DNA from: an uncultured Solirubrobacterales bacterium | Lineage (GTDB): Bacteria > Actinomycetota > Thermoleophilia > Solirubrobacterales > Solirubrobacteraceae | Direction of reading: 5' to 3' | DNA: 64,000 nt | NCBI GenBank assembly: GCA_963749285.1 | Contig: CAVVMD010000002.1 | Location: 1,025,275-1,089,274 of the forward strand | In this document: one piece after another, positions 1 to 64,000 of the stretch | Layout of the letters: each line of letters starts with the position of its first letter | Position numbering within the stretch: the first letter of the stretch is position 1 | Translations under genes and position numbers: made by a program | The notes under the pieces: model-generated | The model's input: only the letters and a program-made list of their open reading frames with translations | Database searches by the model: none | What the model was told of the DNA's origin: nothing

Positions 1-2
1 GT

Positions 3-1589
3 TACGTGGGCGAAGCGGGGGAGTACCTGGCGCGCGAGCTCACGCAGCTGGGGATTGAGGCGCAGATCGCCGGCCGGGCCAAGCACTTCTACTCGATCTA
101 CTCGAAGATGACGAAGAAGGGGCGCGAGTTCAACGAGATCTACGACCTCACCGCGATGCGCGTGATCGTCGACTCGGTCAAGGACTGCTACGGGACCGTC
201 GGCGCGATCCACTCGCTGTGGAAGCCGCTGCCCGGCCGCTTCAAGGACTTCATCGCGATGCCCAAGTTCAACATGTACCAGTCGCTGCACACGACCGTGA
301 TCGGGCCGGAGGGCCGCCCGCTCGAGATCCAGATCCGCACGCAGGAGATGCACGAGATGGCGGAGTTCGGGGTCGCGGCTCACTGGATGTACAAGCACCT
401 GCCCGGCTCCGAGCGCAGTGGGCGGGATAGCCACAGGACGGGTTCGCCCGAGGACGCAAAGCTGCAGTGGCTGCGCTCGATGCTCGACTGGCAGAAGGAG
501 CTCTCAGACCCGCAGGAGTTCATGGACACGCTGCGCACGGACCTGTTCGAGGACGAGGTGTATGTGTTCACACCGAAGGGCGAAGTCAAGTCGCTGGCGG
601 CGGGCGCGACGCCGCTGGACTTCGCCTATGAGGTTCACACCGAGATCGGCCACCGCTGCGTGGGCGCGCGTGTGAACGGCAAGATCGTGCCGCTGCACTG
701 CGAGCTGCGCAGCGGAGACATCGTGGAGATTCTCACCGCCAAGCGCGAGCGCGGACCCTCGCGCGACTGGCTGGCGATGGTCAAGACCACGCGCGCCCGC
801 AACAAGATCAAGGCGTGGTTCAAGGCGGAGTCCCGCCAGGACACCGAGCACACCGGGCGCGACCTGCTGCAGGAGCACCTGCGCAAGCAGGGCCTGCCGG
901 CGCAGAAGATCACCGGCTCGGCGCTGCTGGCGGACGTGATCCGCGAGGTCGGCTATCGCAAGGCGGACGATTTCTACATCGCCCTGGGCGCGGCGAAGGT
1001 CTCGCCGAAGGTGGTCGTCAACAAGGTGATGCAGCGCCTGAAGCAGGGCGAGGCCGCCGACGGCGACGCCACCGGAGCCGAGCTCTTGCGGGTTGGGCGC
1101 CCGCGCCGACGCCCCACGAAGTCCTCCGGGCAATATGGGATCAAGGTGGAGGGCGTCGAGGATGTGATGCTGCGCTTGGCGAAGTGCTGCCGGCCCGTGC
1201 CGGGCGATGAGATAGTCGGCTACATCTCGCTCGGGCGTGGCATCACGATCCACCGCGAGGACTGCCCCAACGCGGTGATCCTCGCGCGCGACCCGGAGCG
1301 CTTTGTGAGCGTCTCCTGGGAGGGAGAGCGCAGCACGGCGTTCATAGTCGAGATTCAGATCGACGCGTGGGATCGCCACCGCCTGCTCGAGGATCTCTCG
1401 CGAGTGTTCTCGGAGTCGGGCGCGAACATCCTGGAAGCGCGCTGCCTGTCAAGCCCGCCGATGGTCAAGAATCGGTTCGTGGTCGAGGTCGCGGACACGC
1501 ACACCTTGAAGGGTGCGATCACGCGACTGAGAAACATCGAGTCGGTCTTCGACGCCTACCGGGTCACTCCGGGCGGCGCCGTAGCGTAG
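3..1589 (+). CDS. rel: (p)ppGpp synthetase/hydrolase Rel (RelA/SpoT family), 5' part outside window
   Basis: Synthetase motifs GRAKHFYSIYSKM, PKFNMYQSLHT and EIQIRT; TGS domain (FAYEVHTEIGH); CC-containing ZFD (LAKCC..PGDEIVGY); C-terminal ACT; TAG at 1587-1589. Confidence 0.97.
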   Translation, partial: YVGEAGEYLARELTQLGIEAQIAGRAKHFYSIYSKMTKKGREFNEIYDLTAMRVIVDSVKDCYGTVGAIHSLWKPLPGRFKDFIAMPKFNMYQSLHTTVIGPEGRPLEIQIRTQEMHEMAEFGVAAHWMYKHLPGSERSGRDSHRTGSPEDAKLQWLRSMLDWQKELSDPQEFMDTLRTDLFEDEVYVFTPKGEVKSLAAGATPLDFAYEVHTEIGHRCVGARVNGKIVPLHCELRSGDIVEILTAKRERGPSRDWLAMVKTTRARNKIKAWFKAESRQDTEHTGRDLLQEHLRKQGLPAQKITGSALLADVIREVGYRKADDFYIALGAAKVSPKVVVNKVMQRLKQGEAADGDATGAELLRVGRPRRRPTKSSGQYGIKVEGVEDVMLRLAKCCRPVPGDEIVGYISLGRGITIHREDCPNAVILARDPERFVSVSWEGERSTAFIVEIQIDAWDRHRLLEDLSRVFSESGANILEARCLSSPPMVKNRFVVEVADTHTLKGAITRLRNIESVFDAYRVTPGGAVA

Positions 1590-1609
1590 GAAGCGGGTGC
1601 GGTGGGGGC

Positions 1610-1727
1610 CGGACGGCGCATGCGCCGTCCGCGAAGCCGCACATGTGCGGCTTCGGGCGGGGCGCGCATGCGCGCCCCGCGCAGGGCCGCATGCGGCCCT
1701 GCTGGTCATGCCGTATACGGCATGACC
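1610..1727. repeat. Array of five adjacent perfect loopless palindromes (22-24 bp each)
   Basis: CGGACGGCGCA|TGCGCCGTCCG 1610-1631; CGAAGCCGCACA|TGTGCGGCTTCG 1632-1655; GCGGGGCGCGCA|TGCGCGCCCCGC 1657-1680; GCAGGGCCGCA|TGCGGCCCTGC 1681-1702; GGTCATGCCGTA|TACGGCATGACC 1704-1727. Confidence 0.97.
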
Positions 1728-1771
1728 CTCCAAAAGCGTCACCCAACGGCAGGGTTGCTCTCGGCGAGCTC

Positions 1772-2776
1772 TTATGCGAGCACGTTGAGCGCGCCCGGCA
1801 GGATCGAGTAGCGCGCTTGCGAGGTCTCGCCGAGATAGTCGCCGTCGACCTGCAGCGGCAGCGGGCGCTCGTCGGTGGAGCTCACGGTCAGCTCGGTGAA
1901 CCCCGGCAGGCCCGTGACCTGGCGGTGGCGGCTGACCCGCGCGCCGCGCGCGAATGCGCGCAGGCCGATCGTGGGCATCGACAGGGGTGTGGCGCGACGG
2001 AGCACGCAGCCACACAGCTCGCCTGAGTCGAGCGTGGTGCCGTCGGCGATCTCGATCGGGCGGTTCTGGAAGTAGGTGAACGGCGAGCCGTTCTGGACGA
2101 TCGCGGTGACGCCTGTGTGACTGTCCTCACCCGCGAGCACCACCTCCATGCGCGGGGGATTGACGAGGTAGCGGCGGGCGAACGTGCGCAGGGCCACCCA
2201 GGTGAAGTAGTACGCGCCCAGACGCGCCTTCAGGCGCGGGTTGGCGTCGACCCGCTCGACGACGCTCGCGTCAACGCCGAGGCCGGATGCGAACGTGAAG
2301 CAGCGGCGATCGGCGAGGATGTCCTGCGCGCCATCGGCGCTGACGACGCCGAGGTCCACGCGGCGGGGGCGCCAGTCATCGGCGAGCGCGAGCAGGTGCT
2401 CGGTGGCGTCGACGAGCTCACCGGGGATGCCGAGCATCTTGGCGAACACGTTCGCCGAGCCGCCGGGGAGGCAGGTCAGCGGCGTGGGGGAGCCGAGCAG
2501 CCCATTGGCGGCTTCGTTGACGGTGCCGTCGCCGCCGAAGGCGACCACCACGTCATAGCCCTCGTGCGCCGCCTCGCGGCACAGCTCGGTCGCATGGCCG
2601 CGAGCCTCGGTATCGACCGCATCGACCTCGAACCGGCCCTGCAGCGCATACACGACGAGATGGCGCAGACGGTCGGAGACAGTGGTTGCGTACGGGTTGA
2701 CGATGATCAGCATGCGCCGCTTGACCGCGGGGGCCTCGGGCTCGAAGTCGTCGGCCACGTCGGCCGGCTCAGTCAT
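1772..2776 (-). CDS. Diacylglycerol kinase-family lipid kinase (DAGKc)
   Basis: IIVNP, AFGGDGTVNE, LPGGSANVFA and QVDGD motifs; start placed at ATG 2776. Confidence 0.9.
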   Translation of the reverse strand: MTEPADVADDFEPEAPAVKRRMLIIVNPYATTVSDRLRHLVVYALQGRFEVDAVDTEARGHATELCREAAHEGYDVVVAFGGDGTVNEAANGLLGSPTPLTCLPGGSANVFAKMLGIPGELVDATEHLLALADDWRPRRVDLGVVSADGAQDILADRRCFTFASGLGVDASVVERVDANPRLKARLGAYYFTWVALRTFARRYLVNPPRMEVVLAGEDSHTGVTAIVQNGSPFTYFQNRPIEIADGTTLDSGELCGCVLRRATPLSMPTIGLRAFARGARVSRHRQVTGLPGFTELTVSSTDERPLPLQVDGDYLGETSQARYSILPGALNVLA

Positions 2777-2889
2777 GTGCGCGGCGTGCGTGCTGAGAGA
2801 GGGGGAGGCGCTCATCTGAAGCGCCCTACACCGAGCCCGCCCGGGCGTTACCGTTGACCCGCCAGGCGCGGTCCTCGCACGGTGTGCGC

Positions 2890-2917
2890 TTGCATCCGTC
2901 CGCATGCTTGCTAAACT
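2890..2917 (+). promoter_or_regulatory. Putative sigma-A promoter upstream of the SAM riboswitch
   Basis: TTGCAT (2890-2895), 16 nt spacer, TG-extended TAAACT (2912-2917). Confidence 0.6.
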
Positions 2918-2935
2918 GCCCCGCTACATAGCAGG

Positions 2936-3024
2936 ACACATCAAGAGGGGTGGAGGGACTGGCCCGATGAAGCCCCGGCAACCACCGTCTAGCGGCGGGA
3001 AGGTGCCAATTCCAGAAGATGTGT
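2936..3024 (+). ncRNA. SAM-I (S-box) riboswitch aptamer, P4 apparently absent
   Basis: P1 ACACATC/GATGTGT; canonical core ATCAAGAG-GGGTGGAGGGACTGGCCCGATGAAGCCCC-GGCAACC...GGTGCCAATTCC; only AGAA between AATTCC and the P1 3' strand. Confidence 0.92.
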
Positions 3025-3090
3025 GGCGGGCTTCGTGCCTTTCGCCACACCGTTTGCAACTGGCGAAGGTCTTCAAAAGGAGCCCCTATC

Positions 3091-4356
3091 ATGGCTGTGA
3101 GGAATCTGCAGTGCAAGGAGTGCAAGTCCGAGTATCCGCTGGAGGCGCTGTACGTGTGCGAGCGCTGCTTCGGGCCACTGGAGGTCACCTACGACCACAG
3201 CCGCCTGGCCGGTGGCGACATCGACGAGTTGCGCCGGCGGATCCAGGCGGGACCGCAGAACATCTGGCGTTACGCCGACTTCCTGCCGCTCCCGGGCGGC
3301 CCACCCGGCCCGTCGGGCAGGCTGGCCTCACGCGTGGGCCTGCCGGCCGGGTGCACGCCGCTGATTCGCGCCGACAGGCTGGCGGCGCGGTTGGGGTTGC
3401 GCGAGGTGTGGGTCAAGAACGACGCGGCCAACCCGACCCACTCGTTCAAGGATCGCGTCGTGTCGGTGGCCGCGGCGCGCGCACGGGAGCTGGGCTTTCA
3501 GACGATCGCGTGCGCCTCGACGGGCAACCTCGCCAACTCGGTGGCGGCGCACGGGGCGGCGCTGGGGCTCGAGTCCTACGTGTTCATCCCGGCCGATCTG
3601 GAGGAGCAGAAGGTGCTCGCGACGGGTGTGTACGGGACGAAGCTGATCGCGGTGCAGGGCAACTACGACGACGTCAACCGCCTCTGCACTGAGCTGTGCG
3701 CCGAGCGCGACTGGGCATTCGTGAACGTGAACCTGCGCCCGTACTACGCGGAGGGCTCAAAGACGCTGGCGTTTGAGATCGCCGAGCAGCTCGGCTTCGA
3801 GCTGCCCGACCGCATCGTCGCGCCGATCGCTTCGGGGTCGCTGTTCACGAAGATCGGGCGTGGCTTTGAGGAGTGGCGCGATGTCGGCCTGCTGGACGGC
3901 GAGCTGCCGAAGATGAACGGCGCCCAGGCCGAGGGCTGCTCGCCCGTGGCGAGCGCATTCGCCTCCGGCCACGACGTGTGCAGGCCGGTCAAGCCGGACA
4001 CGATCGCCAAGTCGCTGGCGATCGGCAACCCCGCCGACGGCCCGTACGCGCTGGAGCTCGCCCGCACGAGTGGTGGCACGGTTGATTCCGTCAGCGACGA
4101 GGAGATCCGGCAGGGCATCGCCCTGCTCGCACAGACGACGGGTGTGTTCACCGAGACCGCCGGCGGCGTGACGACAGCGGTGCTTGCAAAGCTGGCCGCG
4201 CGCGGGGACATCGACCCCGATGAGCGCGTCGTGCTCGCGATCACCGGCGATGGTCTGAAGACGCTCGACGCCGTGCGGGACACGTTCGAGACGCACACGA
4301 TCGACCCGACCGTCGAGTCATTCGAGACGCGAGTGCCCGAGGCCGTCGCGGTCTGA
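3091..4356 (+). CDS. thrC: Threonine synthase-like PLP enzyme (fold type II) with N-terminal CxxC...CxxC
   Basis: NPTHSFKDR (PLP lysine), CASTGN, EGSKT, GSGS-like ASGSL; RBS AAGGAG at 3077-3082. Confidence 0.88.
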   Translation: MAVRNLQCKECKSEYPLEALYVCERCFGPLEVTYDHSRLAGGDIDELRRRIQAGPQNIWRYADFLPLPGGPPGPSGRLASRVGLPAGCTPLIRADRLAARLGLREVWVKNDAANPTHSFKDRVVSVAAARARELGFQTIACASTGNLANSVAAHGAALGLESYVFIPADLEEQKVLATGVYGTKLIAVQGNYDDVNRLCTELCAERDWAFVNVNLRPYYAEGSKTLAFEIAEQLGFELPDRIVAPIASGSLFTKIGRGFEEWRDVGLLDGELPKMNGAQAEGCSPVASAFASGHDVCRPVKPDTIAKSLAIGNPADGPYALELARTSGGTVDSVSDEEIRQGIALLAQTTGVFTETAGGVTTAVLAKLAARGDIDPDERVVLAITGDGLKTLDAVRDTFETHTIDPTVESFETRVPEAVAV

Positions 4357-4369
4357 TGGCGGTGACGCA

Positions 4370-4648
4370 ATGGCGGTGACGGTCAAGATTCCGACGCAGC
4401 TGCGATCCGCGGCCGGGGGCGAGGCTGAGGCCGAGGTGGATGGCGCGACCGTCCAGGATGTGCTGGATGGCCTGTATGCGCGTCACGGCGAGCTGCGCGA
4501 GCGGCTCAGCGACGAGGACGGATCGTTGCGACGCTTCGTGAACGTGTACGTGTCCGGCGAAGACATCCGCTTCTTGGACGGCTTGCAGACACCAGTTGCG
4601 GACGGCGCCGAGTTGACAATTCTGCCCGCTGTGGCGGGCGGTCGCTAG
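4370..4648 (+). CDS. MoaD/ThiS/CysO-family ubiquitin-like sulfur carrier
   Basis: VKIPTQLR, FVNVYVSGEDIRF; C-terminus PAVAGG-R. Confidence 0.92.
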   Translation: MAVTVKIPTQLRSAAGGEAEAEVDGATVQDVLDGLYARHGELRERLSDEDGSLRRFVNVYVSGEDIRFLDGLQTPVADGAELTILPAVAGGR

Positions 4649-4878
4649 CGATGAGTTGACGCAGCGTGAGTGGCGATCCCAGCGGGGTGGCTTGTGTGCG
4701 CCGTCGCCGGGGTGGAGCCGCTGAAGCCGATCGTCGAGAAGATCCCCGCTGCGGACATCACCGCGATCGTGAGCGCACGCATGCGGCGCGGGGTGAGCCA
4801 GCCGAAGTGGTGGGTCTGAAGCCACGTCCGAACTCCGGTCGCGGCCGAGGCCGCACACATCACACAACCAGCGCACAT
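4645..4878 (-). CDS. Small hypothetical membrane peptide with N-terminal MCxxCxMC
   Basis: ATG 4878; MCAGCVMC followed by WLTPRR and a hydrophobic helix; lies downstream of the ctaG-like gene on the same strand. Confidence 0.55.
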   Translation of the reverse strand: MCAGCVMCAASAATGVRTWLQTHHFGWLTPRRMRALTIAVMSAAGIFSTIGFSGSTPATAHTSHPAGIATHAASTHR

Positions 4879-4991
4879 GCGATGAGGATACCGCCCAGTC
4901 GCCCGGATGGGCGCGGTTCGGACCGGTCGCGCCGCAGGCCGGCAGCGGCGGAAGAACCAGACACGGACGACCGTCCGGCTCTCGGCGCGCG

Positions 4992-5900
4992 CTAGCCCTC
5001 GGGGGCGCCCGCGCGGGTCTCCAGGCGCCGGCGCAGCTCCGCCCCGCGTCCGGCCGCGACGGCGCGCGCGGCGCGCGCGTCGGTCAGCTCGAGGCCCTGG
5101 GCTTGGGCGAAGTCGAGCAGGTCTTGGCGCTCCTCGCTCTCGCGGGCGGTGCGCAGGAACAGCCAGCAGAACAGGCCGAGCGTGAGGATCGACTCCTCGA
5201 CCATCATGATGGCCCCGGCGATGTTCTGATCGGCGATTGGGGAGATGTGGTAAACGGCGTCGCCGTGGATGTAGTACGGGTAGAACACGGTCCCAGACCA
5301 CAGAAAGATGTTGCCGAGGATCGTGCCGGCGAGACGCACGGCGATGATGTAGATGAGCTTGCCGAGGTTGCCGAACCAGCTCGGCATCGGCAACGGGCCG
5401 AACAGGCACATCCACATGTTGATGCCGAACCCGAGGAACATCGCGTGCTCGAGCGCATGCACGCCTGAGTGACGCAGCGCCGCCTGGTAGAAGACGGGCA
5501 AGTGCCATGTGTACAGGTCGATCGCCCACAGCGGAAAGGCGATCAGCGGATTGGCGAGGACGCGCAGGCGGTCGAAGAAGCGAATGCGCAATATCGGCGC
5601 GATCAGCGGCCCGGTCAGGCCGAGCACGATCAACAGCGCCGCGATGTCGCCGAGCAGCAGGTGCTCGATCATGTGCACGAACAGCAGGTCCTGGCTGGCG
5701 CTGCCCAACGAGGTGAGCGCGACCGCGATCACGACGAAACCCGAGTAGAAGCACGCTTGGCGCCAGCCGGGCACAGGCGTGCGGCCCTCGTAGGCCAGGG
5801 TGCGCACGCGCCGGGCATAGAGCAGCCCCAGGATCGCCAGCGGCCCGAGCTGCAAGGCGGCCTGGATGTCCGTCGAGACGGCGAGGGGAAGCACGGTCAT
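4992..5900 (-). CDS. Cytochrome c oxidase assembly factor, Caa3_CtaG-like membrane protein
   Basis: Multi-TM protein with HMIEHLLLGD, WHLP and HALEH motifs. Confidence 0.85.
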   Translation of the reverse strand: MTVLPLAVSTDIQAALQLGPLAILGLLYARRVRTLAYEGRTPVPGWRQACFYSGFVVIAVALTSLGSASQDLLFVHMIEHLLLGDIAALLIVLGLTGPLIAPILRIRFFDRLRVLANPLIAFPLWAIDLYTWHLPVFYQAALRHSGVHALEHAMFLGFGINMWMCLFGPLPMPSWFGNLGKLIYIIAVRLAGTILGNIFLWSGTVFYPYYIHGDAVYHISPIADQNIAGAIMMVEESILTLGLFCWLFLRTARESEERQDLLDFAQAQGLELTDARAARAVAAGRGAELRRRLETRAGAPEG

Positions 5901-6022
5901 CTCGCTCTGGAGGGTACGGGTTTGGGGTCGATCGTTGCGCGGGAGTCGGAGGCTCGGACCGCGGATCTCGGCACGGTTTGCCCTGCGCTTGGATTGAGAT
6001 CGACCCGTAGACTGCGGCTGGC

Positions 6023-7567
6023 ATGAGAACCAGATGCGCCCGCAAGCTGCCGTTTCTGCTCGGTGGCTTGATCCTCGCGGCGCTGGCGATCCCGGCGAGC
6101 GCGCAGGCGCATGGGATCGTGGGACGAGCGAACCTGCCGATCCCCGTGTGGCTGTTCAGCTGGACGGCGGCGATCGTGCTGGTGGTGTCGTTCGTCGCGC
6201 TCTCGACCCTGTGGACGACGCCACAGCTGCAGGAGCAGCATCGGCGGGCGCTGGTGCGACTTCCCGCGGTGCTGGAATGGCTGGCCTGCCTGATCGGAGT
6301 GGGGCTGTTCGCGCTGGTCGTGTACAGCGGATTCGCCGGAGCCCAGGTGACGCAGGCGAACTTCTCGGTGACGTTCATCTACGTCATCTTCTGGGTCGGC
6401 ACGCCGCTGGCGAGCGTGCTGTTCGGGGACATCTTCCGCGCATTCAGCCCATGGCGGACGTGCGCGCGCGTGCTGACCACGCTCGTGCGTGTGGCCCGTG
6501 GTGGGAGCAAGCGCAGCGCGGGGGAGGGCGACAGGAGTGAGCGCAGCGCAGGGGAGCGTAACGGGGGCGAGCGCGGCGCAGGGAAGCACAGCGGAGAGGT
6601 GAGCAGAGGGGGAGAGGACAGCGGGCCCCCGCTGCGTTATCCCGAGTGGCTGGGGATGTGGCCGGCGGTGGCGACGATCGTCGGGTTCGCGTGGTTGGAG
6701 CTCATATACGTACCCGCCGACCGCGACCATCCGGCGACGCTGGCGGTGCTGTCGCTGGCGTACTTCCTGATCACGCTCGCCGGGATGATGCTGTTCGGGG
6801 TCGAGCAGTGGGGCGGGCGGGCCGACGGGTTCGGGGCGTACTTCAACCTGCTCTCGAGGCTGTCGGGCATCGTTCGTGACGAGGACGGAATCATCTGCCT
6901 GCGCCGCCCGCTGAGTGGGATCACCGATCTCGAGATCCGCCCGGGTACGGTCGCGCTGATCTGCGCGATCATCGGCACGACGACGTTCGACGGGTTCAGC
7001 AACGGCGGCGTCTGGCGCAATCTCGAGCCTAGCCTGCAGAGTCTGTTCGCCGATCTCGGCTTCAGCCAGACACCGGCGCTGGAGCTCGCCTACTCGGTCG
7101 GGATGCTGTTCTGCCTGGGGCTGATCGCGGGCGTGTTCCGGCTCGGCATCGTCGGGGTGCGCAGCGTCAGCACGCGCTACGACACCCGGCAGCTGACGCA
7201 CGCCTTCGCGCACACGCTCGTGCCGATCGGGTTCGCATATGTGCTCGCGCACTACTTCTCGCTGCTGATCTGGCAGGGCCAGGCGATCGGCTATCTCGCC
7301 TCGGACCCGCTCGGCAACGGGGCCAACCTGTTCGGGACCAGCAGCTCCCAGATCGACTACAACATCATCTCCTTCGCGGCGATCTGGTACGTGCAGGTCG
7401 CCGCCCTACTGACCGGCCACGTGGGCGGGCTGGCGCTGGCACACGACCGCGCACTGGCCATGTACGACAACGTCGAAGAGGCGGTCCGCTCGCAGTACTG
7501 GATGCTCGCGGTGATGGTCGCGTTCACGAGCTTCGGGCTGTGGCTGCTCTCGGCGGTGGGGACGTGA
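6023..7567 (+). CDS. Multi-pass membrane protein resembling the actinobacterial family loosely annotated 'fenitrothion hydrolase'
   Basis: Signal peptide ending ASAQA-HG; ~10 TM segments; conserved-looking AHYFS and GH...AHDRA; function unverified. Confidence 0.75.
   Translation: MRTRCARKLPFLLGGLILAALAIPASAQAHGIVGRANLPIPVWLFSWTAAIVLVVSFVALSTLWTTPQLQEQHRRALVRLPAVLEWLACLIGVGLFALVVYSGFAGAQVTQANFSVTFIYVIFWVGTPLASVLFGDIFRAFSPWRTCARVLTTLVRVARGGSKRSAGEGDRSERSAGERNGGERGAGKHSGEVSRGGEDSGPPLRYPEWLGMWPAVATIVGFAWLELIYVPADRDHPATLAVLSLAYFLITLAGMMLFGVEQWGGRADGFGAYFNLLSRLSGIVRDEDGIICLRRPLSGITDLEIRPGTVALICAIIGTTTFDGFSNGGVWRNLEPSLQSLFADLGFSQTPALELAYSVGMLFCLGLIAGVFRLGIVGVRSVSTRYDTRQLTHAFAHTLVPIGFAYVLAHYFSLLIWQGQAIGYLASDPLGNGANLFGTSSSQIDYNIISFAAIWYVQVAALLTGHVGGLALAHDRALAMYDNVEEAVRSQYWMLAVMVAFTSFGLWLLSAVGT
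6509..6598 (+). repeat. In-frame 15-nt purine-rich tandem repeat (~6 units)
   Basis: AAGCGCAGCGCGGGG / GAGGGCGACAGGAGT / GAGCGCAGCGCAGGG / GAGCGTAACGGGGGC / GAGCGCGGCGCAGGG / AAGCACAGCGGAGAG. Confidence 0.75.
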
Positions 7568-7595
7568 GCGTCCGTAGTTGGCTACGGTGATATTC

Positions 7596-8357
7596 ATGTC
7601 CCGCCGCCTGCTGCCGATCCTGCTCAGCGCAGTGGTGCTCACGCTGCCGGTCGCAGCTCATGCCGCGATCACGAGCGAGAACGGGAACCCGATCAACGAC
7701 CAGGGCAGCAACTTCAACTACCGCTCGAACATCACGGGCGTCACGCCGAACGTTCCCGGGCTCAGCCTGGAAGTCCTCGAGTTCGCCGATCGGCTGCTGT
7801 TGACTAACCACACGGGCAAGACGGTCACGATCTACGGCTACCAGGGAGAACCCTACGCGCGCGTGCTGGCGAATGGGACGGCCGAGCAGAACACGCGCTC
7901 GCCGGCGTACTACCTCAACCAGAGCTTCTACGGCGATGTCAACGTTCCCGCCTCGGCGAGTCCGAGCGCGCCGCCACACTGGATTGTGGTAGATCGCACC
8001 GGTCAGTTCGAATGGCACGACCACCGCATCCACTGGATGTCGCCGGTAACGCCCCCCCAGGTCAAGGACAAGAGCAAGCGCACGTTGGTCTTCAACTGGC
8101 AGGTGCCGATCCAGGTCGGCGCCCAGCAGGGCGCAGTCGCCGGGCAGCTGTTCTGGACGCCGGATAACTCGAAAGCACCGACGGCGGCGATTGTGCTCGG
8201 GGTGGCGATCGCCCTGCTCGGCCTGCTGTTTGTGTGGTTCGTGCGCAGGCGCCGCGCGCGGCGCGCGGCAGACCGGGACGGCGGGGCCAGCGCAGGCGGC
8301 GGGGGTGCAGCCGGGGGCGCCGGTGGGTCGAAGATGCCGGCGAAGGAAGCGTGGTGA
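7596..8357 (+). CDS. Secreted protein with C-terminal TM anchor and WHDHRIHWM motif
   Basis: Signal peptide (..AAHA); beta-rich body; TM IVLGVAIALLGLLFVWFV followed by RRRR. Confidence 0.8.
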   Translation: MSRRLLPILLSAVVLTLPVAAHAAITSENGNPINDQGSNFNYRSNITGVTPNVPGLSLEVLEFADRLLLTNHTGKTVTIYGYQGEPYARVLANGTAEQNTRSPAYYLNQSFYGDVNVPASASPSAPPHWIVVDRTGQFEWHDHRIHWMSPVTPPQVKDKSKRTLVFNWQVPIQVGAQQGAVAGQLFWTPDNSKAPTAAIVLGVAIALLGLLFVWFVRRRRARRAADRDGGASAGGGGAAGGAGGSKMPAKEAW

Positions 8358-8361
8358 GCGC

Positions 8362-8523
8362 GTGATAACTTTTCTGGAGATGGCCCCGCTTGCCTGCCTG
8401 ATGCACTGGTACATCTCGATGCTGTACGTCGTGCCGGTCGTAGCCGTCGGCGGCTGGTGCTGGTGGAGCTCAAAGCGCATGGCCCGCCGCTCCGGGCCGC
8501 CGAAATCTACGCCCGCCGCGTAG
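8362..8523 (+). CDS. Small single-TM hypothetical protein
   Basis: GTG 4 nt after the upstream stop; CLMHW then a hydrophobic helix and basic tail. Confidence 0.55.
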   Translation: MITFLEMAPLACLMHWYISMLYVVPVVAVGGWCWWSSKRMARRSGPPKSTPAA

Positions 8524-8665
8524 CCTGGGTCCGATCGCTGTCAGAGCGTTGCTCGCGGCGATCTCGTTCCCCTGTGCCGATCGGGCCGTGCCGGCGAGGG
8601 CGTGCTTCGCTATTTCTTAACCAGCGTTGAGCTGTGCCTGAGTACCGTGAGGTTGGCTACCCGGT

Positions 8666-9067
8666 ATGCCTACCCAAGCACCACATACCGTAGAGATCGG
8701 GGCGACCGAGCGAATCGACGCGATCGCCTGTCTGGATGAGCGCAATCGTCGCCGCGCGAGCGAGCCCCAGACCGCTGAGCCGGGACGCTACCTGGAGGTC
8801 CAGGGAGCGGGCGAGACGCTGCTGGTCCCGGTGGGGCGAGGCGTGATCCACATGGGACGTGGACTGTCCGCCGACCTGCACCTGGACGAGGGCTCGGTCT
8901 CGCGCCGTCATGCGATTCTCGTGCACCGCGACTCAGGCGCGCGGATCCTCGACGATCGCAGCGCCAACGGCACGTTCGTGAACGGCCGCCGCGTCACTCA
9001 GGCCGATCTGAGCAATGGCGACGTGATCGTGCTCGGCCGGGTCGTGCTGCGCTATCTGGAGCTCTGA
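8666..9067 (+). CDS. FHA domain protein
   Basis: MGR, VSRRHA and SANGTFVNG FHA motifs. Confidence 0.92.
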   Translation: MPTQAPHTVEIGATERIDAIACLDERNRRRASEPQTAEPGRYLEVQGAGETLLVPVGRGVIHMGRGLSADLHLDEGSVSRRHAILVHRDSGARILDDRSANGTFVNGRRVTQADLSNGDVIVLGRVVLRYLEL

Positions 9068-9199
9068 GCCCGCGCCGGACGTTGCTGGCGAGCCCACTGC
9101 GAATGAGGTCTCTGGTTCACGAGCGTCTCCCCGAGAGGCTGGGTGTTCCCGAGTGTCTCGATTCAAAAATTCGGTGAGGGTTTGCCGAGTGGATGGTCG

Positions 9200-9373
9200 T
9201 CAGCGACGGCGTCCGCTGGAGGAGCGACGTCCGGTTGACGGCTTCGGGGGGTAGCGCTTGCGCTCCTCCGGCGTCATTTTCCGGATCGTGAGTGAGCCGT
9301 CCTCGACTTGCTGGCGGATCTCCTCCAGTTTCGCGCGGCGCCGCTCGGCCGCACGATCTGCCTGGGTGAGCAT
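9200..9373 (-). CDS. Small basic hypothetical protein
   Basis: MLTQADRAAERRRAKLEEIRQQVEDGSLTIRKMTPEER; natural-looking helical, charged composition. Confidence 0.65.
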   Translation of the reverse strand: MLTQADRAAERRRAKLEEIRQQVEDGSLTIRKMTPEERKRYPPKPSTGRRSSSGRRR

Positions 9374-9435
9374 AGATTCAGGGTAGCGCGCTGACCGGCG
9401 CGCGCCCGCGGCGTTCAGACTAGGCTCCTCGCCGG

Positions 9436-11322
9436 TTGAGTCGCTTCTCACGTGATCTTGCTTGCATCCCGTCGGTGCGCGCCCTGCTGGTCGGTATGGC
9501 CGTGCTGTCGGGGCTGGCGTTCGCTCCGGGAGACGCGCAGGCAAGTAGGACGGCGCCCGGCTGCGTATCGCCAAAGCTGAACGTGTCCGCGGCGCTCGCC
9601 GGCGGAGCGGTGACCGTCTCGCCTGCGCCCGACACGATGGACGCCTCCTACCTCGCCCAGATCAGCTTCCTCGGCGTCCCCGTCACCGAGATCACGGACA
9701 TTGCTGTCGTCGGGTCGCACAGCGGCGCCCATGCAGGCCGACTCGCCGCCTACTCGCAGGGCGACGGAGCGAGCTTTCAGCCCAGCAAGCCGTTCTTCGG
9801 AGGGGAGGTCGTGACCGTGCACGCCGTGCTGCGTCAGGGCGCCACCACGACGCCTTTCGCCTGGCGCTTCACCGTCGCCGAGGTCGACTCCATGAGTCGC
9901 TCGCTCGAGACGCCGCCGCCCCCACCACCGCCGGCGAAGCCAAGCGAACTCCAGCACTTCGTCTCGCGTCCCGACCTGCAACCGCCGACCGTCACGGTCA
10001 GCACCAACTCGGGCTCACATGTCCCTGGCGACATCTTCCTGGCGCCCTACGCCGGCCCGGGCCAGTACGGGCCGATGATCCTCGACGGCGCCGGCGATCT
10101 AGTGTGGTTCAAGGCGATCCCAACCGGTTCCAGGGCGGCAGACCTGCGGGTTCAGGAATACGAGGGTCAGCCGGTCCTCACATGGTGGCAGGACCCCCTC
10201 GTCGCCGACGGCCGGCGCGACGCCGGGGTCGTGATCGCAGACGGCTCCTATAACGACATCGCGATCGTGCGCGCCGGCAATGGCTACCAGCCCGACCTGC
10301 ACGCGTTTGAAATCACACCGGCCGGCACCGCGCTGTTCACCGTCTACGACGCGATCCGCTGCAACCTCAGCGCCGATGGCGGCCCGGCCGACGGCGCCGT
10401 CGCCGACACCCTGTTCCAGGAGATCGACCTGCGCACCGGTCTCGTCCGCTACGAGTGGCATGCGCTCGACCACGTCGCGCTCGGGGACTCTTACATGCCG
10501 GTGGGCCACGGTGGGACATCGCTCAATCCGTGGGACTACTTCCACATCAACGCAGTCTCCGAACACGGCGCCGATCTGCTCGTCGACTCGCGCAACACGT
10601 GGGCCGCCTATGACATCGACGCTCGCACCGGCCAGGTCGCCTGGCGTCTCGGCGGCAAGCACTCGAGCTTCGCGATAGCACCGGGCGCGAGCCCCGCCTG
10701 GCAGCACGACGCCCGGGAAGAGCCCGACGGCACGATCTCGTTCTTCGACAACGGCGGCACGCCGCCGGTGCACTCGCAGTCGCGCGTGATCGTGCTCGCG
10801 CTCGACAAGCAGACGAGGACGGCCACGCTCGTCTCGAGCTTCGTCCACCCGACCCCGTTGCTGGCGGCCAGCCAGGGAGACTTCCAGCCGCTCGCCGGTG
10901 GCAACTGGTTCGCCGGCTGGGGGCAGGAACCGTTTTTCTCAGAATTCTCCCCCGAAGGCAAGGTTCTCCTCGACGCCCACCTGCCCGCTCTGTACCAGTC
11001 CTACACCGTGCTCAAGTTCCCCTGGTCGGGGCAACCGACGCAGCCGCCGGACATCGCGGCGCGGCGCGGTACGGCGCACGGTACGATCGAGGTGTACGCC
11101 AGCTGGAATGGAGCCACCCAGGTGGCCGCGTGGAAGGTGCTCGAGGGGGCGAGCGCGACGAGCTTGACGCCGGTTGCCCAGGCGCCGCGTGCCGGGTTTG
11201 AGACCGTGATCTCAAGCTCCGGCTCCGGCTCATACATCGCCGTCCAGGCGCTCGGCGCCAGCGGTCAGGTGTTGGGTATGTCCGTGCCGGTCGCGCTCAG
11301 AGTGGCACTGGCCGAGCAATAG
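9436..11322 (+). CDS. Secreted arylsulfotransferase (ASST)-family protein
   Basis: DLHAF, DYFHINAV, WQHDAR and FFDNG motifs; signal peptide; start may be ATG 9496. Confidence 0.85.
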   Translation: MSRFSRDLACIPSVRALLVGMAVLSGLAFAPGDAQASRTAPGCVSPKLNVSAALAGGAVTVSPAPDTMDASYLAQISFLGVPVTEITDIAVVGSHSGAHAGRLAAYSQGDGASFQPSKPFFGGEVVTVHAVLRQGATTTPFAWRFTVAEVDSMSRSLETPPPPPPPAKPSELQHFVSRPDLQPPTVTVSTNSGSHVPGDIFLAPYAGPGQYGPMILDGAGDLVWFKAIPTGSRAADLRVQEYEGQPVLTWWQDPLVADGRRDAGVVIADGSYNDIAIVRAGNGYQPDLHAFEITPAGTALFTVYDAIRCNLSADGGPADGAVADTLFQEIDLRTGLVRYEWHALDHVALGDSYMPVGHGGTSLNPWDYFHINAVSEHGADLLVDSRNTWAAYDIDARTGQVAWRLGGKHSSFAIAPGASPAWQHDAREEPDGTISFFDNGGTPPVHSQSRVIVLALDKQTRTATLVSSFVHPTPLLAASQGDFQPLAGGNWFAGWGQEPFFSEFSPEGKVLLDAHLPALYQSYTVLKFPWSGQPTQPPDIAARRGTAHGTIEVYASWNGATQVAAWKVLEGASATSLTPVAQAPRAGFETVISSSGSGSYIAVQALGASGQVLGMSVPVALRVALAEQ

Positions 11323-11358
11323 CGCCACTCCGCTACGCGTACGGGCGTCTAACTTGGT

Positions 11359-11868
11359 CTAACTCGCCGCTTCCTTCTCCGCTTGCTCGAGCTCGCGCTT
11401 GAACTCTTTGCTGTCCGCGTCGATCTCCTTCTCGAGCGACTTTTCAGCGCGGGTGAGCGCTTTGTCGAGCTGCTCTCCGATGCGCGACTCACCGATCACG
11501 ATCAGCGCCGCCTCTCCGCTCTCCAACAGCTCTCCGAGCTCTTTGGCGTCACCGCGCGAGATGCCCTTGCGCAGGTGCCCGCCGACGCCGCCGACCAGGC
11601 CGCCGACCGCAGCCGCTCCGACAATCGACGGGGGGAACAGAATCCCGACCGCTGCTCCGACCGCGATCCCGCCCCAGGCGCCATGCTGTGTCGGCTTCTC
11701 GTGCTTGTGGACGTGCACCTTGCCGTCGGCGTCCTTGGTGATCACCGCCACGTCATAGGTGCCGACGAGCCGCGCGGCATGAAGGTCGAGCAGGCTCTCG
11801 TAGTCGGCGATCGCGTCTGCGCTGTCGCCGTAGTTCGCTGCGTAGATGAAAACCGGTCTGTCGCTCAT
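11359..11868 (-). CDS. DUF1269-like membrane protein
   Basis: Gly-zipper GAWGGIAVGAAVGILFP; ELGELLESGEAALIV. Confidence 0.8.
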   Translation of the reverse strand: MSDRPVFIYAANYGDSADAIADYESLLDLHAARLVGTYDVAVITKDADGKVHVHKHEKPTQHGAWGGIAVGAAVGILFPPSIVGAAAVGGLVGGVGGHLRKGISRGDAKELGELLESGEAALIVIGESRIGEQLDKALTRAEKSLEKEIDADSKEFKRELEQAEKEAAS

Positions 11869-12032
11869 CTCATCTCCTGTTCTGGGGCTTGTCGAGAAGG
11901 CTTCGAAGCACGGGCTGTCGAGGTTCGAACTTGTAGCCTTTCGGTTCGAAGTCATCTTCGCAGGGACTCGATGCTTCGGTCCCCATGCCAGTTAGCGATA
12001 GATTTCGGCGTGTCGATTGACTGTGATATGAG

Positions 12033-15000
12033 ATGATTACACTGATGCGCCTACCAGTGGCCCGTGCCTTGAGCACCGCTGCGCTGCTCGCGCTCTGCGG
12101 GTTCTTGACGGCGCCGGCTGCCGCACAGGGCAACCAGCGGCGCACCGTCTCGCCGCTGCCCGCCTCCGACTACTCCGTGCGCTCGGTGTGCGCGGTGCCA
12201 GCGCCTGGGCACGCCGGCTGCCTGGCGCTGGAACTGGTGGGTCAGACGCCCGCCGCCCGCGCCCACACCCATCCGCTGGGGATGGCGCGCAGCGCTCCGC
12301 TCACGGCGAGCAAGGCTACGGAACCCTGCGAATCGCCCTCGGCCGCGGAAGGTTGCTACGGCCTGCGACCGCAGGACCTGCACAGCGCCTATGGGCTGCC
12401 CACGACGGCCTCGTCAGCCCAGACGATCGCGCTCGTCGACGCCTACGACGACCCGCATGCCGAAGCAGACCTCAAGGTCTACGACGAAGAGTTTCATCTG
12501 TCCTCGTGTACCACTGCGAATGGCTGCTTCACCAAGGTCAACGAACAAGGTCAGACCAGCCCGCTGCCCGCAACGGAAGGTGGATGGGCGGAGGAGATCT
12601 CGCTCGACATCGAGGTCGCTCATGGCACATGCCAAAATTGTCACATCCTGCTGGTGGAGGCCAGCGACTCCTCCTACACAAGCCTTGATGCGGCCGAGGA
12701 AACCGCCGTGAAACTAGGGGCTGCGGAGATCTCAAACTCGTGGTCGGGAGGGGAGCCGAGTACCGACAGCCCCGTCTTCAATCACCCCGGGATCGTGATC
12801 GCCGCTGCCGCCGGCGACGACGGCTATCTCAACTGGCAGTCCCAAGAACTGGAAACGAGGGGGTCCGTGGGCTACCCGGCCTCCTCGCCGCACGTGGTTG
12901 CGGTAGGCGGCACCCGCTTGAGCTTCACCACCGGAGGCGCTTGGGCGGGCGAGACGGTATGGAACGGTGACGGCGCCACTGGGGGCGGCTGCAGCGAACA
13001 CTTCGGAGCCCCGCCCTGGCAGCGGGGGCTGTCCGGCTGGTCTGCCGTGGGCTGTGAATCCAAACGCGCCGTAGCCGACGTATCTGCCGATGCCGATCCG
13101 TACACCGGCGTGGCGGTGTACGACTCCACCCCAGTGCAGACGGAAAGCGGAAAGAGAGTGCTTGGATGGGTTCCCATCGGCGGTACGAGCCTTGCCTCGC
13201 CACTGATCGCCTCCGCCTTCGCGCTCGGCGGAGGAGCCGGCGGCGTGGAATATCCCGCCGAGACCCTCTACGAAAACCAGCTCAAGTCACCCGCTTCGCT
13301 GCACGACGTGCAATCCGGGTCCAATGGCGAATGCTCTGAACCCTTCAACGACGAAACCGGCCTTTCCGGCTGCACAGCACTCGAAGAGGCGCAAAGCAGC
13401 TGCTCGGGCAAACCAATCTGCCTGGCCGGTCTCGGCTACGACGGCCCCTCCGGCGTGGGCACTCCCCACGGGCTCGGCGTGTTTCAGCCGTCCAGTCAGC
13501 CGATCAAGGAAACGCAGACGATCGAATTCACTTCGAGTGCGCCTGGCTCGGCCACTGTCGGTGGTCCCACCTACGCAGTGACGGCGACGGCTTCTTCGGG
13601 GCTGGCGGTGTCGTTGTCCTCGGGGACGCCTTCTGTGTGTTCGCTGTCGGGGTCGACCGTGAGCTTCCTCGCGGCGGGGACGTGCACGATCGACGCCAGC
13701 CAAGCGGGCAACTCGGAATATGACTCGGCGCCTCAAGCACAGCAGTCCTTCGTGGTGAGCAAGGGCTCGCAGCTCATAACGTTCAGCTCGAGCGCGCCGG
13801 GCGCGGCCACTGTTGGTGGTCCTACCTACACGGTGGTTGCCACAGCTTCCTCGGGGCTGCTGGTGTCCTTCTCCTCGGGGACGCCTTCTGTGTGCTCCCT
13901 CGAAGGCTCGACGGTCAGCTTCCTCGGGGCCGGGACGTGCACGATCGACGCCAATCAGGCGGGCAACTCCAAATACAAAGCCGCGCCCCAAGTTCAGCAA
14001 TCTTTTGCGGTACGCGAGCGCTCACAGGCGATCGCATTCACTTCGAGTGCGCCTGGCTCGGCCACTGTCGGTGGTCCCACCTACGCAGTGACGGCGGCGG
14101 CTTCTTCGGGGCTGGCGGTGTCGTTGTCCTCGGGGACGCCTTCTGTGTGTTCGCTGTCGGGGTCGACCGTGAGCTTCCTCGCGGCGGGGACGTGCACGAT
14201 CGACGCCAACCAAGCGGGCAACTCGGTATATGATGCCGCGCTCGAAGCGCAGCAGACCTTTGTGGTGAGCCGGCGCTCCCAGCTGATCGCATTCCTCTCG
14301 ACCGCACCGGTCTCTGCGAGTGTCGGCGAAGCCACCTATGCCGTGTCGGCGACGGCTTCCTCGGGGCTGGCGGTGGTGCTCTCTTCCACGACGCCTTCCG
14401 TGTGCTCGCTGGAAGGCTCAGCGGTGAGTTTCATCGCGCCGGGGATGTGTTCGATCAGCGCCGCGCAGCCGGGTAACGCCGAATATGACGCTGCGCCCCA
14501 GATGCAGCAGTCCTTCACGGTCAGCTCCGCGCCGGTGCTCGCCTTCACACCGCCGCTTACCTACCCATCTCCGTCTACGTCTCCGCCTACGTTTCCGTCT
14601 ACGTCTCCGGCTCCGGTTACGTCAATGCCCGCGCTGACGAGCGCGCTCATGCCCCCGTATACGCCGATGGCAGACAGCAGCTTCAGCCTGTTGGGCAACC
14701 CGAGCATCAGTCGCAGGACGGGGGCGATTGTGTTCAAGGTGTCGGTCAGTGATCCGGGCACGTTCAGCTGGCTGCTCACTTTCCCAAACAGCAAGTTCGG
14801 TGCATTCTCCGTGAGCAAGGCGAAGTGCAACACGGGTCAGGTCAGGCTCAAGGGCAAGTGCTTCCAAGCGAAGGTGGTCTTCGCCGGCGGCGGCACGACC
14901 GTCGCTGCCGCGGGCACGATGAGCTTCGTGATCAAGCCCAGGGTCTCAGCGAGGAGCGCACTCGAGGCTGCGCTCAAGCAGGACCGGGGCCTGTCTGTCA

Positions 15001-15104
15001 CAGCGACCCTGACGTTCCAATCCTCGCTGGGCGGCCTTCCCGTCTCACAAACGCGGTCGATCGTCGTCGCACTCAAGCAGACGAGCAAGAAGGGCAAAGG
15101 ATAG
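12033..15104 (+). CDS. Secreted S53 (sedolisin-like) serine peptidase with four Ig-like ~85-aa repeats
   Basis: EEISLDIE (Glu/Asp), AAAGDDG, GGTSLASP (catalytic Ser), YDGPSGVGTP; repeats Q.I.F...TC.I.A.Q.GN..Y..A; start may be 12045. Confidence 0.88.
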   Translation: MITLMRLPVARALSTAALLALCGFLTAPAAAQGNQRRTVSPLPASDYSVRSVCAVPAPGHAGCLALELVGQTPAARAHTHPLGMARSAPLTASKATEPCESPSAAEGCYGLRPQDLHSAYGLPTTASSAQTIALVDAYDDPHAEADLKVYDEEFHLSSCTTANGCFTKVNEQGQTSPLPATEGGWAEEISLDIEVAHGTCQNCHILLVEASDSSYTSLDAAEETAVKLGAAEISNSWSGGEPSTDSPVFNHPGIVIAAAAGDDGYLNWQSQELETRGSVGYPASSPHVVAVGGTRLSFTTGGAWAGETVWNGDGATGGGCSEHFGAPPWQRGLSGWSAVGCESKRAVADVSADADPYTGVAVYDSTPVQTESGKRVLGWVPIGGTSLASPLIASAFALGGGAGGVEYPAETLYENQLKSPASLHDVQSGSNGECSEPFNDETGLSGCTALEEAQSSCSGKPICLAGLGYDGPSGVGTPHGLGVFQPSSQPIKETQTIEFTSSAPGSATVGGPTYAVTATASSGLAVSLSSGTPSVCSLSGSTVSFLAAGTCTIDASQAGNSEYDSAPQAQQSFVVSKGSQLITFSSSAPGAATVGGPTYTVVATASSGLLVSFSSGTPSVCSLEGSTVSFLGAGTCTIDANQAGNSKYKAAPQVQQSFAVRERSQAIAFTSSAPGSATVGGPTYAVTAAASSGLAVSLSSGTPSVCSLSGSTVSFLAAGTCTIDANQAGNSVYDAALEAQQTFVVSRRSQLIAFLSTAPVSASVGEATYAVSATASSGLAVVLSSTTPSVCSLEGSAVSFIAPGMCSISAAQPGNAEYDAAPQMQQSFTVSSAPVLAFTPPLTYPSPSTSPPTFPSTSPAPVTSMPALTSALMPPYTPMADSSFSLLGNPSISRRTGAIVFKVSVSDPGTFSWLLTFPNSKFGAFSVSKAKCNTGQVRLKGKCFQAKVVFAGGGTTVAAAGTMSFVIKPRVSARSALEAALKQDRGLSVTATLTFQSSLGGLPVSQTRSIVVALKQTSKKGKG
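13513..14530 (+). repeat. Four ~255-bp module repeats; modules 1 and 3 nearly identical at DNA level
   Basis: TTCACTTCGAGTGCGCCTGGCTCGG... at 13527 and 14037 (510-bp offset), matching almost exactly over ~180 bp. Confidence 0.92.
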
Positions 15105-15213
15105 GGGCCCCCACCGCCGCGCGGAGCTTGGCGTGAGCGCGAACGCCGGGTTGATCCTCTCGGCGTGATCGACGAACAGGCGCCGCGACGCCGATCGTGA
15201 GAGGATCCTGCCG

Positions 15214-16287
15214 ATGAGCGATTTCCTGGTCAAGCGCGATGAGCTTCGCGAGTGCCGGATCGCCGAGTCGCAGGCGCCCGAGCTCGAGCCTGGCCAGGCG
15301 CTGCTTCGGGTCGAGCGCTTCGGGCTAACCGCGAACAACGTCACGTATGCGGTGTTGGGGCAGGCCATGTCCTACTGGGACTTCTTTCCGGCGCAGGAGG
15401 GATGGGGCCGCGTCCCGATGTGGGGCTTTGCCGAGGTGCAGCGCAGCGAGGCCCAGGGGGTCGAGCCGGGTGTGCGCCTGTACGGATATCTGCCCCCTTC
15501 CTCTCACCTCCTCGTGATGCCCACCCACGCCGGTGGGTACGGGTTCATCGACGGCTCGCCGCAGCGCGCGGCGCTGCCCTCGGCCTACCAGAGCTACCTG
15601 GCTACCGGCGCAGATCCCTTCTACCGGGCGGACACCGAGGAGCTGCAGATGCTCTTGCGTCCGCTGTTCTTCACCTCGTTTCTGATCGACGACCAGCTCT
15701 CAGACGACGGGCTGACCGCGCGCGGGCCGATCGTGATCTCGAGCGCCTCGAGCAAGACCGCGATCGCCGCGGCCTTCCTGCTGGCGCAGCGCGAGGGAGT
15801 CGAGCTCGTGGGGCTGACCTCGCCGCGGAGCGTCGAGTTCGTCGAAGGTCTCGGGATCTACGGTCGCACCGTCACTTACGATGCGATCTCCTCGCTGCAG
15901 CCCGGACCCGCCACGTTCGTCGATATCGCGGGAGACGGCAAGGTGCGCCTCGCCGTCCATTCGCACTACGGCGAGGAGCTCGTCCACAGCATGACCGTGG
16001 GAATCACGCACTGGGAGGAGCTCGGCGCCGGCGAGGGCGAGCTACCCGGCCCATCGCCGACCCTCTTCTTTGCCCCCGATCGCGTTTCCAAACGCTCCGA
16101 GGACTGGGGCCCCGCCGAGCTGCAGAGCAGGGTCGCGGATGCCTGGCACCCATTCTGCGAGTGGACGGGGGGTTGGCTCGAGGTCGTCGAGGACCGTGGA
16201 TTCGACGCGGTGCAGCGCGTCTACCTCGATGTGCTCGAGGGTCGCGTCGATCCCAAGACCGCGAACGTACTCTCGCTCGTCGATTAG
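15214..16287 (+). CDS. DUF2855-family protein (MDR-like fold)
   Basis: FGLTANNVTYA, YWDFFPA, VPMWGFAEV, PLFFTSFL and SSASSKTA motifs. Confidence 0.85.
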   Translation: MSDFLVKRDELRECRIAESQAPELEPGQALLRVERFGLTANNVTYAVLGQAMSYWDFFPAQEGWGRVPMWGFAEVQRSEAQGVEPGVRLYGYLPPSSHLLVMPTHAGGYGFIDGSPQRAALPSAYQSYLATGADPFYRADTEELQMLLRPLFFTSFLIDDQLSDDGLTARGPIVISSASSKTAIAAAFLLAQREGVELVGLTSPRSVEFVEGLGIYGRTVTYDAISSLQPGPATFVDIAGDGKVRLAVHSHYGEELVHSMTVGITHWEELGAGEGELPGPSPTLFFAPDRVSKRSEDWGPAELQSRVADAWHPFCEWTGGWLEVVEDRGFDAVQRVYLDVLEGRVDPKTANVLSLVD

Positions 16288-16303
16288 GCGGATCGGAGCA
16301 CGC

Positions 16304-17713
16304 ATGGCCAGGATCATCGTTTTGGGCGGTGGGGTGTGTGGGCTGGCGGGCGGAATGATGCTGGCGCGCGACGGGCACGAGGTCACGGTGCTCGAGCGCG
16401 ACGCGGATCCCGTGCCCGGGTCTGTCGAGGAGGCGTGGGAGAAGTGGTCGCGCGATGGCGTGACCCAGTTCCGCCTGGCCCACTTCCTGCAGCCCGCGGG
16501 CCGCGCGGTGCTGGAAGAGGAGCTCCCCGACGTCTTTGCGGCGTTCGTCTCGGCGGGAGCTGGACGCTTGGATCTGCTCGAACGGATGCCCCCCAACTTG
16601 ACTGAGGGTGGCCCGCGGGCCGGCGATGAGCGGTTCGTGACCTACACCGCCCGCCGCCCAGTCTTCGAGCAGGTCCTGGGCAAGGCGGCGCAGGACGAGC
16701 CCGGCCTTCAGGTGCGTCGGGGCGCCGTCGTGAATGAGCTGACGATCGAGGACGACAACGGGATCGCGCACGTGACCGGCGTCCGGCTGGACTCGGGCGA
16801 GACACTGCAGGCCGACCTCATGGTGGACGCGATGGGCCGGCGCTCGCAGCTGCCGCGCTGGTGCAGCGACGCCAACATCGGGACCCTGCACGAGGAGTCT
16901 GAGGACTCCGGGTTCATCTACTACGGCCGGTACTTCCGCTCAGCGGACGGGACGACGCCGCAGCCGATCGGCCCTCTGCTGGCGCCGATAGGGACCTTCT
17001 CGATTCTGACCCTCCCTTCGGATAACGGCACGTGGGCGGTGGCACTCGTCACCTCCAGCGGGGACCAACCGCTGAAGCGGATGCGCGACCCCGACCTGTG
17101 GAACTCCGTCCTGGAGGCGTGCCCGCTGCATGCGCACTGGCTCCAGGGCGAGCCGATCGGCGACCTCGAAGCGATGGGCGGGATGGTCGATCGCTACCGC
17201 CGTCCGATCTCCGACGGGCGGCCCCTGCTCACCGGCATTGCGCTGCTGGGCGACGCCTGGGCGTGCACGAACCCCTCGCTCGGTCGCGGGATATCGCTCG
17301 GGCTGTTGCACACTAAGTATCTGCGCGAGGTGGTCGGCTCGCACCTCGACGATCCATTGGAGTTCGCGCAGGCGTGGGATGCGGCTACCGAGGCGAACTT
17401 GACTCCCTGGTATCGGGAGACGGTCGAAGAGGACCGCGACCGCCTGCACGAGATCGACGCGCTGCGCAACGGCTTGGAGCCCACACCGCCGAGCGAGCGC
17501 TCGGCGGTCCTGCGGGGAGCGCTGCTCACGGCGATGCTGCACGATTCCGAGCTGTTCAGGGCCTTCCTGGCATCGCGCTCCGTCTTGACGCCGTTGAGCG
17601 AGACGTTCGCCCAAGCGGGCGTGGCCGAGCGAACCATCGAGCTGGCGGGCGAGCATGAGCGCATGGCGCTGCCGGGTCCCAGCCGCGAGGACCTGCTGAA
17701 GCTGCTCGGCTGA
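16304..17713 (+). CDS. FAD-dependent oxidoreductase/monooxygenase
   Basis: Rossmann IIVLGGGVCG...VLERD; VDAMGRRS; LLGDA..TNPSLGRG. Confidence 0.9.
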   Translation: MARIIVLGGGVCGLAGGMMLARDGHEVTVLERDADPVPGSVEEAWEKWSRDGVTQFRLAHFLQPAGRAVLEEELPDVFAAFVSAGAGRLDLLERMPPNLTEGGPRAGDERFVTYTARRPVFEQVLGKAAQDEPGLQVRRGAVVNELTIEDDNGIAHVTGVRLDSGETLQADLMVDAMGRRSQLPRWCSDANIGTLHEESEDSGFIYYGRYFRSADGTTPQPIGPLLAPIGTFSILTLPSDNGTWAVALVTSSGDQPLKRMRDPDLWNSVLEACPLHAHWLQGEPIGDLEAMGGMVDRYRRPISDGRPLLTGIALLGDAWACTNPSLGRGISLGLLHTKYLREVVGSHLDDPLEFAQAWDAATEANLTPWYRETVEEDRDRLHEIDALRNGLEPTPPSERSAVLRGALLTAMLHDSELFRAFLASRSVLTPLSETFAQAGVAERTIELAGEHERMALPGPSREDLLKLLG

Positions 17714-17740
17714 GGCTGAACCGGTCGAGACTCTCCCAGC

Positions 17741-18604
17741 ATGTCGGCCACAGGAGACCCTGGGTATGCGCTGAGCTCGTCCAGCGAGGACGAGCACGAG
17801 CGGCTGGGTCGCCAGTCCGACATGTACGCGCCGTTCACGCGCCGTCTGCTGGCGCGTGCGGGAATCGAGCCCGGGATGCGGGTCCTCGATATCGGCTGCG
17901 GGCCGGGCGACGTCAGTTTGCTTCTGTCCGAGCTGGTGGGCGCCGACGGTTCGGTGGTCGGGGTCGAGCGTGACGAGCAGGCGCTCGCGAGGGCGCGCCG
18001 GCGGACGGTCGAGTCTGACATCGCGAACGTCGAGTTCGTGCTCGGGGACTTTCGGGAGGTCGAGCTCGCCGGTGACCCGTTTGACGCGCTGGTCGGGCGG
18101 CTCGTGCTGATGTACCAGGGTGACCCGGCGGCGGCGGTGCGAGCCGCGGCACGCCACGTCCGCCCGGGTGGGGTGGTCGTGTTCGCGGAGATGTGCTTGC
18201 GCACGGGGTCGGTGGCGCCGCAGAGGTTCCTGGTGTCCTGGCCGCACACTCCGGCGTCTGAGCAGCTCAGCGAGTGGGTTGATGGCGCTTTCGGTGGGTT
18301 GAGCACGCAGCCTGACATGGGAATGCGGCTGCCGGAAACGTTTGCGCAAGCCGGCCTCGAGCCCAGCCCGGACCTCGACAGCGAAGTCGCGATTGCTGTC
18401 GGCGAGGAGGCGGTCTCCGGGGTCGTGGACCTCGCCCGCAGCTTGCTGCCCGGGATCGTGGCTGCCGGGGTGGCCACCGAAGAGGATGTGGACATCAATA
18501 CCCTCGCCGAGCGCCTGCATGCCGACACCGGACCGGTCGGACGCATCGCGTTCTGGCCGACGGTCGTCGGCGCCTTCGCGACCAAGCCCGGCGCAGCGGA
18601 ATGA
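17741..18604 (+). CDS. Class I SAM-dependent methyltransferase
   Basis: VLDIGCGPGD, FDALVGRLVL and RPGG motifs. Confidence 0.92.
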   Translation: MSATGDPGYALSSSSEDEHERLGRQSDMYAPFTRRLLARAGIEPGMRVLDIGCGPGDVSLLLSELVGADGSVVGVERDEQALARARRRTVESDIANVEFVLGDFREVELAGDPFDALVGRLVLMYQGDPAAAVRAAARHVRPGGVVVFAEMCLRTGSVAPQRFLVSWPHTPASEQLSEWVDGAFGGLSTQPDMGMRLPETFAQAGLEPSPDLDSEVAIAVGEEAVSGVVDLARSLLPGIVAAGVATEEDVDINTLAERLHADTGPVGRIAFWPTVVGAFATKPGAAE

Positions 18605-18822
18605 CCGTTGTGTGTCAGATCTCGGACCTGCCGTCGCCTCCGCGGCTGCCACTGCTGGGCAACGCGCACCAGCTCGTGCGTGCCTCCCGTCTGCATATGA
18701 CTGGGATCGACCTGCGCAACAGAGCGACGGAAGTGCGCGATGAATGCCTTGCGCTGCCCGAGATCACCAAGGCCGTGGAGGTGCTCGAGGCTTACACGAG
18801 CGAGCGAACCTCGCGGTCCTGA
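18601..18822 (+). pseudogene. Probable truncated cytochrome P450 N-terminus
   Basis: ATGA overlap with the methyltransferase; ISDLPSPPRLPLLGNAHQL resembles the Pro-rich P450 N-terminus; no heme motif, ends after 73 codons. Confidence 0.55.
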
Positions 18823-18995
18823 TCAGCTGAGGAGCTGCGCGTCGCGCCTTTCCGCGAGTCGCTCTCGGGGTCGCTCCCCGTGACCCGCTTCCTCATTGCG
18901 GGGGACATCGCCGGCTCCGCGGCTGCTCGATAGCAGGGCCCGTCGTGGCCTGGGATCGCCCTCATGCTGTGCGGGCTGGCGGCCGATAAATCGAA

Positions 18996-20678
18996 ATGGT
19001 GGTGTTTTGGGAGGGAGACGTGTCTGGCGAGACGCTGGGCGGGTCGAGCATCGGCACGAGCTTCAACACAAGCCTGACGGCGAAGGTGCTGGCGGGCCTG
19101 TTCGCGGCCGGCGCGACGCTCGCAGCGCTGACCGTCGTGCTGCCCCACGCCGCGGATGCGAACGAGCTCGGCTTGCTCGTGATCGTAGCGAACGCCTACG
19201 TGATCGCGGCCCTGTTGCACTGGCGCGCCCACACGCTGCCCGCTCGTGTGTTGCCGGTTGCGCTCTGCTGGGGCAGCACGCTGATCACCGGGGTCGCCTA
19301 CTTCTCCGGCGAGAGCCCCAGCCCGCTCGTGTTCTTCTACCTGTGGGTGTTCCTCTACGCCTCCTACTTCTTCACCCGCCGGCAGGCCGCGCTGCAGATC
19401 ACCTATGTCGGAGTCACCTATGGCGCGCTGCTGGCCGCGAGGCCGCCTGCGAGCGGAATCCTCGCCTGGTGGCTCGTCGGGATGGGCACACTGCTCGTCG
19501 CGGCGATCGTGATCATGACGATGCGCGCGCGGGTCGAGCTGCTGATCGCAAGGTTGTATGACGCCGCGCGCACCGATCCCCTGACGGGGCTGTCCAACCG
19601 GCGCGGCTTTCGCGAGCTGCTCGACCTCGAGCTCGAACGCTCGCGTCGCGGCAGCAGCGAGATGACGGTGCTGGTCGGCGATCTCGACCATTTCAAGGAA
19701 GTCAATGACCGCTCCGGCCACCACGTCGGCGATGCCGCGCTGAGGCGCGTCGCGCGCGTGCTGAACGAGCATAAGCGCCAGATCGACTTCGCGGCCCGCG
19801 TCGGCGGGGAGGAGTTCGCGCTGATCCTCCCCAACACCACCCAGGATGACGCCTTCGTGCTAGCCGAGCGCCTGCGGTGTGCTCTGCGCGAGGAGCTCGC
19901 CGGGGAATCCGTCCCGATCACGATCAGCTTCGGGGTGGCGAGCTATCCCCAGCACAGCGAGACGGCCGCCTCGCTGCTGCGCGCCGCCGACGAGGCGCTG
20001 TATGCGGCCAAGGAGAGCGGGCGCAACAGGACCGTGCTGCACAGCCCGCTCCTGCGCGAGCAGGACGGCGAACCGCGGGACATCGAGGCCGAGCGCTTCA
20101 TCGCGGTGATGCTCGACCTCGCCGAGGCCGTGGATTTGCGCTTCAGCGGCAGCGCTCGGCACTCCGAGACGGTCGGGCGCTATGTCGAGATGATGGCCCG
20201 TGAGCTCGGCTTCTCAGAGCAGCGGATCAGCCGGGTGCGACTGGCCGGCATGCTGCACGACATCGGCAAGGTGGGCGTCCCGGACAGCATTCTCAGAAAG
20301 CCAGCAAAGCTGACCGCGCAGGAGTTCGCCACGATCAAGCGCCACCCGGAGCTCGGGGCACAGATCCTCGAGCACCCGAGCTTCGCCGACGTGCGCGCCT
20401 GGGTCGGCGCCCATCACGAGCGTCCCGACGGACGCGGTTATCCGCTCGGACTCTCAGGCGAGGAGATCCCGCTGGAGGGCCGCATCCTCGCGGTGGCCGA
20501 CGCCTATGAGGCGATGACCAGCGACCGCGCCTACCGTCCTTCGATCGGCCAGGCCGCCGCTTGCGCCGAGCTGAAGCGCTGCACTGAAAGCCAGTTCGAC
20601 CCGCTCGTCGTCAAGGCATTCCTCACCTGCCTGCAGCGCGAGTCCGATCGCGCCGACGCGATGCTCTCAAACGCCTGA
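18996..20678 (+). CDS. Membrane-bound diguanylate cyclase (GGEEF) fused to HD-GYP phosphodiesterase
   Basis: ~6 TM; DPLTGLSNRR, DLDHFKEVND, RQID I-site, GGEEF; LHDIGK, HHERPDGRGYP. Confidence 0.93.
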   Translation: MVVFWEGDVSGETLGGSSIGTSFNTSLTAKVLAGLFAAGATLAALTVVLPHAADANELGLLVIVANAYVIAALLHWRAHTLPARVLPVALCWGSTLITGVAYFSGESPSPLVFFYLWVFLYASYFFTRRQAALQITYVGVTYGALLAARPPASGILAWWLVGMGTLLVAAIVIMTMRARVELLIARLYDAARTDPLTGLSNRRGFRELLDLELERSRRGSSEMTVLVGDLDHFKEVNDRSGHHVGDAALRRVARVLNEHKRQIDFAARVGGEEFALILPNTTQDDAFVLAERLRCALREELAGESVPITISFGVASYPQHSETAASLLRAADEALYAAKESGRNRTVLHSPLLREQDGEPRDIEAERFIAVMLDLAEAVDLRFSGSARHSETVGRYVEMMARELGFSEQRISRVRLAGMLHDIGKVGVPDSILRKPAKLTAQEFATIKRHPELGAQILEHPSFADVRAWVGAHHERPDGRGYPLGLSGEEIPLEGRILAVADAYEAMTSDRAYRPSIGQAAACAELKRCTESQFDPLVVKAFLTCLQRESDRADAMLSNA

Positions 20679-20826
20679 GCACTGAGTCGCAGACTGGCGG
20701 GTAATCAGTGCCCTGCGCGTGGGTAATCCCCAGTAGTGGTCCGCGATAGCTGATCGCGCGGCTGGACCCTCGAATCCTAAGCTTCTCTCCTGCGAAATGG
20801 TGGTGCATTTGCGGGTGATTCCCCAG

Positions 20827-20871
20827 CGCGCCCGGCACGATTCGAACGTGCGACCTCTCGCTCCGGAGGCG
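20827..20871. repeat. att direct repeat (45 bp) identical to the 3' portion of tRNA-Arg(CCG)
   Basis: CGCGCCCGGCACGATTCGAACGTGCGACCTCTCGCTCCGGAGGCG at 20827-20871 and 27607-27651; mismatches immediately outside. Confidence 0.95.
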
Positions 20872-21151
20872 GCAGGACAGGTGGGCGTGAGGGCCAGTAT
20901 ACCCAGTCCCTACCGGGGACATCGGCCCTTGGCGGACGCTGCGAATCAGGCGCAATACGGCACAAACCGGGAGTATTGAGACGGCAGAAAGCGACTGCCG
21001 TCCAAACGCTGGGTTCTGCCATCTCGGCCCCAGTGCGGCGGTCCGAAGGGGAGCCACTGCAAACCGCTGCGCCCAAACGCCACCAAACGTTCCACGGCCA
21101 TCCATCCCTGGCTCTCAATGCGTTCGGCGCGCTCTTGCTTAGGTCGCGATC

Positions 21152-21342
21152 GTGAGTCGCGCCGTTAAGATCATCGTGCCAGGCAACCCAATGCCGACAG
21201 AGCGCGCAAGACGCGGCGCTCGGGGACGCTGGTACACGTCTGAGCGCACAGCCACTGGGCAACCGACCGCACCCTACCCCACACAACGATCGACCTATGG
21301 CCAGCACACCAACTCGCCATCCCAGATGACGAAGCCGCGTAG
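21152..21342 (+). pseudogene. RusA-like Holliday junction resolvase remnant (internal deletion)
   Basis: N-terminus VKIIVPGNPMPTERARR..RWYTSERT resembles RusA; a C-terminal-like PHTTIDLWP..* follows in another frame; catalytic D-x-D-N..K core missing. Confidence 0.45.
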
Positions 21343-21510
21343 GTCGCATCTCCCCGATGTTCGACCTCGCAAAACGAGCGCTGTCGGGCACCCCGTTCGG
21401 TAGGATTCCGACATGCGGCACGCATTCGCTGGCGCAACCCTCGTCATCGGCGGGATCGCCGCGTTCATCGAGACGCACAGCCACGCACCAGAATACACGT
21501 GCGGCACACG

Positions 21511-22815
21511 TGAGCCATCCTGTGTTTGACGGAGACTTCGAGGCCAGGGTTTGCCTGGCGGAGGGAGAAGTCTCGGCTCATGGCATATGCGAGGAAGTAT
21601 TCAAAGGAGTTGTTGGATCGCGGGACGCGTCTGGTGTTCGAGTCCGGGCGTCCGATCGCGCACGTCGCGAGGGATCTGGGCATCGAGAGCGAGACGCTGC
21701 GTAAACACGTGCGGCAGACCGAAGCTGACGAGGGCCGGCGCAAAGACGTCCTGAGCAGCCAGGAGCGCGAGGAGATCAAAGCGCTGCGCAGAGAGGTTGC
21801 GCAGTTGCGTCGAGCGAACGAGATCCTGAAGGCCGCCAGCGTGTTTTTCGCGGGCGAGCTCGATCCACACCGTCCAAGTGAGCGCGTTCACGACGAGCAC
21901 GTGAGCGCTTCGGGGTCGAGCCGATCTGCGAGACCCTGGGCGTGTCGGCGTCCGCCTACTACCAGCGCTCGACCGGCCAGCGCTCGGCCGAGGCTTCGAG
22001 GACAAGCGGCTGCTCGCGCTATCAGCGAGCTACACGCCGCCAACACAACGCCTACGGCTCACGGCGGATGTAGAAGGCGCTGCGGCGCGCCGGGGAGCGG
22101 ATCGGCCGCAGCCGTGTGGAACGGTTGATGCGCAAGAACGGCATCCAGGGCGCCAAGCGGCGCGGGAAGCCGTGGCGGACCACGAACGCCGACCCGGCGG
22201 CGTAGCGCAGCCCTGACCGGGTGCAGCGTGATTTCACGGCGTCCCGGCCGGATGAGAAGTGGTTTGCGGACTTCACGTATCTGCGCTGCTGGGAGGGGCT
22301 GGTGTTCTTCAGCTTCGTGATCGATGCCTACAGCCGGATGATCGTGGGTTGGCAGTTCGCCGGCGCACATGCGTACCGACCTCGTGCTCGACGCTCTCAG
22401 GATGGCCTTGAACAGCGAGCGCCCGGAGCAGACGTCTCGCTCGTGGCACACTCGCGACGCCGGCAGTCAAGACACGTCGTTCGACTACACCCAGACTCCT
22501 GGACGACCACGACGTCCTCGCCTCAATCGGATCCGTCGGTGACGCTTACGACAACGCAGCCGCCGAGAGCTTCGTCGACTGCTTCAAGACCGAGATCATC
22601 GCAGACCGCAGCTGGGCGAACCGATCGCAGCTCGAGCTCGCCGATCGTCGAGTACGTGGCCTGGTTCAACAACGAGCCAACTACACGAAAGTCTCGGCGA
22701 CCGGCCAACCCGAGAGATCGAGGAACTCTACGCTGTGAAAATCAGACCAACGAGAGCACAGCCGAAGATAGAAACCGACCCTAGACCGTCTCGGGCACCA
22801 CAGACACAAAACGAC
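21511..22815 (+). mobile_element. IS3-family element, degenerate (orfA 21580-~21880; orfB frameshifted with stops)
   Basis: TG-start left end TGAGCCATCC...; orfA HTH RPIAHVARDLGIESETLRKHV; orfB pieces WFADFTYLRCWEG and SIGSVGDAYDNAAAESF; right end degenerate, boundary approximate. Confidence 0.85.
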
Positions 22816-22915
22816 ATAGCCTCCACGCTTGGGGGCCAGTCTGGGGGCGTAAACGCACGCGGGCTCAACGGGGGCGAGCCACCTGACTGTCTCGCGGCCT
22901 ACAATCGGAGTGACC

Positions 22916-23236
22916 ATGAGTCAGGAAGGAACCACCATCGAGCGTGCCGGCCGCGCGTTGATCGAGGCTGTAGCTGCGCCGGCGAAGGTGATCCTGTTTG
23001 GGTCGCATGCTCGCGGCGACGGGGACGATCGCAGCGACTTCGACTTCCTGGTGATCGAGCGGGGGATTGATGATCGTTTTGGGGAGATGGTGCGTCTGGA
23101 CCGCATCCTCGGGCGGCTCTTGATTCCGGCAGATGTCGTGGTCGTCAGCGAGGAACACGTGCGCAGATGGGAGTCGGTCAAGGGCACGATGATCCACGAG
23201 GCGATGAGCCAAGGGCGGGTCATTGCCGAGTCCTGA
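22916..23236 (+). CDS. Minimal nucleotidyltransferase (MNT) antitoxin
   Basis: ILFGSHARGDGDDRSDFD (GS-x10-DxD); RBS GGAG; overlaps the HEPN gene. Confidence 0.92.
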   Translation: MSQEGTTIERAGRALIEAVAAPAKVILFGSHARGDGDDRSDFDFLVIERGIDDRFGEMVRLDRILGRLLIPADVVVVSEEHVRRWESVKGTMIHEAMSQGRVIAES

Positions 23237-23621
23237 AGCGCGCGAGCTGGCACTGCTGCTGGTGCGCAAGGCTGAGGGGGATGAGGGGCTTCTCGACAAG
23301 CTCTTGGATGATCCTGATGTACACGACGACATCTTGGGCTTCCACGCTGAGCAAGCTGTCGAGAAGCGGCTGAAGGCCGTGCTTGCCCTCCACGAGATCG
23401 GCTACGAGCGAACACACAGCATTAGCTATCTCACGTCTCTGTTGGAGCATCACGAGATCGAGCTTCCCGGTGGCCGTGAGCAGATCGAGAAGCTGACGCC
23501 GTGGGCGGTCGCGGCGCGGTACGAGAGCACGTTTGAGGAAGTGCTCGACCGCGCCTTCGTCAAAGAGCAGGTGTCGGCAGTACGCGACTGGTCGGAGCGC
23601 CTGCTGAGCGACGCGGGGTAG
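23223..23621 (+). CDS. HEPN domain toxin
   Basis: GFHAEQAVEKRLKA, RTHSISYL and LTPWAVAARY; 14-nt overlap with MNT. Confidence 0.9.
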   Translation: MPSPEARELALLLVRKAEGDEGLLDKLLDDPDVHDDILGFHAEQAVEKRLKAVLALHEIGYERTHSISYLTSLLEHHEIELPGGREQIEKLTPWAVAARYESTFEEVLDRAFVKEQVSAVRDWSERLLSDAG

Positions 23622-23983
23622 CGGCATCGGCATGCATGCTTAGCGCAATTGTCGATTCCTTCCCCATACGATGGAGCGGAGTCAACGCCGACCCGTCGCT
23701 ACCGTAGCAAGAAGTCAGATCGACGCTTTCTCGCTGTATTCATGGGCTCGTGATGGTCGCACGACTTGCGACCTTTGGACGGCTATCCATGCTCGCCGTC
23801 CAAATGGCTGCCGAGATGTTCTGGCGACGGTCGCCTCAGACGCGCCCGCAACCGACCGCCCACAGCACGGCGAACACTTCATGTGCCGATTCGCCTTCAC
23901 CTAGCGGTAGCTGGACTCTCACGAAGCTCCTTGCAATCAGATCGAAGCTCATCGCACGCAGCTGTTGATCGAGCGCGCCGTAG

Positions 23984-25339
23984 GAGGTGTCCCGTTCGCC
24001 GTAGAAGTTCTTGGTGGCGGCCGGGTGTGATGGTTACACGGTGACGGCTGTGAGCGCCTCCTGGGTCGTGGTGTGATGGGGGCGCCGTGCGATCTCTGGG
24101 TTCCTTGCCGCATAGGTTGCGAATTCAGCGAGCAGCAGAGTCGAGTCAGGATCGGCGAGATAGTTGTTGTAGTAGGCGCGTACGGCTTTTGCGGCGTTGA
24201 CTGCTGAATCGGCGGATGATCTTGATCATCGACACGATCGGGTTCGTCGAGGCTAAGGTTTCTTCAGCCGTCCGCGGATTCCCAGGCGGGTGAGGGTCAG
24301 GGTCTCCTCCAAGCCCTCGTTGAGTGAACTCGCTGCTCCGGGATGAGAATGTTCGAGCTCTGAGGCGAGGGCCCGCAGGCCGTCCAGCGCAAGCGCGTGA
24401 TTATCACTGGACCACGCGCGCCGCAAGCGCACCTTCACCGCGGACCGGTCGCGCTCGGGGAGATGATCAACACATTTCTTCCTTGTGCCAGCGATCAGCT
24501 GCACTTGCGGACGAACCTCGACGGCGCTCGGATTTGAGCAGAGCGAGGAAGAGGTCGTCCTGCTCGACGTCAAGGCCCCGGCCGACGAGGTCGGCGAGGA
24601 GATGTGCGGTGACGGTCTTGTTCTCCGTGGAGCCATCCCACAACCCCAGCGGTAGCTTCACCCCGTCGGTGCTGACGCCGAGCGCGACAATCGCGCAGCG
24701 GCCCTTCAGCTCGATCCCGTCGACCATCAACGCCGCCAAACGCACATCAGCGAGATCACGGCTCATCAGCGCGTCCAGGTGCTCCCGTGTGCGACCGACG
24801 AACTCGCGGCTGACCGCTGACTTCGACGCCGAACGCTCACTCCCGGTCACTTCCTCACCGACGGGCTCACGAGTACGCGAGAAGCGGCGTGCGCTGACCC
24901 CGGCGAGCATCTGCTCCAACACCACCCGCGTCAACGGGTCACGATCAGCGAAATACTCATACGTCCCAAGCGCCACCTCCTGCTCCCCATCGGCGGTCCT
25001 GGCAAGCGGGCGCCTCACAGCGACCCGCCGGCCACCAAGCGTCACCTCGCCATCCTCGTGGCCGTGACGGACCGCCGTGCGCTCTGAGATCTTCGCGTGC
25101 TTGGGACCGACGACCTCATCCAGCTCGGCCTCCATCATCTCGCTCAACACGCCCAGCCCCAAACCGATGCTGAGCGCCAACAGCCCATCCTTCGCGGCTC
25201 CGGCCAGTTCCCCCAACGCGTCCTGCACACTCGGTGGAAGTCCCAGCGCAGCACTCACGACCTGCTCCTGCTCTACGGTTTCATGGCGGTCCCTTCGTCT
25301 CGGTGGATGATTTCGCACTCGCCACAGTCCCAACGGGAC
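23984..25339 (-). mobile_element. IS256-family transposase remnant with internal deletions
   Basis: AALMVDGIE, LGLWDGSTENKTV, LNEGLEETLT and STNPIVSMI segments; terminus GAGGTGTCCCGTT at 23984 and partial inverted copy AACGGGAC at 25332-25339. Confidence 0.82.
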
Positions 25340-26068
25340 CGGACGCTGCGGAAGAAGCCAGCTAAAACTTCTCGCACAAAGTGGCTCGATAGAGCAGACC
25401 ACATTACGGCCATGCTCGATGCTGCAGGCAAGCTCGACCAGGCAGCGAAGGTTCGTCGGGGTCAACGACGGGCACTCCTCGCGACGCTCACCTTCGCCGG
25501 TCTACGGATCGGGGAGGCGCTGTCGCTGCAGTGGCGAGACGTAGACCTCGCGCGCGGCACGATCACTGTCCGTGCCGCGAAGACCAAGGCGGGGGAGCGC
25601 ACCGTGAACATTCTCGCGGTCCTTCGCGACGAGTTGGGCGAGTATCGAGCGCGACTCGACCCAGCACCTGGCGCCCTCGTCTTCGGCTCGGCAGCCGGCA
25701 GACAGCAGAGCGCGAGCAACATCCGCCGCCGGGTACTAGCGAAGACAGTCGAGAAGGCCAACGACGCGCTAGCCAAAGACCACATCGAGCCGCTGCCCGA
25801 GAACCTGACACCACACTCGCTACGCCGCACGTACGCATCGCTGCTTTTCGCTATCGGCGAGTCGCCTCCTTATGTGATGGCGCAGATGGGGCACACCACA
25901 CCGGAACTCACGCTGGCGATCTACGCCCGCCAAATGGATCGCCGCGACGGAGAGCCAGAGCGACTAAAGGCACTCATCGAGGGGCGTGAATGGACGGCAA
26001 TGGACGGCAGCAGCAACACAACGCTCCCAACACAACCCCACCAGGACAACAAGGCAGAGCGGGAAACC
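25340..26068 (+). pseudogene. Tyrosine recombinase (integrase) catalytic domain, 5'-truncated and interrupted at its 3' tip by IS66
   Basis: AGLRIGE (R), KT (K), HSLRRTY (H-x-x-R), QMGH (H), IY (Y); N-terminal domain missing; frame resumes after the IS as GCT CAA TAG at 27582-27590. Confidence 0.9.
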
Positions 26069-27573
26069 GTAACCGTTCAGTTGCTGGGGGGGCATAGCTC
26101 TGCTCTGTCGAATATGGGGGTTGTGGAGCGCGCGGAGGCTGAGGCGATCTATGACCAGGGCCGTGAGGCTGTTGTTGAAGTTCTCTTGGCGATGGATCGC
26201 CGGATTGGGCAGCTCGAGGCTCATGTCGCACGATAGGACGAGCGGATTGCAAAGCTCGAGCGTGGGTTGAAACGGTCCTCGAAGAACAGTTCGCAGCCAC
26301 CGAGCGCTGATGGGCCGAGCACCCCGATGCGTAGCAAGGATCCTTCGGGTCGCTCTCGGGGAGCCCAGCTCGGCCATGAGGGCAAGGGACGCTCCTTGCT
26401 GCCGGCGTGGGCGGTGGATGATGTGATCGAGCACTGGCCGGAGCGCTGCTCCTGCGGGCACTGGTTCGGGGAGGCTGGGCGTGTGCCGGTCGGCGATCCG
26501 CTGCGCCATCAGGTCGAGGAGCTACCGGTCATTACGGTCAAGGTCACTGAGCACCGTGCGCAACGCCTGCGGTGCCCTGGCTGCGGTCAGCACACGCGCG
26601 GGCAGTTCCCCGCGGAGATCACTCAGAGCGCGTTCGGACCGCGCTTTCAAGCGGCCGTCGCAACGCTCTCGGTGCGCAACCGCATCTCCCGTCGTGATGT
26701 GGTCGAGCTGGCAGAGCAGCTGTTCGGCTCGCGGATCTCCACAGGCACGGTGGACGCGATCCTCACGCGCACCAGTGAGGCCCTCTCAGAGCCGCACGCC
26801 GATCTGCTCGAGTGCCTGCGCTCTGCGCATGCCGTGAACATGGACGAGACCGGCTGGCGGACCGCTGGTGAGCGTCGCGCGCTGTGGGGCGTGTTCGATC
26901 AACGCCACGCCTACCTGCATGTCGCCGCCAGCCGTCACGAGGATCACGCCAAGGAGCTCCTCGCGGATACCAAGGCGATCGTCACCTCTGACCGCTGGTG
27001 GGCCTACTCGCATCTACCCCTCAAACGCCGTCAGCTCTGCTGGGCTCACTTGAAACGGGACTTCGCCGCCCACGCCGAGGGCCTCGGCGACGAGAAGGAG
27101 TTCGGCGAACAGGGCCTTGAGCTGTGTGAGCGCGTCTTCTGGGCATCGGAGGTCTTCAAGCACACAGCAGACCGCCGTGCCCTCCAGCTCACCGTCAGGG
27201 GGCTGCAACGCGCATACAAGCCCGTCATCCGTGGCTACGCAGCGAAACGTGCGCGCAACCGCTACTGCCGAGGGATGGCGCGCAACCTCTTGAAGGCATG
27301 GCCGGCGCTGTGGACGTTCGCCAAGCACCCCAGCGTCGAGCCGACCAACAACCACGCCGAGCGCTCCCTACGCTCGGCGGTCATCTACCGCAAGCTCTCC
27401 TTCGGCAACCAGTCCAAAAGCGGCGAGCTGCGGACCGCCCGACTGCTCTCGGCCCACACAACCTGTCGACTACAAGAACGCTCACTGTCCGTCTACCTCA
27501 CCGACGCACTCTCCGCCAGCGCCCGCGGCGACCCCGCACCGCTACTCACCTGAGCGAGAGAAATGAAGGTTAC
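26069..27573 (+). mobile_element. IS66-family (ISBst12-like, TnpC only) insertion with 8-bp TSD GGGAAACC
   Basis: Ends GTAACCGTTCAG and ...TGAAGGTTAC; GGGAAACC at 26061-26068 and 27574-27581. Confidence 0.92.
26114..27553 (+). pseudogene. IS66 transposase TnpC with in-frame TAG at 26234-26236
   Basis: NSSQPPS, CxC..CxxC, MDETGW, QLCWAHL.RDF and PTNNHAERSLR; coiled-coil N-terminus broken by one nonsense codon. Confidence 0.88.
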
Positions 27574-27606
27574 GGGAAACCGCTCAATAGCAGGCAATAA
27601 TGCGAA

Positions 27607-27679
<73 letters not shown>

Positions 27680-27843
27680 AGGCGGCGCCCTGTGACACCG
27701 TCGCTGCGATCAGCTTACCGTCGTGCTCGTCGTACGCTCGTGTGGCTGGCGTGGTCTGGACAGTCGAGGCGTGTCGTGCTGAGCGGCGGGCTCGCCCGCG
27801 CCTGTGGAACCGCTGCCCCCGTCCCGTCGCTACCGTTGCCGGC

Positions 27844-28818
27844 ATGGATCTGTCCGTATTCTTCGCCGGCACCGGCGGCTCGATGCCCAGCGCCCGGCGC
27901 GGCCTGCCCGCGGTGCTCATCCGCCGCGGTGGCGAGCACATCCTGATCGACTGTGGCGAGGGGACGCAGCGGCAGCTGATCAAATCGGTCGGGCTGGCTG
28001 ACATCGACAGCGTCTTCATCACGCACTTCCATGCCGACCACTGGCTCGGACTGCCGGGGATGCTCAAGTCGTTCGCGCTGCGCGAGCGCACACAGCCGCT
28101 GAGCGTGTATGGCCCACGCGGGCTGAGCGAGCTGATGGAGCGGATGCGCTTCGTCTATGGCCGCCTGCCATACGAGTTGAGCGTCATCGAGCTCGCGCCC
28201 GCCGAGACCGTCGCTCACGACGGGTATCTGATCGGCGCGATCCCCGTCCGTCACAAAGGTGAGGCGTGCTACGGGTACGCGCTCGTGGAGGATGCCCGTC
28301 CCGGTCACCTCGATCCTGAGCTCGCGCAAACGCTCGGAATCGAGCCCGGACCGGACTTCGGCCGGCTGCAGCGCGGCGAGACGGTCAACGGAGTCACGCC
28401 CGAGCAAGTGCTTGGGCCGGTGCGGTCAGGGCGCAAGGTCGTGATCTCCGGGGACACCGCGCCGTGCGAGGCGCTGCTCGTCGCCGCGCACGAATCCGAT
28501 CTGCTCGTGCACGAGGCCACGTTTGCCGAGGAGGAGTCCGCGCGCGCGCGCCAGACCTCCCACAGCACAGCTCGGCAGGCGGGGGAGGTCGCGCGCGACG
28601 CACGGGTGCGTATGCTGGCGCTGACGCACATCTCCAGCCGCTATCCCGGCGGGGAGCTGCGCGAGCAGGCGCGCGATGTGTTCGCGCAAACCGAGGCTCC
28701 GCGCGATTACGACACGATCGAGATCCCTTTCCCCGAGCGCGGCGAGCCCCGGCTGGTGCGCTGGTCTGAGCGCCGCGCCCGTGAGGCCGCTCCTGCGGAG
28801 CCGGTCGCGGCGGGGTAG
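27844..28818 (+). CDS. rnz: Ribonuclease Z
   Basis: GTGGSMP, DCGEGTQRQ, THFHADH, SGDT, HEATF and HST motifs. Confidence 0.95.
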   Translation: MDLSVFFAGTGGSMPSARRGLPAVLIRRGGEHILIDCGEGTQRQLIKSVGLADIDSVFITHFHADHWLGLPGMLKSFALRERTQPLSVYGPRGLSELMERMRFVYGRLPYELSVIELAPAETVAHDGYLIGAIPVRHKGEACYGYALVEDARPGHLDPELAQTLGIEPGPDFGRLQRGETVNGVTPEQVLGPVRSGRKVVISGDTAPCEALLVAAHESDLLVHEATFAEEESARARQTSHSTARQAGEVARDARVRMLALTHISSRYPGGELREQARDVFAQTEAPRDYDTIEIPFPERGEPRLVRWSERRAREAAPAEPVAAG

Positions 28819-28852
28819 ACCATCCAAGCGCGCTGATACAGTCCGACGCGAT

Positions 28853-28883
28853 CCTTTAACCCGGTCCTGAGAGGCCAGGAAGG
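28853..28883 (+). promoter_or_regulatory. PyrR-binding RNA loop abutting the pyrR ribosome-binding site
   Basis: CCTTTAA...GGTCCTGAGAGGCCAGGAAGG matches the PyrR consensus CUUUAA / ARUCCNGNGAGGYU; ATG 10 nt downstream. Confidence 0.85.
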
Positions 28884-28892
28884 TAACCCAAC

Positions 28893-29468
28893 ATGGACAG
28901 CAGCGACAAGATCGTCCTGCGCGAGGACGAACTGCGGCGAGCGCTCACGCGCATCGCACATGAGATCGTCGAGCACAATCCCGGCGACCCTGACCGCTCC
29001 GAGTCGCCGGTTCTGGCACTCGTCGGCATCCACCGGCGCGGCGCGTTCCTGGCGCGCCGGTTGCGCGACTCGCTCGAACAGCTGCTCGAAACCGAGGTCC
29101 CGCTCGGGGATCTCGACATCGGCTTCTACCGTGACGACGTCTCGCGCCGGCCTGATGCGCCCGTCGTACACGCATCGCACATCGACTTTGACGTGGATGG
29201 TCGCACCGTCGTGATCGTCGACGACGTGCTCTATACCGGCCGTACCGTGCGCGCGGCGATCGAGGCGCTGTTCGACTATGGTCGCCCCGCGCGCGTGCAG
29301 CTGGCGGTGCTGGCCGACCGCGGTCACCGCGAGCTGCCGATCAGGCCCGATTACGTCGGCAAGAACCTGCCCACCTCGCGCGCCGAGCATGTCTACGTGC
29401 GGGTCGCCGAGCTGGACGGCGTGGACGAGGTGGCGATAGCCCCGGCTCCCGTGGAGGCGACGGCGTGA
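28893..29468 (+). CDS. pyrR: Pyrimidine operon regulator/UPRTase PyrR
   Basis: LDIGFYRDD, VIVDDVLYTGRT and DRGHRELPIRPDYVGKN. Confidence 0.97.
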   Translation: MDSSDKIVLREDELRRALTRIAHEIVEHNPGDPDRSESPVLALVGIHRRGAFLARRLRDSLEQLLETEVPLGDLDIGFYRDDVSRRPDAPVVHASHIDFDVDGRTVVIVDDVLYTGRTVRAAIEALFDYGRPARVQLAVLADRGHRELPIRPDYVGKNLPTSRAEHVYVRVAELDGVDEVAIAPAPVEATA

Positions 29469-30397
29469 ACCATCTGCTCTCGATCGAGGATCTCGACCGC
29501 GCGGCGATCGAGCGGATCGTCACCCAGGCGGCGCGGTTCGCCGAGGTGTCAGACCGCGAGATCAAGAAGGTCCCGGCGCTGCGTGGGCGGATGGTGCTGA
29601 ATCTGTTCTACGAGGCTTCGACCCGGACACGAAGCTCGTTCGAGCTGGCCGCCAAGCGGTTGTCCGCGGATGTCGTCAACTTCGCGGTCAACGGCTCCAG
29701 CGTCGAGAAGGGCGAGTCGCTGAAGGACACCGTTCTGACCCTCAGCGCGCACAAGCCCGACGCGATCGTGCTGCGCACCCCGTGGGCGGGCGCCGCCGAG
29801 CTCGTCTCCCGCTGGTGCAGCGCGGCGATCGTCAACGCCGGCGACGGCAAGCACGAGCATCCCACGCAGGCGCTGCTCGACGTCTACACGCTGCGCGAGC
29901 GTCTCGGTGGGATCGACGGCGCGTCGATCTGGATCGTGGGCGACGTCGCCCACTCGCGCGTGGCGCGCTCGAACATCATCGCGTTTCAGCGCATGGGCGC
30001 TCACGTCACGGTCGCCGGTCCGCCGACGCTGATCCCGCGCGGGATCGAGGCGCTGGGCTGCGAGGTGCGCTACACCCTCGATGATCTCGGCTCGGCCGAC
30101 GTCGTGTACGCGCTGCGCATGCAACACGAGCGTATGAGCGAGCAGTGGGTGCCATCGCTGCGCGAGTACGCGGCCTGGTATCAGATCAACGGCCGCCGTC
30201 TGCATCCGCGCCAGGTGCTGATGCACCCCGGCCCGGTCAACCGCGGCGTCGAGCTCGCCGGCGAGGTGGTCGACTCTCCGCAGGCGCTCATCGCCGAGCA
30301 GGTGCAGGCCGGCGTGGTCGTGCGCATGGCCGTGCTGTATGAGCTGCTCGCGGGCGTGCACGTCCCGCGGCCCGTCCCCGAGCCCCAGCTCGCGTAG
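29465..30397 (+). CDS. pyrB: Aspartate carbamoyltransferase catalytic subunit
   Basis: FYEASTRT, NAGDG.HEHPTQ and MHPGP motifs. Confidence 0.97.
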   Translation: MNHLLSIEDLDRAAIERIVTQAARFAEVSDREIKKVPALRGRMVLNLFYEASTRTRSSFELAAKRLSADVVNFAVNGSSVEKGESLKDTVLTLSAHKPDAIVLRTPWAGAAELVSRWCSAAIVNAGDGKHEHPTQALLDVYTLRERLGGIDGASIWIVGDVAHSRVARSNIIAFQRMGAHVTVAGPPTLIPRGIEALGCEVRYTLDDLGSADVVYALRMQHERMSEQWVPSLREYAAWYQINGRRLHPRQVLMHPGPVNRGVELAGEVVDSPQALIAEQVQAGVVVRMAVLYELLAGVHVPRPVPEPQLA

Positions 30398-31740
30398 TGG
30401 CCGCCAACTCCCTCATCCACGGGCCGAGCACCCCGGCCGAGCTGCTGCTGGCAGACGTGCACGCCCTGGACCCCCGCGCCGATCTCGACGCGCGCTGTGA
30501 CGTGCTCGTGCGCGATGGACACATCGCCGAGCTCGGTGAGCCCGGCGCCATCGAGGGACCCGAGGGAATCGAGACGGTCGAGGGTGCGGGCCGGCATCTG
30601 CTGCCCGCATTCGTCGACCCGCACGTGCATCTGCGCACCCCTGGGCAGGAGCACAAGGAGGACCTGGAGACGGGTACCCGCGCGGCGGCGGCGGGGGGGT
30701 TCGGCGCGGTGATCGCGATGCCGAACACAGACCCCGTCATCGACTCTGCTCCGCTGCTGCGATCGCTACGCGACGCCGCCGCGCGCGAGGCGCGCGTCCC
30801 GGTCGGGTTTCTCGCGGCGATCACGCGCGGGCTGGCGGGGGAGGATCTGACCGAGATGGCCGAGCTGCGCGAGCAGGGCGCGCTCGGGTTCACCGACGAC
30901 GGCCGGCCCGTGTCGAGCGCCGGGACGCTGCGCAAGGCGCTGCAGTACCAGCGCCTGTGCGGCGGTGTCATCAGCCTGCACGAGGAGGACCCGACGCTGT
31001 CGCACGGGGGCTCGATGTGCGAGGGGTCAGTCAGCGCGGCGCTCGGCATCGGCGGGATCCCGACGGTCAGCGAGTCCACGATGGTCGCGCGCGACGCTGA
31101 GCTGGCGGTGTACGAGTCCGCGCGTGTCCACTTCCAGCACCTCAGTTGCGCGGCGTCGGTGCAGGCGCTCGCGCACGCCCGATCCGCCGGTGCTCGCGTC
31201 AGCGCCGAGGTCACGCCCCATCATCTGCTGCTCACCGACGAGTCCGTCCGTGGCCTGGACACGCGCATGAAGATGAACCCACCGCTCGCCGGCGAGTCCG
31301 ACCGCCAGGCGCTGATCGCGGGTCTGCGCGAGGGCACGATCGACTGCGTCGCCACCGACCACGCTCCCCACGCGCGCGAGGAGAAGGAAGTCCCGTTCGA
31401 GCAGGCCCCTATGGGCACGACCGGCCTCGAGACCGCGTTCGCCGCGCTGTACACCGGCCTGGTCCTCACGGGCGAGCTGCCGCTGGGACTGCTCGTGCAG
31501 CGGATGACCGCGGGCGCGGCCCTGTTCGGACTCCCGACCCCCACGATCGCCACGGGCGAGCCGGCCAACCTGACGCTCGTGGATCTCGACGCCGAGTACC
31601 TGGCGGGCGAGCGCGGCTGGGAGAGTCGCTCGGAGAACTGCTGCTTCGCCGGGCGACCACTGCACGGGCGCGTGCTGCTGACCCTGGCAGCCGGCGCGGT
31701 TGTGTATCGAGAGCGCGTGTTCTCGGTGGTGGCCGCATGA
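30397..31740 (+). CDS. pyrC: Dihydroorotase
   Basis: DPHVHLR, AMPNT, KMNPPL and ATDHAPH motifs. Confidence 0.97.
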   Translation: MAANSLIHGPSTPAELLLADVHALDPRADLDARCDVLVRDGHIAELGEPGAIEGPEGIETVEGAGRHLLPAFVDPHVHLRTPGQEHKEDLETGTRAAAAGGFGAVIAMPNTDPVIDSAPLLRSLRDAAAREARVPVGFLAAITRGLAGEDLTEMAELREQGALGFTDDGRPVSSAGTLRKALQYQRLCGGVISLHEEDPTLSHGGSMCEGSVSAALGIGGIPTVSESTMVARDAELAVYESARVHFQHLSCAASVQALAHARSAGARVSAEVTPHHLLLTDESVRGLDTRMKMNPPLAGESDRQALIAGLREGTIDCVATDHAPHAREEKEVPFEQAPMGTTGLETAFAALYTGLVLTGELPLGLLVQRMTAGAALFGLPTPTIATGEPANLTLVDLDAEYLAGERGWESRSENCCFAGRPLHGRVLLTLAAGAVVYRERVFSVVAA

Positions 31741-31861
31741 CCCAATGTCCAGAACGCGGCGATCGAATGCGGGGCCGGACGCCCCGCGCCCACGACCCGC
31801 TTGTCCAACTCACCCGCGCGGATGCGACCCACCCAAACACCCTCGCTTACGCCTCCCACGG

Positions 31862-31903
31862 GCGTGCATGCACGCGGGACCGACCACGCGCGCGTGATCG
31901 GTC
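31862..31903. repeat. Two adjacent loopless palindromes
   Basis: GCGTGCA|TGCACGC 31862-31875; GACCGACCACGCG|CGCGTGATCGGTC 31878-31903 (one mismatch). Confidence 0.8.
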
Positions 31904-31921
31904 GGACGGGAGACGCGAGCG

Positions 31922-32446
31922 ATGAGTCTGCTCGACCGCGACCGTACTGCCCTCGTCGTCGTGGACGTGCAGGAGGGGTTCAGGTCCTACGGCTCGTTCG
32001 CCGGTGTCGCCGACGCCGCTCGCAAGCTCGTGCAGGCCGCGCGCATCCTCGAGCTGCCGAGCATCGTCAGCGAGCAGTACCCGCGTGGTCTTGGCCATAC
32101 CGCACCCGAGGTCGGGTTGCAGGAGGAGCGGCCGATCGAGAAGACCGTGTTCTCCGCAGCCCGCGCGGACGGGTTCGATCTGGGCGGATGCTCACAGGCG
32201 ATCGTGTGCGGGATCGAGACGCACGTGTGCGTCAGCCAGACGGTCCATGACCTGCTCGGCCAGGGCGTCGAGGTGCATGTGCCCGCGGACGCGGTCGGCT
32301 CGCGGCATCGGATCGACTACGAGCGTGGCCTCGAGCGATTGGAGCGCGCGGGCGCCGTGGTCAGCACGGTCGAGGCGGCGCTGTTCGAGCTGCTGGAGCG
32401 CGCCGGCACGCCCGAGTTCAAGGCCGTCCAGAAGCTGATTCTTTGA
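31922..32446 (+). CDS. Isochorismatase-family cysteine hydrolase
   Basis: VVVDVQ, EQYP.GLG.T, EK..FS and CGIETHVCV motifs. Confidence 0.92.
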   Translation: MSLLDRDRTALVVVDVQEGFRSYGSFAGVADAARKLVQAARILELPSIVSEQYPRGLGHTAPEVGLQEERPIEKTVFSAARADGFDLGGCSQAIVCGIETHVCVSQTVHDLLGQGVEVHVPADAVGSRHRIDYERGLERLERAGAVVSTVEAALFELLERAGTPEFKAVQKLIL

Positions 32447-33579
32447 TGAAAACCGGGACAGCCTACGTGCTGCTGGAGGACGGCACGCGCTACGACGGGA
32501 TCGCCTGCGGCGCCGACGGACACGCCGTCGGTGAGATCGTGTTCACGACCGGCATGTCTGGTTACCAGGAGTCGATGAGCGACCCGTCGTTCGCGGGTCA
32601 GCTGATCGCGTTCACCTATCCGCACATCGGCAACTACGGGGTCAGCGCGCAGGCGATGGAGTCCGAGCGGCCCTGGGCGCGCGCGGCGATCATGCGCGAG
32701 GCGTGCGATCGCGAGGATGCTCCGGGCGCGGAGGGGGGTTGGCTGCAGTGGCTCGCAGACTGCGGCGTCCCGGCGATCAGCGGCGTCGATACGCGTGCGC
32801 TGGTCATTCATATCCGCGACCGTGGCGCGATGCGCGGGGGGGTGTTTGGGGCATCAACCCCTGAATCGCAAGCCCGTGAGCTGATCGAGTCAGAGCCGCC
32901 GATAGCGGGCCGGGACCTCGCGGCGGCGGTGACCCCGAGCGCTGTCAGCCGCCACGGCGAGACGAACGGCGGGCCGCACATCGCCGTGCTCGACACCGGC
33001 ATCAAGGCGTCGATGGTGCGCGAGCTGGTGCAGCGCGGCGCGCGCGTGACGTTGCACCCGTGCACGAGCACGCCCACGGAGCTGCTCGCGGAGGATCCTG
33101 ACGCGGTGTTGCTCACCAATGGTCCCGGTGATCCGGCGGCGCTGGACTATGTCGTGCAGACCGTGCGCAAGGTCGTAGGGCGCAAGCCGGTGTGGGGCAT
33201 CTGCCTCGGCCACCAGCTGCTGTGCCGCGCCCTGGGCCTGCAGACGTTCAAGCTGCCCTTCGGTCACCACGGCGCGAACCATCCCGTCAAGGACCTGCAG
33301 ACGGGGCGCATCGAGATCACCTCCCAGAATCACGGTTTCGCGGTGCTCGGGCCGAGCGGAGCGCGCACCATCGAGAGCTCGCGGCCGGTGCGCTGGCACA
33401 CGGACTTCGGCGCGGCGCAACTGTCGCACGTCAACCTGTACGACCGCACGGTCGAGGGCTTCGAACTGCTCGACGTGCCGGGCGGGGCGGTGCAGTACCA
33501 CCCCGAGGCGGGCCCCGGCCCGCACGACAGCCTGTATCTGTTCGATCGCTTCCTGGAGCGGATCGTGGAGGCTGGGTAG
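32446..33579 (+). CDS. carA: Carbamoyl-phosphate synthase small subunit
   Basis: FTTGMSGYQE, NGPGDP, GICLGHQ and QYHPEAGPGPHD; TGATG overlap. Confidence 0.97.
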   Translation: MKTGTAYVLLEDGTRYDGIACGADGHAVGEIVFTTGMSGYQESMSDPSFAGQLIAFTYPHIGNYGVSAQAMESERPWARAAIMREACDREDAPGAEGGWLQWLADCGVPAISGVDTRALVIHIRDRGAMRGGVFGASTPESQARELIESEPPIAGRDLAAAVTPSAVSRHGETNGGPHIAVLDTGIKASMVRELVQRGARVTLHPCTSTPTELLAEDPDAVLLTNGPGDPAALDYVVQTVRKVVGRKPVWGICLGHQLLCRALGLQTFKLPFGHHGANHPVKDLQTGRIEITSQNHGFAVLGPSGARTIESSRPVRWHTDFGAAQLSHVNLYDRTVEGFELLDVPGGAVQYHPEAGPGPHDSLYLFDRFLERIVEAG

Positions 33580-33714
33580 CGATATGGGAGGTGGATTTTT
33601 TGGGGAAACCCGGGAGCTCACAGCTCCTACAACCGTCCCACCACCGGTTACCGCACCTGCTGACATTCCGGGAGCTGTTCATCACGGCTCGCCGGGCAGG
33701 GCACCGGCGCGCTG

Positions 33715-36700
33715 ATGCCCAGGCGCAGCGACATTCACAAGATCCTGATTCTCGGCTCGGGCCCGATCGTGATCGGGCAGGCCGCCGAGTTCGACTACTC
33801 CGGGGTGCAGGCATGCAAGGTGCTGCGCGAGGAGGGGTATGAGATCGTGCTCGTCAACTCCAACCCGGCGACGATCATGACCGACCCCGAGCTGGCCGAC
33901 GCTACGTACATCGAGCCGCTGCTGCCGGGTCCCGTGGCGCAGGTCATAGCGCGCGAGCGCCCCGACGCGCTGCTGCCGACGCTGGGCGGTCAGACCGCGC
34001 TGAACCTGGCGAAGGCGCTGCACGACGACGGCACGCTGGCCCGCTACGACGTGGAGCTGATCGGCGCGAACTACGAGGCGATCGCGTGCGCCGAGGACCG
34101 TGAGCTGTTCAAGCAGGCGATGCACCAGGCAGGACTGCGGATGCCCGCAAGCGGCACCGCGAGCGGCTGGGATGGAGGGCAGGTGAATCTCGAACTCGGG
34201 ATGAAGATCGCACGCAAGGTGATGCGCGACGTCGGCCTGCCCTGCATCGTCCGGCCAGCTTTCACGCTCGGCGGGCGCGGCGGCGGGATCGCGCGCAGCG
34301 AGGAGGAGTTCGAGCGGATCGCCGCGCAGGGGCTGGAGGCCTCGCCGATCGGCCAGATCCTGATTGACGAATCGGTCATCGGCTGGGGCGAGTTTGAGCT
34401 GGAGGTGATGCGCGACAACGCCGACAACGTCGTGATCGTGTGCTCGATCGAGAACGTCGATCCGATGGGCGTGCACACCGGCGATTCGGTCACGGTCGCG
34501 CCCCAGCAGACGCTCACCGACAGGCTGTATCAGCGATTGCGCGACCAGGCGATCGCCGTGATCCGCGCGGTCGGTGTGGAGACGGGCGGCTCGAACGTGC
34601 AGTTCGCGGTCAATCCCCAGACCGAGGAGATCCTCGTGATCGAGATGAACCCGCGCGTGTCGCGCAGCTCGGCGCTCGCCTCGAAGGCGACCGGGTTCCC
34701 GATCGCCAAGATTGCCGCTCGCCTGGCGGTCGGATACCGGCTGGAGGAGATCGATAACGACATCACCGGCGTGACCCCGGCGTGCTACGAGCCGACGATC
34801 GATTACGTCGTCGTGAAGTGGCCGCGGTTCGCGTTCGAGAAGTTTCCCGGCACCAGCTCGACGCTCACCACGCACATGAAGTCCGTCGGTGAGGCGATGG
34901 CGATCGGGCGCACGTTCGGGCAGGCGTTCGCCAAGGCGCTGCGCTCGCGCGAGCTGGACAAGCCCCCGTGCCTGGACGACGTTCCCGAGCAGGAGCTGCT
35001 GGACGGGTTGGAGATCCCCGGCCCGGATCGCTACGAGGCGATCCTCGAGCTGCTGCGGCGGGGGGCAGGCGTGGAGTCGATCCACGCGCGCACGTCGATC
35101 GACCCGTGGTTCCTGCGCGAGCTGCTCACGTTGGCCGCGGACCCGGACGCCCCGTTCGCGGGGGAGCGGGGGTTTCGCTCGGTGGACACATGCGCCGCGG
35201 AGTTCCCGGCGCGCACGCCGTACTACTACTCGGGCTGGGAGCGCCCCTCCTCCGGCGGTGCGCCCGTGCACGAGGTCGTGCGCGGCGAGCGTGAGTCGGT
35301 CGTGATCCTCGGCGCCGGGCCGAACCGGATCGGGCAGGGAATCGAGTTCGACTACTGCTGCGTGCACGCCGCGATGACGGTGCGCGAGTCGGGCCGCGAC
35401 GCGGTCATGATCAACTGCAACCCGGAGACCGTCTCGACCGACTACGACACGTCCGACCGGTTGTATTTCGAGCCGCTCACGCTCGAGGACGTGCTCAGCG
35501 TCGTGCAGGTCGAGCAGCCGCAGGGCGTCGTGGTGCAGTTCGGCGGGCAGACCCCACTGAAGCTCGCCGCCGGGCTGGCCGCCGCGGGCGTGCCGCTGCT
35601 GGGCACGAGCGTGGAGGCGATCGACCTGGCGGAGGACCGCGGGCGGTTCGGCGCGTTGCTGGCGGAGCTGGGCTACTCCGCTCCGCCGTACGCGACGGCC
35701 CGCTCGGTGGATGAAGCGCTGGCGCAGGCCGATGCGGTCGGCTATCCGCTGCTCGTGCGCCCGTCATACGTGCTGGGGGGCAGGGCGATGGAGATCGTCT
35801 ACTCGCGCGACGGACTCGCCGACTATCTCAGCCGCGAGCCTCCCCCGGACGCGGCCGGCGCCGAGGGGTCGCCGGGCTCGTCGTCCAAGCCGTCGATCTT
35901 CCTGGACCGGTTCCTGGAGAACGCCACGGAGGTCGACGTGGATGCGCTGTGCGACGGCACGGAGGTGTGGATCGGCGGGATCATGCAGCACGTCGAGGAG
36001 GCCGGGGTCCACTCCGGCGACAGCGCGTGCGTGCTGCCGCCACACTCGCTCGGCGAGGAGATGCTCGAGCAGATCCGTTCCGCCACGCGCGAGCTCGCGC
36101 TTGCGATCGGCGTCGTCGGGCTGCTGAACGTGCAGTACGCGGTGCACGCCGGCGAGCTGTATGTGATCGAGGCCAACCCGCGCGCGTCGCGCACGGTGCC
36201 GTTCGTGTCCAAGGCAGTCGGCGTGCCGCTGGCCAAGCTCGCGTGCCGGATCATGCTGGGCGAGCGGATCGCCGATCTCGACCTGCCCGCCGATCGCCAG
36301 GGGCTGGGGTATGGCGATCACGTGTCGGTCAAGGAGGCGGTGCTGCCGTTCGACCGCTTCGAGGGCTCCGACGCGGTGCTGGGGCCGGAGATGCGATCGA
36401 CCGGCGAGGTGATGGGGATCGCGCGTGATTTTCCGAGCGCGTTCGCCAAGGCCCAGGCGGCCGCGGGCGTGCCGCTGCCGAGCGGGGGCACGGCGTTCAT
36501 CACGGTCACCGACTCCGACAAGTCGGGCGCGTTCGCTGTCGCGCAGATCCTGCACGACAGCGGCTTTCAGATCGTCGCCACGCGCGGCACGGCGGAGGCG
36601 ATCGCGCGGATGGGCGTGCCCGTGCAGCGACTGAACAAGATCGGCGAGGGCTCCCCGCACGTGCTCGACTGGATCGAGCGCGGCGACGTCGACCTGGTCG

Positions 36701-36929
36701 TGAACACCCCCACGGGCTCGGGCGCGCGCACCGACGGCTGGGAGATCCGCCACGCCGCGGTCGCCCACGGCATTCCCTGCCTGACGACGTTGGCGGCGGG
36801 CGTGTCCGCAGCACGCGCGATCGCGCGCGCACGGGCCGACGGCGAGCCCGAGGTGCTGTGCCTGCAGGAGTTGCATGGCGTGGCCCGTCCCGGGACGTCC
36901 GGGCGGCGGATGGAGCCGGGGTCGCGTAG
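33715..36929 (+). CDS. carB: Carbamoyl-phosphate synthase large subunit; 3' end uncertain (frameshift or read-through)
   Basis: [17 protein letters not shown], two ATP-grasp domains, MGS domain ending LQELH at 36876; the only nearby stop (TAG 36927-36929) is in the -1 frame. Confidence 0.92.
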
Positions 36930-37759
36930 GTGCGCCGCCACCACCGAACGCACCCTCGCGTCGCCGCATCGGCGGCTGCTGCGAGTGAGCGCCAACGAGC
37001 CGCTGGGGGCGTATCGCGTGCTGCGGGTCTGCAGACCCCGACGGGCCGATGCCGGACCCGGGGCAGTTCGCGATGCTCGCCGCCGCGGAGCGCTGGGGCG
37101 GGGGAGAGGACGAGCGCCCGTACCTGGCCCGCGCGTTCTCGCTCGCGCGGATGGCGGACGGCGAGGCGCACTACCTGCTGGAGGACGTCGGGCCGGGCAC
37201 ACGCCGGCTGTGCGAGCTGCAGGCGGGGGAGGGGCTGCTGGTCCTGGGGCCGCTCGGCCGGGGATTCACGGCGCCGCACGAGGATCGCCGCGCGCTGCTG
37301 ATCGGCGGCGGCGTCGGGATCGCGCCGCTGGCGATCCTGCAGGACACGCTGACATCCGAGGACATCGCGAGCACCGTGCTGCTCGGGTTTCGCGACCGCG
37401 CCCATGCCGCGGGCGCACAGCTGCTGAGCCAGGCGACAATCGCCACCGACGACGGCTCGGTCGGCCACGCCGGGCTCGTCACCGAGCTGCTGGCGTCAGA
37501 GCTCGATCGGGATGGGCACACGGTCGTGTACGCCTGCGGGCCCGCGCCGATGCTGGAGGCCGTTCGGGCCATGTGCGCGGCCCGCGAGGTGCCCGCGCAG
37601 CTCGCGCTGGAGGCCGGCATGGCGTGCGGGTTCGGGGCTTGCTATGGCTGTGCGGTGCCCAAGCGCGGGGGCGGATATCTGCGCGTGTGCGTGGACGGGC
37701 CCGTGATCGACGCGGCCGAGCTGGAGCGGGTGGACGAGTATGCGGGGGCGCCGGCGTGA
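36930..37759 (+). CDS. pyrK: Dihydroorotate dehydrogenase electron transfer subunit, frameshifted near 37030
   Basis: [31 protein letters not shown] and [11 protein letters not shown]...C; N-terminal segment ([20 protein letters not shown]) is in the carB frame. Confidence 0.85.
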
Positions 37760-38720
37760 GCCCTGTCGAATTCTGTGACATGACGCTCGCCCATCCGATC
37801 GTCAATGGATCGGGAACGTTCGACGCGATCGCGGCGTACCGCGCGTTTGGCGAGGCCCTGAACGAAGGGTTCCCGTTCGCGGCGTTCATATCCAAGACGA
37901 TCACGTTGCGTCCGCGCGCGGGCAACCCGCCGCCGCGCCTGTGGGAGGCGCCGGCGGGCCTGATCAACTCGATCGGCCTGCCCAACCGCGGTCTGGACGG
38001 GTATCTGGCCGAGGATCTGCCCCAGCTGGCACGACTGCCCGTGCCGCTGATCACGAACGTGATGGGCTCAACCGCGGCCGAGATCGCACAGCTCGTGCAG
38101 GCATGCGACGCGCGCCAGGAGATCGCCGCGATCGAGCTGAACGTGTCCTGCCCAAACGTGCAGACGGGCCTGGACATCGGCGCCGATCCACGCCAGCTGG
38201 AAGAGGTCGTGCGCACGGTGCGTCCGAGCACGGGCAAGCCGTTGATCGTGAAGCTGACCCCGAACACCGCCGACGTGGCCGCGTGCGCGCGGGCGGCGCA
38301 GGAGGGTGGGGCAGACGCGGTGTCGCTGATCAACACGCTGCGGGCGATGGCGCTCACGCCCCGGACCGGTCAGACACCGGCCGGCGTGCTCATTGATGGG
38401 GGAGAGTCGGTCTCCGCAGGAGAGTCGATCCCCGCCAAGGCTCCGGCCATGCCTGATATCAACCCGGCGGGTGCTGGCTGGGCGGCGGCACGGGCGGACT
38501 GTCCGGGCCCGCGATCCGCACCGTGGCGCTCGCGCAGGTGGCCGCCGTGGCGGCGCGCGTGGAGATCCCCGTGATCGGCATGGGCGGGGTGCAGACCGCC
38601 GCGCACGCGCGGGATCTGCTCGACGTGGGCGCGACGCTCGTGGCGGTCGGGACGGAGAGCTTCCGCGACCCGCTCGTGGGAGCACGAATAGCGCGCGACC
38701 TGGCCTCTCGTCCGGCCTGA
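37756..38720 (+). CDS. pyrD: Dihydroorotate dehydrogenase 1B catalytic subunit with an insertion and a frameshift near 38375-38470
   Basis: [33 protein letters not shown] and LINT in one frame; GGLSGP, IGMGGV and VGT in the -1 frame. Confidence 0.88.
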
Positions 38721-38888
38721 GGGCCTACGGTCTGGCTGGACGGCCAATCTGGCGCTGGATAAAAACCCCTGCAAACGCCCCCTGTCACCGTCCAGAACCC
38801 TCGACATAGCTCGACCTCAGGTTGAGGTGCAGATGAATTCGACTGGTTTCCCTTGATCGTCGCTCGCCGGTGTGTAGACTCGCCGCCC

Positions 38889-39233
38889 ATGGCGACGGCG
38901 ACCGAATCTACGGGGCAAAAACATGTGATGGCACCCGAGCGGTCGCTGAACCAGCGCATGGACGCGCTCGCGCGAGCCAACCGCATTCGCACCAAGCGCG
39001 CCCAGCTCAAGCGCGACCTGAAGGCCGGTCGGCTCTCGATCCACGCGCTGCTGCTGAACCCGCCCGAGTACCTGGAGACCGCGAAGGTGTTCGACATGCT
39101 GCTGGCAGTCCCCAAGTACGGGCGCGTCAAGGTCAACAAGATCCTCGCCCACTGCCGCATCTCGCCGAGCAAGACGATCGGCGGCTTGTCAGAGCGCCAG
39201 CGCAGCGAGCTCGTATCGCTGCTACGCCGTTAG
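38889..39233 (+). CDS. mihF: Actinobacterial integration host factor (mIHF/sIHF)
   Basis: ALARANRIRTKRAQLKRDLK, VPKYGRVKVNKIL and IGGLSERQR; position before gmk. Confidence 0.92.
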   Translation: MATATESTGQKHVMAPERSLNQRMDALARANRIRTKRAQLKRDLKAGRLSIHALLLNPPEYLETAKVFDMLLAVPKYGRVKVNKILAHCRISPSKTIGGLSERQRSELVSLLRR

Positions 39234-39295
39234 CGCCCTGCATCTTCGGCAAGCTCGGGGCGAGCTCCGCCGACCTCGCGATTAGTGTCCCGGCC

Positions 39296-39850
39296 GTGGC
39301 GCGCGTGTTCGTCATCACGGGACCCTCGGGGGTCGGCAAGGGGACGCTCATCAGGGGTCTGATGGAGCGATTGCCGCAGCTGCAGCTGTCGGTTTCCGCT
39401 ACCACGCGTGCGCCAAGACCGGGCGAGCAGGACGGCGTCGAGTACCACTTCCTCACGCGCGAGGAGTTCGATCGCAAAGTGGCCGCGGGCGAGTTCGTCG
39501 AGCACGCCGACTACGCCGGGCGCAGCTACGGGACGCTGCGTGACGAGCTCGAGGATCGCGTGCGCGCGGGCGTGCCGGTCGTGTTGGAGATCGAGGTGCA
39601 GGGCGCCAGGCAGGTGCGCGCCGCGATGCCCGACGCCGTGCAGGTGTTCATCGCGCCGCCGTCGCTGGCGGCGCTGCACACGCGCCTGGTGGGGCGCGGG
39701 ACCGATGACGGAGCCGAGGTCGAGCGCCGGCTGCGAGTCGCCGAGGAGGAGCTCACCGCCCAGCCCGAGTTCGGTCACGTGGTGGTCAACGATCGTCTCG
39801 ACGATGCCCTGGAGCAGCTGACGGCGATCGTCGCCGCCGAGCTGGAGTGA
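39296..39850 (+). CDS. gmk: Guanylate kinase
   Basis: GPSGVGKG, SVSATTR.PRPGE.DG..Y.F. Confidence 0.97.
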   Translation: MARVFVITGPSGVGKGTLIRGLMERLPQLQLSVSATTRAPRPGEQDGVEYHFLTREEFDRKVAAGEFVEHADYAGRSYGTLRDELEDRVRAGVPVVLEIEVQGARQVRAAMPDAVQVFIAPPSLAALHTRLVGRGTDDGAEVERRLRVAEEELTAQPEFGHVVVNDRLDDALEQLTAIVAAELE

Positions 39851-39928
39851 GCCGGGCCGAGGCCGCGTGCGCGGCGTGATGCCGGTGCCCACTACACTCG
39901 AAGGCCAACCAGGAAAGGCCCACACCAA

Positions 39929-40156
39929 GTGATCTCCCCCCGCATCGACAGACTGCTGGACAACGTCGACTCCAACTACGCCAGCGTGCTCGTGGCCGCC
40001 AAGCGCGCGCGCCAGATCAACAGCTACTACCACAACCTCGGCGAGGGCACGTTCGACGAGTTCCCGCCTCCGATGGTGGAAACGGTCTCCAAGAACTACC
40101 TCACGATCGCCCTCGAGGAGGTAGCAGCAGGGAAGATCAAGTACCACTACCGCTGA
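39929..40156 (+). CDS. rpoZ: RNA polymerase omega subunit
   Basis: SNYASVLVAAKRARQI...IALEEV; stop TGA lies within the left end of the repeat element. Confidence 0.95.
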   Translation: MISPRIDRLLDNVDSNYASVLVAAKRARQINSYYHNLGEGTFDEFPPPMVETVSKNYLTIALEEVAAGKIKYHYR

Positions 40157-40258
40157 GACGGCCGTGGGCCTTCGCGGATGCGTTGTCCTCGGTCGCTCGC
40201 GTACGTAGTACGCCACGCTCTCTGCGTCCTCGCCTCGCTCGACCCACGACCGTCTCAG
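40153..40258 (+). mobile_element. 106-bp MITE/REP-like element, copy 1
   Basis: Terminal inverted repeats CTGAGACGG/CCGTCTCAG; central hairpin GCGTAC-GTA-GTACGC. Confidence 0.85.
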
Positions 40259-40349
40259 CAGCGCAGTTCAACCTCAGAGCGATTCTTTCGCCCTCGCACG
40301 GCTTCGCTCAGGACTTGCCAGTCCCCGACAAGCCCTCTAAAACCAAGCC

Positions 40350-41618
40350 ATGTCCCGAATCCTGCTCGGCGTGAGCGGCGGCATCGCCGCGTACAAGGCG
40401 CTCGAGCTCGTGCGCCTGGCGACGGGGGCCGGGCATGCGGTCAGGGTGGTGCAGACCCCGGCGAGCAGGCGATTCGTCGGGGCGGCTTCGTTCCAGGCGC
40501 TGACGGGCGCGCCGGTGCTCGTCAGCGAGTTCGAGCGCGATCCCGCGCGGGGGGCGTTTCCCGGTCAGCCGCTGCCCGCGCACGAGCCGCTGAGCCACCT
40601 GGAGCTGGTGGCCAACGCCGAGGTCTACGTGATCGCCCCGGCGTCGGCGAACACGCTGGCGAAGCTCGCCGGCGGCCTGGCGGACAACCTGCTCTGCAGC
40701 TGTGCACTGGCATGCGACTGCCCGCTCGTGATCGCCCCGGCGATGAACAACCGCATGTACGAGCACCCGGCGACCCAGGCGAACCTGCGGACGCTGCGCG
40801 CGCGCGGCGCACAGATCGTCGAGCCCGACAGCGGACGGCTGGCGTCTGAAGGTGAGCAGGGGATCGGTCGCCTGGCTGAGCCCGTGCGGATCTTGGCGGC
40901 GTGCGAGGCGGCGCTCGTGAACGCCCCTGCGGCGACGGTTTCGCCAGCACCGTCCGACGGCGCGTGGAGCGGCCTGAGAGTGCTCGTCACGGCGGGAGGC
41001 ACGCGCGAGCCGATCGACAGTGTGAGGTTCGTCGGCAACAGCTCCTCCGGGCGCATGGGACTCGCGCTCGCGCAGAGCGCACGGGCGCGTGGGGCCGAGG
41101 TGACGGTGATCGCCGCCAACGTCGCGCTCGAGCCCCCGCATGGTGTCGCCTGGCGCGAGGTCTGCACCGCCGCCGAGCTGCGCCAAGCCTGCGAGGAGGA
41201 GTTCCCGGCCTGCGATGTCCTGCTGATGACCGCCGCGGTGGCGGACTTCCGACCGGCGGCGCCGGCCGCGGGCAAGATCAAGAAGACCGGCCGCGATCGC
41301 CTGCAGGTGGAGCTCGAGCCGACGGCGGACGTGATCGCGGGCCTGGCCGCTCAGCGTCGCCTCGGTCAGACACTCGTCGGGTTCGCCGCCGAGCACGGCG
41401 AGCGCGCGATCGAGTGCGGCCGGTCAAAGCTCGCGGGCAAGGGTCTGGACGCGGTTGTCGTCAACGACATCTCGCGCTCAGACATTGGTTTTGAGGTGGA
41501 CGCAAACGAGGTCACGATCCTCACCGCCGACGCCGAGCAACACGTACCGCGTGCGAGCAAGCGGCAGGTTGCCGCAGCGATCCTCGATGCCGTCGAACGC
41601 CTGCGAGGGAGTGGTTAA
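40350..41618 (+). CDS. coaBC: Phosphopantothenoylcysteine decarboxylase/synthetase
   Basis: GVSGGIAAYK, APASANT, PAMN..M, TAGGTREPID.VRF.GN.SSG.MG and GFAAE. Confidence 0.97.
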   Translation: MSRILLGVSGGIAAYKALELVRLATGAGHAVRVVQTPASRRFVGAASFQALTGAPVLVSEFERDPARGAFPGQPLPAHEPLSHLELVANAEVYVIAPASANTLAKLAGGLADNLLCSCALACDCPLVIAPAMNNRMYEHPATQANLRTLRARGAQIVEPDSGRLASEGEQGIGRLAEPVRILAACEAALVNAPAATVSPAPSDGAWSGLRVLVTAGGTREPIDSVRFVGNSSSGRMGLALAQSARARGAEVTVIAANVALEPPHGVAWREVCTAAELRQACEEEFPACDVLLMTAAVADFRPAAPAAGKIKKTGRDRLQVELEPTADVIAGLAAQRRLGQTLVGFAAEHGERAIECGRSKLAGKGLDAVVVNDISRSDIGFEVDANEVTILTADAEQHVPRASKRQVAAAILDAVERLRGSG

Positions 41619-41627
41619 GCTGGTCCG

Positions 41628-41996
41628 ATGGAGAGCGTCTATGACCTCTATCGGCGGGGCTGTGACCTGCTCGACCACGGTGATCACCAGGCTGCGATCG
41701 TCCCCCTGAGCAGGGCGCGAGACCTGGAGCCTGACAAGACCTCGATCCGCGAGGCGCTCGGACGGGCTCTGTTTCACGCTCGGCGCTATGAAAGCGCCGC
41801 CGCGGAGTTCCAGGCGGTGGCCTCGAGGACACCCACCAACGACTACGCGCTGTTCTGCCTGGGCCGCTCGATGCAGCTGCTCGGTCGCCATCGCGAGGCA
41901 TGTCAGCCGCTGGCGCTGGCGTGCTCACTGGCCCCCGAGCGCGAGGACTACAGGCGCTACCGTGACCGCGCCCGTCGCGCCGCCCACGGCGATTGA
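41628..41996 (+). CDS. Tetratricopeptide repeat protein
   Basis: Three TPR-like helical repeats (EALGRALF..RRY..A). Confidence 0.85.
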   Translation: MESVYDLYRRGCDLLDHGDHQAAIVPLSRARDLEPDKTSIREALGRALFHARRYESAAAEFQAVASRTPTNDYALFCLGRSMQLLGRHREACQPLALACSLAPEREDYRRYRDRARRAAHGD

Positions 41997-42043
41997 GGGG
42001 CGCCGAGCACCAAGCGAGCAGATGATGCGTGCTCGCCCCGATG

Positions 42044-42123
42044 CTATCCTCGACCGACAGCTTTCGTGCCGGTGTGCAGATGCCGGCAGCAGTGCCGAGA
42101 GTGGGCGCCCGCCCGCTTTTTTT
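42044..42123 (+). terminator. rimP-nusA leader: extended -10 and intrinsic terminator
   Basis: TG-C-TATCCT at 42042-42050; stem AGAGTGGGC/GCCCGCTTT (42098-42119) with a 7-T run at 42117-42123. Confidence 0.75.
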
Positions 42124-42185
42124 ACGTCAGGATCCGGTCGGGTAACGGCCGGGTCAACATAGATGGGAGCAGTGAGCAACGACAG

Positions 42186-42644
42186 ATGACAGCGCTGCAG
42201 GCCGATATCGAAAGCAGGCTCGCCACGAGCGAGCCGGAGGTCGAGGTGCTGCTCGCCGAGGTGGTGGGCGGCCGGCGGCTGCGCGTGTTCATCGACCATC
42301 CGCAGGGCGTCACGCTCGCGCTGTGCGAGCGCGTGAGCACGTGCCTGAACGAGCTGCGCGAACGCTACTCGCTGGAGGTGTCCTCGCCCGGGGGCGAGCG
42401 TCCCCTGACCAAGCCGGCGCATTTTCGTCGCTTCGTGGGGCGGCGTGCGAGGGTGCGTACGCGTCATCCACGCTCACCGGTCCGCTCCGAGCTTACAGCG
42501 AGCGCCGGGCGGCCCGGGCCCGTCAACAGCTTCACCGGCGAGTTGGTGGGGGCCTCCGAGGAGGAGGTCATGCTGGCCGCCGAGGAGGGGATCGTCGCGA
42601 TCCCCTACACCGAGATCCGTCGTTCGAACCTCGTCGAGGAGTGA
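42186..42644 (+). CDS. rimP: Ribosome maturation factor RimP
   Basis: LRVFID, C..VS, YSLEVSSPG.ERPL. Confidence 0.95.
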   Translation: MTALQADIESRLATSEPEVEVLLAEVVGGRRLRVFIDHPQGVTLALCERVSTCLNELRERYSLEVSSPGGERPLTKPAHFRRFVGRRARVRTRHPRSPVRSELTASAGRPGPVNSFTGELVGASEEEVMLAAEEGIVAIPYTEIRRSNLVEE

Positions 42645-42654
42645 GACACTAGAT

Positions 42655-44175
42655 ATGTCACGCGAAATCCTTGAGGCGATGCACGCGTTGGCGCGTGAGA
42701 AGGGAATCGAGCCGGAGAAGCTGATGGTCGCGCTCGAGGATGCGCTGCTGTCCGCCTATAAGAAGCAGCCGGGCTCGGCCAAGTACGCGCGCGTGGAGAT
42801 GGACCGCGAGACCGCCGACTTCCGAGTGATCGAACTGATCATCCCCGAGCGCCTGGAGGCGCACCTGATCGTCGAGACGATCGACGAGGAAACGACGATC
42901 GACCCCGAGACGGGGGAGATGCGCGAACCCGAGGAACCGGAAATCGACCCGGCGAAGTTCGCCGAATATCGCGACCAGATCGACGAGCGCGACGTGACTC
43001 CCGACGACTTCGGGCGGATCGCCGCGCAGACCGCCAAGCAGGTGATCCTGCAACGCATCCGCGAGGCCGAGCGGGACATGATGTTCGAGGAGTACCGCGA
43101 CCGCGTGGGTGAGCTGATCACGGGCATCGTGCAGCAGTCGGACTCCCGCTACACGCTCGTGCAGCTGCGCGAACGCGTCGAGGCGCTGCTGCCCAAGTCA
43201 GAGCAGGTCGAGGGCGAGCGCTACGACCACTCACAGCGGATCAAGGCGGTGATCAAGGAGGTCTCGCCGTCGACCAAGGGGCCGTCGATCATCGTCTCCC
43301 GGCGCGACCCCGAGCTGATCAAGAAGCTGTTCGAGCTGGAGGTTCCGGAGATCGCCGACGGCTTGGTGGAAATCGCCAACGTCGCGCGCGAGCCTGGCTA
43401 TCGCTCGAAGATCGCGGTCGTCTCCAACACCGACGGCGTCGATCCGGTCGGTGCCTGCGTCGGCCCCAGGGGCTCGCGCGTGCGCATGGTCGTCTCCGAG
43501 CTGCGCGGCGAGAAGATCGACATCATCCCCTACAACGACGAGCCCGCCCGGTTCGTCGCCAAGGCGCTCTCACCCGCGCGTGTACGCGAGGTGCTCGTCG
43601 ACGATGAGGCCAAGCAGGCGACGGTGATCGTCCCCGACGATCAGCTCTCGCTGGCGATCGGCCGTGAGGGCCAGAACGCGCGCCTGGCCGCACGCCTGAC
43701 GGGCTGGCGCGTGGACATCCGCTCGGAGACCGAGTTCGCCGCCGAGGAGGCCGAGCATGGCTACGAGGAGGAGGAGGTCCAGGGCCGCTGCGCCGCGATC
43801 CTTTCCAACGGACGGCGCTGTCCGAACGCTTCCCTGCCGGGCTCGCGCTACTGCGGCCTCGAGACCCACCAGGCGCTCGCGAACATCGCAACCGACAACG
43901 TCGTCGACCTGAACGCGCCCGCCGAGGAGCCCACCGCTGGGGGAGGGGACGGCGAGGAGGATGTGGCCGCGCTGGCCCATGACGGCGAGACCGACGCGGC
44001 ACGGCAGGCGCCCCCAGTCGAAGCGGAGCCCATCGCGGAGAAGCCTGACCCCGGAGAGGCACCGGTTGCGGAGGTCTCCGGCGGGCCGGATGAGACCGGC
44101 GCTGCCTCTGAGACGCTCGCCGCTCCGGCGGGGCCCACCGCTCCGAAGTCGCCCGTCGAGGAGCCGGCGCCATAG
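42655..44175 (+). CDS. nusA: Transcription elongation factor NusA with C-terminal Cys3His extension and acidic tail
   Basis: FGRIAAQTAKQVI, S1 domain, AREPGYRSKIAV, DPVGACVG and LAIGREGQNARLA. Confidence 0.97.
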   Translation: MSREILEAMHALAREKGIEPEKLMVALEDALLSAYKKQPGSAKYARVEMDRETADFRVIELIIPERLEAHLIVETIDEETTIDPETGEMREPEEPEIDPAKFAEYRDQIDERDVTPDDFGRIAAQTAKQVILQRIREAERDMMFEEYRDRVGELITGIVQQSDSRYTLVQLRERVEALLPKSEQVEGERYDHSQRIKAVIKEVSPSTKGPSIIVSRRDPELIKKLFELEVPEIADGLVEIANVAREPGYRSKIAVVSNTDGVDPVGACVGPRGSRVRMVVSELRGEKIDIIPYNDEPARFVAKALSPARVREVLVDDEAKQATVIVPDDQLSLAIGREGQNARLAARLTGWRVDIRSETEFAAEEAEHGYEEEEVQGRCAAILSNGRRCPNASLPGSRYCGLETHQALANIATDNVVDLNAPAEEPTAGGGDGEEDVAALAHDGETDAARQAPPVEAEPIAEKPDPGEAPVAEVSGGPDETGAASETLAAPAGPTAPKSPVEEPAP

Positions 44176-44181
44176 GTCCTC

Positions 44182-44477
44182 ATGCACCCCGGCGCAAGTG
44201 CGTCGGCTGTGGGCGCAGCGCGCCGAAGCCGGAACTGGTCAGGATCGCGCTTACCGATCAAAGATCGGCCAGCGTGGGTGAGCGCCGGGCAAGACAGGCG
44301 GCGCTCGACCGCAACGGCACCATGCCCGGGCGTGGTGCCTATTTGTGTCGCGGCGCGAGTGGGGGCGAACCGGCAGCGGACTGCCTGGCGCTTGCCATTC
44401 AGCGCAGCGCAATCGCGCGCGCTTTGCGCTGCGCTGTGACCCTACCCGCCGAGCTCGTAGAATCGGTTGGCCGATGA
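44182..44477 (+). CDS. ylxR: YlxR/RnpM-family RNA-binding protein; start codon out of frame
   Basis: PRRKCVGC...ELVRI...GRGAYLC in the frame ending TGA 44477; ATG 44182 is one base off-frame. Confidence 0.85.
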
Positions 44478-46906
44478 GCAAGAAGCGCGTACATGAAATC
44501 GCCAAGGAGCAGGGCATATCCAGCAAGGAGCTGCTGGAGAAGCTGCATGCCGCCGGCGTGGAGGCGAAGACCGCTTCCTCATCGGTCGAGGAAGCCGCCG
44601 TGCGCGAGGCGCTGGGGAACGAGACCCCGCCTGCCCCGTCCGCCACGCCTACCTCCGCCGCTGTTGCGAGCGCACCTGCGTCCACCTTCACTTCCACCGC
44701 CACCGCGACCGCATCGCCTCCCAAGCCTTCGTCCAAGCCCGCGCCGTCGATCACTCCAAACGGCGCGTCGGCACCCCCCGCATCAAAGCCCGCGGCGTCT
44801 GCTGGAGGCCAACAGGAGGCTGCGCCCGCGCCTGTCGCTCCAGTCCAGCCCGAGGCCGCCGCGGACGCCGCAACCGAGCCACAAGCTTCCTCCGGCACGA
44901 CCGAGGACTCCACCAATCCCGCGGCCGAGCGCGTGCGTCCCACGCGCGACTCGCGCACGGGCGAGCGGGCGCCGGCGAGCAGCGCGCCGGGAGGTCGCCG
45001 ACGTGTGGTGATCGACTCGCAGGCCTCGCGCCGTCAGCAGGGCGGGCCGGCCAACCAGCCCCAGCGTCGCCCTCGCCGTGGCCGGCGCCGGCGCGGGACC
45101 TACGACGAGACGATCGCGCCGATCGACACGACCGCGATCCAGGAGACCGACCTCGTGCGCGTCAACTCCGGTTCGACGGTCAAGGATGTCGCCGAGTACC
45201 TCGGCGCGCCGGTGCCCGAGATCATCAAGAAGCTGATGATGCTCGGGGAGATGGCGACGCTCACCCAGACGCTGTCCGATGACGCGATCCAGGTGCTCGC
45301 CGACGAATTCGAGAAGAAGATCGAGATCGTCCACGCCGCCGACGACGTCGAAGTCGAGCCCGTGTTCGAGGACGCCGACGAGGACCTGATCGAGCGCCCG
45401 CCGGTGGTGACGATCATGGGGCACGTCGATCACGGCAAGACCTCGCTGCTGGACGCGATCCGTGAGACCGAGGTGGCGGCCGGCGAGGCGGGTGGCATCA
45501 CCCAGCACATCGGCGCCTACCAGGTGCGCCACGGCGGCAAAGAGATCACGTTCCTGGACACGCCCGGGCACGAAGCGTTCACGGCGATGCGCGCGCGTGG
45601 CGCGCGCGTGACCGACCTCGCGGTGATCGTGGTCGCGGCCGATGACGGCGTCAAGCCCCAGACCGAGGAGGCGATCGACCACGCCCGCGCCGCCGAAGTG
45701 CCGATCGTGGTGGCCGTGAACAAGATCGACAAGGAGGGCGCCCAGCCCGAGCGCGTGCGCACAGAGATGACCCAGCACGGACTGCAGCCCGCGGAGTGGG
45801 GCGGGGAGATCGAGTTCGTCGACGTCAGCGCCAAGACACGCCAGGGCCTGGACTCGCTGCTGGACACGATCCAGGTGGTCACCGACCTCGAGGAGCTGAA
45901 GGCCAACAGCGACGCCGACGCCTCCGGCACCGTGATCGAGTCCAAGCTCGACCCCGGGCGTGGGCCGGTCGTGAGCGTTCTGATCCAGCGTGGGACGCTG
46001 AATGTCGGTGACGCGCTGGTCGCCGGCGCGCACTTCGGGCGGGTGCGCGCGATGAACGACTTCACCGGCGCTCGCGTCAAGCACGCCACACCGGGCCAGC
46101 CCGTCGAGGTACTGGGCTTTGATGGTGTCCCCGAGGCGGGCGAGATCGTGCGCGTGGTCGAGAACGAGCGCCGCGCGCGCCAGCTCGCGGGCGAGCGCGC
46201 GAACCGTCTGAAGACCGAGGCGCTGGCGCGGCGATCGGGCCGCAAGGTGTCCCTCGAGGACGTGTTCAAGCTCGCCCAGGAGGGGACCGTCAAGGAGCTT
46301 GGCCTGGTCGTCAAGGCTGACGTCGCGGGCTCGCTCGAGGCGATCGAGGACGAGATCGCCAAGCTGCCCCAGGAAGAGGTCAACGTCAACATCATCCATC
46401 GCGGCGTGGGCGGTATCAACGAGTCCGACGTGATGCTCGCCGCGGCATCCCGAGGAGTGATCCTGGCTTTCAACGTGCGACCCGTCGGCGAAGCGCGCCA
46501 CGTGGCCGAGCGCGAGGGTGTGGAGATCCGCTCCTACTCGGTGATCTATCGCGCGATCGAAGAGCTGCGCGCCGCGATGCAGGGCATGCTCGAGCCGACC
46601 GAGGTCGAGACGCCGCTCGGGCAGGCGGAGGTGCGCCAGCTGTTCCGTGCCTCGCGGATCGGGACGATCGCCGGCTCGTTCGTGACCGAGGGCAAAGTCA
46701 CGCGCGGGGCGAAAGCGCGCGTGGTGCGCGAGGGAACGGTCATCTACGACACGACCATCGCGAGCCTGCGTCGCTTCAACGAGGACGCGCGCGAGGTCGC
46801 CACCGGCTTTGAGTGCGGGATCGTGCTCGCGAACTTCCAGGACCTGCGCGAGGGCGACATCCTCGAGACCTACGAGACGCGCTTGCAGGAGCGCGAGCTC
46901 TCCTGA
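44474..46906 (+). CDS. infB: Translation initiation factor IF-2
   Basis: [33 protein letters not shown] and GFECG. Confidence 0.98.
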
Positions 46907-46907
46907 G

Positions 46908-47013
46908 CTGAGACGGCCGATGGCCTGCGCGGATGCTGCGTCCTCAGTCGCTCGTGTGCCGAGCACACTTCGCTCCTTGCGTCCTTGCACCGCTTGACCC
47001 TCGGCCGTCTCAG
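46908..47013 (+). mobile_element. 106-bp MITE/REP-like element, copy 2
   Basis: 13-bp perfect TIR CTGAGACGGCCGA/TCGGCCGTCTCAG; central hairpin GTGTGC-CGA-GCACAC. Confidence 0.88.
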
Positions 47014-47044
47014 AACGCTCGGAAGCCCCTCCGGGAGAGGTCAC

Positions 47045-47145
47045 CGCGATCGCTCATGCGCCGAGCACACTTCGCTCACTGCGTCCTTACCGATCGGAGG
47101 TCGACGGGATCTCCGATCGGCCAGCTTGACCCTCGACCGCCTCAG
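47045..47145 (+). mobile_element. Partial copy 3 of the element with an internal hairpin insertion
   Basis: GCCGAGCACACTTCGCTC.CTGCGTCCTT...GCTTGACCCTCGACCGCCTCAG; inserted CCGATCGGAG...CTCCGATCGG inverted repeat. Confidence 0.75.
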
Positions 47146-47226
47146 AGCGCATGGAGCCTCTGATGGAAGATTGTCGATACGAGCGAAGAGTGGGCGCCGA
47201 TCACCGGAGGGAGTTGGGGGGATAGG

Positions 47227-47595
47227 ATGAGCTCGGGACGTATGCGTCGCGTCGACGAGGCGATCAGGCAGGTGCTTGGCGATGCGATGGCAGGAGAGCT
47301 GAAGGACCCTCGAGTTGGATTTGTGACCGTGACCGATGTCAGGACATCCGCCGACCTGCGCCATGCGCGCGTGTACGTGAGCGTGCTCGGCGAGCACGGC
47401 AGACCCTCCGACGCCGCCCAGCGCGAGGACACGCTCGCGGGTCTGCGCCACGCGCACGGCTATCTGCAAGGCCGGGTCGCCTCGGAGCTGCGTCTGAAGC
47501 GCACGCCGACGCTCGAGTTCTTCTACGACGACACGACCGACCGGGCGTTGCGCGTGGATGCGCTGCTGGGGGAGATCGAGGTCGAGGGTTCGTGA
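47227..47595 (+). CDS. rbfA: Ribosome-binding factor A
   Basis: KDPRVGFVTVTDV..S.DL..A.VYVS; LKRTPTLEF. Confidence 0.96.
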   Translation: MSSGRMRRVDEAIRQVLGDAMAGELKDPRVGFVTVTDVRTSADLRHARVYVSVLGEHGRPSDAAQREDTLAGLRHAHGYLQGRVASELRLKRTPTLEFFYDDTTDRALRVDALLGEIEVEGS

Positions 47596-48629
47596 GCACG
47601 GGTATCGAGAGCCCCGAGGTCACGCGCGAGCGGGTGCTCGCGCACATCCGCGCGGACTCGCATTTCGTGCTCGCCGCACATGAGGGTCCCGACGGCGACG
47701 CGCTCGGCTCGCTGGTGGGGATGCAGGGCATGCTTAGCGCGCTGGGCAAGGACTCGCGGATGTTCATCGCGCCGGCGGACCTGCCGCTGCCCTACGAGTA
47801 CCGCTTCTTCGAGCTGGACGGACTGATCCAGTCACCCCCCGCGGACATCGCGCAGCGCACGGTCGTGTTCCTGGACTGCGGCAACATCGACCGCAACTCG
47901 GCGAGCGTGCTGCAGGAGGGCAGGCACCTGCTGAACATCGACCATCACCACGACAACACGCGCTTCGGCACGCTCGACCATGTCGTGCCCGGCGCCTCGT
48001 GCACGGCGGAGATTGTGTGGGATCTGATGCATGGCCTCGGCGTGCGGCCGACGCCGCATGTGGCGCGGGCGCTGTATGTGGGGCTGATCACCGACACGGG
48101 TCGGTTCATGTACGAGAACACCGGTCCGCGCGCGCATGAGATGGCGGCCGAGCTGATCGGAGCCGGCGTGGATGTGCAGGACGTGTACCGGCGACTGTAC
48201 GAGGAGATGCCCCAGGCGAAGCTCGCACTGCTCGCGGTCGCGCTCGATCGGATACAGCGCTTCGACTCCGGCGAGCTGACCCTGGCGGCGCTCAGCGCCG
48301 AGGACTTCCGCGAGGTCGAGGCGCAGGACAGCTACTCGGAGGGCATCATCGATCACCTGCGTGCCGTGCAGGGCACGAAGGTCGCGGTGCTCGTACGCGA
48401 GCTGAGCAGCGGTGAGCGCACCGGCCAGCGCAAAGTCTCGCTGCGCGCGACAGACGACGCCGTCGATGTGTCGCGGATCGCGCGCAAGCAGGGGGGCGGT
48501 GGGCACCGGCGCGCGGCGGGGTTCTCCACGACGCTCGAGGTCGAGCCGCTGATCGAGTTTCTGCGCTGCGCGATCGCCGCGCAGCTGCACGCCAACTCCA
48601 ACGGCCCCGCCGCCCCGACCCTGGTCTGA
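47592..48629 (+). CDS. nrnA: DHH/DHHA1 phosphoesterase (NrnA-like nanoRNase/pAp phosphatase)
   Basis: [23 protein letters not shown] and GGGGH..AAG. Confidence 0.92.
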
Positions 48630-48667
48630 GTCCGCCCGGACCCGGTCCTGAACTCCGTGACGTCCCC

Positions 48668-48766
48668 CGCGCGATGATGGGCGGTTCCGCGCAGAGATGA
48701 TGGATGCCGATGGACGCGCGATGATGAGTCGCTGATGGTCGCACGCGATGATGGGCAACCGATGGA
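48668..48766 (+). repeat. Four imperfect 23-27 nt repeats built on CGCG(C)GATGATG immediately upstream of truB
   Basis: ATGATG at 48674, 48697, 48721 and 48748, each preceded by a CGCG tract. Confidence 0.65.
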
Positions 48767-49442
48767 CGGCATCCTGTTGATCGACAAGCCCGCCGGCATG
48801 ACCTCGCATGACGTGGTCGCGGCGGTCAGGCGCGCGACCACCGGCTTCGCCGGCGATGCCCGAGGCATCAAGGTCGGGCATGCCGGCACGCTCGACCCGT
48901 TTGCCACGGGCCTGTTGGTCGTGCTGGTCGGGCGGGCCACAAAAGCACAGCGACAGCTGATGGATCTGCCCAAGCGTTATGAGACGGTCGCGCGGCTGGG
49001 GTCGACATCGAGCACCGGAGACACCGAGGGGGAGATCATCCACACGGGCAAGATGCCGCCCGATCCGCCGCCGCTGCCGACCGGTGAGGTCAGACAGCGA
49101 CCGCCGCGGCATTCGGCGGTGAAGATCGGCGGGGAGCGCGCTTACAAGCGCGCGCGCCGCGGCGAGCAGTTTGAGATGCCCGAGCGAATCGTGACCGTCT
49201 ACCGCTTTGAGCAGGTCTGGCGCGAGGACGCGCGCGCGGGCTATGCGATCGAATGCTCGGCGGGCACCTACGTGCGCTCGCTGATCTCAGACCTTGGCGA
49301 CGCCTACTGCGTTGAGCTCAGACGCACCGCGATCGGACCGTTCGAGGTCAGCGAGGCGGTCGCTCCACCCAGACGAGATGAGACGTGGGGGCAGCCGCCG
49401 CTGATCGGACTCGACCAAGCGCTCGCGGCGCTGCCCAAATAG
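48762..49442 (+). CDS. truB: tRNA pseudouridine(55) synthase (no PUA domain)
   Basis: [25 protein letters not shown] and [10 protein letters not shown]. Confidence 0.96.
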
Positions 49443-49456
49443 GCTGTGCGGCCGTG

Positions 49457-50347
49457 GTGATCACGCGCCTGCCCGAGGTACGACAGCCCCGCGAGGGCGA
49501 TCGGCATACGCGCAGCGTGGCCGTCGGCACGTTCGACGGTGTGCATCTCGGTCATCGCGCCGTGATCGACGGCTCGGACAGCGTGCTCACGTTCGACCCG
49601 CACCCGGTGTCGGTCGTCGCGCCCCAGCACACGCCGAAGCTGCTGACGACGCTCGATGTCAAGGCCGAGCTGATCGCCGGTCTCGGCGTGCAGGAGCTGA
49701 TCGTGATCCCGTTTGATGCCGACTTCGCGGCGCGCTCGGCAGATGAGTTCATCTCCGAGGTGCTCGTCGGCGCCCTCAGCGCCGCCCGCGTCGCGATCGG
49801 TGAGAACTTCCGTTTTGGGCATCGCGCCCAGGGCGACCCGCGGCTGCTCGCCGCCGACGAGCGCTTTCAGACGGTCGTGCACCCGCTGCTGGAGGTGGAC
49901 GGCGAGATCGTCTCCTCCAGCCACATTCGCGGTCTGGTGCTCGCGGGTGAGGTCGCAAGCGCCGCGCGCTTTCTCGGCGCGCCGTTTCAGCTGCGCGGTG
50001 AGGTCGTGCACGGCGACGAGCGCGGGCGCGAGCTGGGGTTTCCGACCGCGAACCTCGTGCCCGAGGAGGCGTTGGTATGCCCTGGCCACGGGGTGTATGC
50101 GTGCCTGGCCAACGGCGAGATCCCCGCTGCCGTCAGCATCGGCGTGCGTCCCACGTTCGCGACTGGTCGCGGCGAGCTGATCGAGGCCTACCTGATCGAC
50201 TTCGACGGCGACCTGTACGGCAGCACTCTGCGCCTGGACTTCCTCGCGCGCCTGCGCGGCGAGCGGCGCTTTGACACGCCGCAGGCGTTGATCGAGCAGA
50301 TGCGCGGCGACGTATCGCGCACGCGCGAGATCGCCGCGGCGGCCTGA
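49457..50347 (+). CDS. ribF: Riboflavin kinase/FAD synthetase
   Basis: GTFDGVHLGH, GENF.FG, SSSHIR, GR.LGFPTAN and E.YL.DF..DLYG. Confidence 0.96.
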   Translation: MITRLPEVRQPREGDRHTRSVAVGTFDGVHLGHRAVIDGSDSVLTFDPHPVSVVAPQHTPKLLTTLDVKAELIAGLGVQELIVIPFDADFAARSADEFISEVLVGALSAARVAIGENFRFGHRAQGDPRLLAADERFQTVVHPLLEVDGEIVSSSHIRGLVLAGEVASAARFLGAPFQLRGEVVHGDERGRELGFPTANLVPEEALVCPGHGVYACLANGEIPAAVSIGVRPTFATGRGELIEAYLIDFDGDLYGSTLRLDFLARLRGERRFDTPQALIEQMRGDVSRTREIAAAA

Positions 50348-50350
50348 CGC

Positions 50351-50390
50351 GGCGCACCGGTTTCGGGAACGCGGCACGCTCCGGTGCGCC
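50351..50390. terminator. GC-rich hairpin after ribF
   Basis: GGCGCACCGG / CCGGTGCGCC 10-bp stem, no U-tract. Confidence 0.55.
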
Positions 50391-50419
50391 GGGGCGTGTC
50401 TGCTACGGTTGGCCCGCAC

Positions 50420-50692
50420 ATGATCGCCATCACCGCAGAGCGCAAGCGCGAGATCACTGCGCAATTCGGCGCCAACGAGCAAGACACCGGCAACACCCGT
50501 GTCCAGGTCGCGCTGCTGACCGAGCGCATCAACCATCTCACCGAGCATCTGCGCGAGCAGTCCAAAGACCATCACTCCCGCCGCGGCCTGTTGATGCTCG
50601 TCGGACGTCGCCGGCGGTTCCTGGACTACCTGCGCCGCCGCGACCTCGAGGGTTACCGGGCACTTATCAAAGAGCTTGGTCTCCGTAAGTAA
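50420..50692 (+). CDS. rpsO: 30S ribosomal protein S15
   Basis: [16 protein letters not shown]...[10 protein letters not shown]. Confidence 0.97.
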
Positions 50693-50704
50693 CCGAGGCC
50701 GAGG

Positions 50705-51175
50705 ATGAGCGTTATCGCCCCGGGCACGCCGACGCCCAGCTTCAGGCTTCAGCGCGAAGACGGCGAGCGGTTCACCGAGAAGGACCTGCGCGGACATACG
50801 ACGATCCTTGTGTTCTATCCGTTCGCGTTCAGCCCGGTGTGCACCGACCAGCTGCAGGTCTATGACAAGGCGCTGGGCGAGCTGACCGCTAATGGCGAGC
50901 GGATCTATGGGGTCTCCTGCGACAGCTCCTACTCGCAGTCCGCGTTTCGCGAGCATCTCGGTGTGAGCATTCCCCAGCTCTCGGACTTCGAGCCCAAGGG
51001 GGCGGCCTGCGCCGCGTTCGGGGTTCTGCACGAGGGCGGATTTCCCCAGCGCGCGCTCGTCATCACCGGACCCGACGGGGTCGTGCGCTTCAGCTATCAG
51101 GCGCCCTCGCCGGCGGAGCTGCCGGGTGTCGAGCTGCTGCGCGAGGGCCTCGCCGCCGCCACGAGCGCCGCCTGA
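50705..51175 (+). CDS. AhpE-like one-Cys peroxiredoxin/redoxin
   Basis: FYPFAFSPVCTDQL, GVSCD, LSDF.PKG and RA.VI. Confidence 0.88.
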   Translation: MSVIAPGTPTPSFRLQREDGERFTEKDLRGHTTILVFYPFAFSPVCTDQLQVYDKALGELTANGERIYGVSCDSSYSQSAFREHLGVSIPQLSDFEPKGAACAAFGVLHEGGFPQRALVITGPDGVVRFSYQAPSPAELPGVELLREGLAAATSAA

Positions 51176-51320
51176 GCGCGAACCCGGCCGAGCGGGCTCG
51201 CGTCCGCTAAGCTTCGCTGGTTCGGAATAAGAGATAAACACGATCCGCCAGGGACGCGCCGGCTCTCCACATGGATGCGCGCGTAGTCCCGACCCGACGG
51301 GCGGAACACAGGAAGGCAGA

Positions 51321-53654
51321 ATGAATATGAGCAGCAACGATGCCGTTACGCGGGTCTCCGTGGAGATTGCCGGCAGCGAGATCTCGTTTGAGACCGGCAG
51401 GATGGCCAAGCAGGCCTCCGGCGCAGTGGTCGTCCGCCAGGGCGACACGATGCTCCTTGCGACAGCCGTCGCGGGCGGCCTGCGCGACGTGGATTTCCTC
51501 CCCCTGACGGTCGACGTCGAGGAGCGCATGTACGCGGCCGGGAAAATTCCCGGCTCGTTCTTCAAGCGCGAGGGTCGCCCCGGCGAGAAGGGGACGCTCA
51601 CCGCGCGCATGATCGACCGTCCGCTGCGCCCACTGTTCCCCAAGGATTGGCGCTATGACACCCAACTCGTGGCGATCCCGCTCTCGATCGATCATGTCCA
51701 CCCCTACGACATCCTCGCCATGAACGGCGCCTCGGCCGCGGTGATGATCTCCGACATTCCGTTCCCGACGCCCGTCGGCGCGGTGCGGATCGGCAAGGTC
51801 GACGGCAACTTCGTCGTCAACCCCAGCGAGGCGGATCTGCTCGCCGACGCCGAGAACGCCTCGGACCTCGATCTGATCGTGGCCGGCACCGAGGACGCCA
51901 TCCTGATGGTCGAGGCGGGCGCCAACGAGATCCCCGAGGCCGAGATCCTCGACGCGCTGGACATCGCCCACGCGGAGATCAAGAAGCTCTGCGCGCTGCA
52001 GCACGAGCTGGCCGCGAAGGTCGGCAAGGAGAAGAAAGCCTTCGAGACGATCGCAGTCGATCCGGCGGTCCTCGATGCGATCCGCTCCTCGCATGGCGTC
52101 GCCCTGGACGATGCCACCCAGGTCGAGGACAAGCTCGAGCGCCAGGAGGCCACCAAGGCGGTCGAGACCGCGATCCTCGAGCAGCACGCTCCACCTGCGG
52201 CGGAGGGCGCATCCGAGGAGCAGCTCGTGGACGCCAAGCAGCGCCGTGCAGCCGTCCAGCTGGCATTCGACGCACTCGAGAAGTCGATCATCCGCGAGCG
52301 CATCGCCGTCCACAAGAAGCGCCCCGACGGTCGCGCCGAGAACGAGATCCGCGACATCTCGATCGAGGTGGGCGTCACGCCGCGCACGCACGGCTCGGCG
52401 CTGTTCACGCGCGGGCAGACGCAGGCGCTGAGCGTCGCGGCGCTGGGCACGCTCAAGGAGGAGATGCGCCTGGACACGCTCGGCCTGGAAACCAAAAAGT
52501 ACTACTGGCACCACTACAACTTCCCGCCGTTCTCGGTCGGAGAAGCGGGCCGCATGGGTGGCGTCAAGCGCCGCGACATTGGCCACGGCGCGCTCGCGGA
52601 GCGGGCGCTCGCGCCGATGGTGCCCTCGATCGAGGAGTTCCCCTACACGATTCGCGTCGTCTCGGACATCCTCGAGTCCAACGGCTCCTCCTCGATGGCC
52701 TCGGTCTGCGGCTCCTCGCTGTCGCTGATGGATGCCGGCGTGCCGATCGAGCGCCCGGTCGCGGGCATCGCGATGGGACTGATCAAGGAGGGCGATGATT
52801 ACATCGTCCTGACGGACATCGCCGGCGTCGAGGATCACCTCGGAGACATGGACTTCAAGGTGGCCGGCACCGAGCGTGGGATCACGGCGCTGCAGATGGA
52901 CATCAAGATCACGGGCGTCACGTTCGACATCCTGCGCGACGCGCTCACGCAGGCGCATAAAGCGCGCACGTTCATCCTCGCCAAGATGGCCGACGTCATT
53001 CACGGCCCGCGCGAGCAGCTGTCCCAGTTCGCACCGCGCATCCAGACGATTCAGATCGACCCGTCGCAGATCGGCTTGCTGATCGGCAAGGGCGGGGAAA
53101 CGATCAGGGGCCTGTCGGATGAGTACGAATCCCAGATCGACGTCAACGACGACGGCCAGGTGCTCGTCTACTCTGCCAACGGCGATCTCGGCGACGCGCT
53201 CGCGGAGCACATTCGGGTGATGATGAAGGAGGTCGAGGTCGGTGACGAGTTTCTCGGCAAAGTCGTCAAGACGACGACGTTCGGGGCGTTCGTGGAGCTG
53301 GCCAAGGGCACGGACGGGCTGCTGCACATCTCCAACGTCTCGCCCGGCGAGCGCGTGGAGTCAGTCGAGGACGTGCTCAACCGCGGCGATGAGATCAACG
53401 TGCGCGTGGTCGAGGTGGACCGCGAGCGCGGTCGCATCGGCCTGCGTCTCGCCGAGGACCCGGAGATCGCCGGGAAGTCCGTCGAGGAGCTCGCGGGCGT
53501 CACCGCCGGGGGCGGTGGCGGCGGTCGGCCCCCGCGCGATGGCGCGCGACGCAACGGTCGTGAGGGCCGTAGTGGTGGCGGGCCCGGTGGACCGCGGCGC
53601 GATGGCGAGCGCGGCTCGGGTCGTCCCCGGCACGGGTCCGGACGCGATCGCTAG
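51321..53654 (+). CDS. pnp: Polyribonucleotide nucleotidyltransferase
   Basis: DFLPLTV, FKREGRP, RTHGSALFTRGQTQ, ESNGSSSMAS, GDMDFKVAG, KH and S1 domains. Confidence 0.98.
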   Translation: MNMSSNDAVTRVSVEIAGSEISFETGRMAKQASGAVVVRQGDTMLLATAVAGGLRDVDFLPLTVDVEERMYAAGKIPGSFFKREGRPGEKGTLTARMIDRPLRPLFPKDWRYDTQLVAIPLSIDHVHPYDILAMNGASAAVMISDIPFPTPVGAVRIGKVDGNFVVNPSEADLLADAENASDLDLIVAGTEDAILMVEAGANEIPEAEILDALDIAHAEIKKLCALQHELAAKVGKEKKAFETIAVDPAVLDAIRSSHGVALDDATQVEDKLERQEATKAVETAILEQHAPPAAEGASEEQLVDAKQRRAAVQLAFDALEKSIIRERIAVHKKRPDGRAENEIRDISIEVGVTPRTHGSALFTRGQTQALSVAALGTLKEEMRLDTLGLETKKYYWHHYNFPPFSVGEAGRMGGVKRRDIGHGALAERALAPMVPSIEEFPYTIRVVSDILESNGSSSMASVCGSSLSLMDAGVPIERPVAGIAMGLIKEGDDYIVLTDIAGVEDHLGDMDFKVAGTERGITALQMDIKITGVTFDILRDALTQAHKARTFILAKMADVIHGPREQLSQFAPRIQTIQIDPSQIGLLIGKGGETIRGLSDEYESQIDVNDDGQVLVYSANGDLGDALAEHIRVMMKEVEVGDEFLGKVVKTTTFGAFVELAKGTDGLLHISNVSPGERVESVEDVLNRGDEINVRVVEVDRERGRIGLRLAEDPEIAGKSVEELAGVTAGGGGGGRPPRDGARRNGREGRSGGGPGGPRRDGERGSGRPRHGSGRDR

Positions 53655-53699
53655 CGGGCGCGCCGCGGTCAGAAGCGTCACCGTGACCGCACGCGGGAG

Positions 53700-55058
53700 A
53701 TGACCGAGCACCGCACAACCACGCTGCGCAACGGCGTGCGGGTGATCACCGAGCGCATTGCCAACGTGCGCTCGGTAGCGCTCGGGTTCTGGATCGGCAC
53801 GGGCTCGGCGATGGAGTCCGACGCGCAGGCGGGGACCAGTCACCTGCTGGAGCACATGCTGTTTCGCGGCACCGAGCGCTATCGCTCGCACGAGATCGAT
53901 GAGATCTTCGACGCGATGGGCGCCGAGGCCAACGCCGGCACCGATCGTGAGACCACCTCGCTGTACACACGGGTGATGGACCGTCACCTGGAGCGGGCAT
54001 TTGACGTCGCCGCGGAGATGATCTGGCGCCCGCGCTTTGAATCGCTGCAGGCCGAGCGCGAGGTCGTGCTCGAGGAGATCGCGATGTACGAGGACGACCC
54101 CCAGGACCGCGTGTTCGACGTGCTCGGCGAGGCCGTGTTCGGCTCACACCCGCTGGGACGCGCGGTGATCGGGACGGCCGCGGTCGTGGGTGCGGTCACG
54201 CACGAGCAGTTGCAGGCCTTCCACGCCGAGCGTTACGCGCCACAGCGGATCGTGATCGCGGCGGCCGGGTCGGTCGATCATGACGCCCTTGTGGAGCTGG
54301 CTCTGGCCGCGAGTCCGGGTGGTAGCGAGACCACGACAGACTCGTCGTCGTCGTCGCAACGGGTCGACGCCGTCGCCGTGGTGGAGGGACGGGCGCAGCC
54401 GAACGGGGCGTCCCCCGGGTCACCTGCGCTCCCGACCCAGCCAGACCCCGTGTTCGAGCGCAGGGTGCGGTTCCTGCGCAAGGACACCGAGCAGTATCAC
54501 GTATGCCTCGGCGGGCGCGGCATCTCCCGCCACGACGAGCGCCGCTTCGCGCTGCGAGTGCTCGAAGGCGTGCTCGGCGGCACGTCCTCCTCGCGCCTGT
54601 TTCAGGAGGTGCGCGAGCGCCGGGGACTGGCCTACTCGGTGTTCAGCTTCTCTGCCCAGCACGCCAGCACCGGCGAGGTCGGGCTGTACGTCGGCACGCG
54701 CCCGGACAATCTGGGAGAGGCGCTGGCGACCATCGCCCAGGAGCTCGAGCGCTTCGTCGAGGACCCCGCCACACCGCAGGAGCTGGAGCGCTCGCGCGAG
54801 AACCTGAAGGGCCGCGTCGCGCTGTCGCTGGAGTCCACCTCCGCGCGCATGAGCCGGCTCGGGTCGGCGCTGCTGGGCGGCGTGCCGATCTACTCGGTCG
54901 ATGAGATCGTCGACCTGATCGACGCGGTCACCGTGGAGGACGTGCGCGGGCTGGCGCGGGAGCTGTTCATGGCAGAGACGCTGTCGATCGCCGGGGTCGG
55001 CGCCGAGGAGGACGCGTTCCGCCGGGCGCTCACGCCGCTGGAGGGTGTGACTGCATGA
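53700..55058 (+). CDS. M16-family zinc peptidase
   Basis: HLLEH inverted zinc motif, NAGT.RE, SSRLFQEVRE..GLAYSV; low-complexity loop near 54310-54440. Confidence 0.95.
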   Translation: MTEHRTTTLRNGVRVITERIANVRSVALGFWIGTGSAMESDAQAGTSHLLEHMLFRGTERYRSHEIDEIFDAMGAEANAGTDRETTSLYTRVMDRHLERAFDVAAEMIWRPRFESLQAEREVVLEEIAMYEDDPQDRVFDVLGEAVFGSHPLGRAVIGTAAVVGAVTHEQLQAFHAERYAPQRIVIAAAGSVDHDALVELALAASPGGSETTTDSSSSSQRVDAVAVVEGRAQPNGASPGSPALPTQPDPVFERRVRFLRKDTEQYHVCLGGRGISRHDERRFALRVLEGVLGGTSSSRLFQEVRERRGLAYSVFSFSAQHASTGEVGLYVGTRPDNLGEALATIAQELERFVEDPATPQELERSRENLKGRVALSLESTSARMSRLGSALLGGVPIYSVDEIVDLIDAVTVEDVRGLARELFMAETLSIAGVGAEEDAFRRALTPLEGVTA

Positions 55059-55732
55059 TCAGGGTGGCCGTCGCCGGGGCCGCGGGACGGATGGGCGCGA
55101 CCGTGTGCGCCGCCGTGGAGGGCGCGCCGGACATGCAGCTTGTCGGGCGCGCGGACCCGCGGTTGGAAATCGCGCTGGACGAGGTGCTTGCAGACGCGGA
55201 GGTGGTGGTCGACTTCACCCAGCCGGATACGGCGCTTGCCAACGCGCTGGCCTGCGTGCGGGCGGGGGTGCACGTCGTGATCGGCACGACCGGGTTTGAC
55301 ATCGAGCCCCTGCTGTCCGCCCGCACGCCCGAGGGCCTGCCCCGGGCCAACGTACTGATCGCCCCGAACTTCGCGATCGGCGCGGTGCTGATGATGCGCT
55401 TTGCCGCACAGGCCGCCGCGCACATGGCCCGCGCGGAGATCGTCGAGCTGCACCACTACGGAAAGCTCGATGCGCCGAGCGGGACGGCGAAGCTCACGGC
55501 GCAGCTGATGGCGGCGGCCAGCGGCGACCCGGAGCCACCGATCCACTCGGTGCGCCTACCCGGGCTGGTCGCTCACCAGGAGGTGATCCTCGGCGACATC
55601 GGCCAGACATTGAGCATCCGTCACGACACGACCGGCCGCGACTCGTTCATGCCGGGCGTGCTGCTCGCGGTGCGCCGGATCGGCGAGCTGCGGGAATCCC
55701 CGGTCGTGGGGCTGGAGTCGTTGCTGTTCTGA
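55055..55732 (+). CDS. dapB: 4-hydroxy-tetrahydrodipicolinate reductase
   Basis: GAAGRMG, VIGTTG, ELHH..KLDAPSGTA. Confidence 0.96.
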   Translation: MIRVAVAGAAGRMGATVCAAVEGAPDMQLVGRADPRLEIALDEVLADAEVVVDFTQPDTALANALACVRAGVHVVIGTTGFDIEPLLSARTPEGLPRANVLIAPNFAIGAVLMMRFAAQAAAHMARAEIVELHHYGKLDAPSGTAKLTAQLMAAASGDPEPPIHSVRLPGLVAHQEVILGDIGQTLSIRHDTTGRDSFMPGVLLAVRRIGELRESPVVGLESLLF

Positions 55733-55894
55733 ACTCGACGGCAGCCAGATCGGCGGGGATGAGATGTCTTTTGCGAGCGCTCCCTGATCGCACACGCGCT
55801 GGGCCGCGGTCACTGCGCGCTTGGCTGCCGCGCGGGGGGTCTCGGCACCTCGACAGCCCGAGCTTGTCCTGAGCTTCGTGAGATACTGCTCGCC

Positions 55895-56791
55895 ATGCCC
55901 GACCTGGACCTAGGCACGATCCTGACCGCGATCGTCACGCCCTTCGGCGCCGATGGGGGCGTCGATGAGGACGCCTTCGTCGCGCTGATGGCCCACCTCG
56001 CCGCGAACGGCTCGGACGGCTTCGTGGTGGCGGCGACCACCGGCGAGGCCGCGACGCTCACCGACGAGGAGCAGCTTGCCCTGATCGAGCTGGCGATCGC
56101 CGAGCGCCCCGCCGGCAAGACGATCGTGGCCGGCGCCGGCGGGAACGACACGCGCCACGCCGTCTTGCTCACCGAACGCGCGACCGCGCTCGGCCCGGAC
56201 GCGATCATCTCCGTGACGCCGTACTACAACCGCCCGAGCCCGCTGGGGCTCAAGCGCCACTATGAAGCCGTCGCCCGCGTCACCGACAGGCCGATCCTGC
56301 TCTACAACATCCCCAGCCGCACGGGCACCAACATCGGGCCCGAGCTGCTCGCCGAGCTCGCGCAGATCGACGGCATCGAGGGGGTCAAGCAGGCGAACGC
56401 CGCTGAGCTGCAGCTGATCGACGGCTTGGCGGTGTATGCGGGCGATGACAGCTCGTTCGCGCGCACGCTGGACATCGGTGGGGCCGGTGGGGTGGCGGTG
56501 GCCAGTCACATCGTCGGCCCCGAGATGCGCCGGATGGTGGACGAGCCCGCGCATCGCGCGGAGATCGACGCCTCTTTGCGCGACGTCTATGAGACCCTGT
56601 TCATGACCGCGAGCCCCACCTGCACCAAGGCCGCACTGAACCTGCTCGGTCTGAACGCCGGCACCACGCGCCTGCCGATCGTCGACGCCACCGCGCAGGA
56701 GACCGCTTTGGTGCGCGCGATGCTCGAGCGTCACGGGTTGCTTGACCCCAGCGCCTCCGCCACGCACGCCGGAGAGGCTTCCGCCGCGTGA
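55895..56791 (+). CDS. dapA: 4-hydroxy-tetrahydrodipicolinate synthase
   Basis: TTGEA.TL, PYYN.P, LYNIPSRT and GVKQA (Schiff-base Lys). Confidence 0.96.
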   Translation: MPDLDLGTILTAIVTPFGADGGVDEDAFVALMAHLAANGSDGFVVAATTGEAATLTDEEQLALIELAIAERPAGKTIVAGAGGNDTRHAVLLTERATALGPDAIISVTPYYNRPSPLGLKRHYEAVARVTDRPILLYNIPSRTGTNIGPELLAELAQIDGIEGVKQANAAELQLIDGLAVYAGDDSSFARTLDIGGAGGVAVASHIVGPEMRRMVDEPAHRAEIDASLRDVYETLFMTASPTCTKAALNLLGLNAGTTRLPIVDATAQETALVRAMLERHGLLDPSASATHAGEASAA

Positions 56792-58458
56792 GCTCCACGT
56801 TGCGCGTCCTGCCCCTAGGCGGTTTGGGGGAGATCGGCAAGAACATGACGGTCGTCGAGCAGGACGACCGCATCGTCGTCGTCGACGTCGGGTTGCGCTT
56901 CCCCACGCCCGAGATGGTCGGGATCGACCTCGTCCTGCCCGACTTCTCCTACCTGCGCGAGCGCGCGCGCGACATCGAGGCGATCGTCGTCACGCACGGG
57001 CACGAGGACCATCTCGGCGCTTTGCCCTGGGTTTTGCGCGAGCTGGCCGTCCATGGCGCCACGCCGCCCGTGTACGGCGGCCCGCTGACGTTGGCGATGG
57101 CCCGCTCCAAGCTCGAGGAGCACAAGCTCAAAGACGTTGAGCTCAACGACGTCTCGCCCGGGGAGGCTTTGGATTTGGGGCCCTTTGAGCTGGAGCTGAT
57201 CCACATGACCCACTCGATCCCCGACGCCTCCGCGGTCGCGCTCGGCACCGAGCTGGGGACCGTTTTGATCACCGGCGACTACAAGTTCGACCAGACGCCC
57301 GTGGACGGGCCGCCCGCGGATGTCTCGCGCCTGGCCGAGCTCGGGCGCGAAGGCGTCCTGCTCCTGTGCGGGGACTCCACGAACGTGGACCGCCCCGGCT
57401 TCTCCCCATCGGAGTCGGGGGTCGGGCCGCACCTGGAGGAGGCCTTCGCACGCTGTGACGGGCGGATCGTCGTCACCAGCTTCGCGTCGAACATCCACCG
57501 CGTGCAGCAGGTCGTGGACGCCGCCGCCGCGCTGGACCGCAAGGTCGCGCTGGTGGGGCGCTCGATGCGCAAGAACGTCGCGATCGGCCGTCAGCTCGGC
57601 CACATCGAGGTGCCCGACGGGATGCTCGTCGGCCCGCGCGAGATCGAAGACTTCCCCGACGAGCGCGTCGTGATCATCTCGACGGGCTCCCAGGGCGAGC
57701 CCTTGAGCGCTTTGCGGCGGATGGCCTACCGCGACCACCCGCAGGTGCAGCTGCGCGGCGGCGACACGGTCGTGTTCTCCGCCACGCCCGTCCCCGGCAA
57801 CGAGCGCGCCGTCAACGAGACGATCGACCGTCTCTACCACATCGGCTGTGACGTCGTCACCCCGGCAGACGCGCCCGTCCACGCGTCAGGACACGGCTAT
57901 GCCGAGGAGGTCAAGCTGATGCTTAACCTTGTTCGCCCGCGCTACGTGATGCCGTTTCATGGCGATTTCAAGCGCCTGCGCCTGCACGCGCAGCTGGCGG
58001 AGGCCGTCGGCGTGGCGCCCGAGGACATCTTCCAGGGGGACAACGGTCTGCCGCTCGACCTCGACACGCGCGGCGCGCGCTTTGGCTCGCGCGAGCAGTC
58101 CGGGATGATCTTCGTCGACGGCGTCGAGATCGGCGACATGGCGGACGTCGCGTTGCGCGACCGGCGGATGCTCTCCGCCGACGGGATCTTCATCGTCGTC
58201 GCCACGATCGCCGAGCAGGACGGGCGCTCGGTGGCCGACCCCGAGGTGATCTTCCGCGGCGTCCCCTTCCTCGATCAGGCCGACGAGCTCGTGGACGAGA
58301 TCCGCGCGACGGTCGAGTCCTCTTTGCGACGGGCGGCCGGGGAGGAGATCCACGAGGTCGATCTGCTCCAGCAGCTTTTGCACGACGATCTGGCGAAGCT
58401 CGTGTACGACCGGCTCAAGCGGCGGCCGATGGTGTTGCCTGTGGTTGTGGAGGTGTAG
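56788..58458 (+). CDS. rnj: Ribonuclease J
   Basis: LGGLGEIGKNM, THGHEDHLG, HSIPD, GDYKFD and HASGH. Confidence 0.97.
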   Translation: MSSTLRVLPLGGLGEIGKNMTVVEQDDRIVVVDVGLRFPTPEMVGIDLVLPDFSYLRERARDIEAIVVTHGHEDHLGALPWVLRELAVHGATPPVYGGPLTLAMARSKLEEHKLKDVELNDVSPGEALDLGPFELELIHMTHSIPDASAVALGTELGTVLITGDYKFDQTPVDGPPADVSRLAELGREGVLLLCGDSTNVDRPGFSPSESGVGPHLEEAFARCDGRIVVTSFASNIHRVQQVVDAAAALDRKVALVGRSMRKNVAIGRQLGHIEVPDGMLVGPREIEDFPDERVVIISTGSQGEPLSALRRMAYRDHPQVQLRGGDTVVFSATPVPGNERAVNETIDRLYHIGCDVVTPADAPVHASGHGYAEEVKLMLNLVRPRYVMPFHGDFKRLRLHAQLAEAVGVAPEDIFQGDNGLPLDLDTRGARFGSREQSGMIFVDGVEIGDMADVALRDRRMLSADGIFIVVATIAEQDGRSVADPEVIFRGVPFLDQADELVDEIRATVESSLRRAAGEEIHEVDLLQQLLHDDLAKLVYDRLKRRPMVLPVVVEV

Positions 58459-58459
58459 G

Positions 58460-58505
58460 GGGCCTTCGGGCGGTACTCCCGGGCCGTTGTCCTCGGTACT
58501 CTCAG
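58460..58505 (+). repeat. Degenerate remnant of the 106-bp element
   Basis: GGGCCTTCG...CGTTGTCCTCGGT...CTCAG matches the 5' half and end of copy 1. Confidence 0.5.
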
Positions 58506-58694
58506 AAGCGGGGCGGAGTCTGGTCGCCTGCCCTGGTTGTGGGTGGTATTGGGGGGATGGTCGTTATAGCTACGTACCCCCTCGTAGTGGCAAAAGAAGC
58601 GCTATTGCTTGCCGGCCGTTCTTGCTGTTGGATTGAGGTTTTGACGATGTTTGCGGCCGGTCGTGCCGACCGGCTACGGGGATAAGATGCGATT

Positions 58695-58718
58695 CTGAGC
58701 GGCCTTCGGGCGGTTCAG
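58695..58718. terminator. UUCG-capped hairpin between convergent rnj and kinase genes
   Basis: CTGAGCGGCC-TTCG-GGCGGTTCAG. Confidence 0.5.
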
Positions 58719-60187
58719 ATGGTTGTCGATGGGGTTACCGGTCGGGATGGGGGTGGGATTCCCTTCGCTGTGGATGGCAGATCTACTACGAACCGCGCGC
58801 CTTGGGGAACCCGATCCGAGAGCGTGACCGAGCCGCCGTGTGACTCCGCTACCGCGCGGACGATCGCGAGACCCAGGCCGAACGAGCCGCCGCGGTCCCC
58901 GGCGCCGCGGACGAAGCGCTCGAACAGGGTGGGAGCCAGCTCGGGAGGCACGCCCGGGCCATCGTCCTCGACTACCAGCTCGGCCAGGCCGTTCACCAGG
59001 CGCGTGCTGACCCGGATCTCGCTCCCGGGCGGGGTGTGGCGCAGCGCGTTCTCGATCAGGTTGATCGTCAGGCGATGCAGCTCGTCGCGCGCCCCCTCGA
59101 CCGGCGCCGGCTGGACGTCCAGCTCGATGTCGTGCGCCTCGCTGACGGGACCCAGCTCGCCGGCTGCCTCGACTACGATCTGGGCGAGATCGCACGGCTC
59201 GTGCGCGACGACGCGCCCCACGTCGGTGCGCGCCAGCAGCAGCAGGTCCGCCACCAGCCGGCGCATGCGCTGGGATGAGCGCAGGGCCGAGCGGGCGGCA
59301 TCGCCCTCTTCTCCCCGCAGCGAGTCGGCCAGCAGCTCGAGGTTCGCGAGCACGCTCGTCAGAGGCGTTCGCAGCTCGTGCGAGGCGTCGGCGACGAACC
59401 TGCGCTGGCGGGCGAGCATCGCCTCGGTCTCGCCACGCGCGGCGTCCAGCTCCCTGAGCATGCCCTCCAGGGTGCGCGCGAGCTCGGCGACCTCGTCGTC
59501 GGCCTCGGGCTGAGGGACGGTGCGAGAGGGGTCGCGGGTGCGCGCGATCTCCGCGGCGGCCCCCGTGAGCTCGGCGATCGGCGCCATTGCGCGCCGGGCG
59601 ATCGCGACCCCGGCGAGCAGGGCCAAGCCGGCCCCGGCGAACACTCCCACGAGCAGGAACAACTCGACGCGCGCGACCGTCGCCTCGGTGTCCGCGTCCG
59701 AGCGCCCGTACTGGATGATGACCCGGCCGATCGGCTCGCCGCTGCCGGCGATGCGGATGATCGCGGAGCGGCTGACCACCCGGTAGTCCGAGATCGTGTG
59801 CGGCGTGTTCGACGGCGAGCCTAGGTTCGGCGCGCTCGAGGGCGCCTGTTCGATCGTGGCTCCGCCGAGTGTGAGCACGCGGATGGCCGCCTCCTGCTCG
59901 GGCGTGACGAGATCCGCGAGCGGCGGTTCGATCGATTCGATCTTGTATGTCGCCGGATCGACCTTGATGTTCAGCTCGGAGGGCAGCTGCTGGGCGGTCG
60001 TTTCGACCTCGCGATTGAAGTCCGAGCGGATGCGGCGCACCGTCAGCGAGCCGATCGCGATCGCGAACGCGCACAGGATCGTGAACGTCAGCAGCGCCGA
60101 GACCCCAGCCAGGCGCGTGCGGATCGGCAGCCGGTCGAATGTCGCCGTCACCCGTTTGAAGAAAGAATCGCCCTCTGAGCGTCTCAT
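58715..60187 (-). CDS. HAMP-domain sensor histidine kinase
   Basis: Two TMs, HAMP, FVADASHELRTPLT (H-box), NLIENA, DDGPG and GLGLAIV; start uncertain. Confidence 0.93.
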   Translation of the reverse strand: MRRSEGDSFFKRVTATFDRLPIRTRLAGVSALLTFTILCAFAIAIGSLTVRRIRSDFNREVETTAQQLPSELNIKVDPATYKIESIEPPLADLVTPEQEAAIRVLTLGGATIEQAPSSAPNLGSPSNTPHTISDYRVVSRSAIIRIAGSGEPIGRVIIQYGRSDADTEATVARVELFLLVGVFAGAGLALLAGVAIARRAMAPIAELTGAAAEIARTRDPSRTVPQPEADDEVAELARTLEGMLRELDAARGETEAMLARQRRFVADASHELRTPLTSVLANLELLADSLRGEEGDAARSALRSSQRMRRLVADLLLLARTDVGRVVAHEPCDLAQIVVEAAGELGPVSEAHDIELDVQPAPVEGARDELHRLTINLIENALRHTPPGSEIRVSTRLVNGLAELVVEDDGPGVPPELAPTLFERFVRGAGDRGGSFGLGLAIVRAVAESHGGSVTLSDRVPQGARFVVDLPSTAKGIPPPSRPVTPSTTI

Positions 60188-60277
60188 GACCAAGCTGGGC
60201 GACGCGGGACGACGAAGGGCGTACAGGTAGTACGTCCGAGGCGGCACGTGGCGATCCAGCGCCGTGTCAGGAGATGC

Positions 60278-60964
60278 TCAGGCGCGGAGGACGTATCCGG
60301 CTCCCCGGATCGTGTGCAGCAGCCGGGGCTCGCCGTCGGCCTCGAGCTTGCGACGCAGGTTCGAGACGAACACCTCGATCGTGTTCGTCGTGGAGAACGG
60401 ATCATACCCCCACACCTCGTCCAGCAGACGCTGGCGCGAGATGACGATGCGCTCGTTGCGCATCAGGTACTCGAGCAGCTCGAACTCGCGCTGGGTGAGG
60501 TCGATCGCGCGCTCGCCCCGGATCACCTCGTGGGTGTCCCCGTTCAACGACAGATCGGCCACACGCAGCGGGGCGGACCCACGCGGTGGGCGACGACGCA
60601 GCAGCGCGCGCATGCGCGCCAGCAGCTCCTGGCGCTCGAACGGCTTGACCAGATAGTCGTCCGCGCCGGCGTCCAAGCCCTCCACGCGCGACTCCAGCGC
60701 GTCGCGGGCGGTGAGGATCAGGATCGGCACGTCGTCCTCGGCCCGCAGGCTGCGCGCGACCTCCAGCCCGTCCAGCCCGGGCAGGCCCAGGTCGAGGATC
60801 ACCAGATCGGGCGCGAACGCGCGCCCATGCTCGAGCGCCGTGGGACCGTCGGGCGCGGCGCGCACCTCGTACCCCTCCATCCTCAGCGAGCGTTGCAGGG
60901 CTTGGGCGATGTCCTCGTCATCCTCGACGACGAGCACTCTTGGGGCGCGGGAGAAGTCATTCAT
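60278..60964 (-). CDS. OmpR-family response regulator (MprA/PrrA-like)
   Basis: LVVEDD, ILDLGLP, LTARD, GADDYLVKPF and TIRGAGY. Confidence 0.96.
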   Translation of the reverse strand: MNDFSRAPRVLVVEDDEDIAQALQRSLRMEGYEVRAAPDGPTALEHGRAFAPDLVILDLGLPGLDGLEVARSLRAEDDVPILILTARDALESRVEGLDAGADDYLVKPFERQELLARMRALLRRRPPRGSAPLRVADLSLNGDTHEVIRGERAIDLTQREFELLEYLMRNERIVISRQRLLDEVWGYDPFSTTNTIEVFVSNLRRKLEADGEPRLLHTIRGAGYVLRA

Positions 60965-61187
60965 CGGAGGAGGCCGTTCATGGGCGGGAAGTCGTTCATG
61001 AGCAGGGTTCTTTATGTAGCGGGATGCGCTAAAGCGATGGTAAGGGTTCGCGCCAGGATAGATGGTGGGGTTCGCCGGGCGGAGCTCAGGGGTTGCACGC
61101 GCGGAGTTGAGCCCGAGGCGCGGGCGATCCCGTGCGCCGTGTCCAGCCGCTAGAGGACCCCACGGGCTGGCGTCGAAGTTGCGCGAG

Positions 61188-63662
61188 ATGGCTGCGACCA
61201 GGAGGCGCTCGACAGCGCCGAGGAAAACGACTGCGAAAACCGCCGCGGCGAAAAGGCGCGCGCGTACGCGCTCCCGCGCGCGCGTACGCCGCGGGCGGAG
61301 CGTGGGACTCATGCCGCGGGATCTGGTCAGGCGAGTGTGGCCGCCGCGCAAGCCCGAGCTCGACCAGCGTCAACGTGACATGCTCGGATTCGGCATGATC
61401 GCCGTGGGCGTGTTCCTCGGCTTCGTCCTGTACGGCGGCTGGAATGGGGGACGCGTCGGCAGCGGATTGACCGAAGCCCTCGGCTGGTGCATCGGTGAAG
61501 CGAAGGTCTTCGTCCCGATCGCGCTCGTAGCGGGCGGCGGGGCGCTGCTGGCGCGGCCGGCGTGGCCGCAGATGCGCCCCCTCAGGACCGGTGCGACGTG
61601 CATCGCGGCGGCCGTGATGATGGCGCTGGCGGCCGGGACGCTCGGGGTCAGCTCGGGCGCGAGCCCCGAGCGCGGCGAATCATCGTGGTCGGCCGTGTTC
61701 CTGCAGTCGCATGGGGGCGTCGTCGGCGAGGCGCTGTACCGCGTCTCACACAGGCTGGTGCAGAGCGTGGGCGTGGACATCCTGATTGTGTTCCTGCTGT
61801 TTGTCGGGGCGACGCTGCTGACGGGCGCCTCGCCCGCGGGCGTGCTGCGCTCGGCCGGCGAGCGTCTCTGGAAGCTGGTGCGGGGCTTGCGCAGGCAGCC
61901 GGCGTCTGTGGAGCCCTTGGAATCACTGCTGGTGCCCGAGCCGGAGCCCGAGGATCTGATCGTGCGGGCGACGCACGTGGAGGCGCCGTCGCGGGACGGG
62001 GTGGAGATGGACGAGGACTTCGCCGCCGAGGCGCTCCCGGGGGAGACCGGCGCAGAGGTCGCGGTGGGTACCGGCGACGATGCCGAGGAGGAGGCGATCC
62101 CAGGCGTGGCGCACGCGGACGCGGACGCGGACACCAAGCTGACGCCACAGGGTCGCTACCGCGACAGCGTGACCGAAGACCCCGACTTCGTATGGGAGCT
62201 GCCGGACGCGAGCAGGCTGCTGACACGCTCCACCGGCGAGCAGTCACGCCCGGACACCGTCGGGCAGGAGCGCACGGCGCTGAGCCTGGTCGAGGCGCTG
62301 GGTCATTTCGGCGTGCAGGCGAAGGTGATCGGGACGGTCGCGGGACCGCACATCACCCGCTATGAGCTGCGCTTGGCGCCGGGCACGAAGGTCGCGAAGG
62401 TGGCGCAGCTCAAGGACGACCTCGCATATGCCCTGGCGGCGACGGACATCCGTATCCTCGCGCCGATCCCCGGCAAGCAGGCCGTCGGGGTGGAGGTGCC
62501 CAACGCGCGCCGCAAGATCGTTCGGCTCGGCGATGTGTTCCAGCAGCCGCCGCATGACTGGTCGCCGCTGACGGTGTGGCTCGGCAAGGACGTCGCCGGC
62601 AAGGCGATCGGCGCGGACCTCGCGAAGATGCCCCATCTGCTCGTGGCGGGTACGACCGGGGCAGGCAAGTCCGGCGCGATCAACGCGATGCTCTCAAGCG
62701 TTCTGCTGCGCGCCAGCCCGCACGAGGTGCGCCTCGTGCTGGTCGACCCCAAGCAGGTGGAGCTCAACCACTACGAGTCGATCCCGCACCTGCTGACGCC
62801 GGTGATCACAAGCCCGCGGATGGCCGCGAACGCGCTGGGAAACCTGGTGCGCGAGATGGAGCAGCGCTACGGGATCATGTCGTTGGCGCGCACACGCAGC
62901 CTGATCGAGCTGAACAAGGCGCGCTCCAAGCGCGACGAAGCCCCTTTGCCGTACATCCTCTGTGTGATCGACGAGCTCGCGGACCTGATGATGGTCGCGC
63001 CGGCGGACGTGGAGGACTCGATCATCCGTTTGGCGCAGAAGGCGCGCGCGGTCGGGATCCATCTCGTGCTGGCGACCCAGAGCCCGCGCGTAGACGTGAT
63101 CACCGGGATGATCAAGGCGAACGTGCCCTCGCGCATCGCGTTCGCGGTCTCCTCGCAGACCGACTCGCGCGTGATCCTCGACCAGAACGGCGCCGAGTCG
63201 CTGCTCGGGCAGGGCGACATGCTGTTCAGCCCCGTCGGGAGCTCGCGCCTGCAGCGGATCCAGGGCGCATATATCGACGAGGCGCAGATCGCGCGACTGA
63301 CGGAGCTGTGGCGCAAACAGGGCGAGCCCGAGCTGCGCGAGGAGTTGCTGGAGGAGGTCGTGCCCTCAGAGCCCGAGGGCACGCCGGACGAGTTCGACCC
63401 CGACGAGGACCCGCTGCTGAAGGATGCGATCGTGCTCGTGGCGGAGATGGGCACGGCGTCCACCTCGATGCTGCAGCGCAGGCTGCGGCTGGGCTATACG
63501 CGCGCCGGCAGGCTGATCGACATGCTCGAGCGCCGCGGCGTGATCTCCGGGTATGAAGGCTCCAAGCCCCGGCAGGTGCTCGTCGGCGAGGCGGATCTGC
63601 CGCGAGTGCTGGCCGGATTGGAATCCCCACCCATCCAGCCGTCGGCCCCCGTGGAGTTGTGA
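61188..63662 (+). CDS. ftsK: DNA translocase FtsK
   Basis: N-terminal TMs; alpha domain GP.ITRYE; GTTGAGKS; IDELADLM; gamma domain QRRLRLGYTRAGRL. Confidence 0.97.
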   Translation: MAATRRRSTAPRKTTAKTAAAKRRARTRSRARVRRGRSVGLMPRDLVRRVWPPRKPELDQRQRDMLGFGMIAVGVFLGFVLYGGWNGGRVGSGLTEALGWCIGEAKVFVPIALVAGGGALLARPAWPQMRPLRTGATCIAAAVMMALAAGTLGVSSGASPERGESSWSAVFLQSHGGVVGEALYRVSHRLVQSVGVDILIVFLLFVGATLLTGASPAGVLRSAGERLWKLVRGLRRQPASVEPLESLLVPEPEPEDLIVRATHVEAPSRDGVEMDEDFAAEALPGETGAEVAVGTGDDAEEEAIPGVAHADADADTKLTPQGRYRDSVTEDPDFVWELPDASRLLTRSTGEQSRPDTVGQERTALSLVEALGHFGVQAKVIGTVAGPHITRYELRLAPGTKVAKVAQLKDDLAYALAATDIRILAPIPGKQAVGVEVPNARRKIVRLGDVFQQPPHDWSPLTVWLGKDVAGKAIGADLAKMPHLLVAGTTGAGKSGAINAMLSSVLLRASPHEVRLVLVDPKQVELNHYESIPHLLTPVITSPRMAANALGNLVREMEQRYGIMSLARTRSLIELNKARSKRDEAPLPYILCVIDELADLMMVAPADVEDSIIRLAQKARAVGIHLVLATQSPRVDVITGMIKANVPSRIAFAVSSQTDSRVILDQNGAESLLGQGDMLFSPVGSSRLQRIQGAYIDEAQIARLTELWRKQGEPELREELLEEVVPSEPEGTPDEFDPDEDPLLKDAIVLVAEMGTASTSMLQRRLRLGYTRAGRLIDMLERRGVISGYEGSKPRQVLVGEADLPRVLAGLESPPIQPSAPVEL

Positions 63663-63716
63663 GCGTGGCCGTTCGAGCGTGAGCGGTCACAGGGCCTATC
63701 CGGTAGGGACGTGCGG

Positions 63717-63823
63717 CTGGGGCGTTCTAGGGTCGAGTGGAGCGCGGACGCAAGGGCGAAGGCATGGTGGTGTCATGTTGAGCCCGAGGACAAAGCTCCG
63801 CGAAGGCCATCGGGCGCATCCAG
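63717..63823 (-). mobile_element. Reverse-orientation copy 4 of the 106-bp element, flanked by an 8-bp direct repeat
   Basis: GGACGCAAGG.GCGAAG and CCGAGGACAAAGCTCCGCGAAGGCCATCGG match reverse complements of copies 1/2; ACGTGCGG at 63709-63716 and 63824-63831. Confidence 0.8.
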
Positions 63824-63919
63824 ACGTGCGGGCCTAGCGGGATATGTCCTTAGCACGCACTGCACGAAAGCGTGCTGAGCACCTTGTGAAAGCCGCAAAC
63901 CTCTAGCCTTCACGCCGGT

Positions 63920-64000
63920 ATGCCTGAGATCGGCGAGACGCTGCGCGAGGCGCGGATGCGCGAGCGGATCGACGTGTCCGAGATCGAGGCGATCACTAAG
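63920..64000 (+). CDS. RodZ-like helix-turn-helix protein, 3' part outside window
   Basis: MPEIGETLREARMRERIDVSEIEAITK; typical position after ftsK. Confidence 0.85.
   Translation, partial: MPEIGETLREARMRERIDVSEIEAITK

Follow-up and report, generated by a model that had tools for sequence, protein, structure and literature searches.

Dispersed arrays of abutting 24-bp perfect palindromes form a lineage-restricted, non-coding repeat family in uncultured Solirubrobacterales

The window analyzed here is a single stretch of 64,000 nt from an uncultured Solirubrobacterales bacterium (GCA_963749285.1, contig CAVVMD010000002.1, positions 1,025,275-1,089,274, forward strand). At its start, the 3' part of rel converges on a lipid kinase gene, and five perfect palindromes lie in the spacer between them. 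Both gene identities had been given in an earlier note made from the sequence alone, and the Pfam domains of the two products agree with them. The features of the locus are as follows.

3-1589, plus strand: 3' part of rel (RelA/SpoT), from the open reading frame list; Pfam RelA_SpoT, TGS, RelA_AH_RIS and ACT_4
1590-1771, unstranded: rel/lipid-kinase spacer of 182 nt, treated as an inserted segment
1595-1609, unstranded: G-rich left flank GGGTGCGGTGGGGGC, part of the inserted spacer and 5' half of the outer stem
1610-1631, unstranded: unit 1, perfect palindrome of 11-nt arms CGGACGGCGCA and TGCGCCGTCCG, core CGCATGCG
1632-1655, unstranded: unit 2, perfect palindrome of 12-nt arms CGAAGCCGCACA and TGTGCGGCTTCG, core CACATGTG
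1657-1680, unstranded: unit 3, perfect palindrome of 12-nt arms GCGGGGCGCGCA and TGCGCGCCCCGC, core CGCATGCG
1681-1702, unstranded: unit 4, perfect palindrome of 11-nt arms GCAGGGCCGCA and TGCGGCCCTGC
1704-1727, unstranded: unit 5, perfect palindrome of 12-nt arms GGTCATGCCGTA and TACGGCATGACC, core CGTATACG
1728-1744, unstranded: right flank CTCCAAAAGCGTCACCC, 3' half of the outer stem in the centroid fold
1772-2905, minus strand: DAGK_cat/YegS-like lipid kinase, convergent with rel; Pfam DAGK_cat and YegS_C

The earlier note had described positions 1610-1727 as five loopless perfect palindromes, four centered on CATG and one on TATA. Reanalysis confirmed the description: all five are perfect at gap 0, with no spacer between the arms. 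The arms of units 1 to 5 are 11, 12, 12, 11 and 12 nt long, and the gaps between successive units are 0, 1 (G1656), 0 and 1 (T1703) nt. The array starts 20 nt past the rel stop codon (TAG, 1587-1589) and ends 44 nt before that of the lipid kinase gene. The unit 4 arm GCAGGGCCGCA is the commonest arm in the genome, and unit 5 is separated by one symmetric double transition from the GGCCATGCCGCA-type terminal unit of other arrays; CGTATACG cores are present in other species too. The closest relatives, whose spacers measure 6 to 12 nt, have no left flank; here it is similar to GATGGGGTG-type linkers found in other copies and is possibly a degenerate terminal linker. Judged by eye, the right flank probably represents the CACCAAATCAGCTT terminal module in degenerate form. 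The end modules of the window copy are present in degenerate form only.

Every position of the 3.40-Mb assembly (3 contigs, 67% G+C) was then tested for perfect gap-0 palindromes. This revealed 294 palindromes with arms of at least 11 nt across the whole genome, compared with 3 in block shuffles, and chance is therefore excluded; the shuffles also bear out the per-site chance of about 1e-6 that had been estimated from the window. Arm lengths cluster sharply at 12 nt (191 cases) and 11 nt (63 cases), and CATG forms the center of 249 of the 325 palindromes whose arms reach 10 nt or more. Leaving aside one A/T-only tract, the genome contains 49 arrays, almost all intergenic, each made of 3 to 7 units with a period of 23 to 26 bp (mostly 24). 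They comprise approximately 262 units, of which 242 (92%) are perfect over 11-nt arms, 15 have one mismatch and 5 have two. With these 49 arrays, and hundreds more in relatives, the locus is not the unique one that the earlier note had allowed for. The window array belongs to a non-coding repeat family, dispersed in the genome and restricted to one lineage, whose copies are each built of 3 to 7 abutting 24-bp perfect palindromes.

From the center outward, the first four arm positions are A, C, a purine and a pyrimidine, and positions 5 to 12 are free. The resulting 8-bp core, YRCATGYR (for instance CGCATGCG, TGCATGCA or CACATGTG), shows approximately 98% conservation in internal units while the arms drift. 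Core positions 3 and 4 vary by transitions only, so that pyrimidine-purine alternation is kept, the CGTATACG variant included. The arms are G+C rich and hypervariable, with 162 distinct arms among the 242 perfect units. Unit types recur across arrays in similar order, and arrays appear, from these comparisons, to spread as wholes. Duplication of units on the spot, which had been proposed for this array, is not supported, because the units within an array differ in type, their order recurs between arrays and the arrays seem to spread whole.

The arrays also have ends. A conserved A/T-rich terminal module consists of (G/A)ACAAC or CACC(C/A)A followed by ATCAGCTTTTT, a few bases and then AAGCATGCGG, and an ATCAGC-type end module is found in 25 of the 49 arrays. 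Both inverted ends (AAGCTGAT...ATCAGCTT) are present in only 3 to 4 copies, 173 to 199 bp long; one complete copy is at C3:1029254-1029452 of this genome. These complete copies have CATGCTTGnAAAAAGCTGAT and a 6-nt linker at one side and a linker and ATCAGCTTTTTnnAAGCATG at the other, the caps being inverted. The number of units varies between arrays, and some copies look decayed. The idea that the terminal module was inserted into the CATG of an older unit was rejected, since the outer half-arms are not complementary. A promoter or coding reading of the module was likewise rejected: no convincing -35/-10 was seen by eye, and the frame of the stop codons inside it is inconsistent.

The rel/lipid-kinase gene pair is syntenic across the genus, and the orthologous spacer was compared in 19 other congeneric species. 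None of them carries an array; the spacer is 0 to 40 nt in most, and a few contain unrelated repeats. In the closest relatives (88 to 91% identity in rel), the spacers are 12 and 6 nt, versus 182 nt here. Because the array is missing from all 19 species and their spacers are mostly so short, the comparison shows the window copy to be an insertion, placed directly after the rel stop codon between the convergent genes. A contig from a JGI metagenome has the same empty rel/lipid-kinase site. The one JGI metagenome scan yielded this empty-site relative and an unrelated arrangement and nothing else, and the lipid kinase protein had no database record of identical sequence. Empty orthologous sites were also found in relatives for four other arrays (L057, L066, L097 and L123), and this insertion polymorphism fits the suggestion, made from the window, that the palindromes are the cargo of a small mobile element. 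No clear target-site duplication was seen when filled and empty sites were compared.

We next consider where in the genome the arrays lie. By a crude, home-made GC3-based ORF filter covering approximately 82% of the genome, 24 arrays separate tandem genes, 15 separate convergent genes and 2 separate divergent genes; the corresponding background counts are 1784, 559 and 558. The 3' end of a gene faces the array within 120 nt in 31 of 49 cases, with a median stop-to-array distance of 15 nt. Along the chromosome, placement is random (coefficient of variation [CV] of the gaps, 0.92 to 0.99), and a role of the arrays as regularly spaced domain boundaries was rejected on this ground, a gap CV of about 0.9 to 1.0 being that of random placement.

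In order to follow the family across genomes, we used a pattern of three RCATGY cores 17 to 19 nt apart, for which a reversed control pattern gave 0 to 1 matches per genome. The pattern matched 131 times in this genome. Among 24 congeneric genomes, 18 contained it (1 to 158 matches each), whereas 16 genomes representing other families of the same order gave no match. Array numbers in the genus, which has 100 or more genomes, run from 0 to about 60. Sampling of 51 genera within the family added three further genera with a few true arrays at low copy number. When one genome per GTDB species was scanned, the matches came overwhelmingly from metagenome-assembled genomes (MAGs) of uncultured Solirubrobacterales/Solirubrobacteraceae; those scattered in other phyla included no arrays, and true arrays were found only in Solirubrobacterales MAGs. 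Most genomes of this uncultured genus of Solirubrobacterales, and a few sister genera, thus contain the family, and no other occurrence was found. Of 353 units in the other species, 338 are perfect, and the period of 24 and the core are the same. The array-bearing MAGs come from several projects and dozens of independent short-read and long-read assemblies, and a general assembly artifact is excluded because the same kind of array is found in all of these. Possible vectors gave nothing: there were no matches among 72,556 plasmids and 50,697 phages, and the 69 pattern matches in IMG/VR included no true array. The earlier note had raised the possibility of an undescribed repeat system, and a full-text literature search on Solirubrobacterales repeats, tandem perfect palindromes and GCATGC repeats found no description of the family.

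Many arrays are common to orthologous loci whose flanking genes are 75 to 93% identical between species, and this allowed arm evolution to be followed. Units of different species were taken as homologous by order and similarity, and in the 39 order-preserving matched pairs so obtained, 64 differences were mirrored in both arms versus 4 confined to one arm. The mirrored changes comprise 31 transitions and 33 transversions. The closest pair of arrays, L030 and its counterpart in this genome (C3:1284247), have six units each and differ by 8 mirrored changes in 72 arm positions (11%), with no unmirrored change. The adjacent gene of this pair differs at 26% of four-fold sites and at 6% and 2% of codon positions 1 and 2, respectively; the arms thus change at approximately 0.4 times the four-fold-site divergence. 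The differences are clustered, with 0, 2, 0, 0, 3 and 3 in the six units, a pattern that simple point mutation plus mirroring does not predict.

Departures from symmetry are few and concentrated. Fifteen of the 20 imperfect units are terminal, and 9 of 23 mismatches are in the central dinucleotide (CACG, CTTG, CAAG and CAGG) with the arms still perfect. In arrays between tandem genes, where transcription is likely on only one strand, 1 of 1048 arm pairs is mismatched, and G·U-type pairs are therefore not tolerated. Another species (G182) follows the same pattern in a young three-unit subfamily of at least nine copies, where several variants are mirrored and two affect one arm only; two copies have one of the latter in common.

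The predicted structures were examined next. Folded as RNA, the window array forms five hairpins of 9 to 10 bp with 4-nt loops on either strand, with folding energies of -124 and -123 kcal/mol (z scores of -6.3 and -8.4 against dinucleotide shuffles). The outer closing stem suggested by the flanks of the window array is closed in the RNA centroid, where GGGUGCG pairs with CG.UCACCC and the left flank pairs with 1738-1744. It proved to be a real feature of the family, as complete copies end in inverted AAAAGCTGAT and ATCAGCTTTT modules, and one complete copy folds into seven hairpins inside two outer stems (-163 kcal/mol; z score, -13.5). The window copy has no U-tract; ATCAGCTTTTT ends complete copies elsewhere in the genome. 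Consensus scans of the window locus found neither a promoter nor, on either strand between 1300 and 2100, any site resembling a canonical intrinsic terminator. Hairpin clusters within approximately 80 nt of stop codons act as intrinsic terminators (PMC8355165), and the arrays are so placed, 20 nt after the stop codon at rel and a median of 15 nt genome-wide. Comparison with Rfam gave subthreshold matches only (ncS011, 23.6 versus 48 bits; RsmW, 38 versus 52 bits).

Several searches were made for a partner enzyme and for membership of known repeat classes. No match to the RAYT profile (PF01797) was found in this genome or in the array-rich congeners G003 and G023; the single match among congeners was in array-bearing G019, and control genomes did give matches. 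The GTAG/CGTC tag of REPs is also absent, the outer unit positions being variable (mostly CCGG, CGGG, GGCA or TGAC). The arrays are high copy, extragenic and clustered, as REP/BIME sequences are, and the absence of tag and RAYT upholds the view that they are not classical REPs. The earlier note is also right that they are not a CRISPR, since there is no constant repeat beyond the 8-bp core and the units abut without spacers. A CATG-specific Dam-class methylase partner was rejected, as PF02086 is absent from this genome and its profile does not follow array counts; the frequencies of CATG and GCATGC outside the arrays are near expectation. Clustering of 1,079 ORFs located within 2.5 kb of 129 arrays gave a largest cluster of 11 members, and no family resembling a transposase was prominent. 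Pairs of AAGCTGAT...ATCAGCTT up to 4 kb apart enclosed only arrays or ordinary genes, which argues against an autonomous element with the same ends, and self-BLAST revealed no multicopy IS or transposase in the genome. A link to telomeres was dismissed as well: the arrays are internal, and the contig ends are ordinary and lack palindromes.

Taken together, we think it rather probable that the arrays are REP/BIME- or MITE-like hairpin-array elements with symmetry upkeep at the DNA level, a selected core and a role at RNA 3' ends or in termination. In this model, a unit would fold back during replication or repair and one arm would be recopied from the other, by quasipalindrome template switching or an equivalent hairpin-templated correction. 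Template switching turns quasipalindromes perfect (PMC7202029, PMC5941160) and has been proposed to account for the long-term conservation of perfect inverted repeats in Proteobacteria (PMC5941160). A mutation in a single arm would be erased or mirrored, and the arms would therefore drift quickly yet stay perfectly complementary. The central dinucleotide, as the loop, would escape correction, which fits the loop mutations observed. A palindrome-perfecting process, one of the suggestions of the earlier note, thus stands as the best explanation of the mirrored arm changes, although the mechanism behind it is one that we only infer. Template switching leaves unexplained the strict CATG core, the 24-bp module and the arrival of whole arrays at new loci. 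The YRCATGYR core would be held by selection, as a recognized loop or core or as a folding nucleation site.

Transcribed from either neighboring gene, an array would form a stack of stable hairpins, which would stop read-through, protect the mRNA 3' end, or both, as REP/BIME sequences and hairpin-cluster terminators do. The persistence of copies just downstream of genes would follow from such a role. Position and predicted fold suggest that the arrays probably are RNA 3'-end or terminator structures, and a REP/BIME-like 3'-end structure or hairpin-cluster terminator seems the most economical functional reading because of the position after stop codons, the avoidance of promoter regions, the stability of the hairpins and the A-tract/U-tract outer stems of complete copies. 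Five to seven hairpins are more than termination needs, which counts against a terminator role.

Other accounts of the family differ in what they make of the symmetry and of the location. One holds that the arrays are a selfish or neutral MITE-like repeat without host function, persisting where it is harmless, downstream of genes, with hairpins that serve only its own propagation or are a mutational by-product. Copy numbers from 0 to 158 pattern matches among congeners, presence or absence at orthologous sites, random placement along the chromosome (gap CV, 0.92 to 0.99), variable unit number and some decayed-looking copies would all be expected of such a repeat, and purifying selection against promoter disruption would by itself lead to avoidance of divergent spacers. 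Set against this, arrays are kept at the same loci between species whose flanks are only 75 to 88% identical, despite bacterial deletion bias, and no mobilizing enzyme was found in the searches above. The near-invariance of YRCATGYR in internal units amid arm drift also implies selection on something, and we regard a purely selfish repeat as possible but fairly unlikely. A symmetry produced by ordinary selection on RNA hairpins, through stepwise compensatory substitution and with no correction at the DNA level, would suit the location after stop codons and the very stable predicted RNA hairpins. It is nonetheless improbable, since stepwise compensation does not predict change at a sizeable part of the neutral rate together with few intermediates, no wobble and no excess of transitions. 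The arms have reached approximately 0.4 times the four-fold divergence with almost no intermediates, G·U-type pairs are virtually absent even where transcription should involve only one strand, transversions match transitions in frequency, and selection that removed intermediates should, on a population-genetic argument, make change run far below the neutral rate.

The symmetry could alternatively belong to a DNA-level device, in which the periodic 8-bp alternating pyrimidine-purine core (CGCATGCG and the like) is a site bound or modified by a dimeric protein, or a cruciform/Z-DNA nucleation site that reacts to the supercoiling in the wake of transcribed genes; arm symmetry would then either be a requirement of extrusion or arise secondarily as palindromy spread outward from the core. 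Strict Watson-Crick pairing on both strands, even between tandem genes, is what such a device would show, as are mirrored transitions about equal in number to transversions and the restriction of core positions 3 and 4 to transitions that keep the alternation, as in CGTATACG. The location at gene 3' ends resembles that of the gyrase-binding BIMEs of E. coli (PMC2817692), and template switching is reported to extend the identity of arms (PMC3820800). No candidate protein emerged, however; the D12-class adenine methylase does not track the arrays, CATG and GCATGC are neither depleted nor enriched outside them, and a spacing of 24 bp is not a whole number of helical turns. Furthermore, 12-bp arms at 70% G+C extrude poorly as spontaneous cruciforms, and on balance we find a DNA-level device doubtful. 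Equally tentative is the suggestion that the arrays are the substrate of a dedicated structure- and sequence-specific system, in which an enzyme reading the RCATGY loop or core nicks or recopies the arms, moves arrays and enforces symmetry, or else that they are functional cruciform/Z-DNA-prone modules that buffer supercoiling behind genes. A REP/BIME mobilized by RAYT (Y1 transposase), or the remnant of an IS200/IS605-type hairpin-recognizing transposon, would account for short, G+C-rich, extragenic palindromes that are clustered, lineage specific and present in dozens per genome. It is very improbable given that PF01797 is absent here and in all array-bearing congeners but G019, that there is no GTAG/CGTC tag and that the units are perfect, spacer free and variable in sequence. 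Least of all can we credit a locus-specific terminator that evolved in place, which the convergent neighbors might suggest, or an assembly artifact: the genome has 49 homologous arrays with shared unit types and end modules, many independent assemblies contain the same family and the orthologous spacer of 19 relatives lacks the array.

Under the favored reading of a hairpin-array element with DNA-level symmetry upkeep, the hundreds of units in dozens of species constitute a natural replicated experiment on the perfection of inverted repeats, in which template-switch correction of quasipalindromes becomes directly measurable in wild genomes. A dedicated enzyme, if there is one, would be a new hairpin-handling system, and the DNA it acts on would represent a new hairpin-based class, mobile or self-maintaining, that does without RAYT, IS200 or integron machinery. 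As compact, very stable and symmetric hairpin stacks, the arrays may serve as bidirectional insulators in high-G+C hosts, and they are also usable as a marker of an uncultured soil actinobacterial lineage.

What is known of dispersed palindromic repeats (REP, BIME and MITEs) comes mostly from Proteobacteria and Firmicutes, where they have been recognized by their conserved sequence. The present family is recognizable by form only, that is, by its symmetry, 24-bp module and 8-bp core, and sequence-based repeat finders therefore miss it. It resembles REP/BIME sequences in being short, G+C-rich extragenic palindromes, lineage specific, present in tens to hundreds of copies and clustered head to tail (PMC2817692, PMC3733652). 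Like them, the arrays are located after genes and between convergent genes, and roles in termination, mRNA stabilization and DNA topology have been proposed for REPs as well. Unlike the array units, REPs are imperfect with a loop, conserved in sequence within a genome, tagged with GTAG/CGTC and accompanied by RAYT, and they alternate in orientation within BIMEs, with linker motifs (Enterobacteria and Pseudomonads). The array units are perfect and spacer free, with a 24-bp period, and have only an 8-bp core in common between hypervariable arms.

Quasipalindrome correction (the Ripley model; PMC7202029, PMC5941160) provides the closest parallel for the symmetry, in that one arm is recopied from the other and made perfect; it predicts mirrored, sometimes multibase, changes and long-term perfection. 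It is, however, a mutational mechanism rather than an element, and no description of it extends to the upkeep of an entire family of tandem palindromes. Hairpin-cluster terminators are similar in having at least two hairpins less than 15 nt apart and within approximately 80 nt of the stop codon, with a U-tract that is not obligatory (PMC8355165). They differ in being locus specific and mostly of two hairpins, and they have no homologous dispersed family, conserved loop or perfect DNA symmetry. The archetypal Streptomyces telomeres (PMC4513846) are likewise actinobacterial and also pack several abutting palindromes, within the terminal ~170 nt, which form hairpins as single-stranded DNA. Those telomeres are the ends of linear replicons, bound and primed by a terminal protein, with conserved sequences and small purine-rich loops, whereas the arrays occupy approximately 50 intergenic sites inside the genome, and nothing of this kind was seen at the contig ends. 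Integron attC sites are imperfect palindromes of variable sequence whose folded single-strand structure is conserved and recognized, which is a likeness to the arrays; they differ in flanking gene cassettes, in having extrahelical bases and R and L boxes and in requiring the IntI integrase. Finally, the arrays resemble BOX elements of Streptococcus pneumoniae (boxA, n copies of boxB, boxC) and Correia/ERIC-type MITEs, which are non-autonomous and modular, with a variable number of internal units, intergenic insertion and large folds when transcribed; inverted terminal modules are a likeness of the few complete copies. Unlike these elements, the arrays showed no clear target-site duplication, related autonomous IS or multicopy transposase, and each of their internal units is by itself a perfect palindrome, changing in mirrored fashion.

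A young subfamily of CATG arrays, each with three palindrome units in the order X, CCGGACGGTGCA, GACCACGCCGCA, was noted in G182, the genome of another species (loci L153-L161). This subfamily comprises at least nine loci. In several of its copies the gene upstream terminates at a stop codon provided by the end module (..GACCAATGAGGCTGTT), and some carry an additional conserved right-hand module (GAAAAYGCCTGCCACGCGCGCGCGTGCACGC). In our own genome, the terminal module is present as a tandem duplicate, together with a broken unit (ATCAGCTTYTCAAAAGCATGTGGACCCGSCCYTTGCGGCRCATGCGCC...), at a period of approximately 60 nt (L240; C3:1957500-1957900). The duplication sits after a four-unit array and suggests that the end modules of the arrays are themselves able to multiply.

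Two further features of the window were recorded. One is a riboswitch, and a 445-aa open reading frame (3019-4356) is located immediately downstream of it:

2935-3025, + strand, SAM riboswitch (RF00162; 79 bits; E 5.5e-18)

The pyr operon contains a 185-nt insert (31737-31925) with imperfect palindromes, both CATG centered and CGCGCG centered (e.g., GGGCGTGCATGCACGCGGG and CCGACCACGCGCGCGTGATCGGTCGG). No palindrome unit in this insert has 8 or more perfect arm bases, and for this reason the insert does not look like an array of the family but like a hairpin element that is either decayed or of another kind.

Inspection of the own-genome contigs revealed that the two large ones share a 13.7-kb duplicate in inverted orientation (C2:13769-27513 and C3:43617-57367; 98.5% identity). 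C1:1-3033 overlaps the end of C3 (C3:2044757-2047789) over 3 kb at 99.97%, and C1 therefore probably joins C3. Outside the window, approximately 650 bp of C3 (1141150-1141800) consist exclusively of A and T in a genome of 67% G+C, with poly-A followed by (TAAAA)n, (TATAA)n, and inverted forms. Large blocks of paralogous genes (C3:1143940-1163127 and 1867840-1887445) adjoin this stretch. It may be a genuine palindromic tract of A and T only, or else an artifact of long-read assembly.

Each end of the rel/lipid-kinase spacer of G058 (L130; 237 nt) bears a copy of a direct repeat of 41 nt, ctacgttcagcgccgccggctgtcgcggcgccttcggcttg; this is a further small element that has inserted at this intergenic position. 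A second hairpin repeat family, with inverted repeats of the form GGCCGATC...GATCGGCC or of the CCGATCGG type, occurs in intergenic spacers of the genus:

L132 and L144, rel/lipid-kinase spacers of G023 and G053
C2:537676-537696 and C3:1424669-1424689, own genome

This family sometimes adjoins CATG arrays and is unrelated to them.

Follow-up and report, generated by a model that had tools for sequence, protein, structure and literature searches.

Within the window, by which we mean the whole 64,000-nucleotide stretch of Solirubrobacterales DNA that was analysed, a cmscan search found a single SAM-I aptamer, full-length and above the RF00162 gathering score of 44.4 bits. It stands in the leader of a predicted sulfur/methionine gene, its 3′ end lying 65 nt upstream of the start codon of a gene for a PLP enzyme of the ThrC fold, and this is followed, 13 nt beyond its stop codon, by a gene for a sulfur carrier of the CysO/MoaD type. 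We refer to the two genes as metM and metO. The ORF downstream of metO is convergent, so the operon consists of two genes, with no third. A first-pass annotation, made from the letters of the DNA, had already described the aptamer, the thrC-like gene that comes after it and a MoaD/CysO-like gene ending in AGG-R, and all three hold up against the models listed in the table. The start that it gave, position 2936, falls one base inside the aptamer. The scan did not call a by-eye match to a promoter at positions 2890-2917 (TTGCAT, 16 nt, TAAACT), and no promoter is claimed here.

Table. Features of the metM-metO locus, in positions of the window; the two RNA structures are proposals.
Feature	Start	End	Strand	Details
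SAM-I (S-box) riboswitch aptamer	2935	3025	+	RF00162, 79.1 bits, E 5.9e-17, model positions 1-108 of 108
Proposed anti-sequestor helix, SAM-free state	3021	3050	+	GUGUGGCG (3021-3028, 3′ strand of P1 plus GCG) with CGCCACAC (3043-3050)
Proposed SAM-bound 'off' structure	3028	3085	+	GGGCUUC (3028-3034) with GGAGCCC (3079-3085); inner hairpin 3037-3047/3061-3070
metM-like gene, ThrC-fold PLP enzyme, 421 aa	3091	4356	+	PALP 249.8 bits, TIGR00260 280 bits
metO-like gene, CysO/MoaD-type sulfur carrier, 92 aa	4370	4648	+	ThiS-family 59 bits, SAMP1/MoaD-type 74 bits

The longest reading frame of metM opens at position 3019. Its true start is most likely the ATG at 3091, since this codon has a Shine-Dalgarno sequence, AAAGGAG, 8 nt upstream and homologs of 421 amino acids cover 100% of the reading that begins there. 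The product carries an N-terminal four-cysteine zinc-ribbon motif of the form CxxC...CxxC (C8, C11, C23, and C26; nt 3112-3168), and its PLP lysine, K120 (nt 3448-3450), sits in an SFKDR motif. The four cysteines, together with S118, K120, D121, and R122, are invariant in an 11-member alignment made up of the metM product and ten relatives of 40-55% identity. The best match among solved structures (E 4e-57) has the threonine synthase fold, and the named homologs among the matches listed are all called threonine synthase. In terms of profile scores, the protein lies above the cut-off of TIGR00260, the thrC model (280 versus 167 bits), but below those of the full-length equivalog models PRK08197, which is the closest of its kind (267 versus 303 bits), and PRK05638 (201 versus 421 bits). 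Cysteine synthase models do not occur among the best 25 NCBIfam matches listed. Moreover, neither hom nor thrB neighbors metM, and the place beside them is taken by another gene of this genome. From its sequence and its setting, we predict that the metM product is a homocysteine synthase that depends on the thiocarboxylate of MetO.

The carrier ends in ...LPAVAGGR (GGC GGT CGC TAG at 4637-4648), a single residue, R92 (CGC at 4643-4645), standing beyond G90 and G91. Its best solved relatives are 4n6e_B, a ThiS/MoaD family protein (E 9e-25), and then 3dwg_C (E 5e-21), which we take to be CysO of Mycobacterium tuberculosis. Of 74 related carriers with a readable end, 67 stop at GG, four end in GGR, and one each in GGE, GGC, and GGAR; carriers from the wider Actinomycetota end at GG in 11 of 16 cases, and the others in GGC, GGA, GGSA, GGFC, and GGSTDDGV. 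The arginine cap is a minority state, missing in the six closest relatives, and its presence implies, by analogy, trimming by a JAMM protein.

Two alternative structures are proposed for the RNA between the aptamer and metM. In the minimum-free-energy fold of positions 2935-3110 (-62.2 kcal/mol), the anti-sequestor pairing is formed and the Shine-Dalgarno sequence is unpaired, and the anti-sequestor sequence is kept in close relatives. The 'off' structure, whose GGAGCCC partner covers the Shine-Dalgarno sequence, is obtained when positions 3026-3093 are folded without the P1 strand (-22.8 kcal/mol), and it also forms when P1 is enforced. The SAM-on and SAM-off folds differ very little in energy, at -61.6 versus -62.2 kcal/mol. 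Both helices are common to all of 10 relatives, whose consensus fold has compensatory changes in 5 of 13 pairs, and the backing that covariation gives to the anti-Shine-Dalgarno helix is modest. A pattern scan found no terminator-like site in positions 2700-4900, a result to be read in the knowledge that actinobacterial terminators without a U-tract might escape it, and the transcription-attenuation model was dropped for this locus on that account. In some of the more distant relatives, a U-run comes instead after a GC-rich hairpin whose 3′ arm holds the Shine-Dalgarno sequence, and in relative L026 the hairpin and U-run are called terminator-like by the pattern scan. On balance, the folding models favor translational control in this locus, exerted through sequestration of the ribosome-binding site. 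At high SAM concentrations, P1 would be locked, leaving GGGCUUC, just 3′ of P1, to pair with GGAGCCC at the ribosome-binding site and so turn translation of metM off; at low SAM, the 3′ strand of P1 would instead pair with CGCCACAC, and the ribosome-binding site would be open.

The genome to which the locus belongs, that of a member of the Solirubrobacteraceae to judge by the names borne by near-identical proteins, is 3.4 Mb in size and 93% complete, and a search of the whole assembly located just one SAM-I element, that at metM. The first-pass annotation had pointed to a second thrC, and to genes of the JAMM and MoeB/MoeZ types, as the partners to be expected if the operon served carrier-dependent homocysteine synthesis, and the genome contains them. 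A canonical hom-thrC-thrB operon elsewhere encodes a ThrC of 360 aa that is without the zinc ribbon and is 37-39% identical to the metM product, meaning that metM is not the only thrC in the genome, as it would have to be for the refutation set out in the first-pass annotation. The thrB of this operon (TIGR00191, 205.8 bits versus a cut-off of 168) encodes a homoserine kinase for the supply of O-phosphohomoserine. The sole E1 of the ThiF family (L009:4561-5742) has an N-terminal rhodanese domain and scores as PRK08762-type (566.8 bits); against the MoeZ model it reaches 360 bits versus a cut-off of 647, and its domain order is unlike that of the MoeZ model. Directly after the E1 gene lies that of a second carrier, 51% identical to the metO product and ending in AGGGV, and some 3 kb beyond this are CysM and the only JAMM protein of the genome. 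The JAMM protein (Prok-JAB, 72 bits), whose gene adjoins cysM, has an intact HxHx7SxxD motif, HSHTRTAPRPSQTD, and by analogy is a candidate for the hydrolase that matures the metO-encoded carrier.

As for the rest of the methionine pathway, B12-dependent MetH is present. In the 93%-complete genome, searches found no MetX (best score 21.9 bits versus a cut-off of 500), no MetA/HTS, MetE, DUF39/HcyBio, or NIL protein, and no genuine enzyme of the MetB/C/Y/Z family (PF01053), the marginal PF01053 matches proving to be two ordinary aminotransferases, one of class I/II and one of the DegT family. At this level of completeness, the missing MetX and MetY are not proof of absence from the genome. Because MetX, MetA, MetB/C/Y/Z, and DUF39 were not found, MetM/MetO looks like the only route to homocysteine in this genome, and one gated by its only SAM-I riboswitch.

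The distribution of metM was followed through 301 genomes of Actinomycetota and 41 of Solirubrobacterales, tallies that include the unpublished genomes G226, G018, G148, G001, G239, G048, G120, G174, G268, G082, and G325, none of which supplied sequence or bears a claim of its own. A match to the metM product at E <= 1e-60 is present in 143 of the 301 sampled Actinomycetota genomes. Full-length matches in this set are 50-79% identical to the query, and next come the third ThrC-like paralog of the genome itself, at 45%, and then proteins at 35-40%, an identity gap that separates orthologs (at least 50%) from paralogs (at most 45%). Orthologs of the third paralog were also sought across the order, and only MetM orthologs were matched, at 40-46% identity. 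Within Solirubrobacterales, 40 of the 41 genomes contain a MetM ortholog and only about 14 a genuine PF01053 enzyme. All eight genomes of genus g42, which are 7-10 Mb in size, have a metM match; we identify this genus as Streptomyces, since the protein of one of its loci shares 88-93% identity with many proteins that carry the names of Streptomyces species, and its loci have the order SAM-I, enzyme, carrier in eight of eight cases. Identity to the Streptomyces orthologs is 52-57% for the enzyme and 48-52% for the carrier, the figure for the Streptomyces peucetius enzyme being 55% over 411 aa.

Gene order was compared in the 80 closest loci from species-representative genomes, a sample that contains no Streptomyces. 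In 77 of these the enzyme gene is immediately followed, in the same orientation, by the carrier gene, and in 68, including all of the actinobacterial loci, a SAM-I element stands directly upstream; the 12 without one are from 11 cyanobacteria and one further bacterium. The cyanobacterial loci agree in this respect with the description of a cyanobacterial homolog lacking the riboswitch (PMC12172450). A quick maximum-likelihood search places the metM product with proteins from Conexibacter, Patulibacter, and Miltoncostaeaceae, in a group nested within a larger clade that takes in Streptomyces, Micromonosporaceae, Acidimicrobiia, and the carrier-linked genes of cyanobacteria. The canonical ThrC of the genome lies across the root of this tree, and a long branch carries the third paralog, which falls immediately outside the large clade. 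The phylogeny suggested in the first-pass annotation thus puts the metM product among the riboswitch-linked orthologs of Streptomyces and away from canonical ThrC.

The pathway to which these orthologs most likely belong has been described. As reported in citing papers (PMC13759103; bioRxiv 10.1101/2024.10.14.618325, Appendix 4; PMC12172450), Hasebe, Adachi, Maruyama, and Hamano (2024, Appl Environ Microbiol 90:e0124724) established a MetM/MetO/MoeZ/Mec pathway in Streptomyces albulus, in which MetO-thiocarboxylate and O-phosphohomoserine yield homocysteine in a process that needs MetO, MoeZ, and Mec; bioRxiv 10.64898/2026.09.15.751699 is further literature on the route. The S. albulus metM gene has a SAM riboswitch upstream (PMC12172450), and MetM is commonly misannotated as ThrC (GapMind 2026). 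By way of the other Streptomyces orthologs and these secondary descriptions, the metM product is likely an ortholog of S. albulus MetM (A0A059WBP2), and conservation of function at 55% identity is likely, if not guaranteed. The proposal of the first-pass annotation, condensation of a carrier thiocarboxylate with O-phosphohomoserine to give homocysteine, is supported and matches the S. albulus system, but it is not new, the route having been published for Streptomyces in 2024. The alternative substrate that it allowed, O-phosphoserine, is not favored, since a CysM with a carrier to itself is encoded separately in the genome.

With a probability of about 0.87, resting on orthology with S. albulus, we read metM and metO as an operon of two genes that is controlled by a SAM-I riboswitch and serves the MetM/MetO route to homocysteine. 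For the catalysis and the carrier trimming, as for the switch, we infer by analogy how the steps would run. O-Phosphohomoserine would be made by ThrB, encoded elsewhere. The single JAMM/Mec protease would first cut the C-terminal arginine off MetO, baring Gly-Gly, and the single rhodanese-ThiF E1, which is MoeZ-like, would next adenylate and thiocarboxylate the carrier. MetM would then eliminate phosphate from O-phosphohomoserine and add the thiocarboxylate sulfur of MetO at the γ-carbon, and the homocysteine so formed would be converted to methionine by B12-dependent MetH.

Other readings of the pair deserve consideration. One concerns the sulfur donor: in vivo, MetM might use free sulfide or some other small molecule, the carrier being dispensable or serving another acceptor. 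The thiocarboxylate chemistry is known here through secondary descriptions, and the supply of Na2S to a homolog gave an unidentified product (PMC12172450), both of which leave some room for this idea. It is nonetheless very improbable in view of a carrier linkage that is near-universal across Actinomycetota and cyanobacteria, of the mere 13 nt that part the metM stop from the metO start, and of the requirement of the published pathway, as its citing papers give it, for MetO, MoeZ, and Mec. Slightly harder still to credit is the production of cysteine from O-phosphoserine in the manner of M. tuberculosis CysM/CysO, to which the CysO-type structures nearest the carrier (4n6e_B, 3dwg_C) might point, given that the enzyme has the ThrC and not the CysK/CysM fold, that CysM models match only other genes of the genome, that a cysteine role is already covered by the separate CysM with its adjacent JAMM protein and by the second carrier beside the E1, and that control by SAM speaks for methionine rather than cysteine.

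The least probable reading of all, in our estimation, is that metM encodes a genuine second threonine synthase, repressed by SAM through chance and accompanied by a functionally unrelated carrier gene. The name given to its listed homologs and its passing of the TIGR00260 cut-off would accord with this, as would the threonine synthase/deaminase activity of the cyanobacterial homolog in vitro (PMC12172450; that homolog did not raise methionine in vivo). Against these stand a canonical ThrC already in place in hom-thrC-thrB, a score under the PRK08197 cut-off, the conserved association with the carrier and, in all actinobacterial members of the closest loci, with SAM-I, and the fact that the Streptomyces ortholog group includes, according to the literature as cited, an enzyme shown to make homocysteine. 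Without MetM/MetO, the genome would, in addition, appear to have no homocysteine route.

The principal consequence is one of annotation: the listed homologs that go by the name threonine synthase are most likely homocysteine-forming enzymes. A MetM ortholog is carried by about half of the sampled Actinomycetota genomes, and a metabolic reconstruction missing MetM/MetO would place these bacteria, which are abundant in soil, among the methionine auxotrophs. Nothing here alters the known mechanism. We consider it an even chance that here, and in about two-thirds of the sampled Solirubrobacterales, MetM/MetO is the sole and obligate route to homocysteine and not a back-up as in Streptomyces, that the whole methionine supply would consequently depend on a single SAM-I riboswitch, a single E1, and a single JAMM protease, and that the variable carrier caps (R here; E, C, AR, A, SA, FC, and STDDGV elsewhere) would make proteolytic uncapping a second point of control. 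The pathway appears to be essential here, rather than redundant, and Solirubrobacterales would therefore be a good place in which to test its physiological role.

Comparison with S. albulus MetM/MetO reveals the closest likeness, extending to the order of SAM-I, ThrC-fold enzyme, and CysO-like carrier, to the presence of a rhodanese-ThiF E1 and a JAMM/Mec protein in the genome, and to a predicted C-terminal maturation of the carrier, which S. albulus MetO (A0A059W7F4) is said in citing papers to require (Hasebe et al. 2024). The differences are of host, here a member of the Solirubrobacteraceae in another class, Thermoleophilia; of E1, which here has its rhodanese domain at the N terminus and is of the PRK08762 type rather than MoeZ; of carrier cap, here arginine; and of expression platform, here with no terminator found. 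In addition, no acyl-homoserine route was found in this genome, so the pathway appears obligate and not redundant.

The CysM/CysO/Mec/MoeZ system of M. tuberculosis has the thiocarboxylate of a ubiquitin-like carrier attack a PLP-bound intermediate derived from an O-phospho-amino acid, converting O-phosphoserine to cysteine, and it is not known to have a SAM riboswitch. The logic of the carrier thiocarboxylate and the E1 and JAMM partners are held in common with the present locus, but the enzyme there belongs to the CysM subfamily, with O-phosphoserine as substrate and cysteine as product, whereas here it is ThrC-like, with O-phosphohomoserine and homocysteine as the predicted counterparts. 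By its best 25 NCBIfam matches, the metM product is not a condensing enzyme of the CysM type (CysK family), the true CysM being encoded elsewhere in the genome. In Wolinella succinogenes, HcyS/HcyF/HcyD act with MetY, the carrier thiocarboxylate giving the sulfur of homocysteine and a JAMM protein removing the residue after GG. The carrier thiocarboxylate for homocysteine, the residue beyond GG, and the JAMM protease are points of resemblance; the condensing enzyme is not, being in Wolinella an O-acetylhomoserine sulfhydrylase of the PF01053 family that acts on O-acetylhomoserine, with no genuine member of that family found in this genome. Canonical ThrC (for example, PDB 2zsj, 6cgq, 1uim, and 2d1f), finally, shares with the metM product the fold-type II PLP fold, the lysine motif SFKDR, and, as predicted, the substrate O-phosphohomoserine. 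What sets the metM product apart from it are the additional N-terminal zinc ribbon of four cysteines and the company that its gene keeps, a sulfur carrier and control by SAM in place of hom and thrB.

In some more distant Solirubrobacterales, the orthologous SAM-I riboswitches upstream of metM carry a GC-rich hairpin and, 3' of it, a U-run (CCUCCGCC...GGCGGAGG UUUUUU); the Shine-Dalgarno sequence lies within the 3' arm of the hairpin, a few bases 5' of the ATG. A pattern scan for terminators called the hairpin of L026 alone terminator-like and made no such call for that of L039; at the metM loci L024, L028, L031 and L044, hairpin and U-run were read by eye. In the subclade to which the window belongs, the U-run has been lost, and a separate, proposed anti-Shine-Dalgarno helix is present. 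The expression platform has therefore turned over while the aptamer remained orthologous.

The immediate surroundings of the operon are listed with the other features in the table. Several long, overlapping candidate frames between 4645 and 8480 of the window have no Pfam or NCBIfam match.

Features of the source genome and of related metM loci (L, locus; coordinates without prefix are those of the window)
Feature	Coordinates	Strand	Remarks
RelA/SpoT (p)ppGpp synthetase, C-terminal part	3-1589	+	RelA_SpoT, TGS and ACT domains; enters from window edge
YegS/DAG-kinase-like lipid kinase	1772-2905	-	divergent from riboswitch
Candidate frame	4645-6378	-	convergent with metO, overlapping its stop codon
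Candidate frame	5897-7252	-	
Candidate frame	6023-7567	+	
Candidate frame	7524-8480	-	
Third ThrC-like gene	L003:1393-2781 = G000:C2:680571-681836	-	same genome as window
Rhodanese-ThiF E1	L009:4561-5742		rhodanese domain N-terminal; best model PRK08762, not MoeZ
Second CysO-like carrier	L009:5946-6224		C terminus AGGGV
CysM	L009:9246-10328		~3 kb beyond second carrier
JAMM protein	L009:10344-10937		sole one in genome; directly after CysM
GC-rich hairpin and U-run	L026:2969-2995		immediately 5' of start codon; also L024, L028, L031, L039, L044

The third ThrC-like protein of the genome shares the four-Cys zinc ribbon of the MetM-like protein, to which it is 44-45% identical, and has the lysine motif SYKDR. 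Its gene has no adjoining carrier gene; it is flanked by a cellulose-synthase/PilZ-like gene on one side and by a fragment of a class I tRNA synthetase on the other. No ortholog was found in 40 sampled Solirubrobacterales genomes, because the top matches there (40-46% identical) are merely MetM orthologs. In the tree, it forms a long branch immediately outside the MetM clade. Among the named matches to the Streptomyces MetM ortholog, P0406, 88% identical to it, comes from a record named Stenotrophomonas sp. NPDC087984, in which mislabelling or contamination of the assembly is likely.

A sulfur-relay neighbourhood (L009, G000:C3:1634000-1650000) is located on a contig other than that of the window, and both carriers of the source genome have residues beyond the GG. 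Across the Actinomycetota, the carriers encoded downstream of metM orthologs (L101, L105, L107, L109 and L111) follow no obvious pattern in this respect, and their C-terminal caps are diverse, ranging over GGC (in a Streptomyces), GGSA, GGA, GGFC and GGSTDDGV.

Follow-up and report, generated by a model that had tools for sequence, protein, structure and literature searches.

The window analysed here, a 64,000-nt stretch from an uncultured Solirubrobacterales bacterium, contains members of a hairpin repeat family of ~105 bases that is apparently new to the literature. It is reasonably probable that the family is an old one, spread throughout the order and made up of small, non-autonomous, mobile DNA repeats of the REP/MITE/TRIT kind, which are defined by their structure. 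The Solirubrobacterales, actinobacteria that abound in soil, have hardly any genetics, and from sequence searches those of soil are estimated to carry about 100 copies per genome. By occupying ~100 gene ends in each genome, such a repeat influences the structure of operons as well as annotation and assembly. The family is also unusual among bacterial interspersed repeats in that a stop codon is built into its stem, the interior is invariant with the stems free to vary, and the same module is found as cargo of unrelated TIR elements.

Five members are located within the window (Table 1). The two 106-bp copies of a preliminary description of this DNA were both recovered as complete members by the covariance model. 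Copy 1 does provide the stop codon of rpoZ, as had been proposed. The 5' arm of its outer stem P1 opens with C-TGA-G, and this TGA (40154-40156) closes the rpoZ ORF (39929-40156), which has a Pfam RNA_pol_Rpb6 match. The (G)RGCGYAGT motif of its 3' tail is found directly 3' of P1 in approximately one third of copies. Within the first 15 nt 3' of the element GCGCA, GCAGT, and CGTAG are enriched 3.5-7 fold, and GRGCG follows P1 in other species too. Copy 2 begins 2 nt past the stop codon (46904-46906) of infB, which encodes IF-2, and shares 88% identity with a paralogue in the same genome. The partial copy downstream was also rightly assigned to the family; this copy 3 is 5'-truncated, carries a nested hairpin, and is supported by nhmmer (hmm 41-110) and by a local covariance model match at 47045-47088 (E 2e-5). 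The reverse copy previously placed at 63717-63823 is likewise a member, though divergent, and is one among 15 near-identical copies in the genome. Membership could not be upheld for the candidate remnant behind the RNase J gene, which has only GGCCTTCG and GTTGTCCTCGGT in common with the family (an 8-nt and a 12-nt block) and gave neither a covariance model match (E<=10, filters off) nor an nhmmer match. A degenerate member, absent from the preliminary description, lies on the reverse strand between the genes of an OmpR-type response regulator and a histidine kinase. Its P1 and P2 are typical, its interior has diverged, and the TGA stop of the regulator (60280-60278) falls inside P1.

Table 1. 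Members of the hairpin repeat family and associated features in the window.
Feature	Coordinates	Strand	Remarks
Copy 1, complete	40153..40258	+	Covariance model 101.7 bits, E 1e-24; between rpoZ and coaBC
3' tail of copy 1, CAGCGCAGTT	40259..40268	+	Fits loose motif (G)RGCGYAGT
Copy 2, complete	46908..47013	+	Covariance model 114.5 bits; upstream of rbfA (RBFA match)
Copy 3, 5'-truncated, model positions 34 to end, terminal CCTCAG	47045..47145	+	
Nested perfect-hairpin insert, 38 nt, TACCGATCGGAGGTCGACGGGATCTCCGATCGGCCAGC	47088..47125	+	Past second GTCCT motif of copy 3
Candidate remnant 3' of RNase J stop	58460..58505	+	Membership unsupported
Fifth, degenerate member	60171..60285	-	Covariance model 21 bits, E 0.004
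Composite TIR element, 158 bp, copy 4 as cargo	63692..63849	.	TIR GGGCCTATCCCGMTAGG
Copy 4, hairpin module of subfamily A, divergent	63714..63825	-	Covariance model 32 bits, nhmmer 64 bits

The whole unit of ~105 bp forms a single long irregular hairpin. From the outside inward it consists of the outer stem P1 of ~16 bp, which opens with CTGAG, CTGAC, CTAG, or CATGAG, a second stem P2, a long mismatched interior, and an apical stem-loop P3, with a short 3' tail following the element. The interior is made up of fixed pyrimidine-pyrimidine mismatches, with GCGTCCTC-NN-TCGCTC facing CGCTC-NN-TGCGTCCTT, interrupted by 2-bp mini-helices. These mismatched, pyrimidine-rich "loops" show next to no variation, in contrast to the stems, and the interior remains near-invariant across two classes. 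Two GCGTCCT motifs, each containing CGTC, are present as direct repeats inside the one hairpin. Many copies also harbour a nested hairpin, which recurs at three stereotyped positions; its arm motif has 38 matches genome-wide (about two per hairpin), 22 of them inside main elements.

Strong covariation is observed in P1, P2, P3, and the 2-bp mini-helix (NN). Paired cells amount to 89.7% vs. 70.1% in shuffles, and 635 cells are changed on both sides vs. 206 when shuffled, with 0/500 shuffles as high. Slid controls are 26-50% paired. Double-sided changes at three pairs of P3 were found in 45, 11, and 7 sequences, and P1 displays double changes at 13/13 pairs. The conserved blocks and covarying central stem of the preliminary description are thus real, and the family is defined by a structure with significant covariation. 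Part of the apparent covariation reflects lineage history, as the P1 ends are largely subfamily-specific. A model in which the core was placed into pre-existing terminator hairpins, making P1 host-derived, was rejected as the inner P1 is subfamily-specific.

The mismatches in the helices bear on the nature of the paired molecule; among them G·U (60) and A·C (84) are about equally common (invariant helix excluded). As G·U is not favoured over A·C, an RNA-type asymmetry between strands is not seen, the pairing looks to be at the level of DNA and not of an RNA fold, and the earlier suggestion of a structured RNA under structural selection becomes doubtful. Pairing also continues upstream of the stop codon, in runs of at least two pairs, in 26/36 copies compared with 4.7 expected. 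The G-rich strand folds more stably in 27/38 non-A copies, making the sense strand the weaker fold. Reading-through or coding of the element is uninformative because the stop-poor strand leaves all three sense frames open.

Stop codon position and orientation proved to be family-wide rules, which goes beyond the preliminary description. The stop of the co-oriented gene lies inside the first P1 pairs, at the 5' end of the element, in 57/75 complete copies in this genome, compared with 4.9% at random positions and with 12/75 at the 3' end. The corresponding values in other species are 69/92 and 32/92, with 6.3% at random. Element and gene have the same orientation in 63 cases and opposite orientations in 12. 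Divergent (promoter) spacers are avoided, containing 3/127 copies. Housekeeping operons, including those of ribosomal proteins, tolerate the element, which is over-represented there; copies lie inside the S10/spc/str and nusG-rplK operons, and are found in ribosomal-protein, nusG, fusA-tuf, infB, ftsZ, and rnc loci. The stops within elements are TGA (46) and TAG (17), close to genome usage (65/27/8%). Two further accounts of this placement were rejected. Orientation by replication direction does not hold, with a weak gene-strand bias and elements that track their gene, and insertion into the middle of a short palindrome can account for a single site (el7, GGCTGA|TCAGCC in G007) but not for the others.

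The family is as abundant as first supposed, with an iterated nhmmer profile giving 127 matches across this 3.4-Mb genome, 53 of which are near full length. At least 120 further loci, outside this genome and mostly in Solirubrobacterales MAGs, contain the core motif. The covariance model matches 93/121 Solirubrobacterales genomes, representing 35/48 genera, and 19/251 genomes sampled phylum-wide, which include a second lineage from another family. No Rfam family reaches gathering score for the element, and searches of plasmid and phage collections gave no match to it. RF02963 (DUF3800-IV RNA) aligns to copy 2 alone at 25.3 bits (E 0.02-0.05), compared with a gathering threshold of 60.7 bits, and this alignment depends on the GC-rich outer stem. 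Rfam matches at the level of E-values, such as miRNA precursors and DUF3800-IV, were dismissed as long-hairpin noise. The family was not found described in literature searches.

Copies have been gained and lost among species of one genus. The rpoZ site is empty in five same-genus genomes, the infB site is empty in 12/14, and several further sites are likewise empty in close relatives. At the infB site, G003 carries a different variant with ~76% identity to copy 2 (hand count) and G007 carries an unrelated low-GC insert. Empty sites mostly carry TGA, not CTAG.

The element is non-autonomous as far as is visible, with no autonomous partner found. Within the genome, self-BLAST of IS copies, end inspection, and an orphan-core-motif search revealed no IS that has the ends or the core motifs of the repeat, and the lead of IS10/IS50-type "CTGA ends" came to nothing as no genomic IS has these ends. 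Ordinary copies display no direct repeat abutting P1 and no regular target-site duplication (TSD). The longest-common-substring distribution around copies is near null, bar a few long outliers, and a regular TSD including the 3' tail was rejected on finding a shared 9-mer or longer in 10/75 copies only (~2.6 expected). Long direct repeats flank a few copies (17-19 bp, 62 bp) and may be secondary duplications; the 62-bp repeat, at rnc with two adjacent copies, looks like a local segmental duplication.

The 8-bp TSD attributed to copy 4 on the basis of its flanking ACGTGCGG repeats is an internal part of a larger element. Copy 4 is the cargo of a composite TIR element in which CCGCACGT is repeated internally, one on either side of the hairpin module, in all 15 near-identical copies. 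TIR pairs with a spacing of 158 nt occur at 15+ loci. Of the composite copies, 9/15 are flanked by a 3-bp direct repeat of T(T/A)A type, which is degenerate around the one in the window.

As mobile DNA, the repeat would matter in folded form, either as a single-stranded hairpin or as a cruciform, and not as an RNA fold. We infer this because the mismatches show no bias of G·U over A·C and because P1 pairing in one copy after another runs on into the host gene's final codon. The agreement between arms would be most economically accounted for if one arm were copied from the other, which could occur via quasi-palindrome template switching at replication, or through outer pairs being made upon insertion. 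A putative trans-acting protein would probably recognise the repeat by its invariant mismatched interior. Selection would then filter orientation, with the surviving strand placing the C-rich, SD-free, weaker-folding version in mRNA, where the element would behave as an intercistronic or 3'-UTR hairpin. By analogy with proposals for TRIT and Correia, such an mRNA hairpin is likely an RNase III substrate or an exonuclease barrier. Against the mobile DNA reading, the near-invariance of the interior could equally be the outcome of selection by the host on each copy, whether for a function as RNA or for protein binding.

It is possible, and we hold it tentatively, that the element acts above all in cis as an RNA of the host, translation-coupled and located in 3'-UTRs or between cistrons, with selection keeping each copy and mobility only the mode of spread. 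It may be a processing site for RNase III, may stabilise the mRNA, or may present Rho with a C-rich loading site on a hairpin scaffold, which is opened as the terminating ribosome melts P1. The strong preference for the sense orientation (63:12; 57 vs. 12) is consistent with such a role, as is the stop within P1, which means that the terminating ribosome must open the 5' arm. The loops are C-rich, YC-rich, and nearly invariant over the order and the second lineage, copies are tolerated in the S10/spc/str and nusG-rplK operons, and TRIT, which has the same stop overlap, has since come to be regarded as a substrate of RNase III (PMC13714241). However, the sense strand shows no preference for G·U over A·C and folds more weakly. 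Sister species also have or lack the element at the same gene with no visible consequence, and near-identical copies occur inside TIR elements in random contexts.

A more doubtful proposal is that a conserved host factor docks on the interior, in folded ssDNA or in RNA, with the hairpin as a portable module in at least three vehicles. Insertion of the free form would be at translation stops, by a mechanism not previously described in which the stop and the last codon become part of the inverted-repeat stem. Besides this free stop-docking form, the vehicles may include two TIR elements, one of 158 bp and TNA type and the other, in a different lineage, with CTAGTG ends.

An ordinary TIR-type MITE of the IS630/Tc1 or IS5 kind is improbable. 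Here the target would be TA/CTAG or TNA, and stops would be the commonest tolerated TA sites at 67% GC. CTAG...CTAG ends do fit C-TA-[G...C]-TA-G, CTAG is 6-fold under-represented in this genome, and one IS with CTAGTG ends is present. The module also lies inside true TIR elements in subfamily A, with the T(T/A)A repeat at 9/15 A copies, as well as in the f10/f11 lineages. Most ends are nevertheless CTGAG...CTCAG or CTGAC...GTCAG with no fixed TSD, and because of these ends the flanking triplets are inverted, not direct, repeats. The terminal sequences covary, unlike a conserved transposase site. With the TGA of most empty sites and the genome-like stop usage, the prevailing CTGAG/CTCAG ends led to the rejection of a CTAG/TA target, and the lack of an autonomous partner in the genome also counts against such a MITE.

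Movement as ssDNA by a RAYT/TnpA Y1 HUH enzyme, which would make the repeat REP/REPIN-like or an IS200/IS605-derived palindrome-associated element, is very improbable. A structure-defined hairpin with conserved unpaired bases, no TSD, a location at gene 3' ends, and DNA-level pairing would all suit this origin, and the CGTC motifs resemble those of CGTC-tagged REPs, themselves lacking a dedicated transposase (Di Nocera et al. 2013, PMC3733652). The HUH/RAYT lead nonetheless failed, as PF01797 (RAYT, Y1 HUH) has no match in this genome (G000, 92.9% complete) and matches 6/14 control genomes. The element is also ~3x REP length, its GCGTCCT motifs are direct and not inverted, and the 5' side of the hairpin lacks a GTAG tag. 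It is scarcely credible that the repeat is a retro-mobile (SINE-like) element for which the 3' ends of mRNAs serve as templates of a resident reverse transcriptase (RT) of group II type. Such an origin would agree with co-orientation with transcription, the few long, variable flanking direct repeats (17-62 bp), and three RVT_1 genes in the genome. Most copies, however, lack flanking repeats, there is neither a 3' homopolymer nor a copy linked to an RT, local duplication explains the long repeats (two adjacent copies at rnc), and the symmetric hairpin logic is unlike RT.

The family of small mobile DNA repeats favoured here shares features with several known systems. MIRU are also actinobacterial intercistronic repeats with ends that overlap the stop and start codons of operon genes, but instead of forming long hairpins they are arranged as direct repeats in tandem and contain small ORFs. 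Integron attC sites are imperfect hairpins of 60-140 bp directly 3' of a co-oriented ORF, with structure conserved above sequence, and are recognised as folded single-stranded DNA via unpaired bases. However, attC sites have conserved ends with R/L boxes and a variable inside, the reverse of the element, and occupy cassette arrays beside intI, whereas copies of the element are dispersed after core genes. Correia/NEMIS of Neisseria and ERIC/IRU of enterobacteria are mobile palindromes of ~100-150 bp that are co-transcribed with genes; their orientation affects RNA, and Correia is processed by RNase III. They differ in having sequence-conserved TIRs and, for Correia, a TA duplication, whereas the ends of the element covary, its ordinary copies have no TSD, and three quarters are on stop codons. 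REP/BIME and REPIN-RAYT are likewise interspersed extragenic palindromes at gene 3' ends, mostly in tandem or convergent spacers, and are structure-defined with subfamilies. At ~105 bp vs. 20-40 bp the element is three times longer than a REP and forms one long hairpin, not an inverted dimer. Unlike REPIN-RAYT it has no RAYT gene and no GTAG 5' of the stem, and a stop codon is built into that stem.

TRIT (Tuberculosis Rho-independent terminator motif) of Mycobacterium comprises 147 palindromic, mostly bidirectional copies in a very narrow position relative to stop codons, overlapping the coding-sequence end. A terminator function has not been proven for it (Gardner et al. 2011, PMC3152330), and it has been reinterpreted as an RNase III substrate (PMC13714241). 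Like the element, TRIT is an actinobacterial multi-copy palindrome conserved in sequence and structure with a narrow stop-overlapping position, which in the element corresponds to the first P1 pairs of ~75% of copies. Compared by description, TRIT is a short single hairpin of ~45-50 nt reported only from Mycobacterium, whereas the element is ~105 nt with a mismatched conserved interior, optional nested hairpins, and clear presence/absence polymorphism. With TRIT, the family suggests that Actinomycetota may repeatedly evolve stop-codon-overlapping palindromes. The role of such palindromes, be it in RNase III processing, in Rho loading, or as pure selfish DNA, is thereby testable in a second, independent system.

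The hairpins at rpoZ and infB belong to a large repeat family in the source genome. Copies 1 and 2 are both complete members and share 78% identity by direct reading and alignment, while the reverse-strand copy and the partial copy of the preliminary description are recovered by R1, the covariance model of the family. The abundance proposed there is borne out in the 3.40 Mb assembly (67% GC, three contigs), of which the window covers C2:1025275-1089274. BLASTN with the copies as queries gave 282 HSPs, and an iterated nhmmer profile gave 127 matches spread over the two large contigs, of which 53 are nearly full length. The remnant suggested at 58460-58505 did not survive, since an unfiltered R1 search at E ≤ 10 still gave no match there. 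R1 added a degenerate fifth member, which is flanked by an OmpR-type response regulator and a histidine kinase and contains the response regulator's TGA in its outer stem. An annotated-looking ORF overlapping this member has no Pfam match and is probably spurious.

Element copies and other features located in the window
Feature	Position	Strand	Remarks
Copy 1	40153-40258	+	full length; R1 101.7 bits
Copy 2	46908-47013	+	full length; R1 114.5 bits
Copy 3	47045-47145	+	partial; R1 local match
Nested hairpin TACCGATCGGAGATCGACGGGATCTCCGATCGGCCAGCA	47088-47125		within copy 3
Copy 4	63717-63823	-	divergent full-length relative; R1 32 bits
Fifth member	60171-60285	-	degenerate
Response regulator	60278-61351	-	OmpR-type
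ORF	60248-61153	+	probably spurious
SAM (S-box) riboswitch	2935-3025	+	Rfam, gathering score
tRNA gene	27607-27679	-	Rfam, gathering score
IS copy	21504-22792
IS copy	24210-25372
IS copy	26069-27576

Every copy folds into one long hairpin, with a consensus fold derived from A2, a cross-species alignment of 23 copies of the source genome and 81 from other species. The outermost helix, P1, has 13 modelled pairs and starts CTGAG, CTGAC, CTAG or CATGAG. Inside it lies P2, where GGCGC-NNN pairs with NNN-GC-TT-GCC, then an invariant 3-bp helix and, innermost, the apical stem-loop P3. The stretches separating the helices are pyrimidine-rich and nearly invariant. The conserved interior sets GCGTCCTC-NN-TCGCTC opposite CGCTC-NN-TGCGTCCTT, which means that one strand carries both motifs as direct repeats; NN forms a 2-bp mini-helix (GG:CC 58, AG:CT 6, GC:GC 4, CC:GG 2, GA:TC 2, and others). 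About one third of copies have, after P1, a loose 3' tail matching (G)RGCGYAGT. Genome-wide, CTAG is ~6-fold under-represented, with 1685 occurrences vs. ~10380 expected from base composition.

The covarying stem of the preliminary description held up in the aligned copies. In the consensus fold 89.7% of cells are paired, compared to 70.1 ± 0.5% in 500 shuffles, and 635 cells carry changes on both sides vs. 206 ± 17, a value reached in none of the 500 shuffles. Shifting the partner by 1-3 columns lowers pairing to 26-50%. Double changes occur in all 13 P1 pairs and in 21 of the 29 pairs of the whole fold. One anecdotal case, a double change from TCGCTC/CGCTC to TCCCTC/CGGTC in the infB copy of the same-genus genome G003, suggests that the conserved "loops" may in reality be irregular helix. 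Many copies also hold optional nested hairpins, notably TACCGATCGGAGATCGACGGGATCTCCGATCGGCCAGCA, at three stereotyped sites: after each GTCCT and in P3. This mini-hairpin forms a second-order family of ~19 hairpins genome-wide, and the orthologous copies at FtsZ in the source genome and a same-genus relative (G007) differ in its presence. A collapsed form of the mini-hairpin may survive as the short loop CGGTCGCT.

By a GC3-based ORF call, tandem gene pairs enclose 75 of the hits and convergent pairs 24, whereas divergent pairs enclose only three. Tandem copies lie in the same orientation as the genes in 63 cases and opposite in 12. Among 75 complete copies outside subfamily A, the type of copy 4, 57 contain, within the 5' terminus, the stop codon of a co-oriented ORF that is long and high in GC3; in 12 a convergent gene stops at the 3' terminus, and eight copies show both, compared to 4.9% at random positions in the source genome. 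In other species, 69/92 and 32/92 copies follow the stop-codon rule vs. 6.3% at random. Within P1 the stop codon takes up the first pairs; where it is fully paired, copy-specific pairing runs on into the last sense codon, with position -1 paired in 94% of copies and -2 in 72%, although the bases there are mixed. Runs of at least two pairs upstream of the stop occur in 26 of 36 copies vs. 4.7 expected. Stop usage in the genome is TGA 65%, TAG 27% and TAA 8%. The genes 5' of elements, several of them named by eye from translated sequence, are mostly housekeeping (RpoZ, IF-2, NusG, L11, S7, EF-G, L23, L2, L6, L28, FtsZ, ClpP, DnaB, Mfd, NrdJ, NuoD/K, GlmS and TrpE). Beyond the window, at C2:647216-647612, lie two copies in which, as is rare, the G-rich strand is the sense strand; they follow the RNase III gene rnc and the ORF after it, with smc shortly downstream.

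On the transcribed strand of a structured RNA, G·U mismatches are normally frequent and A·C mismatches scarce. In the helices of 103 model-aligned copies, the invariant one excluded, the counts are 60 for G·U and 84 for A·C, which favours neither strand. The more stable fold is that of the G-rich strand, the antisense of the usual mRNA, in 27/38 copies outside subfamily A, mainly via purine-rich loop energies. Together with the way P1 runs on, copy by copy, into coding sequence, these observations lead us to infer that complementarity is maintained at the DNA level. Arm-to-arm copying by quasi-palindrome template switching, an established mutational mechanism, would be the likely route; alternatively, the outer pairs may be created at insertion. 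The copies are almost certainly transcribed, judging by their place inside operons and mostly sense orientation, and a host cis-acting RNA function, as an RNase III site, stabiliser or Rho-loading scaffold, is conceivable but rather unlikely. We consider it probable that the family is selfish mobile DNA recognised by its structure, with RNA-level effects filtering the surviving copies.

Copy 4 represents 15 near-identical copies, all with the common flanks ...GGGCCTATCCCGCTAGGCCCGCACGT-module-CCGCACGTCCCTATCGGGATAGGCCC..., which define a 158-bp carrier with 17-bp terminal inverted repeats (TIRs; pairs 158 nt apart). A 3-bp T(T/A)A-type direct repeat surrounds 9/15 carrier copies. The ACGTGCGG repeat, previously read as an 8-bp target site duplication (TSD), is therefore internal to the carrier; it may be the trace of one ancient module insertion and is not a duplication made at 63.7 kb. 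In the f10 and f11 genomes of the phylum-wide sample, the homologous module again sits within a longer element, whose outer inverted repeats start (CT)AGTG(G/C)CCC. Besides occurring free, the hairpin is thus cargo in no fewer than two unrelated TIR vehicles. An ordinary TIR MITE is an improbable reading of the family.

No fixed TSD was found at ordinary copies. A few have long direct repeats in which an overlapping stop/start junction is duplicated, of 17-19 bp at C2:835532 and of 8-9 bp at three junctions of the ATGA or GTGA type. A 62-bp direct duplication of the rnc 3' end surrounds one of two adjacent copies, and this adjacency points to local segmental duplication. The preliminary description suggested looking for a transposase flanked by the element's ends; none of the ~ten IS families found by self-BLAST of the genome shares ends or core motifs with the element. 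The suggested HUH/RAYT lead likewise came to nothing, as Y1 HUH transposase PF01797 is absent from the genome, and a REP/RAYT system is very unlikely. A retro-element is the least credible reading, with three RVT_1 (group II-like) genes present and none linked to copies. IS110 relatives target REP-like hairpins. A 1.47-kb IS110-family IS (C3:1279620-1281089 and C1:32329-33798), encoding a 403-aa IS110-type (DEDD) transposase, begins exactly at the 3' end of an element copy.

A 20-nt core pattern matches at least 120 loci, nearly all in Solirubrobacterales, Solirubrobacteraceae or Thermoleophilaceae MAGs among the matches listed. R1 matches occur in 93/121 genomes and 35/48 genera of the order, with copy numbers per genome from 0 to beyond 31, the scoring cap, and in 19/251 genomes of a phylum-wide sample, among them members of f10, a family of the same class, and eleven genomes from f11, a single family outside the class. 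Empty sites, sought as the preliminary description proposed, were found: the infB-rbfA spacer is 25-95 bp and element-free in 12/14 same-genus genomes, and none of the five genomes checked at rpoZ-coaBC has the element there. At infB, the single copy in G003 belongs to a different variant, with ~76% identity by hand count although the flanking infB has 87%, and G007 has an unrelated low-GC insert. At other sites, some same-genus relatives have the element and some lack it. Copy 2 matches a paralogue (88%) better than it matches the copy that G003 has at infB, so either sites are hit more than once or paralogues overwrite them; in both cases the family turns over within the time that species take to diverge.

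In the window, Rfam at gathering score gave nothing beyond the riboswitch and tRNA gene, and the three IS copies have counterparts elsewhere in the genome at 94-99.7% identity. Perfect palindromes abut one another in an array 3' of the nusG element (C3 ~1284250-1284400); their centres are GCATGC or ACATGT, their arms are unrelated, and they appear to be another repeat family of Solirubrobacterales. The two large contigs share a 13.7-kb duplicated segment at 98.5% identity (C2:13769-27513 vs. C3:57367-43617), and 3.0 kb of C3 sequence recur at one end of the 34-kb C1 and 1.5 kb at the other; these may be assembly or repeat artefacts.

For the element itself Rfam has no family at threshold (best DUF3800-IV, 25 bits vs. 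60.7), plasmid and phage records gave no match, and full-text literature searches found no description of the family. It belongs to the bacterial interspersed palindromic repeats, and is distinct by its stop-codon docking, invariant mismatched interior, nested hairpins and carriage in TIR elements. Our ranking of the five readings follows from inferred in-operon transcription and the precedent of TRIT and Correia elements, the latter behaving similarly to TRIT with respect to RNase III. The closest precedent is TRIT of Mycobacterium, a palindrome with 147 copies in a narrow, stop-codon-overlapping position (PMC3152330), which is now regarded as an RNase III substrate and not as a transcription terminator (PMC13714241).
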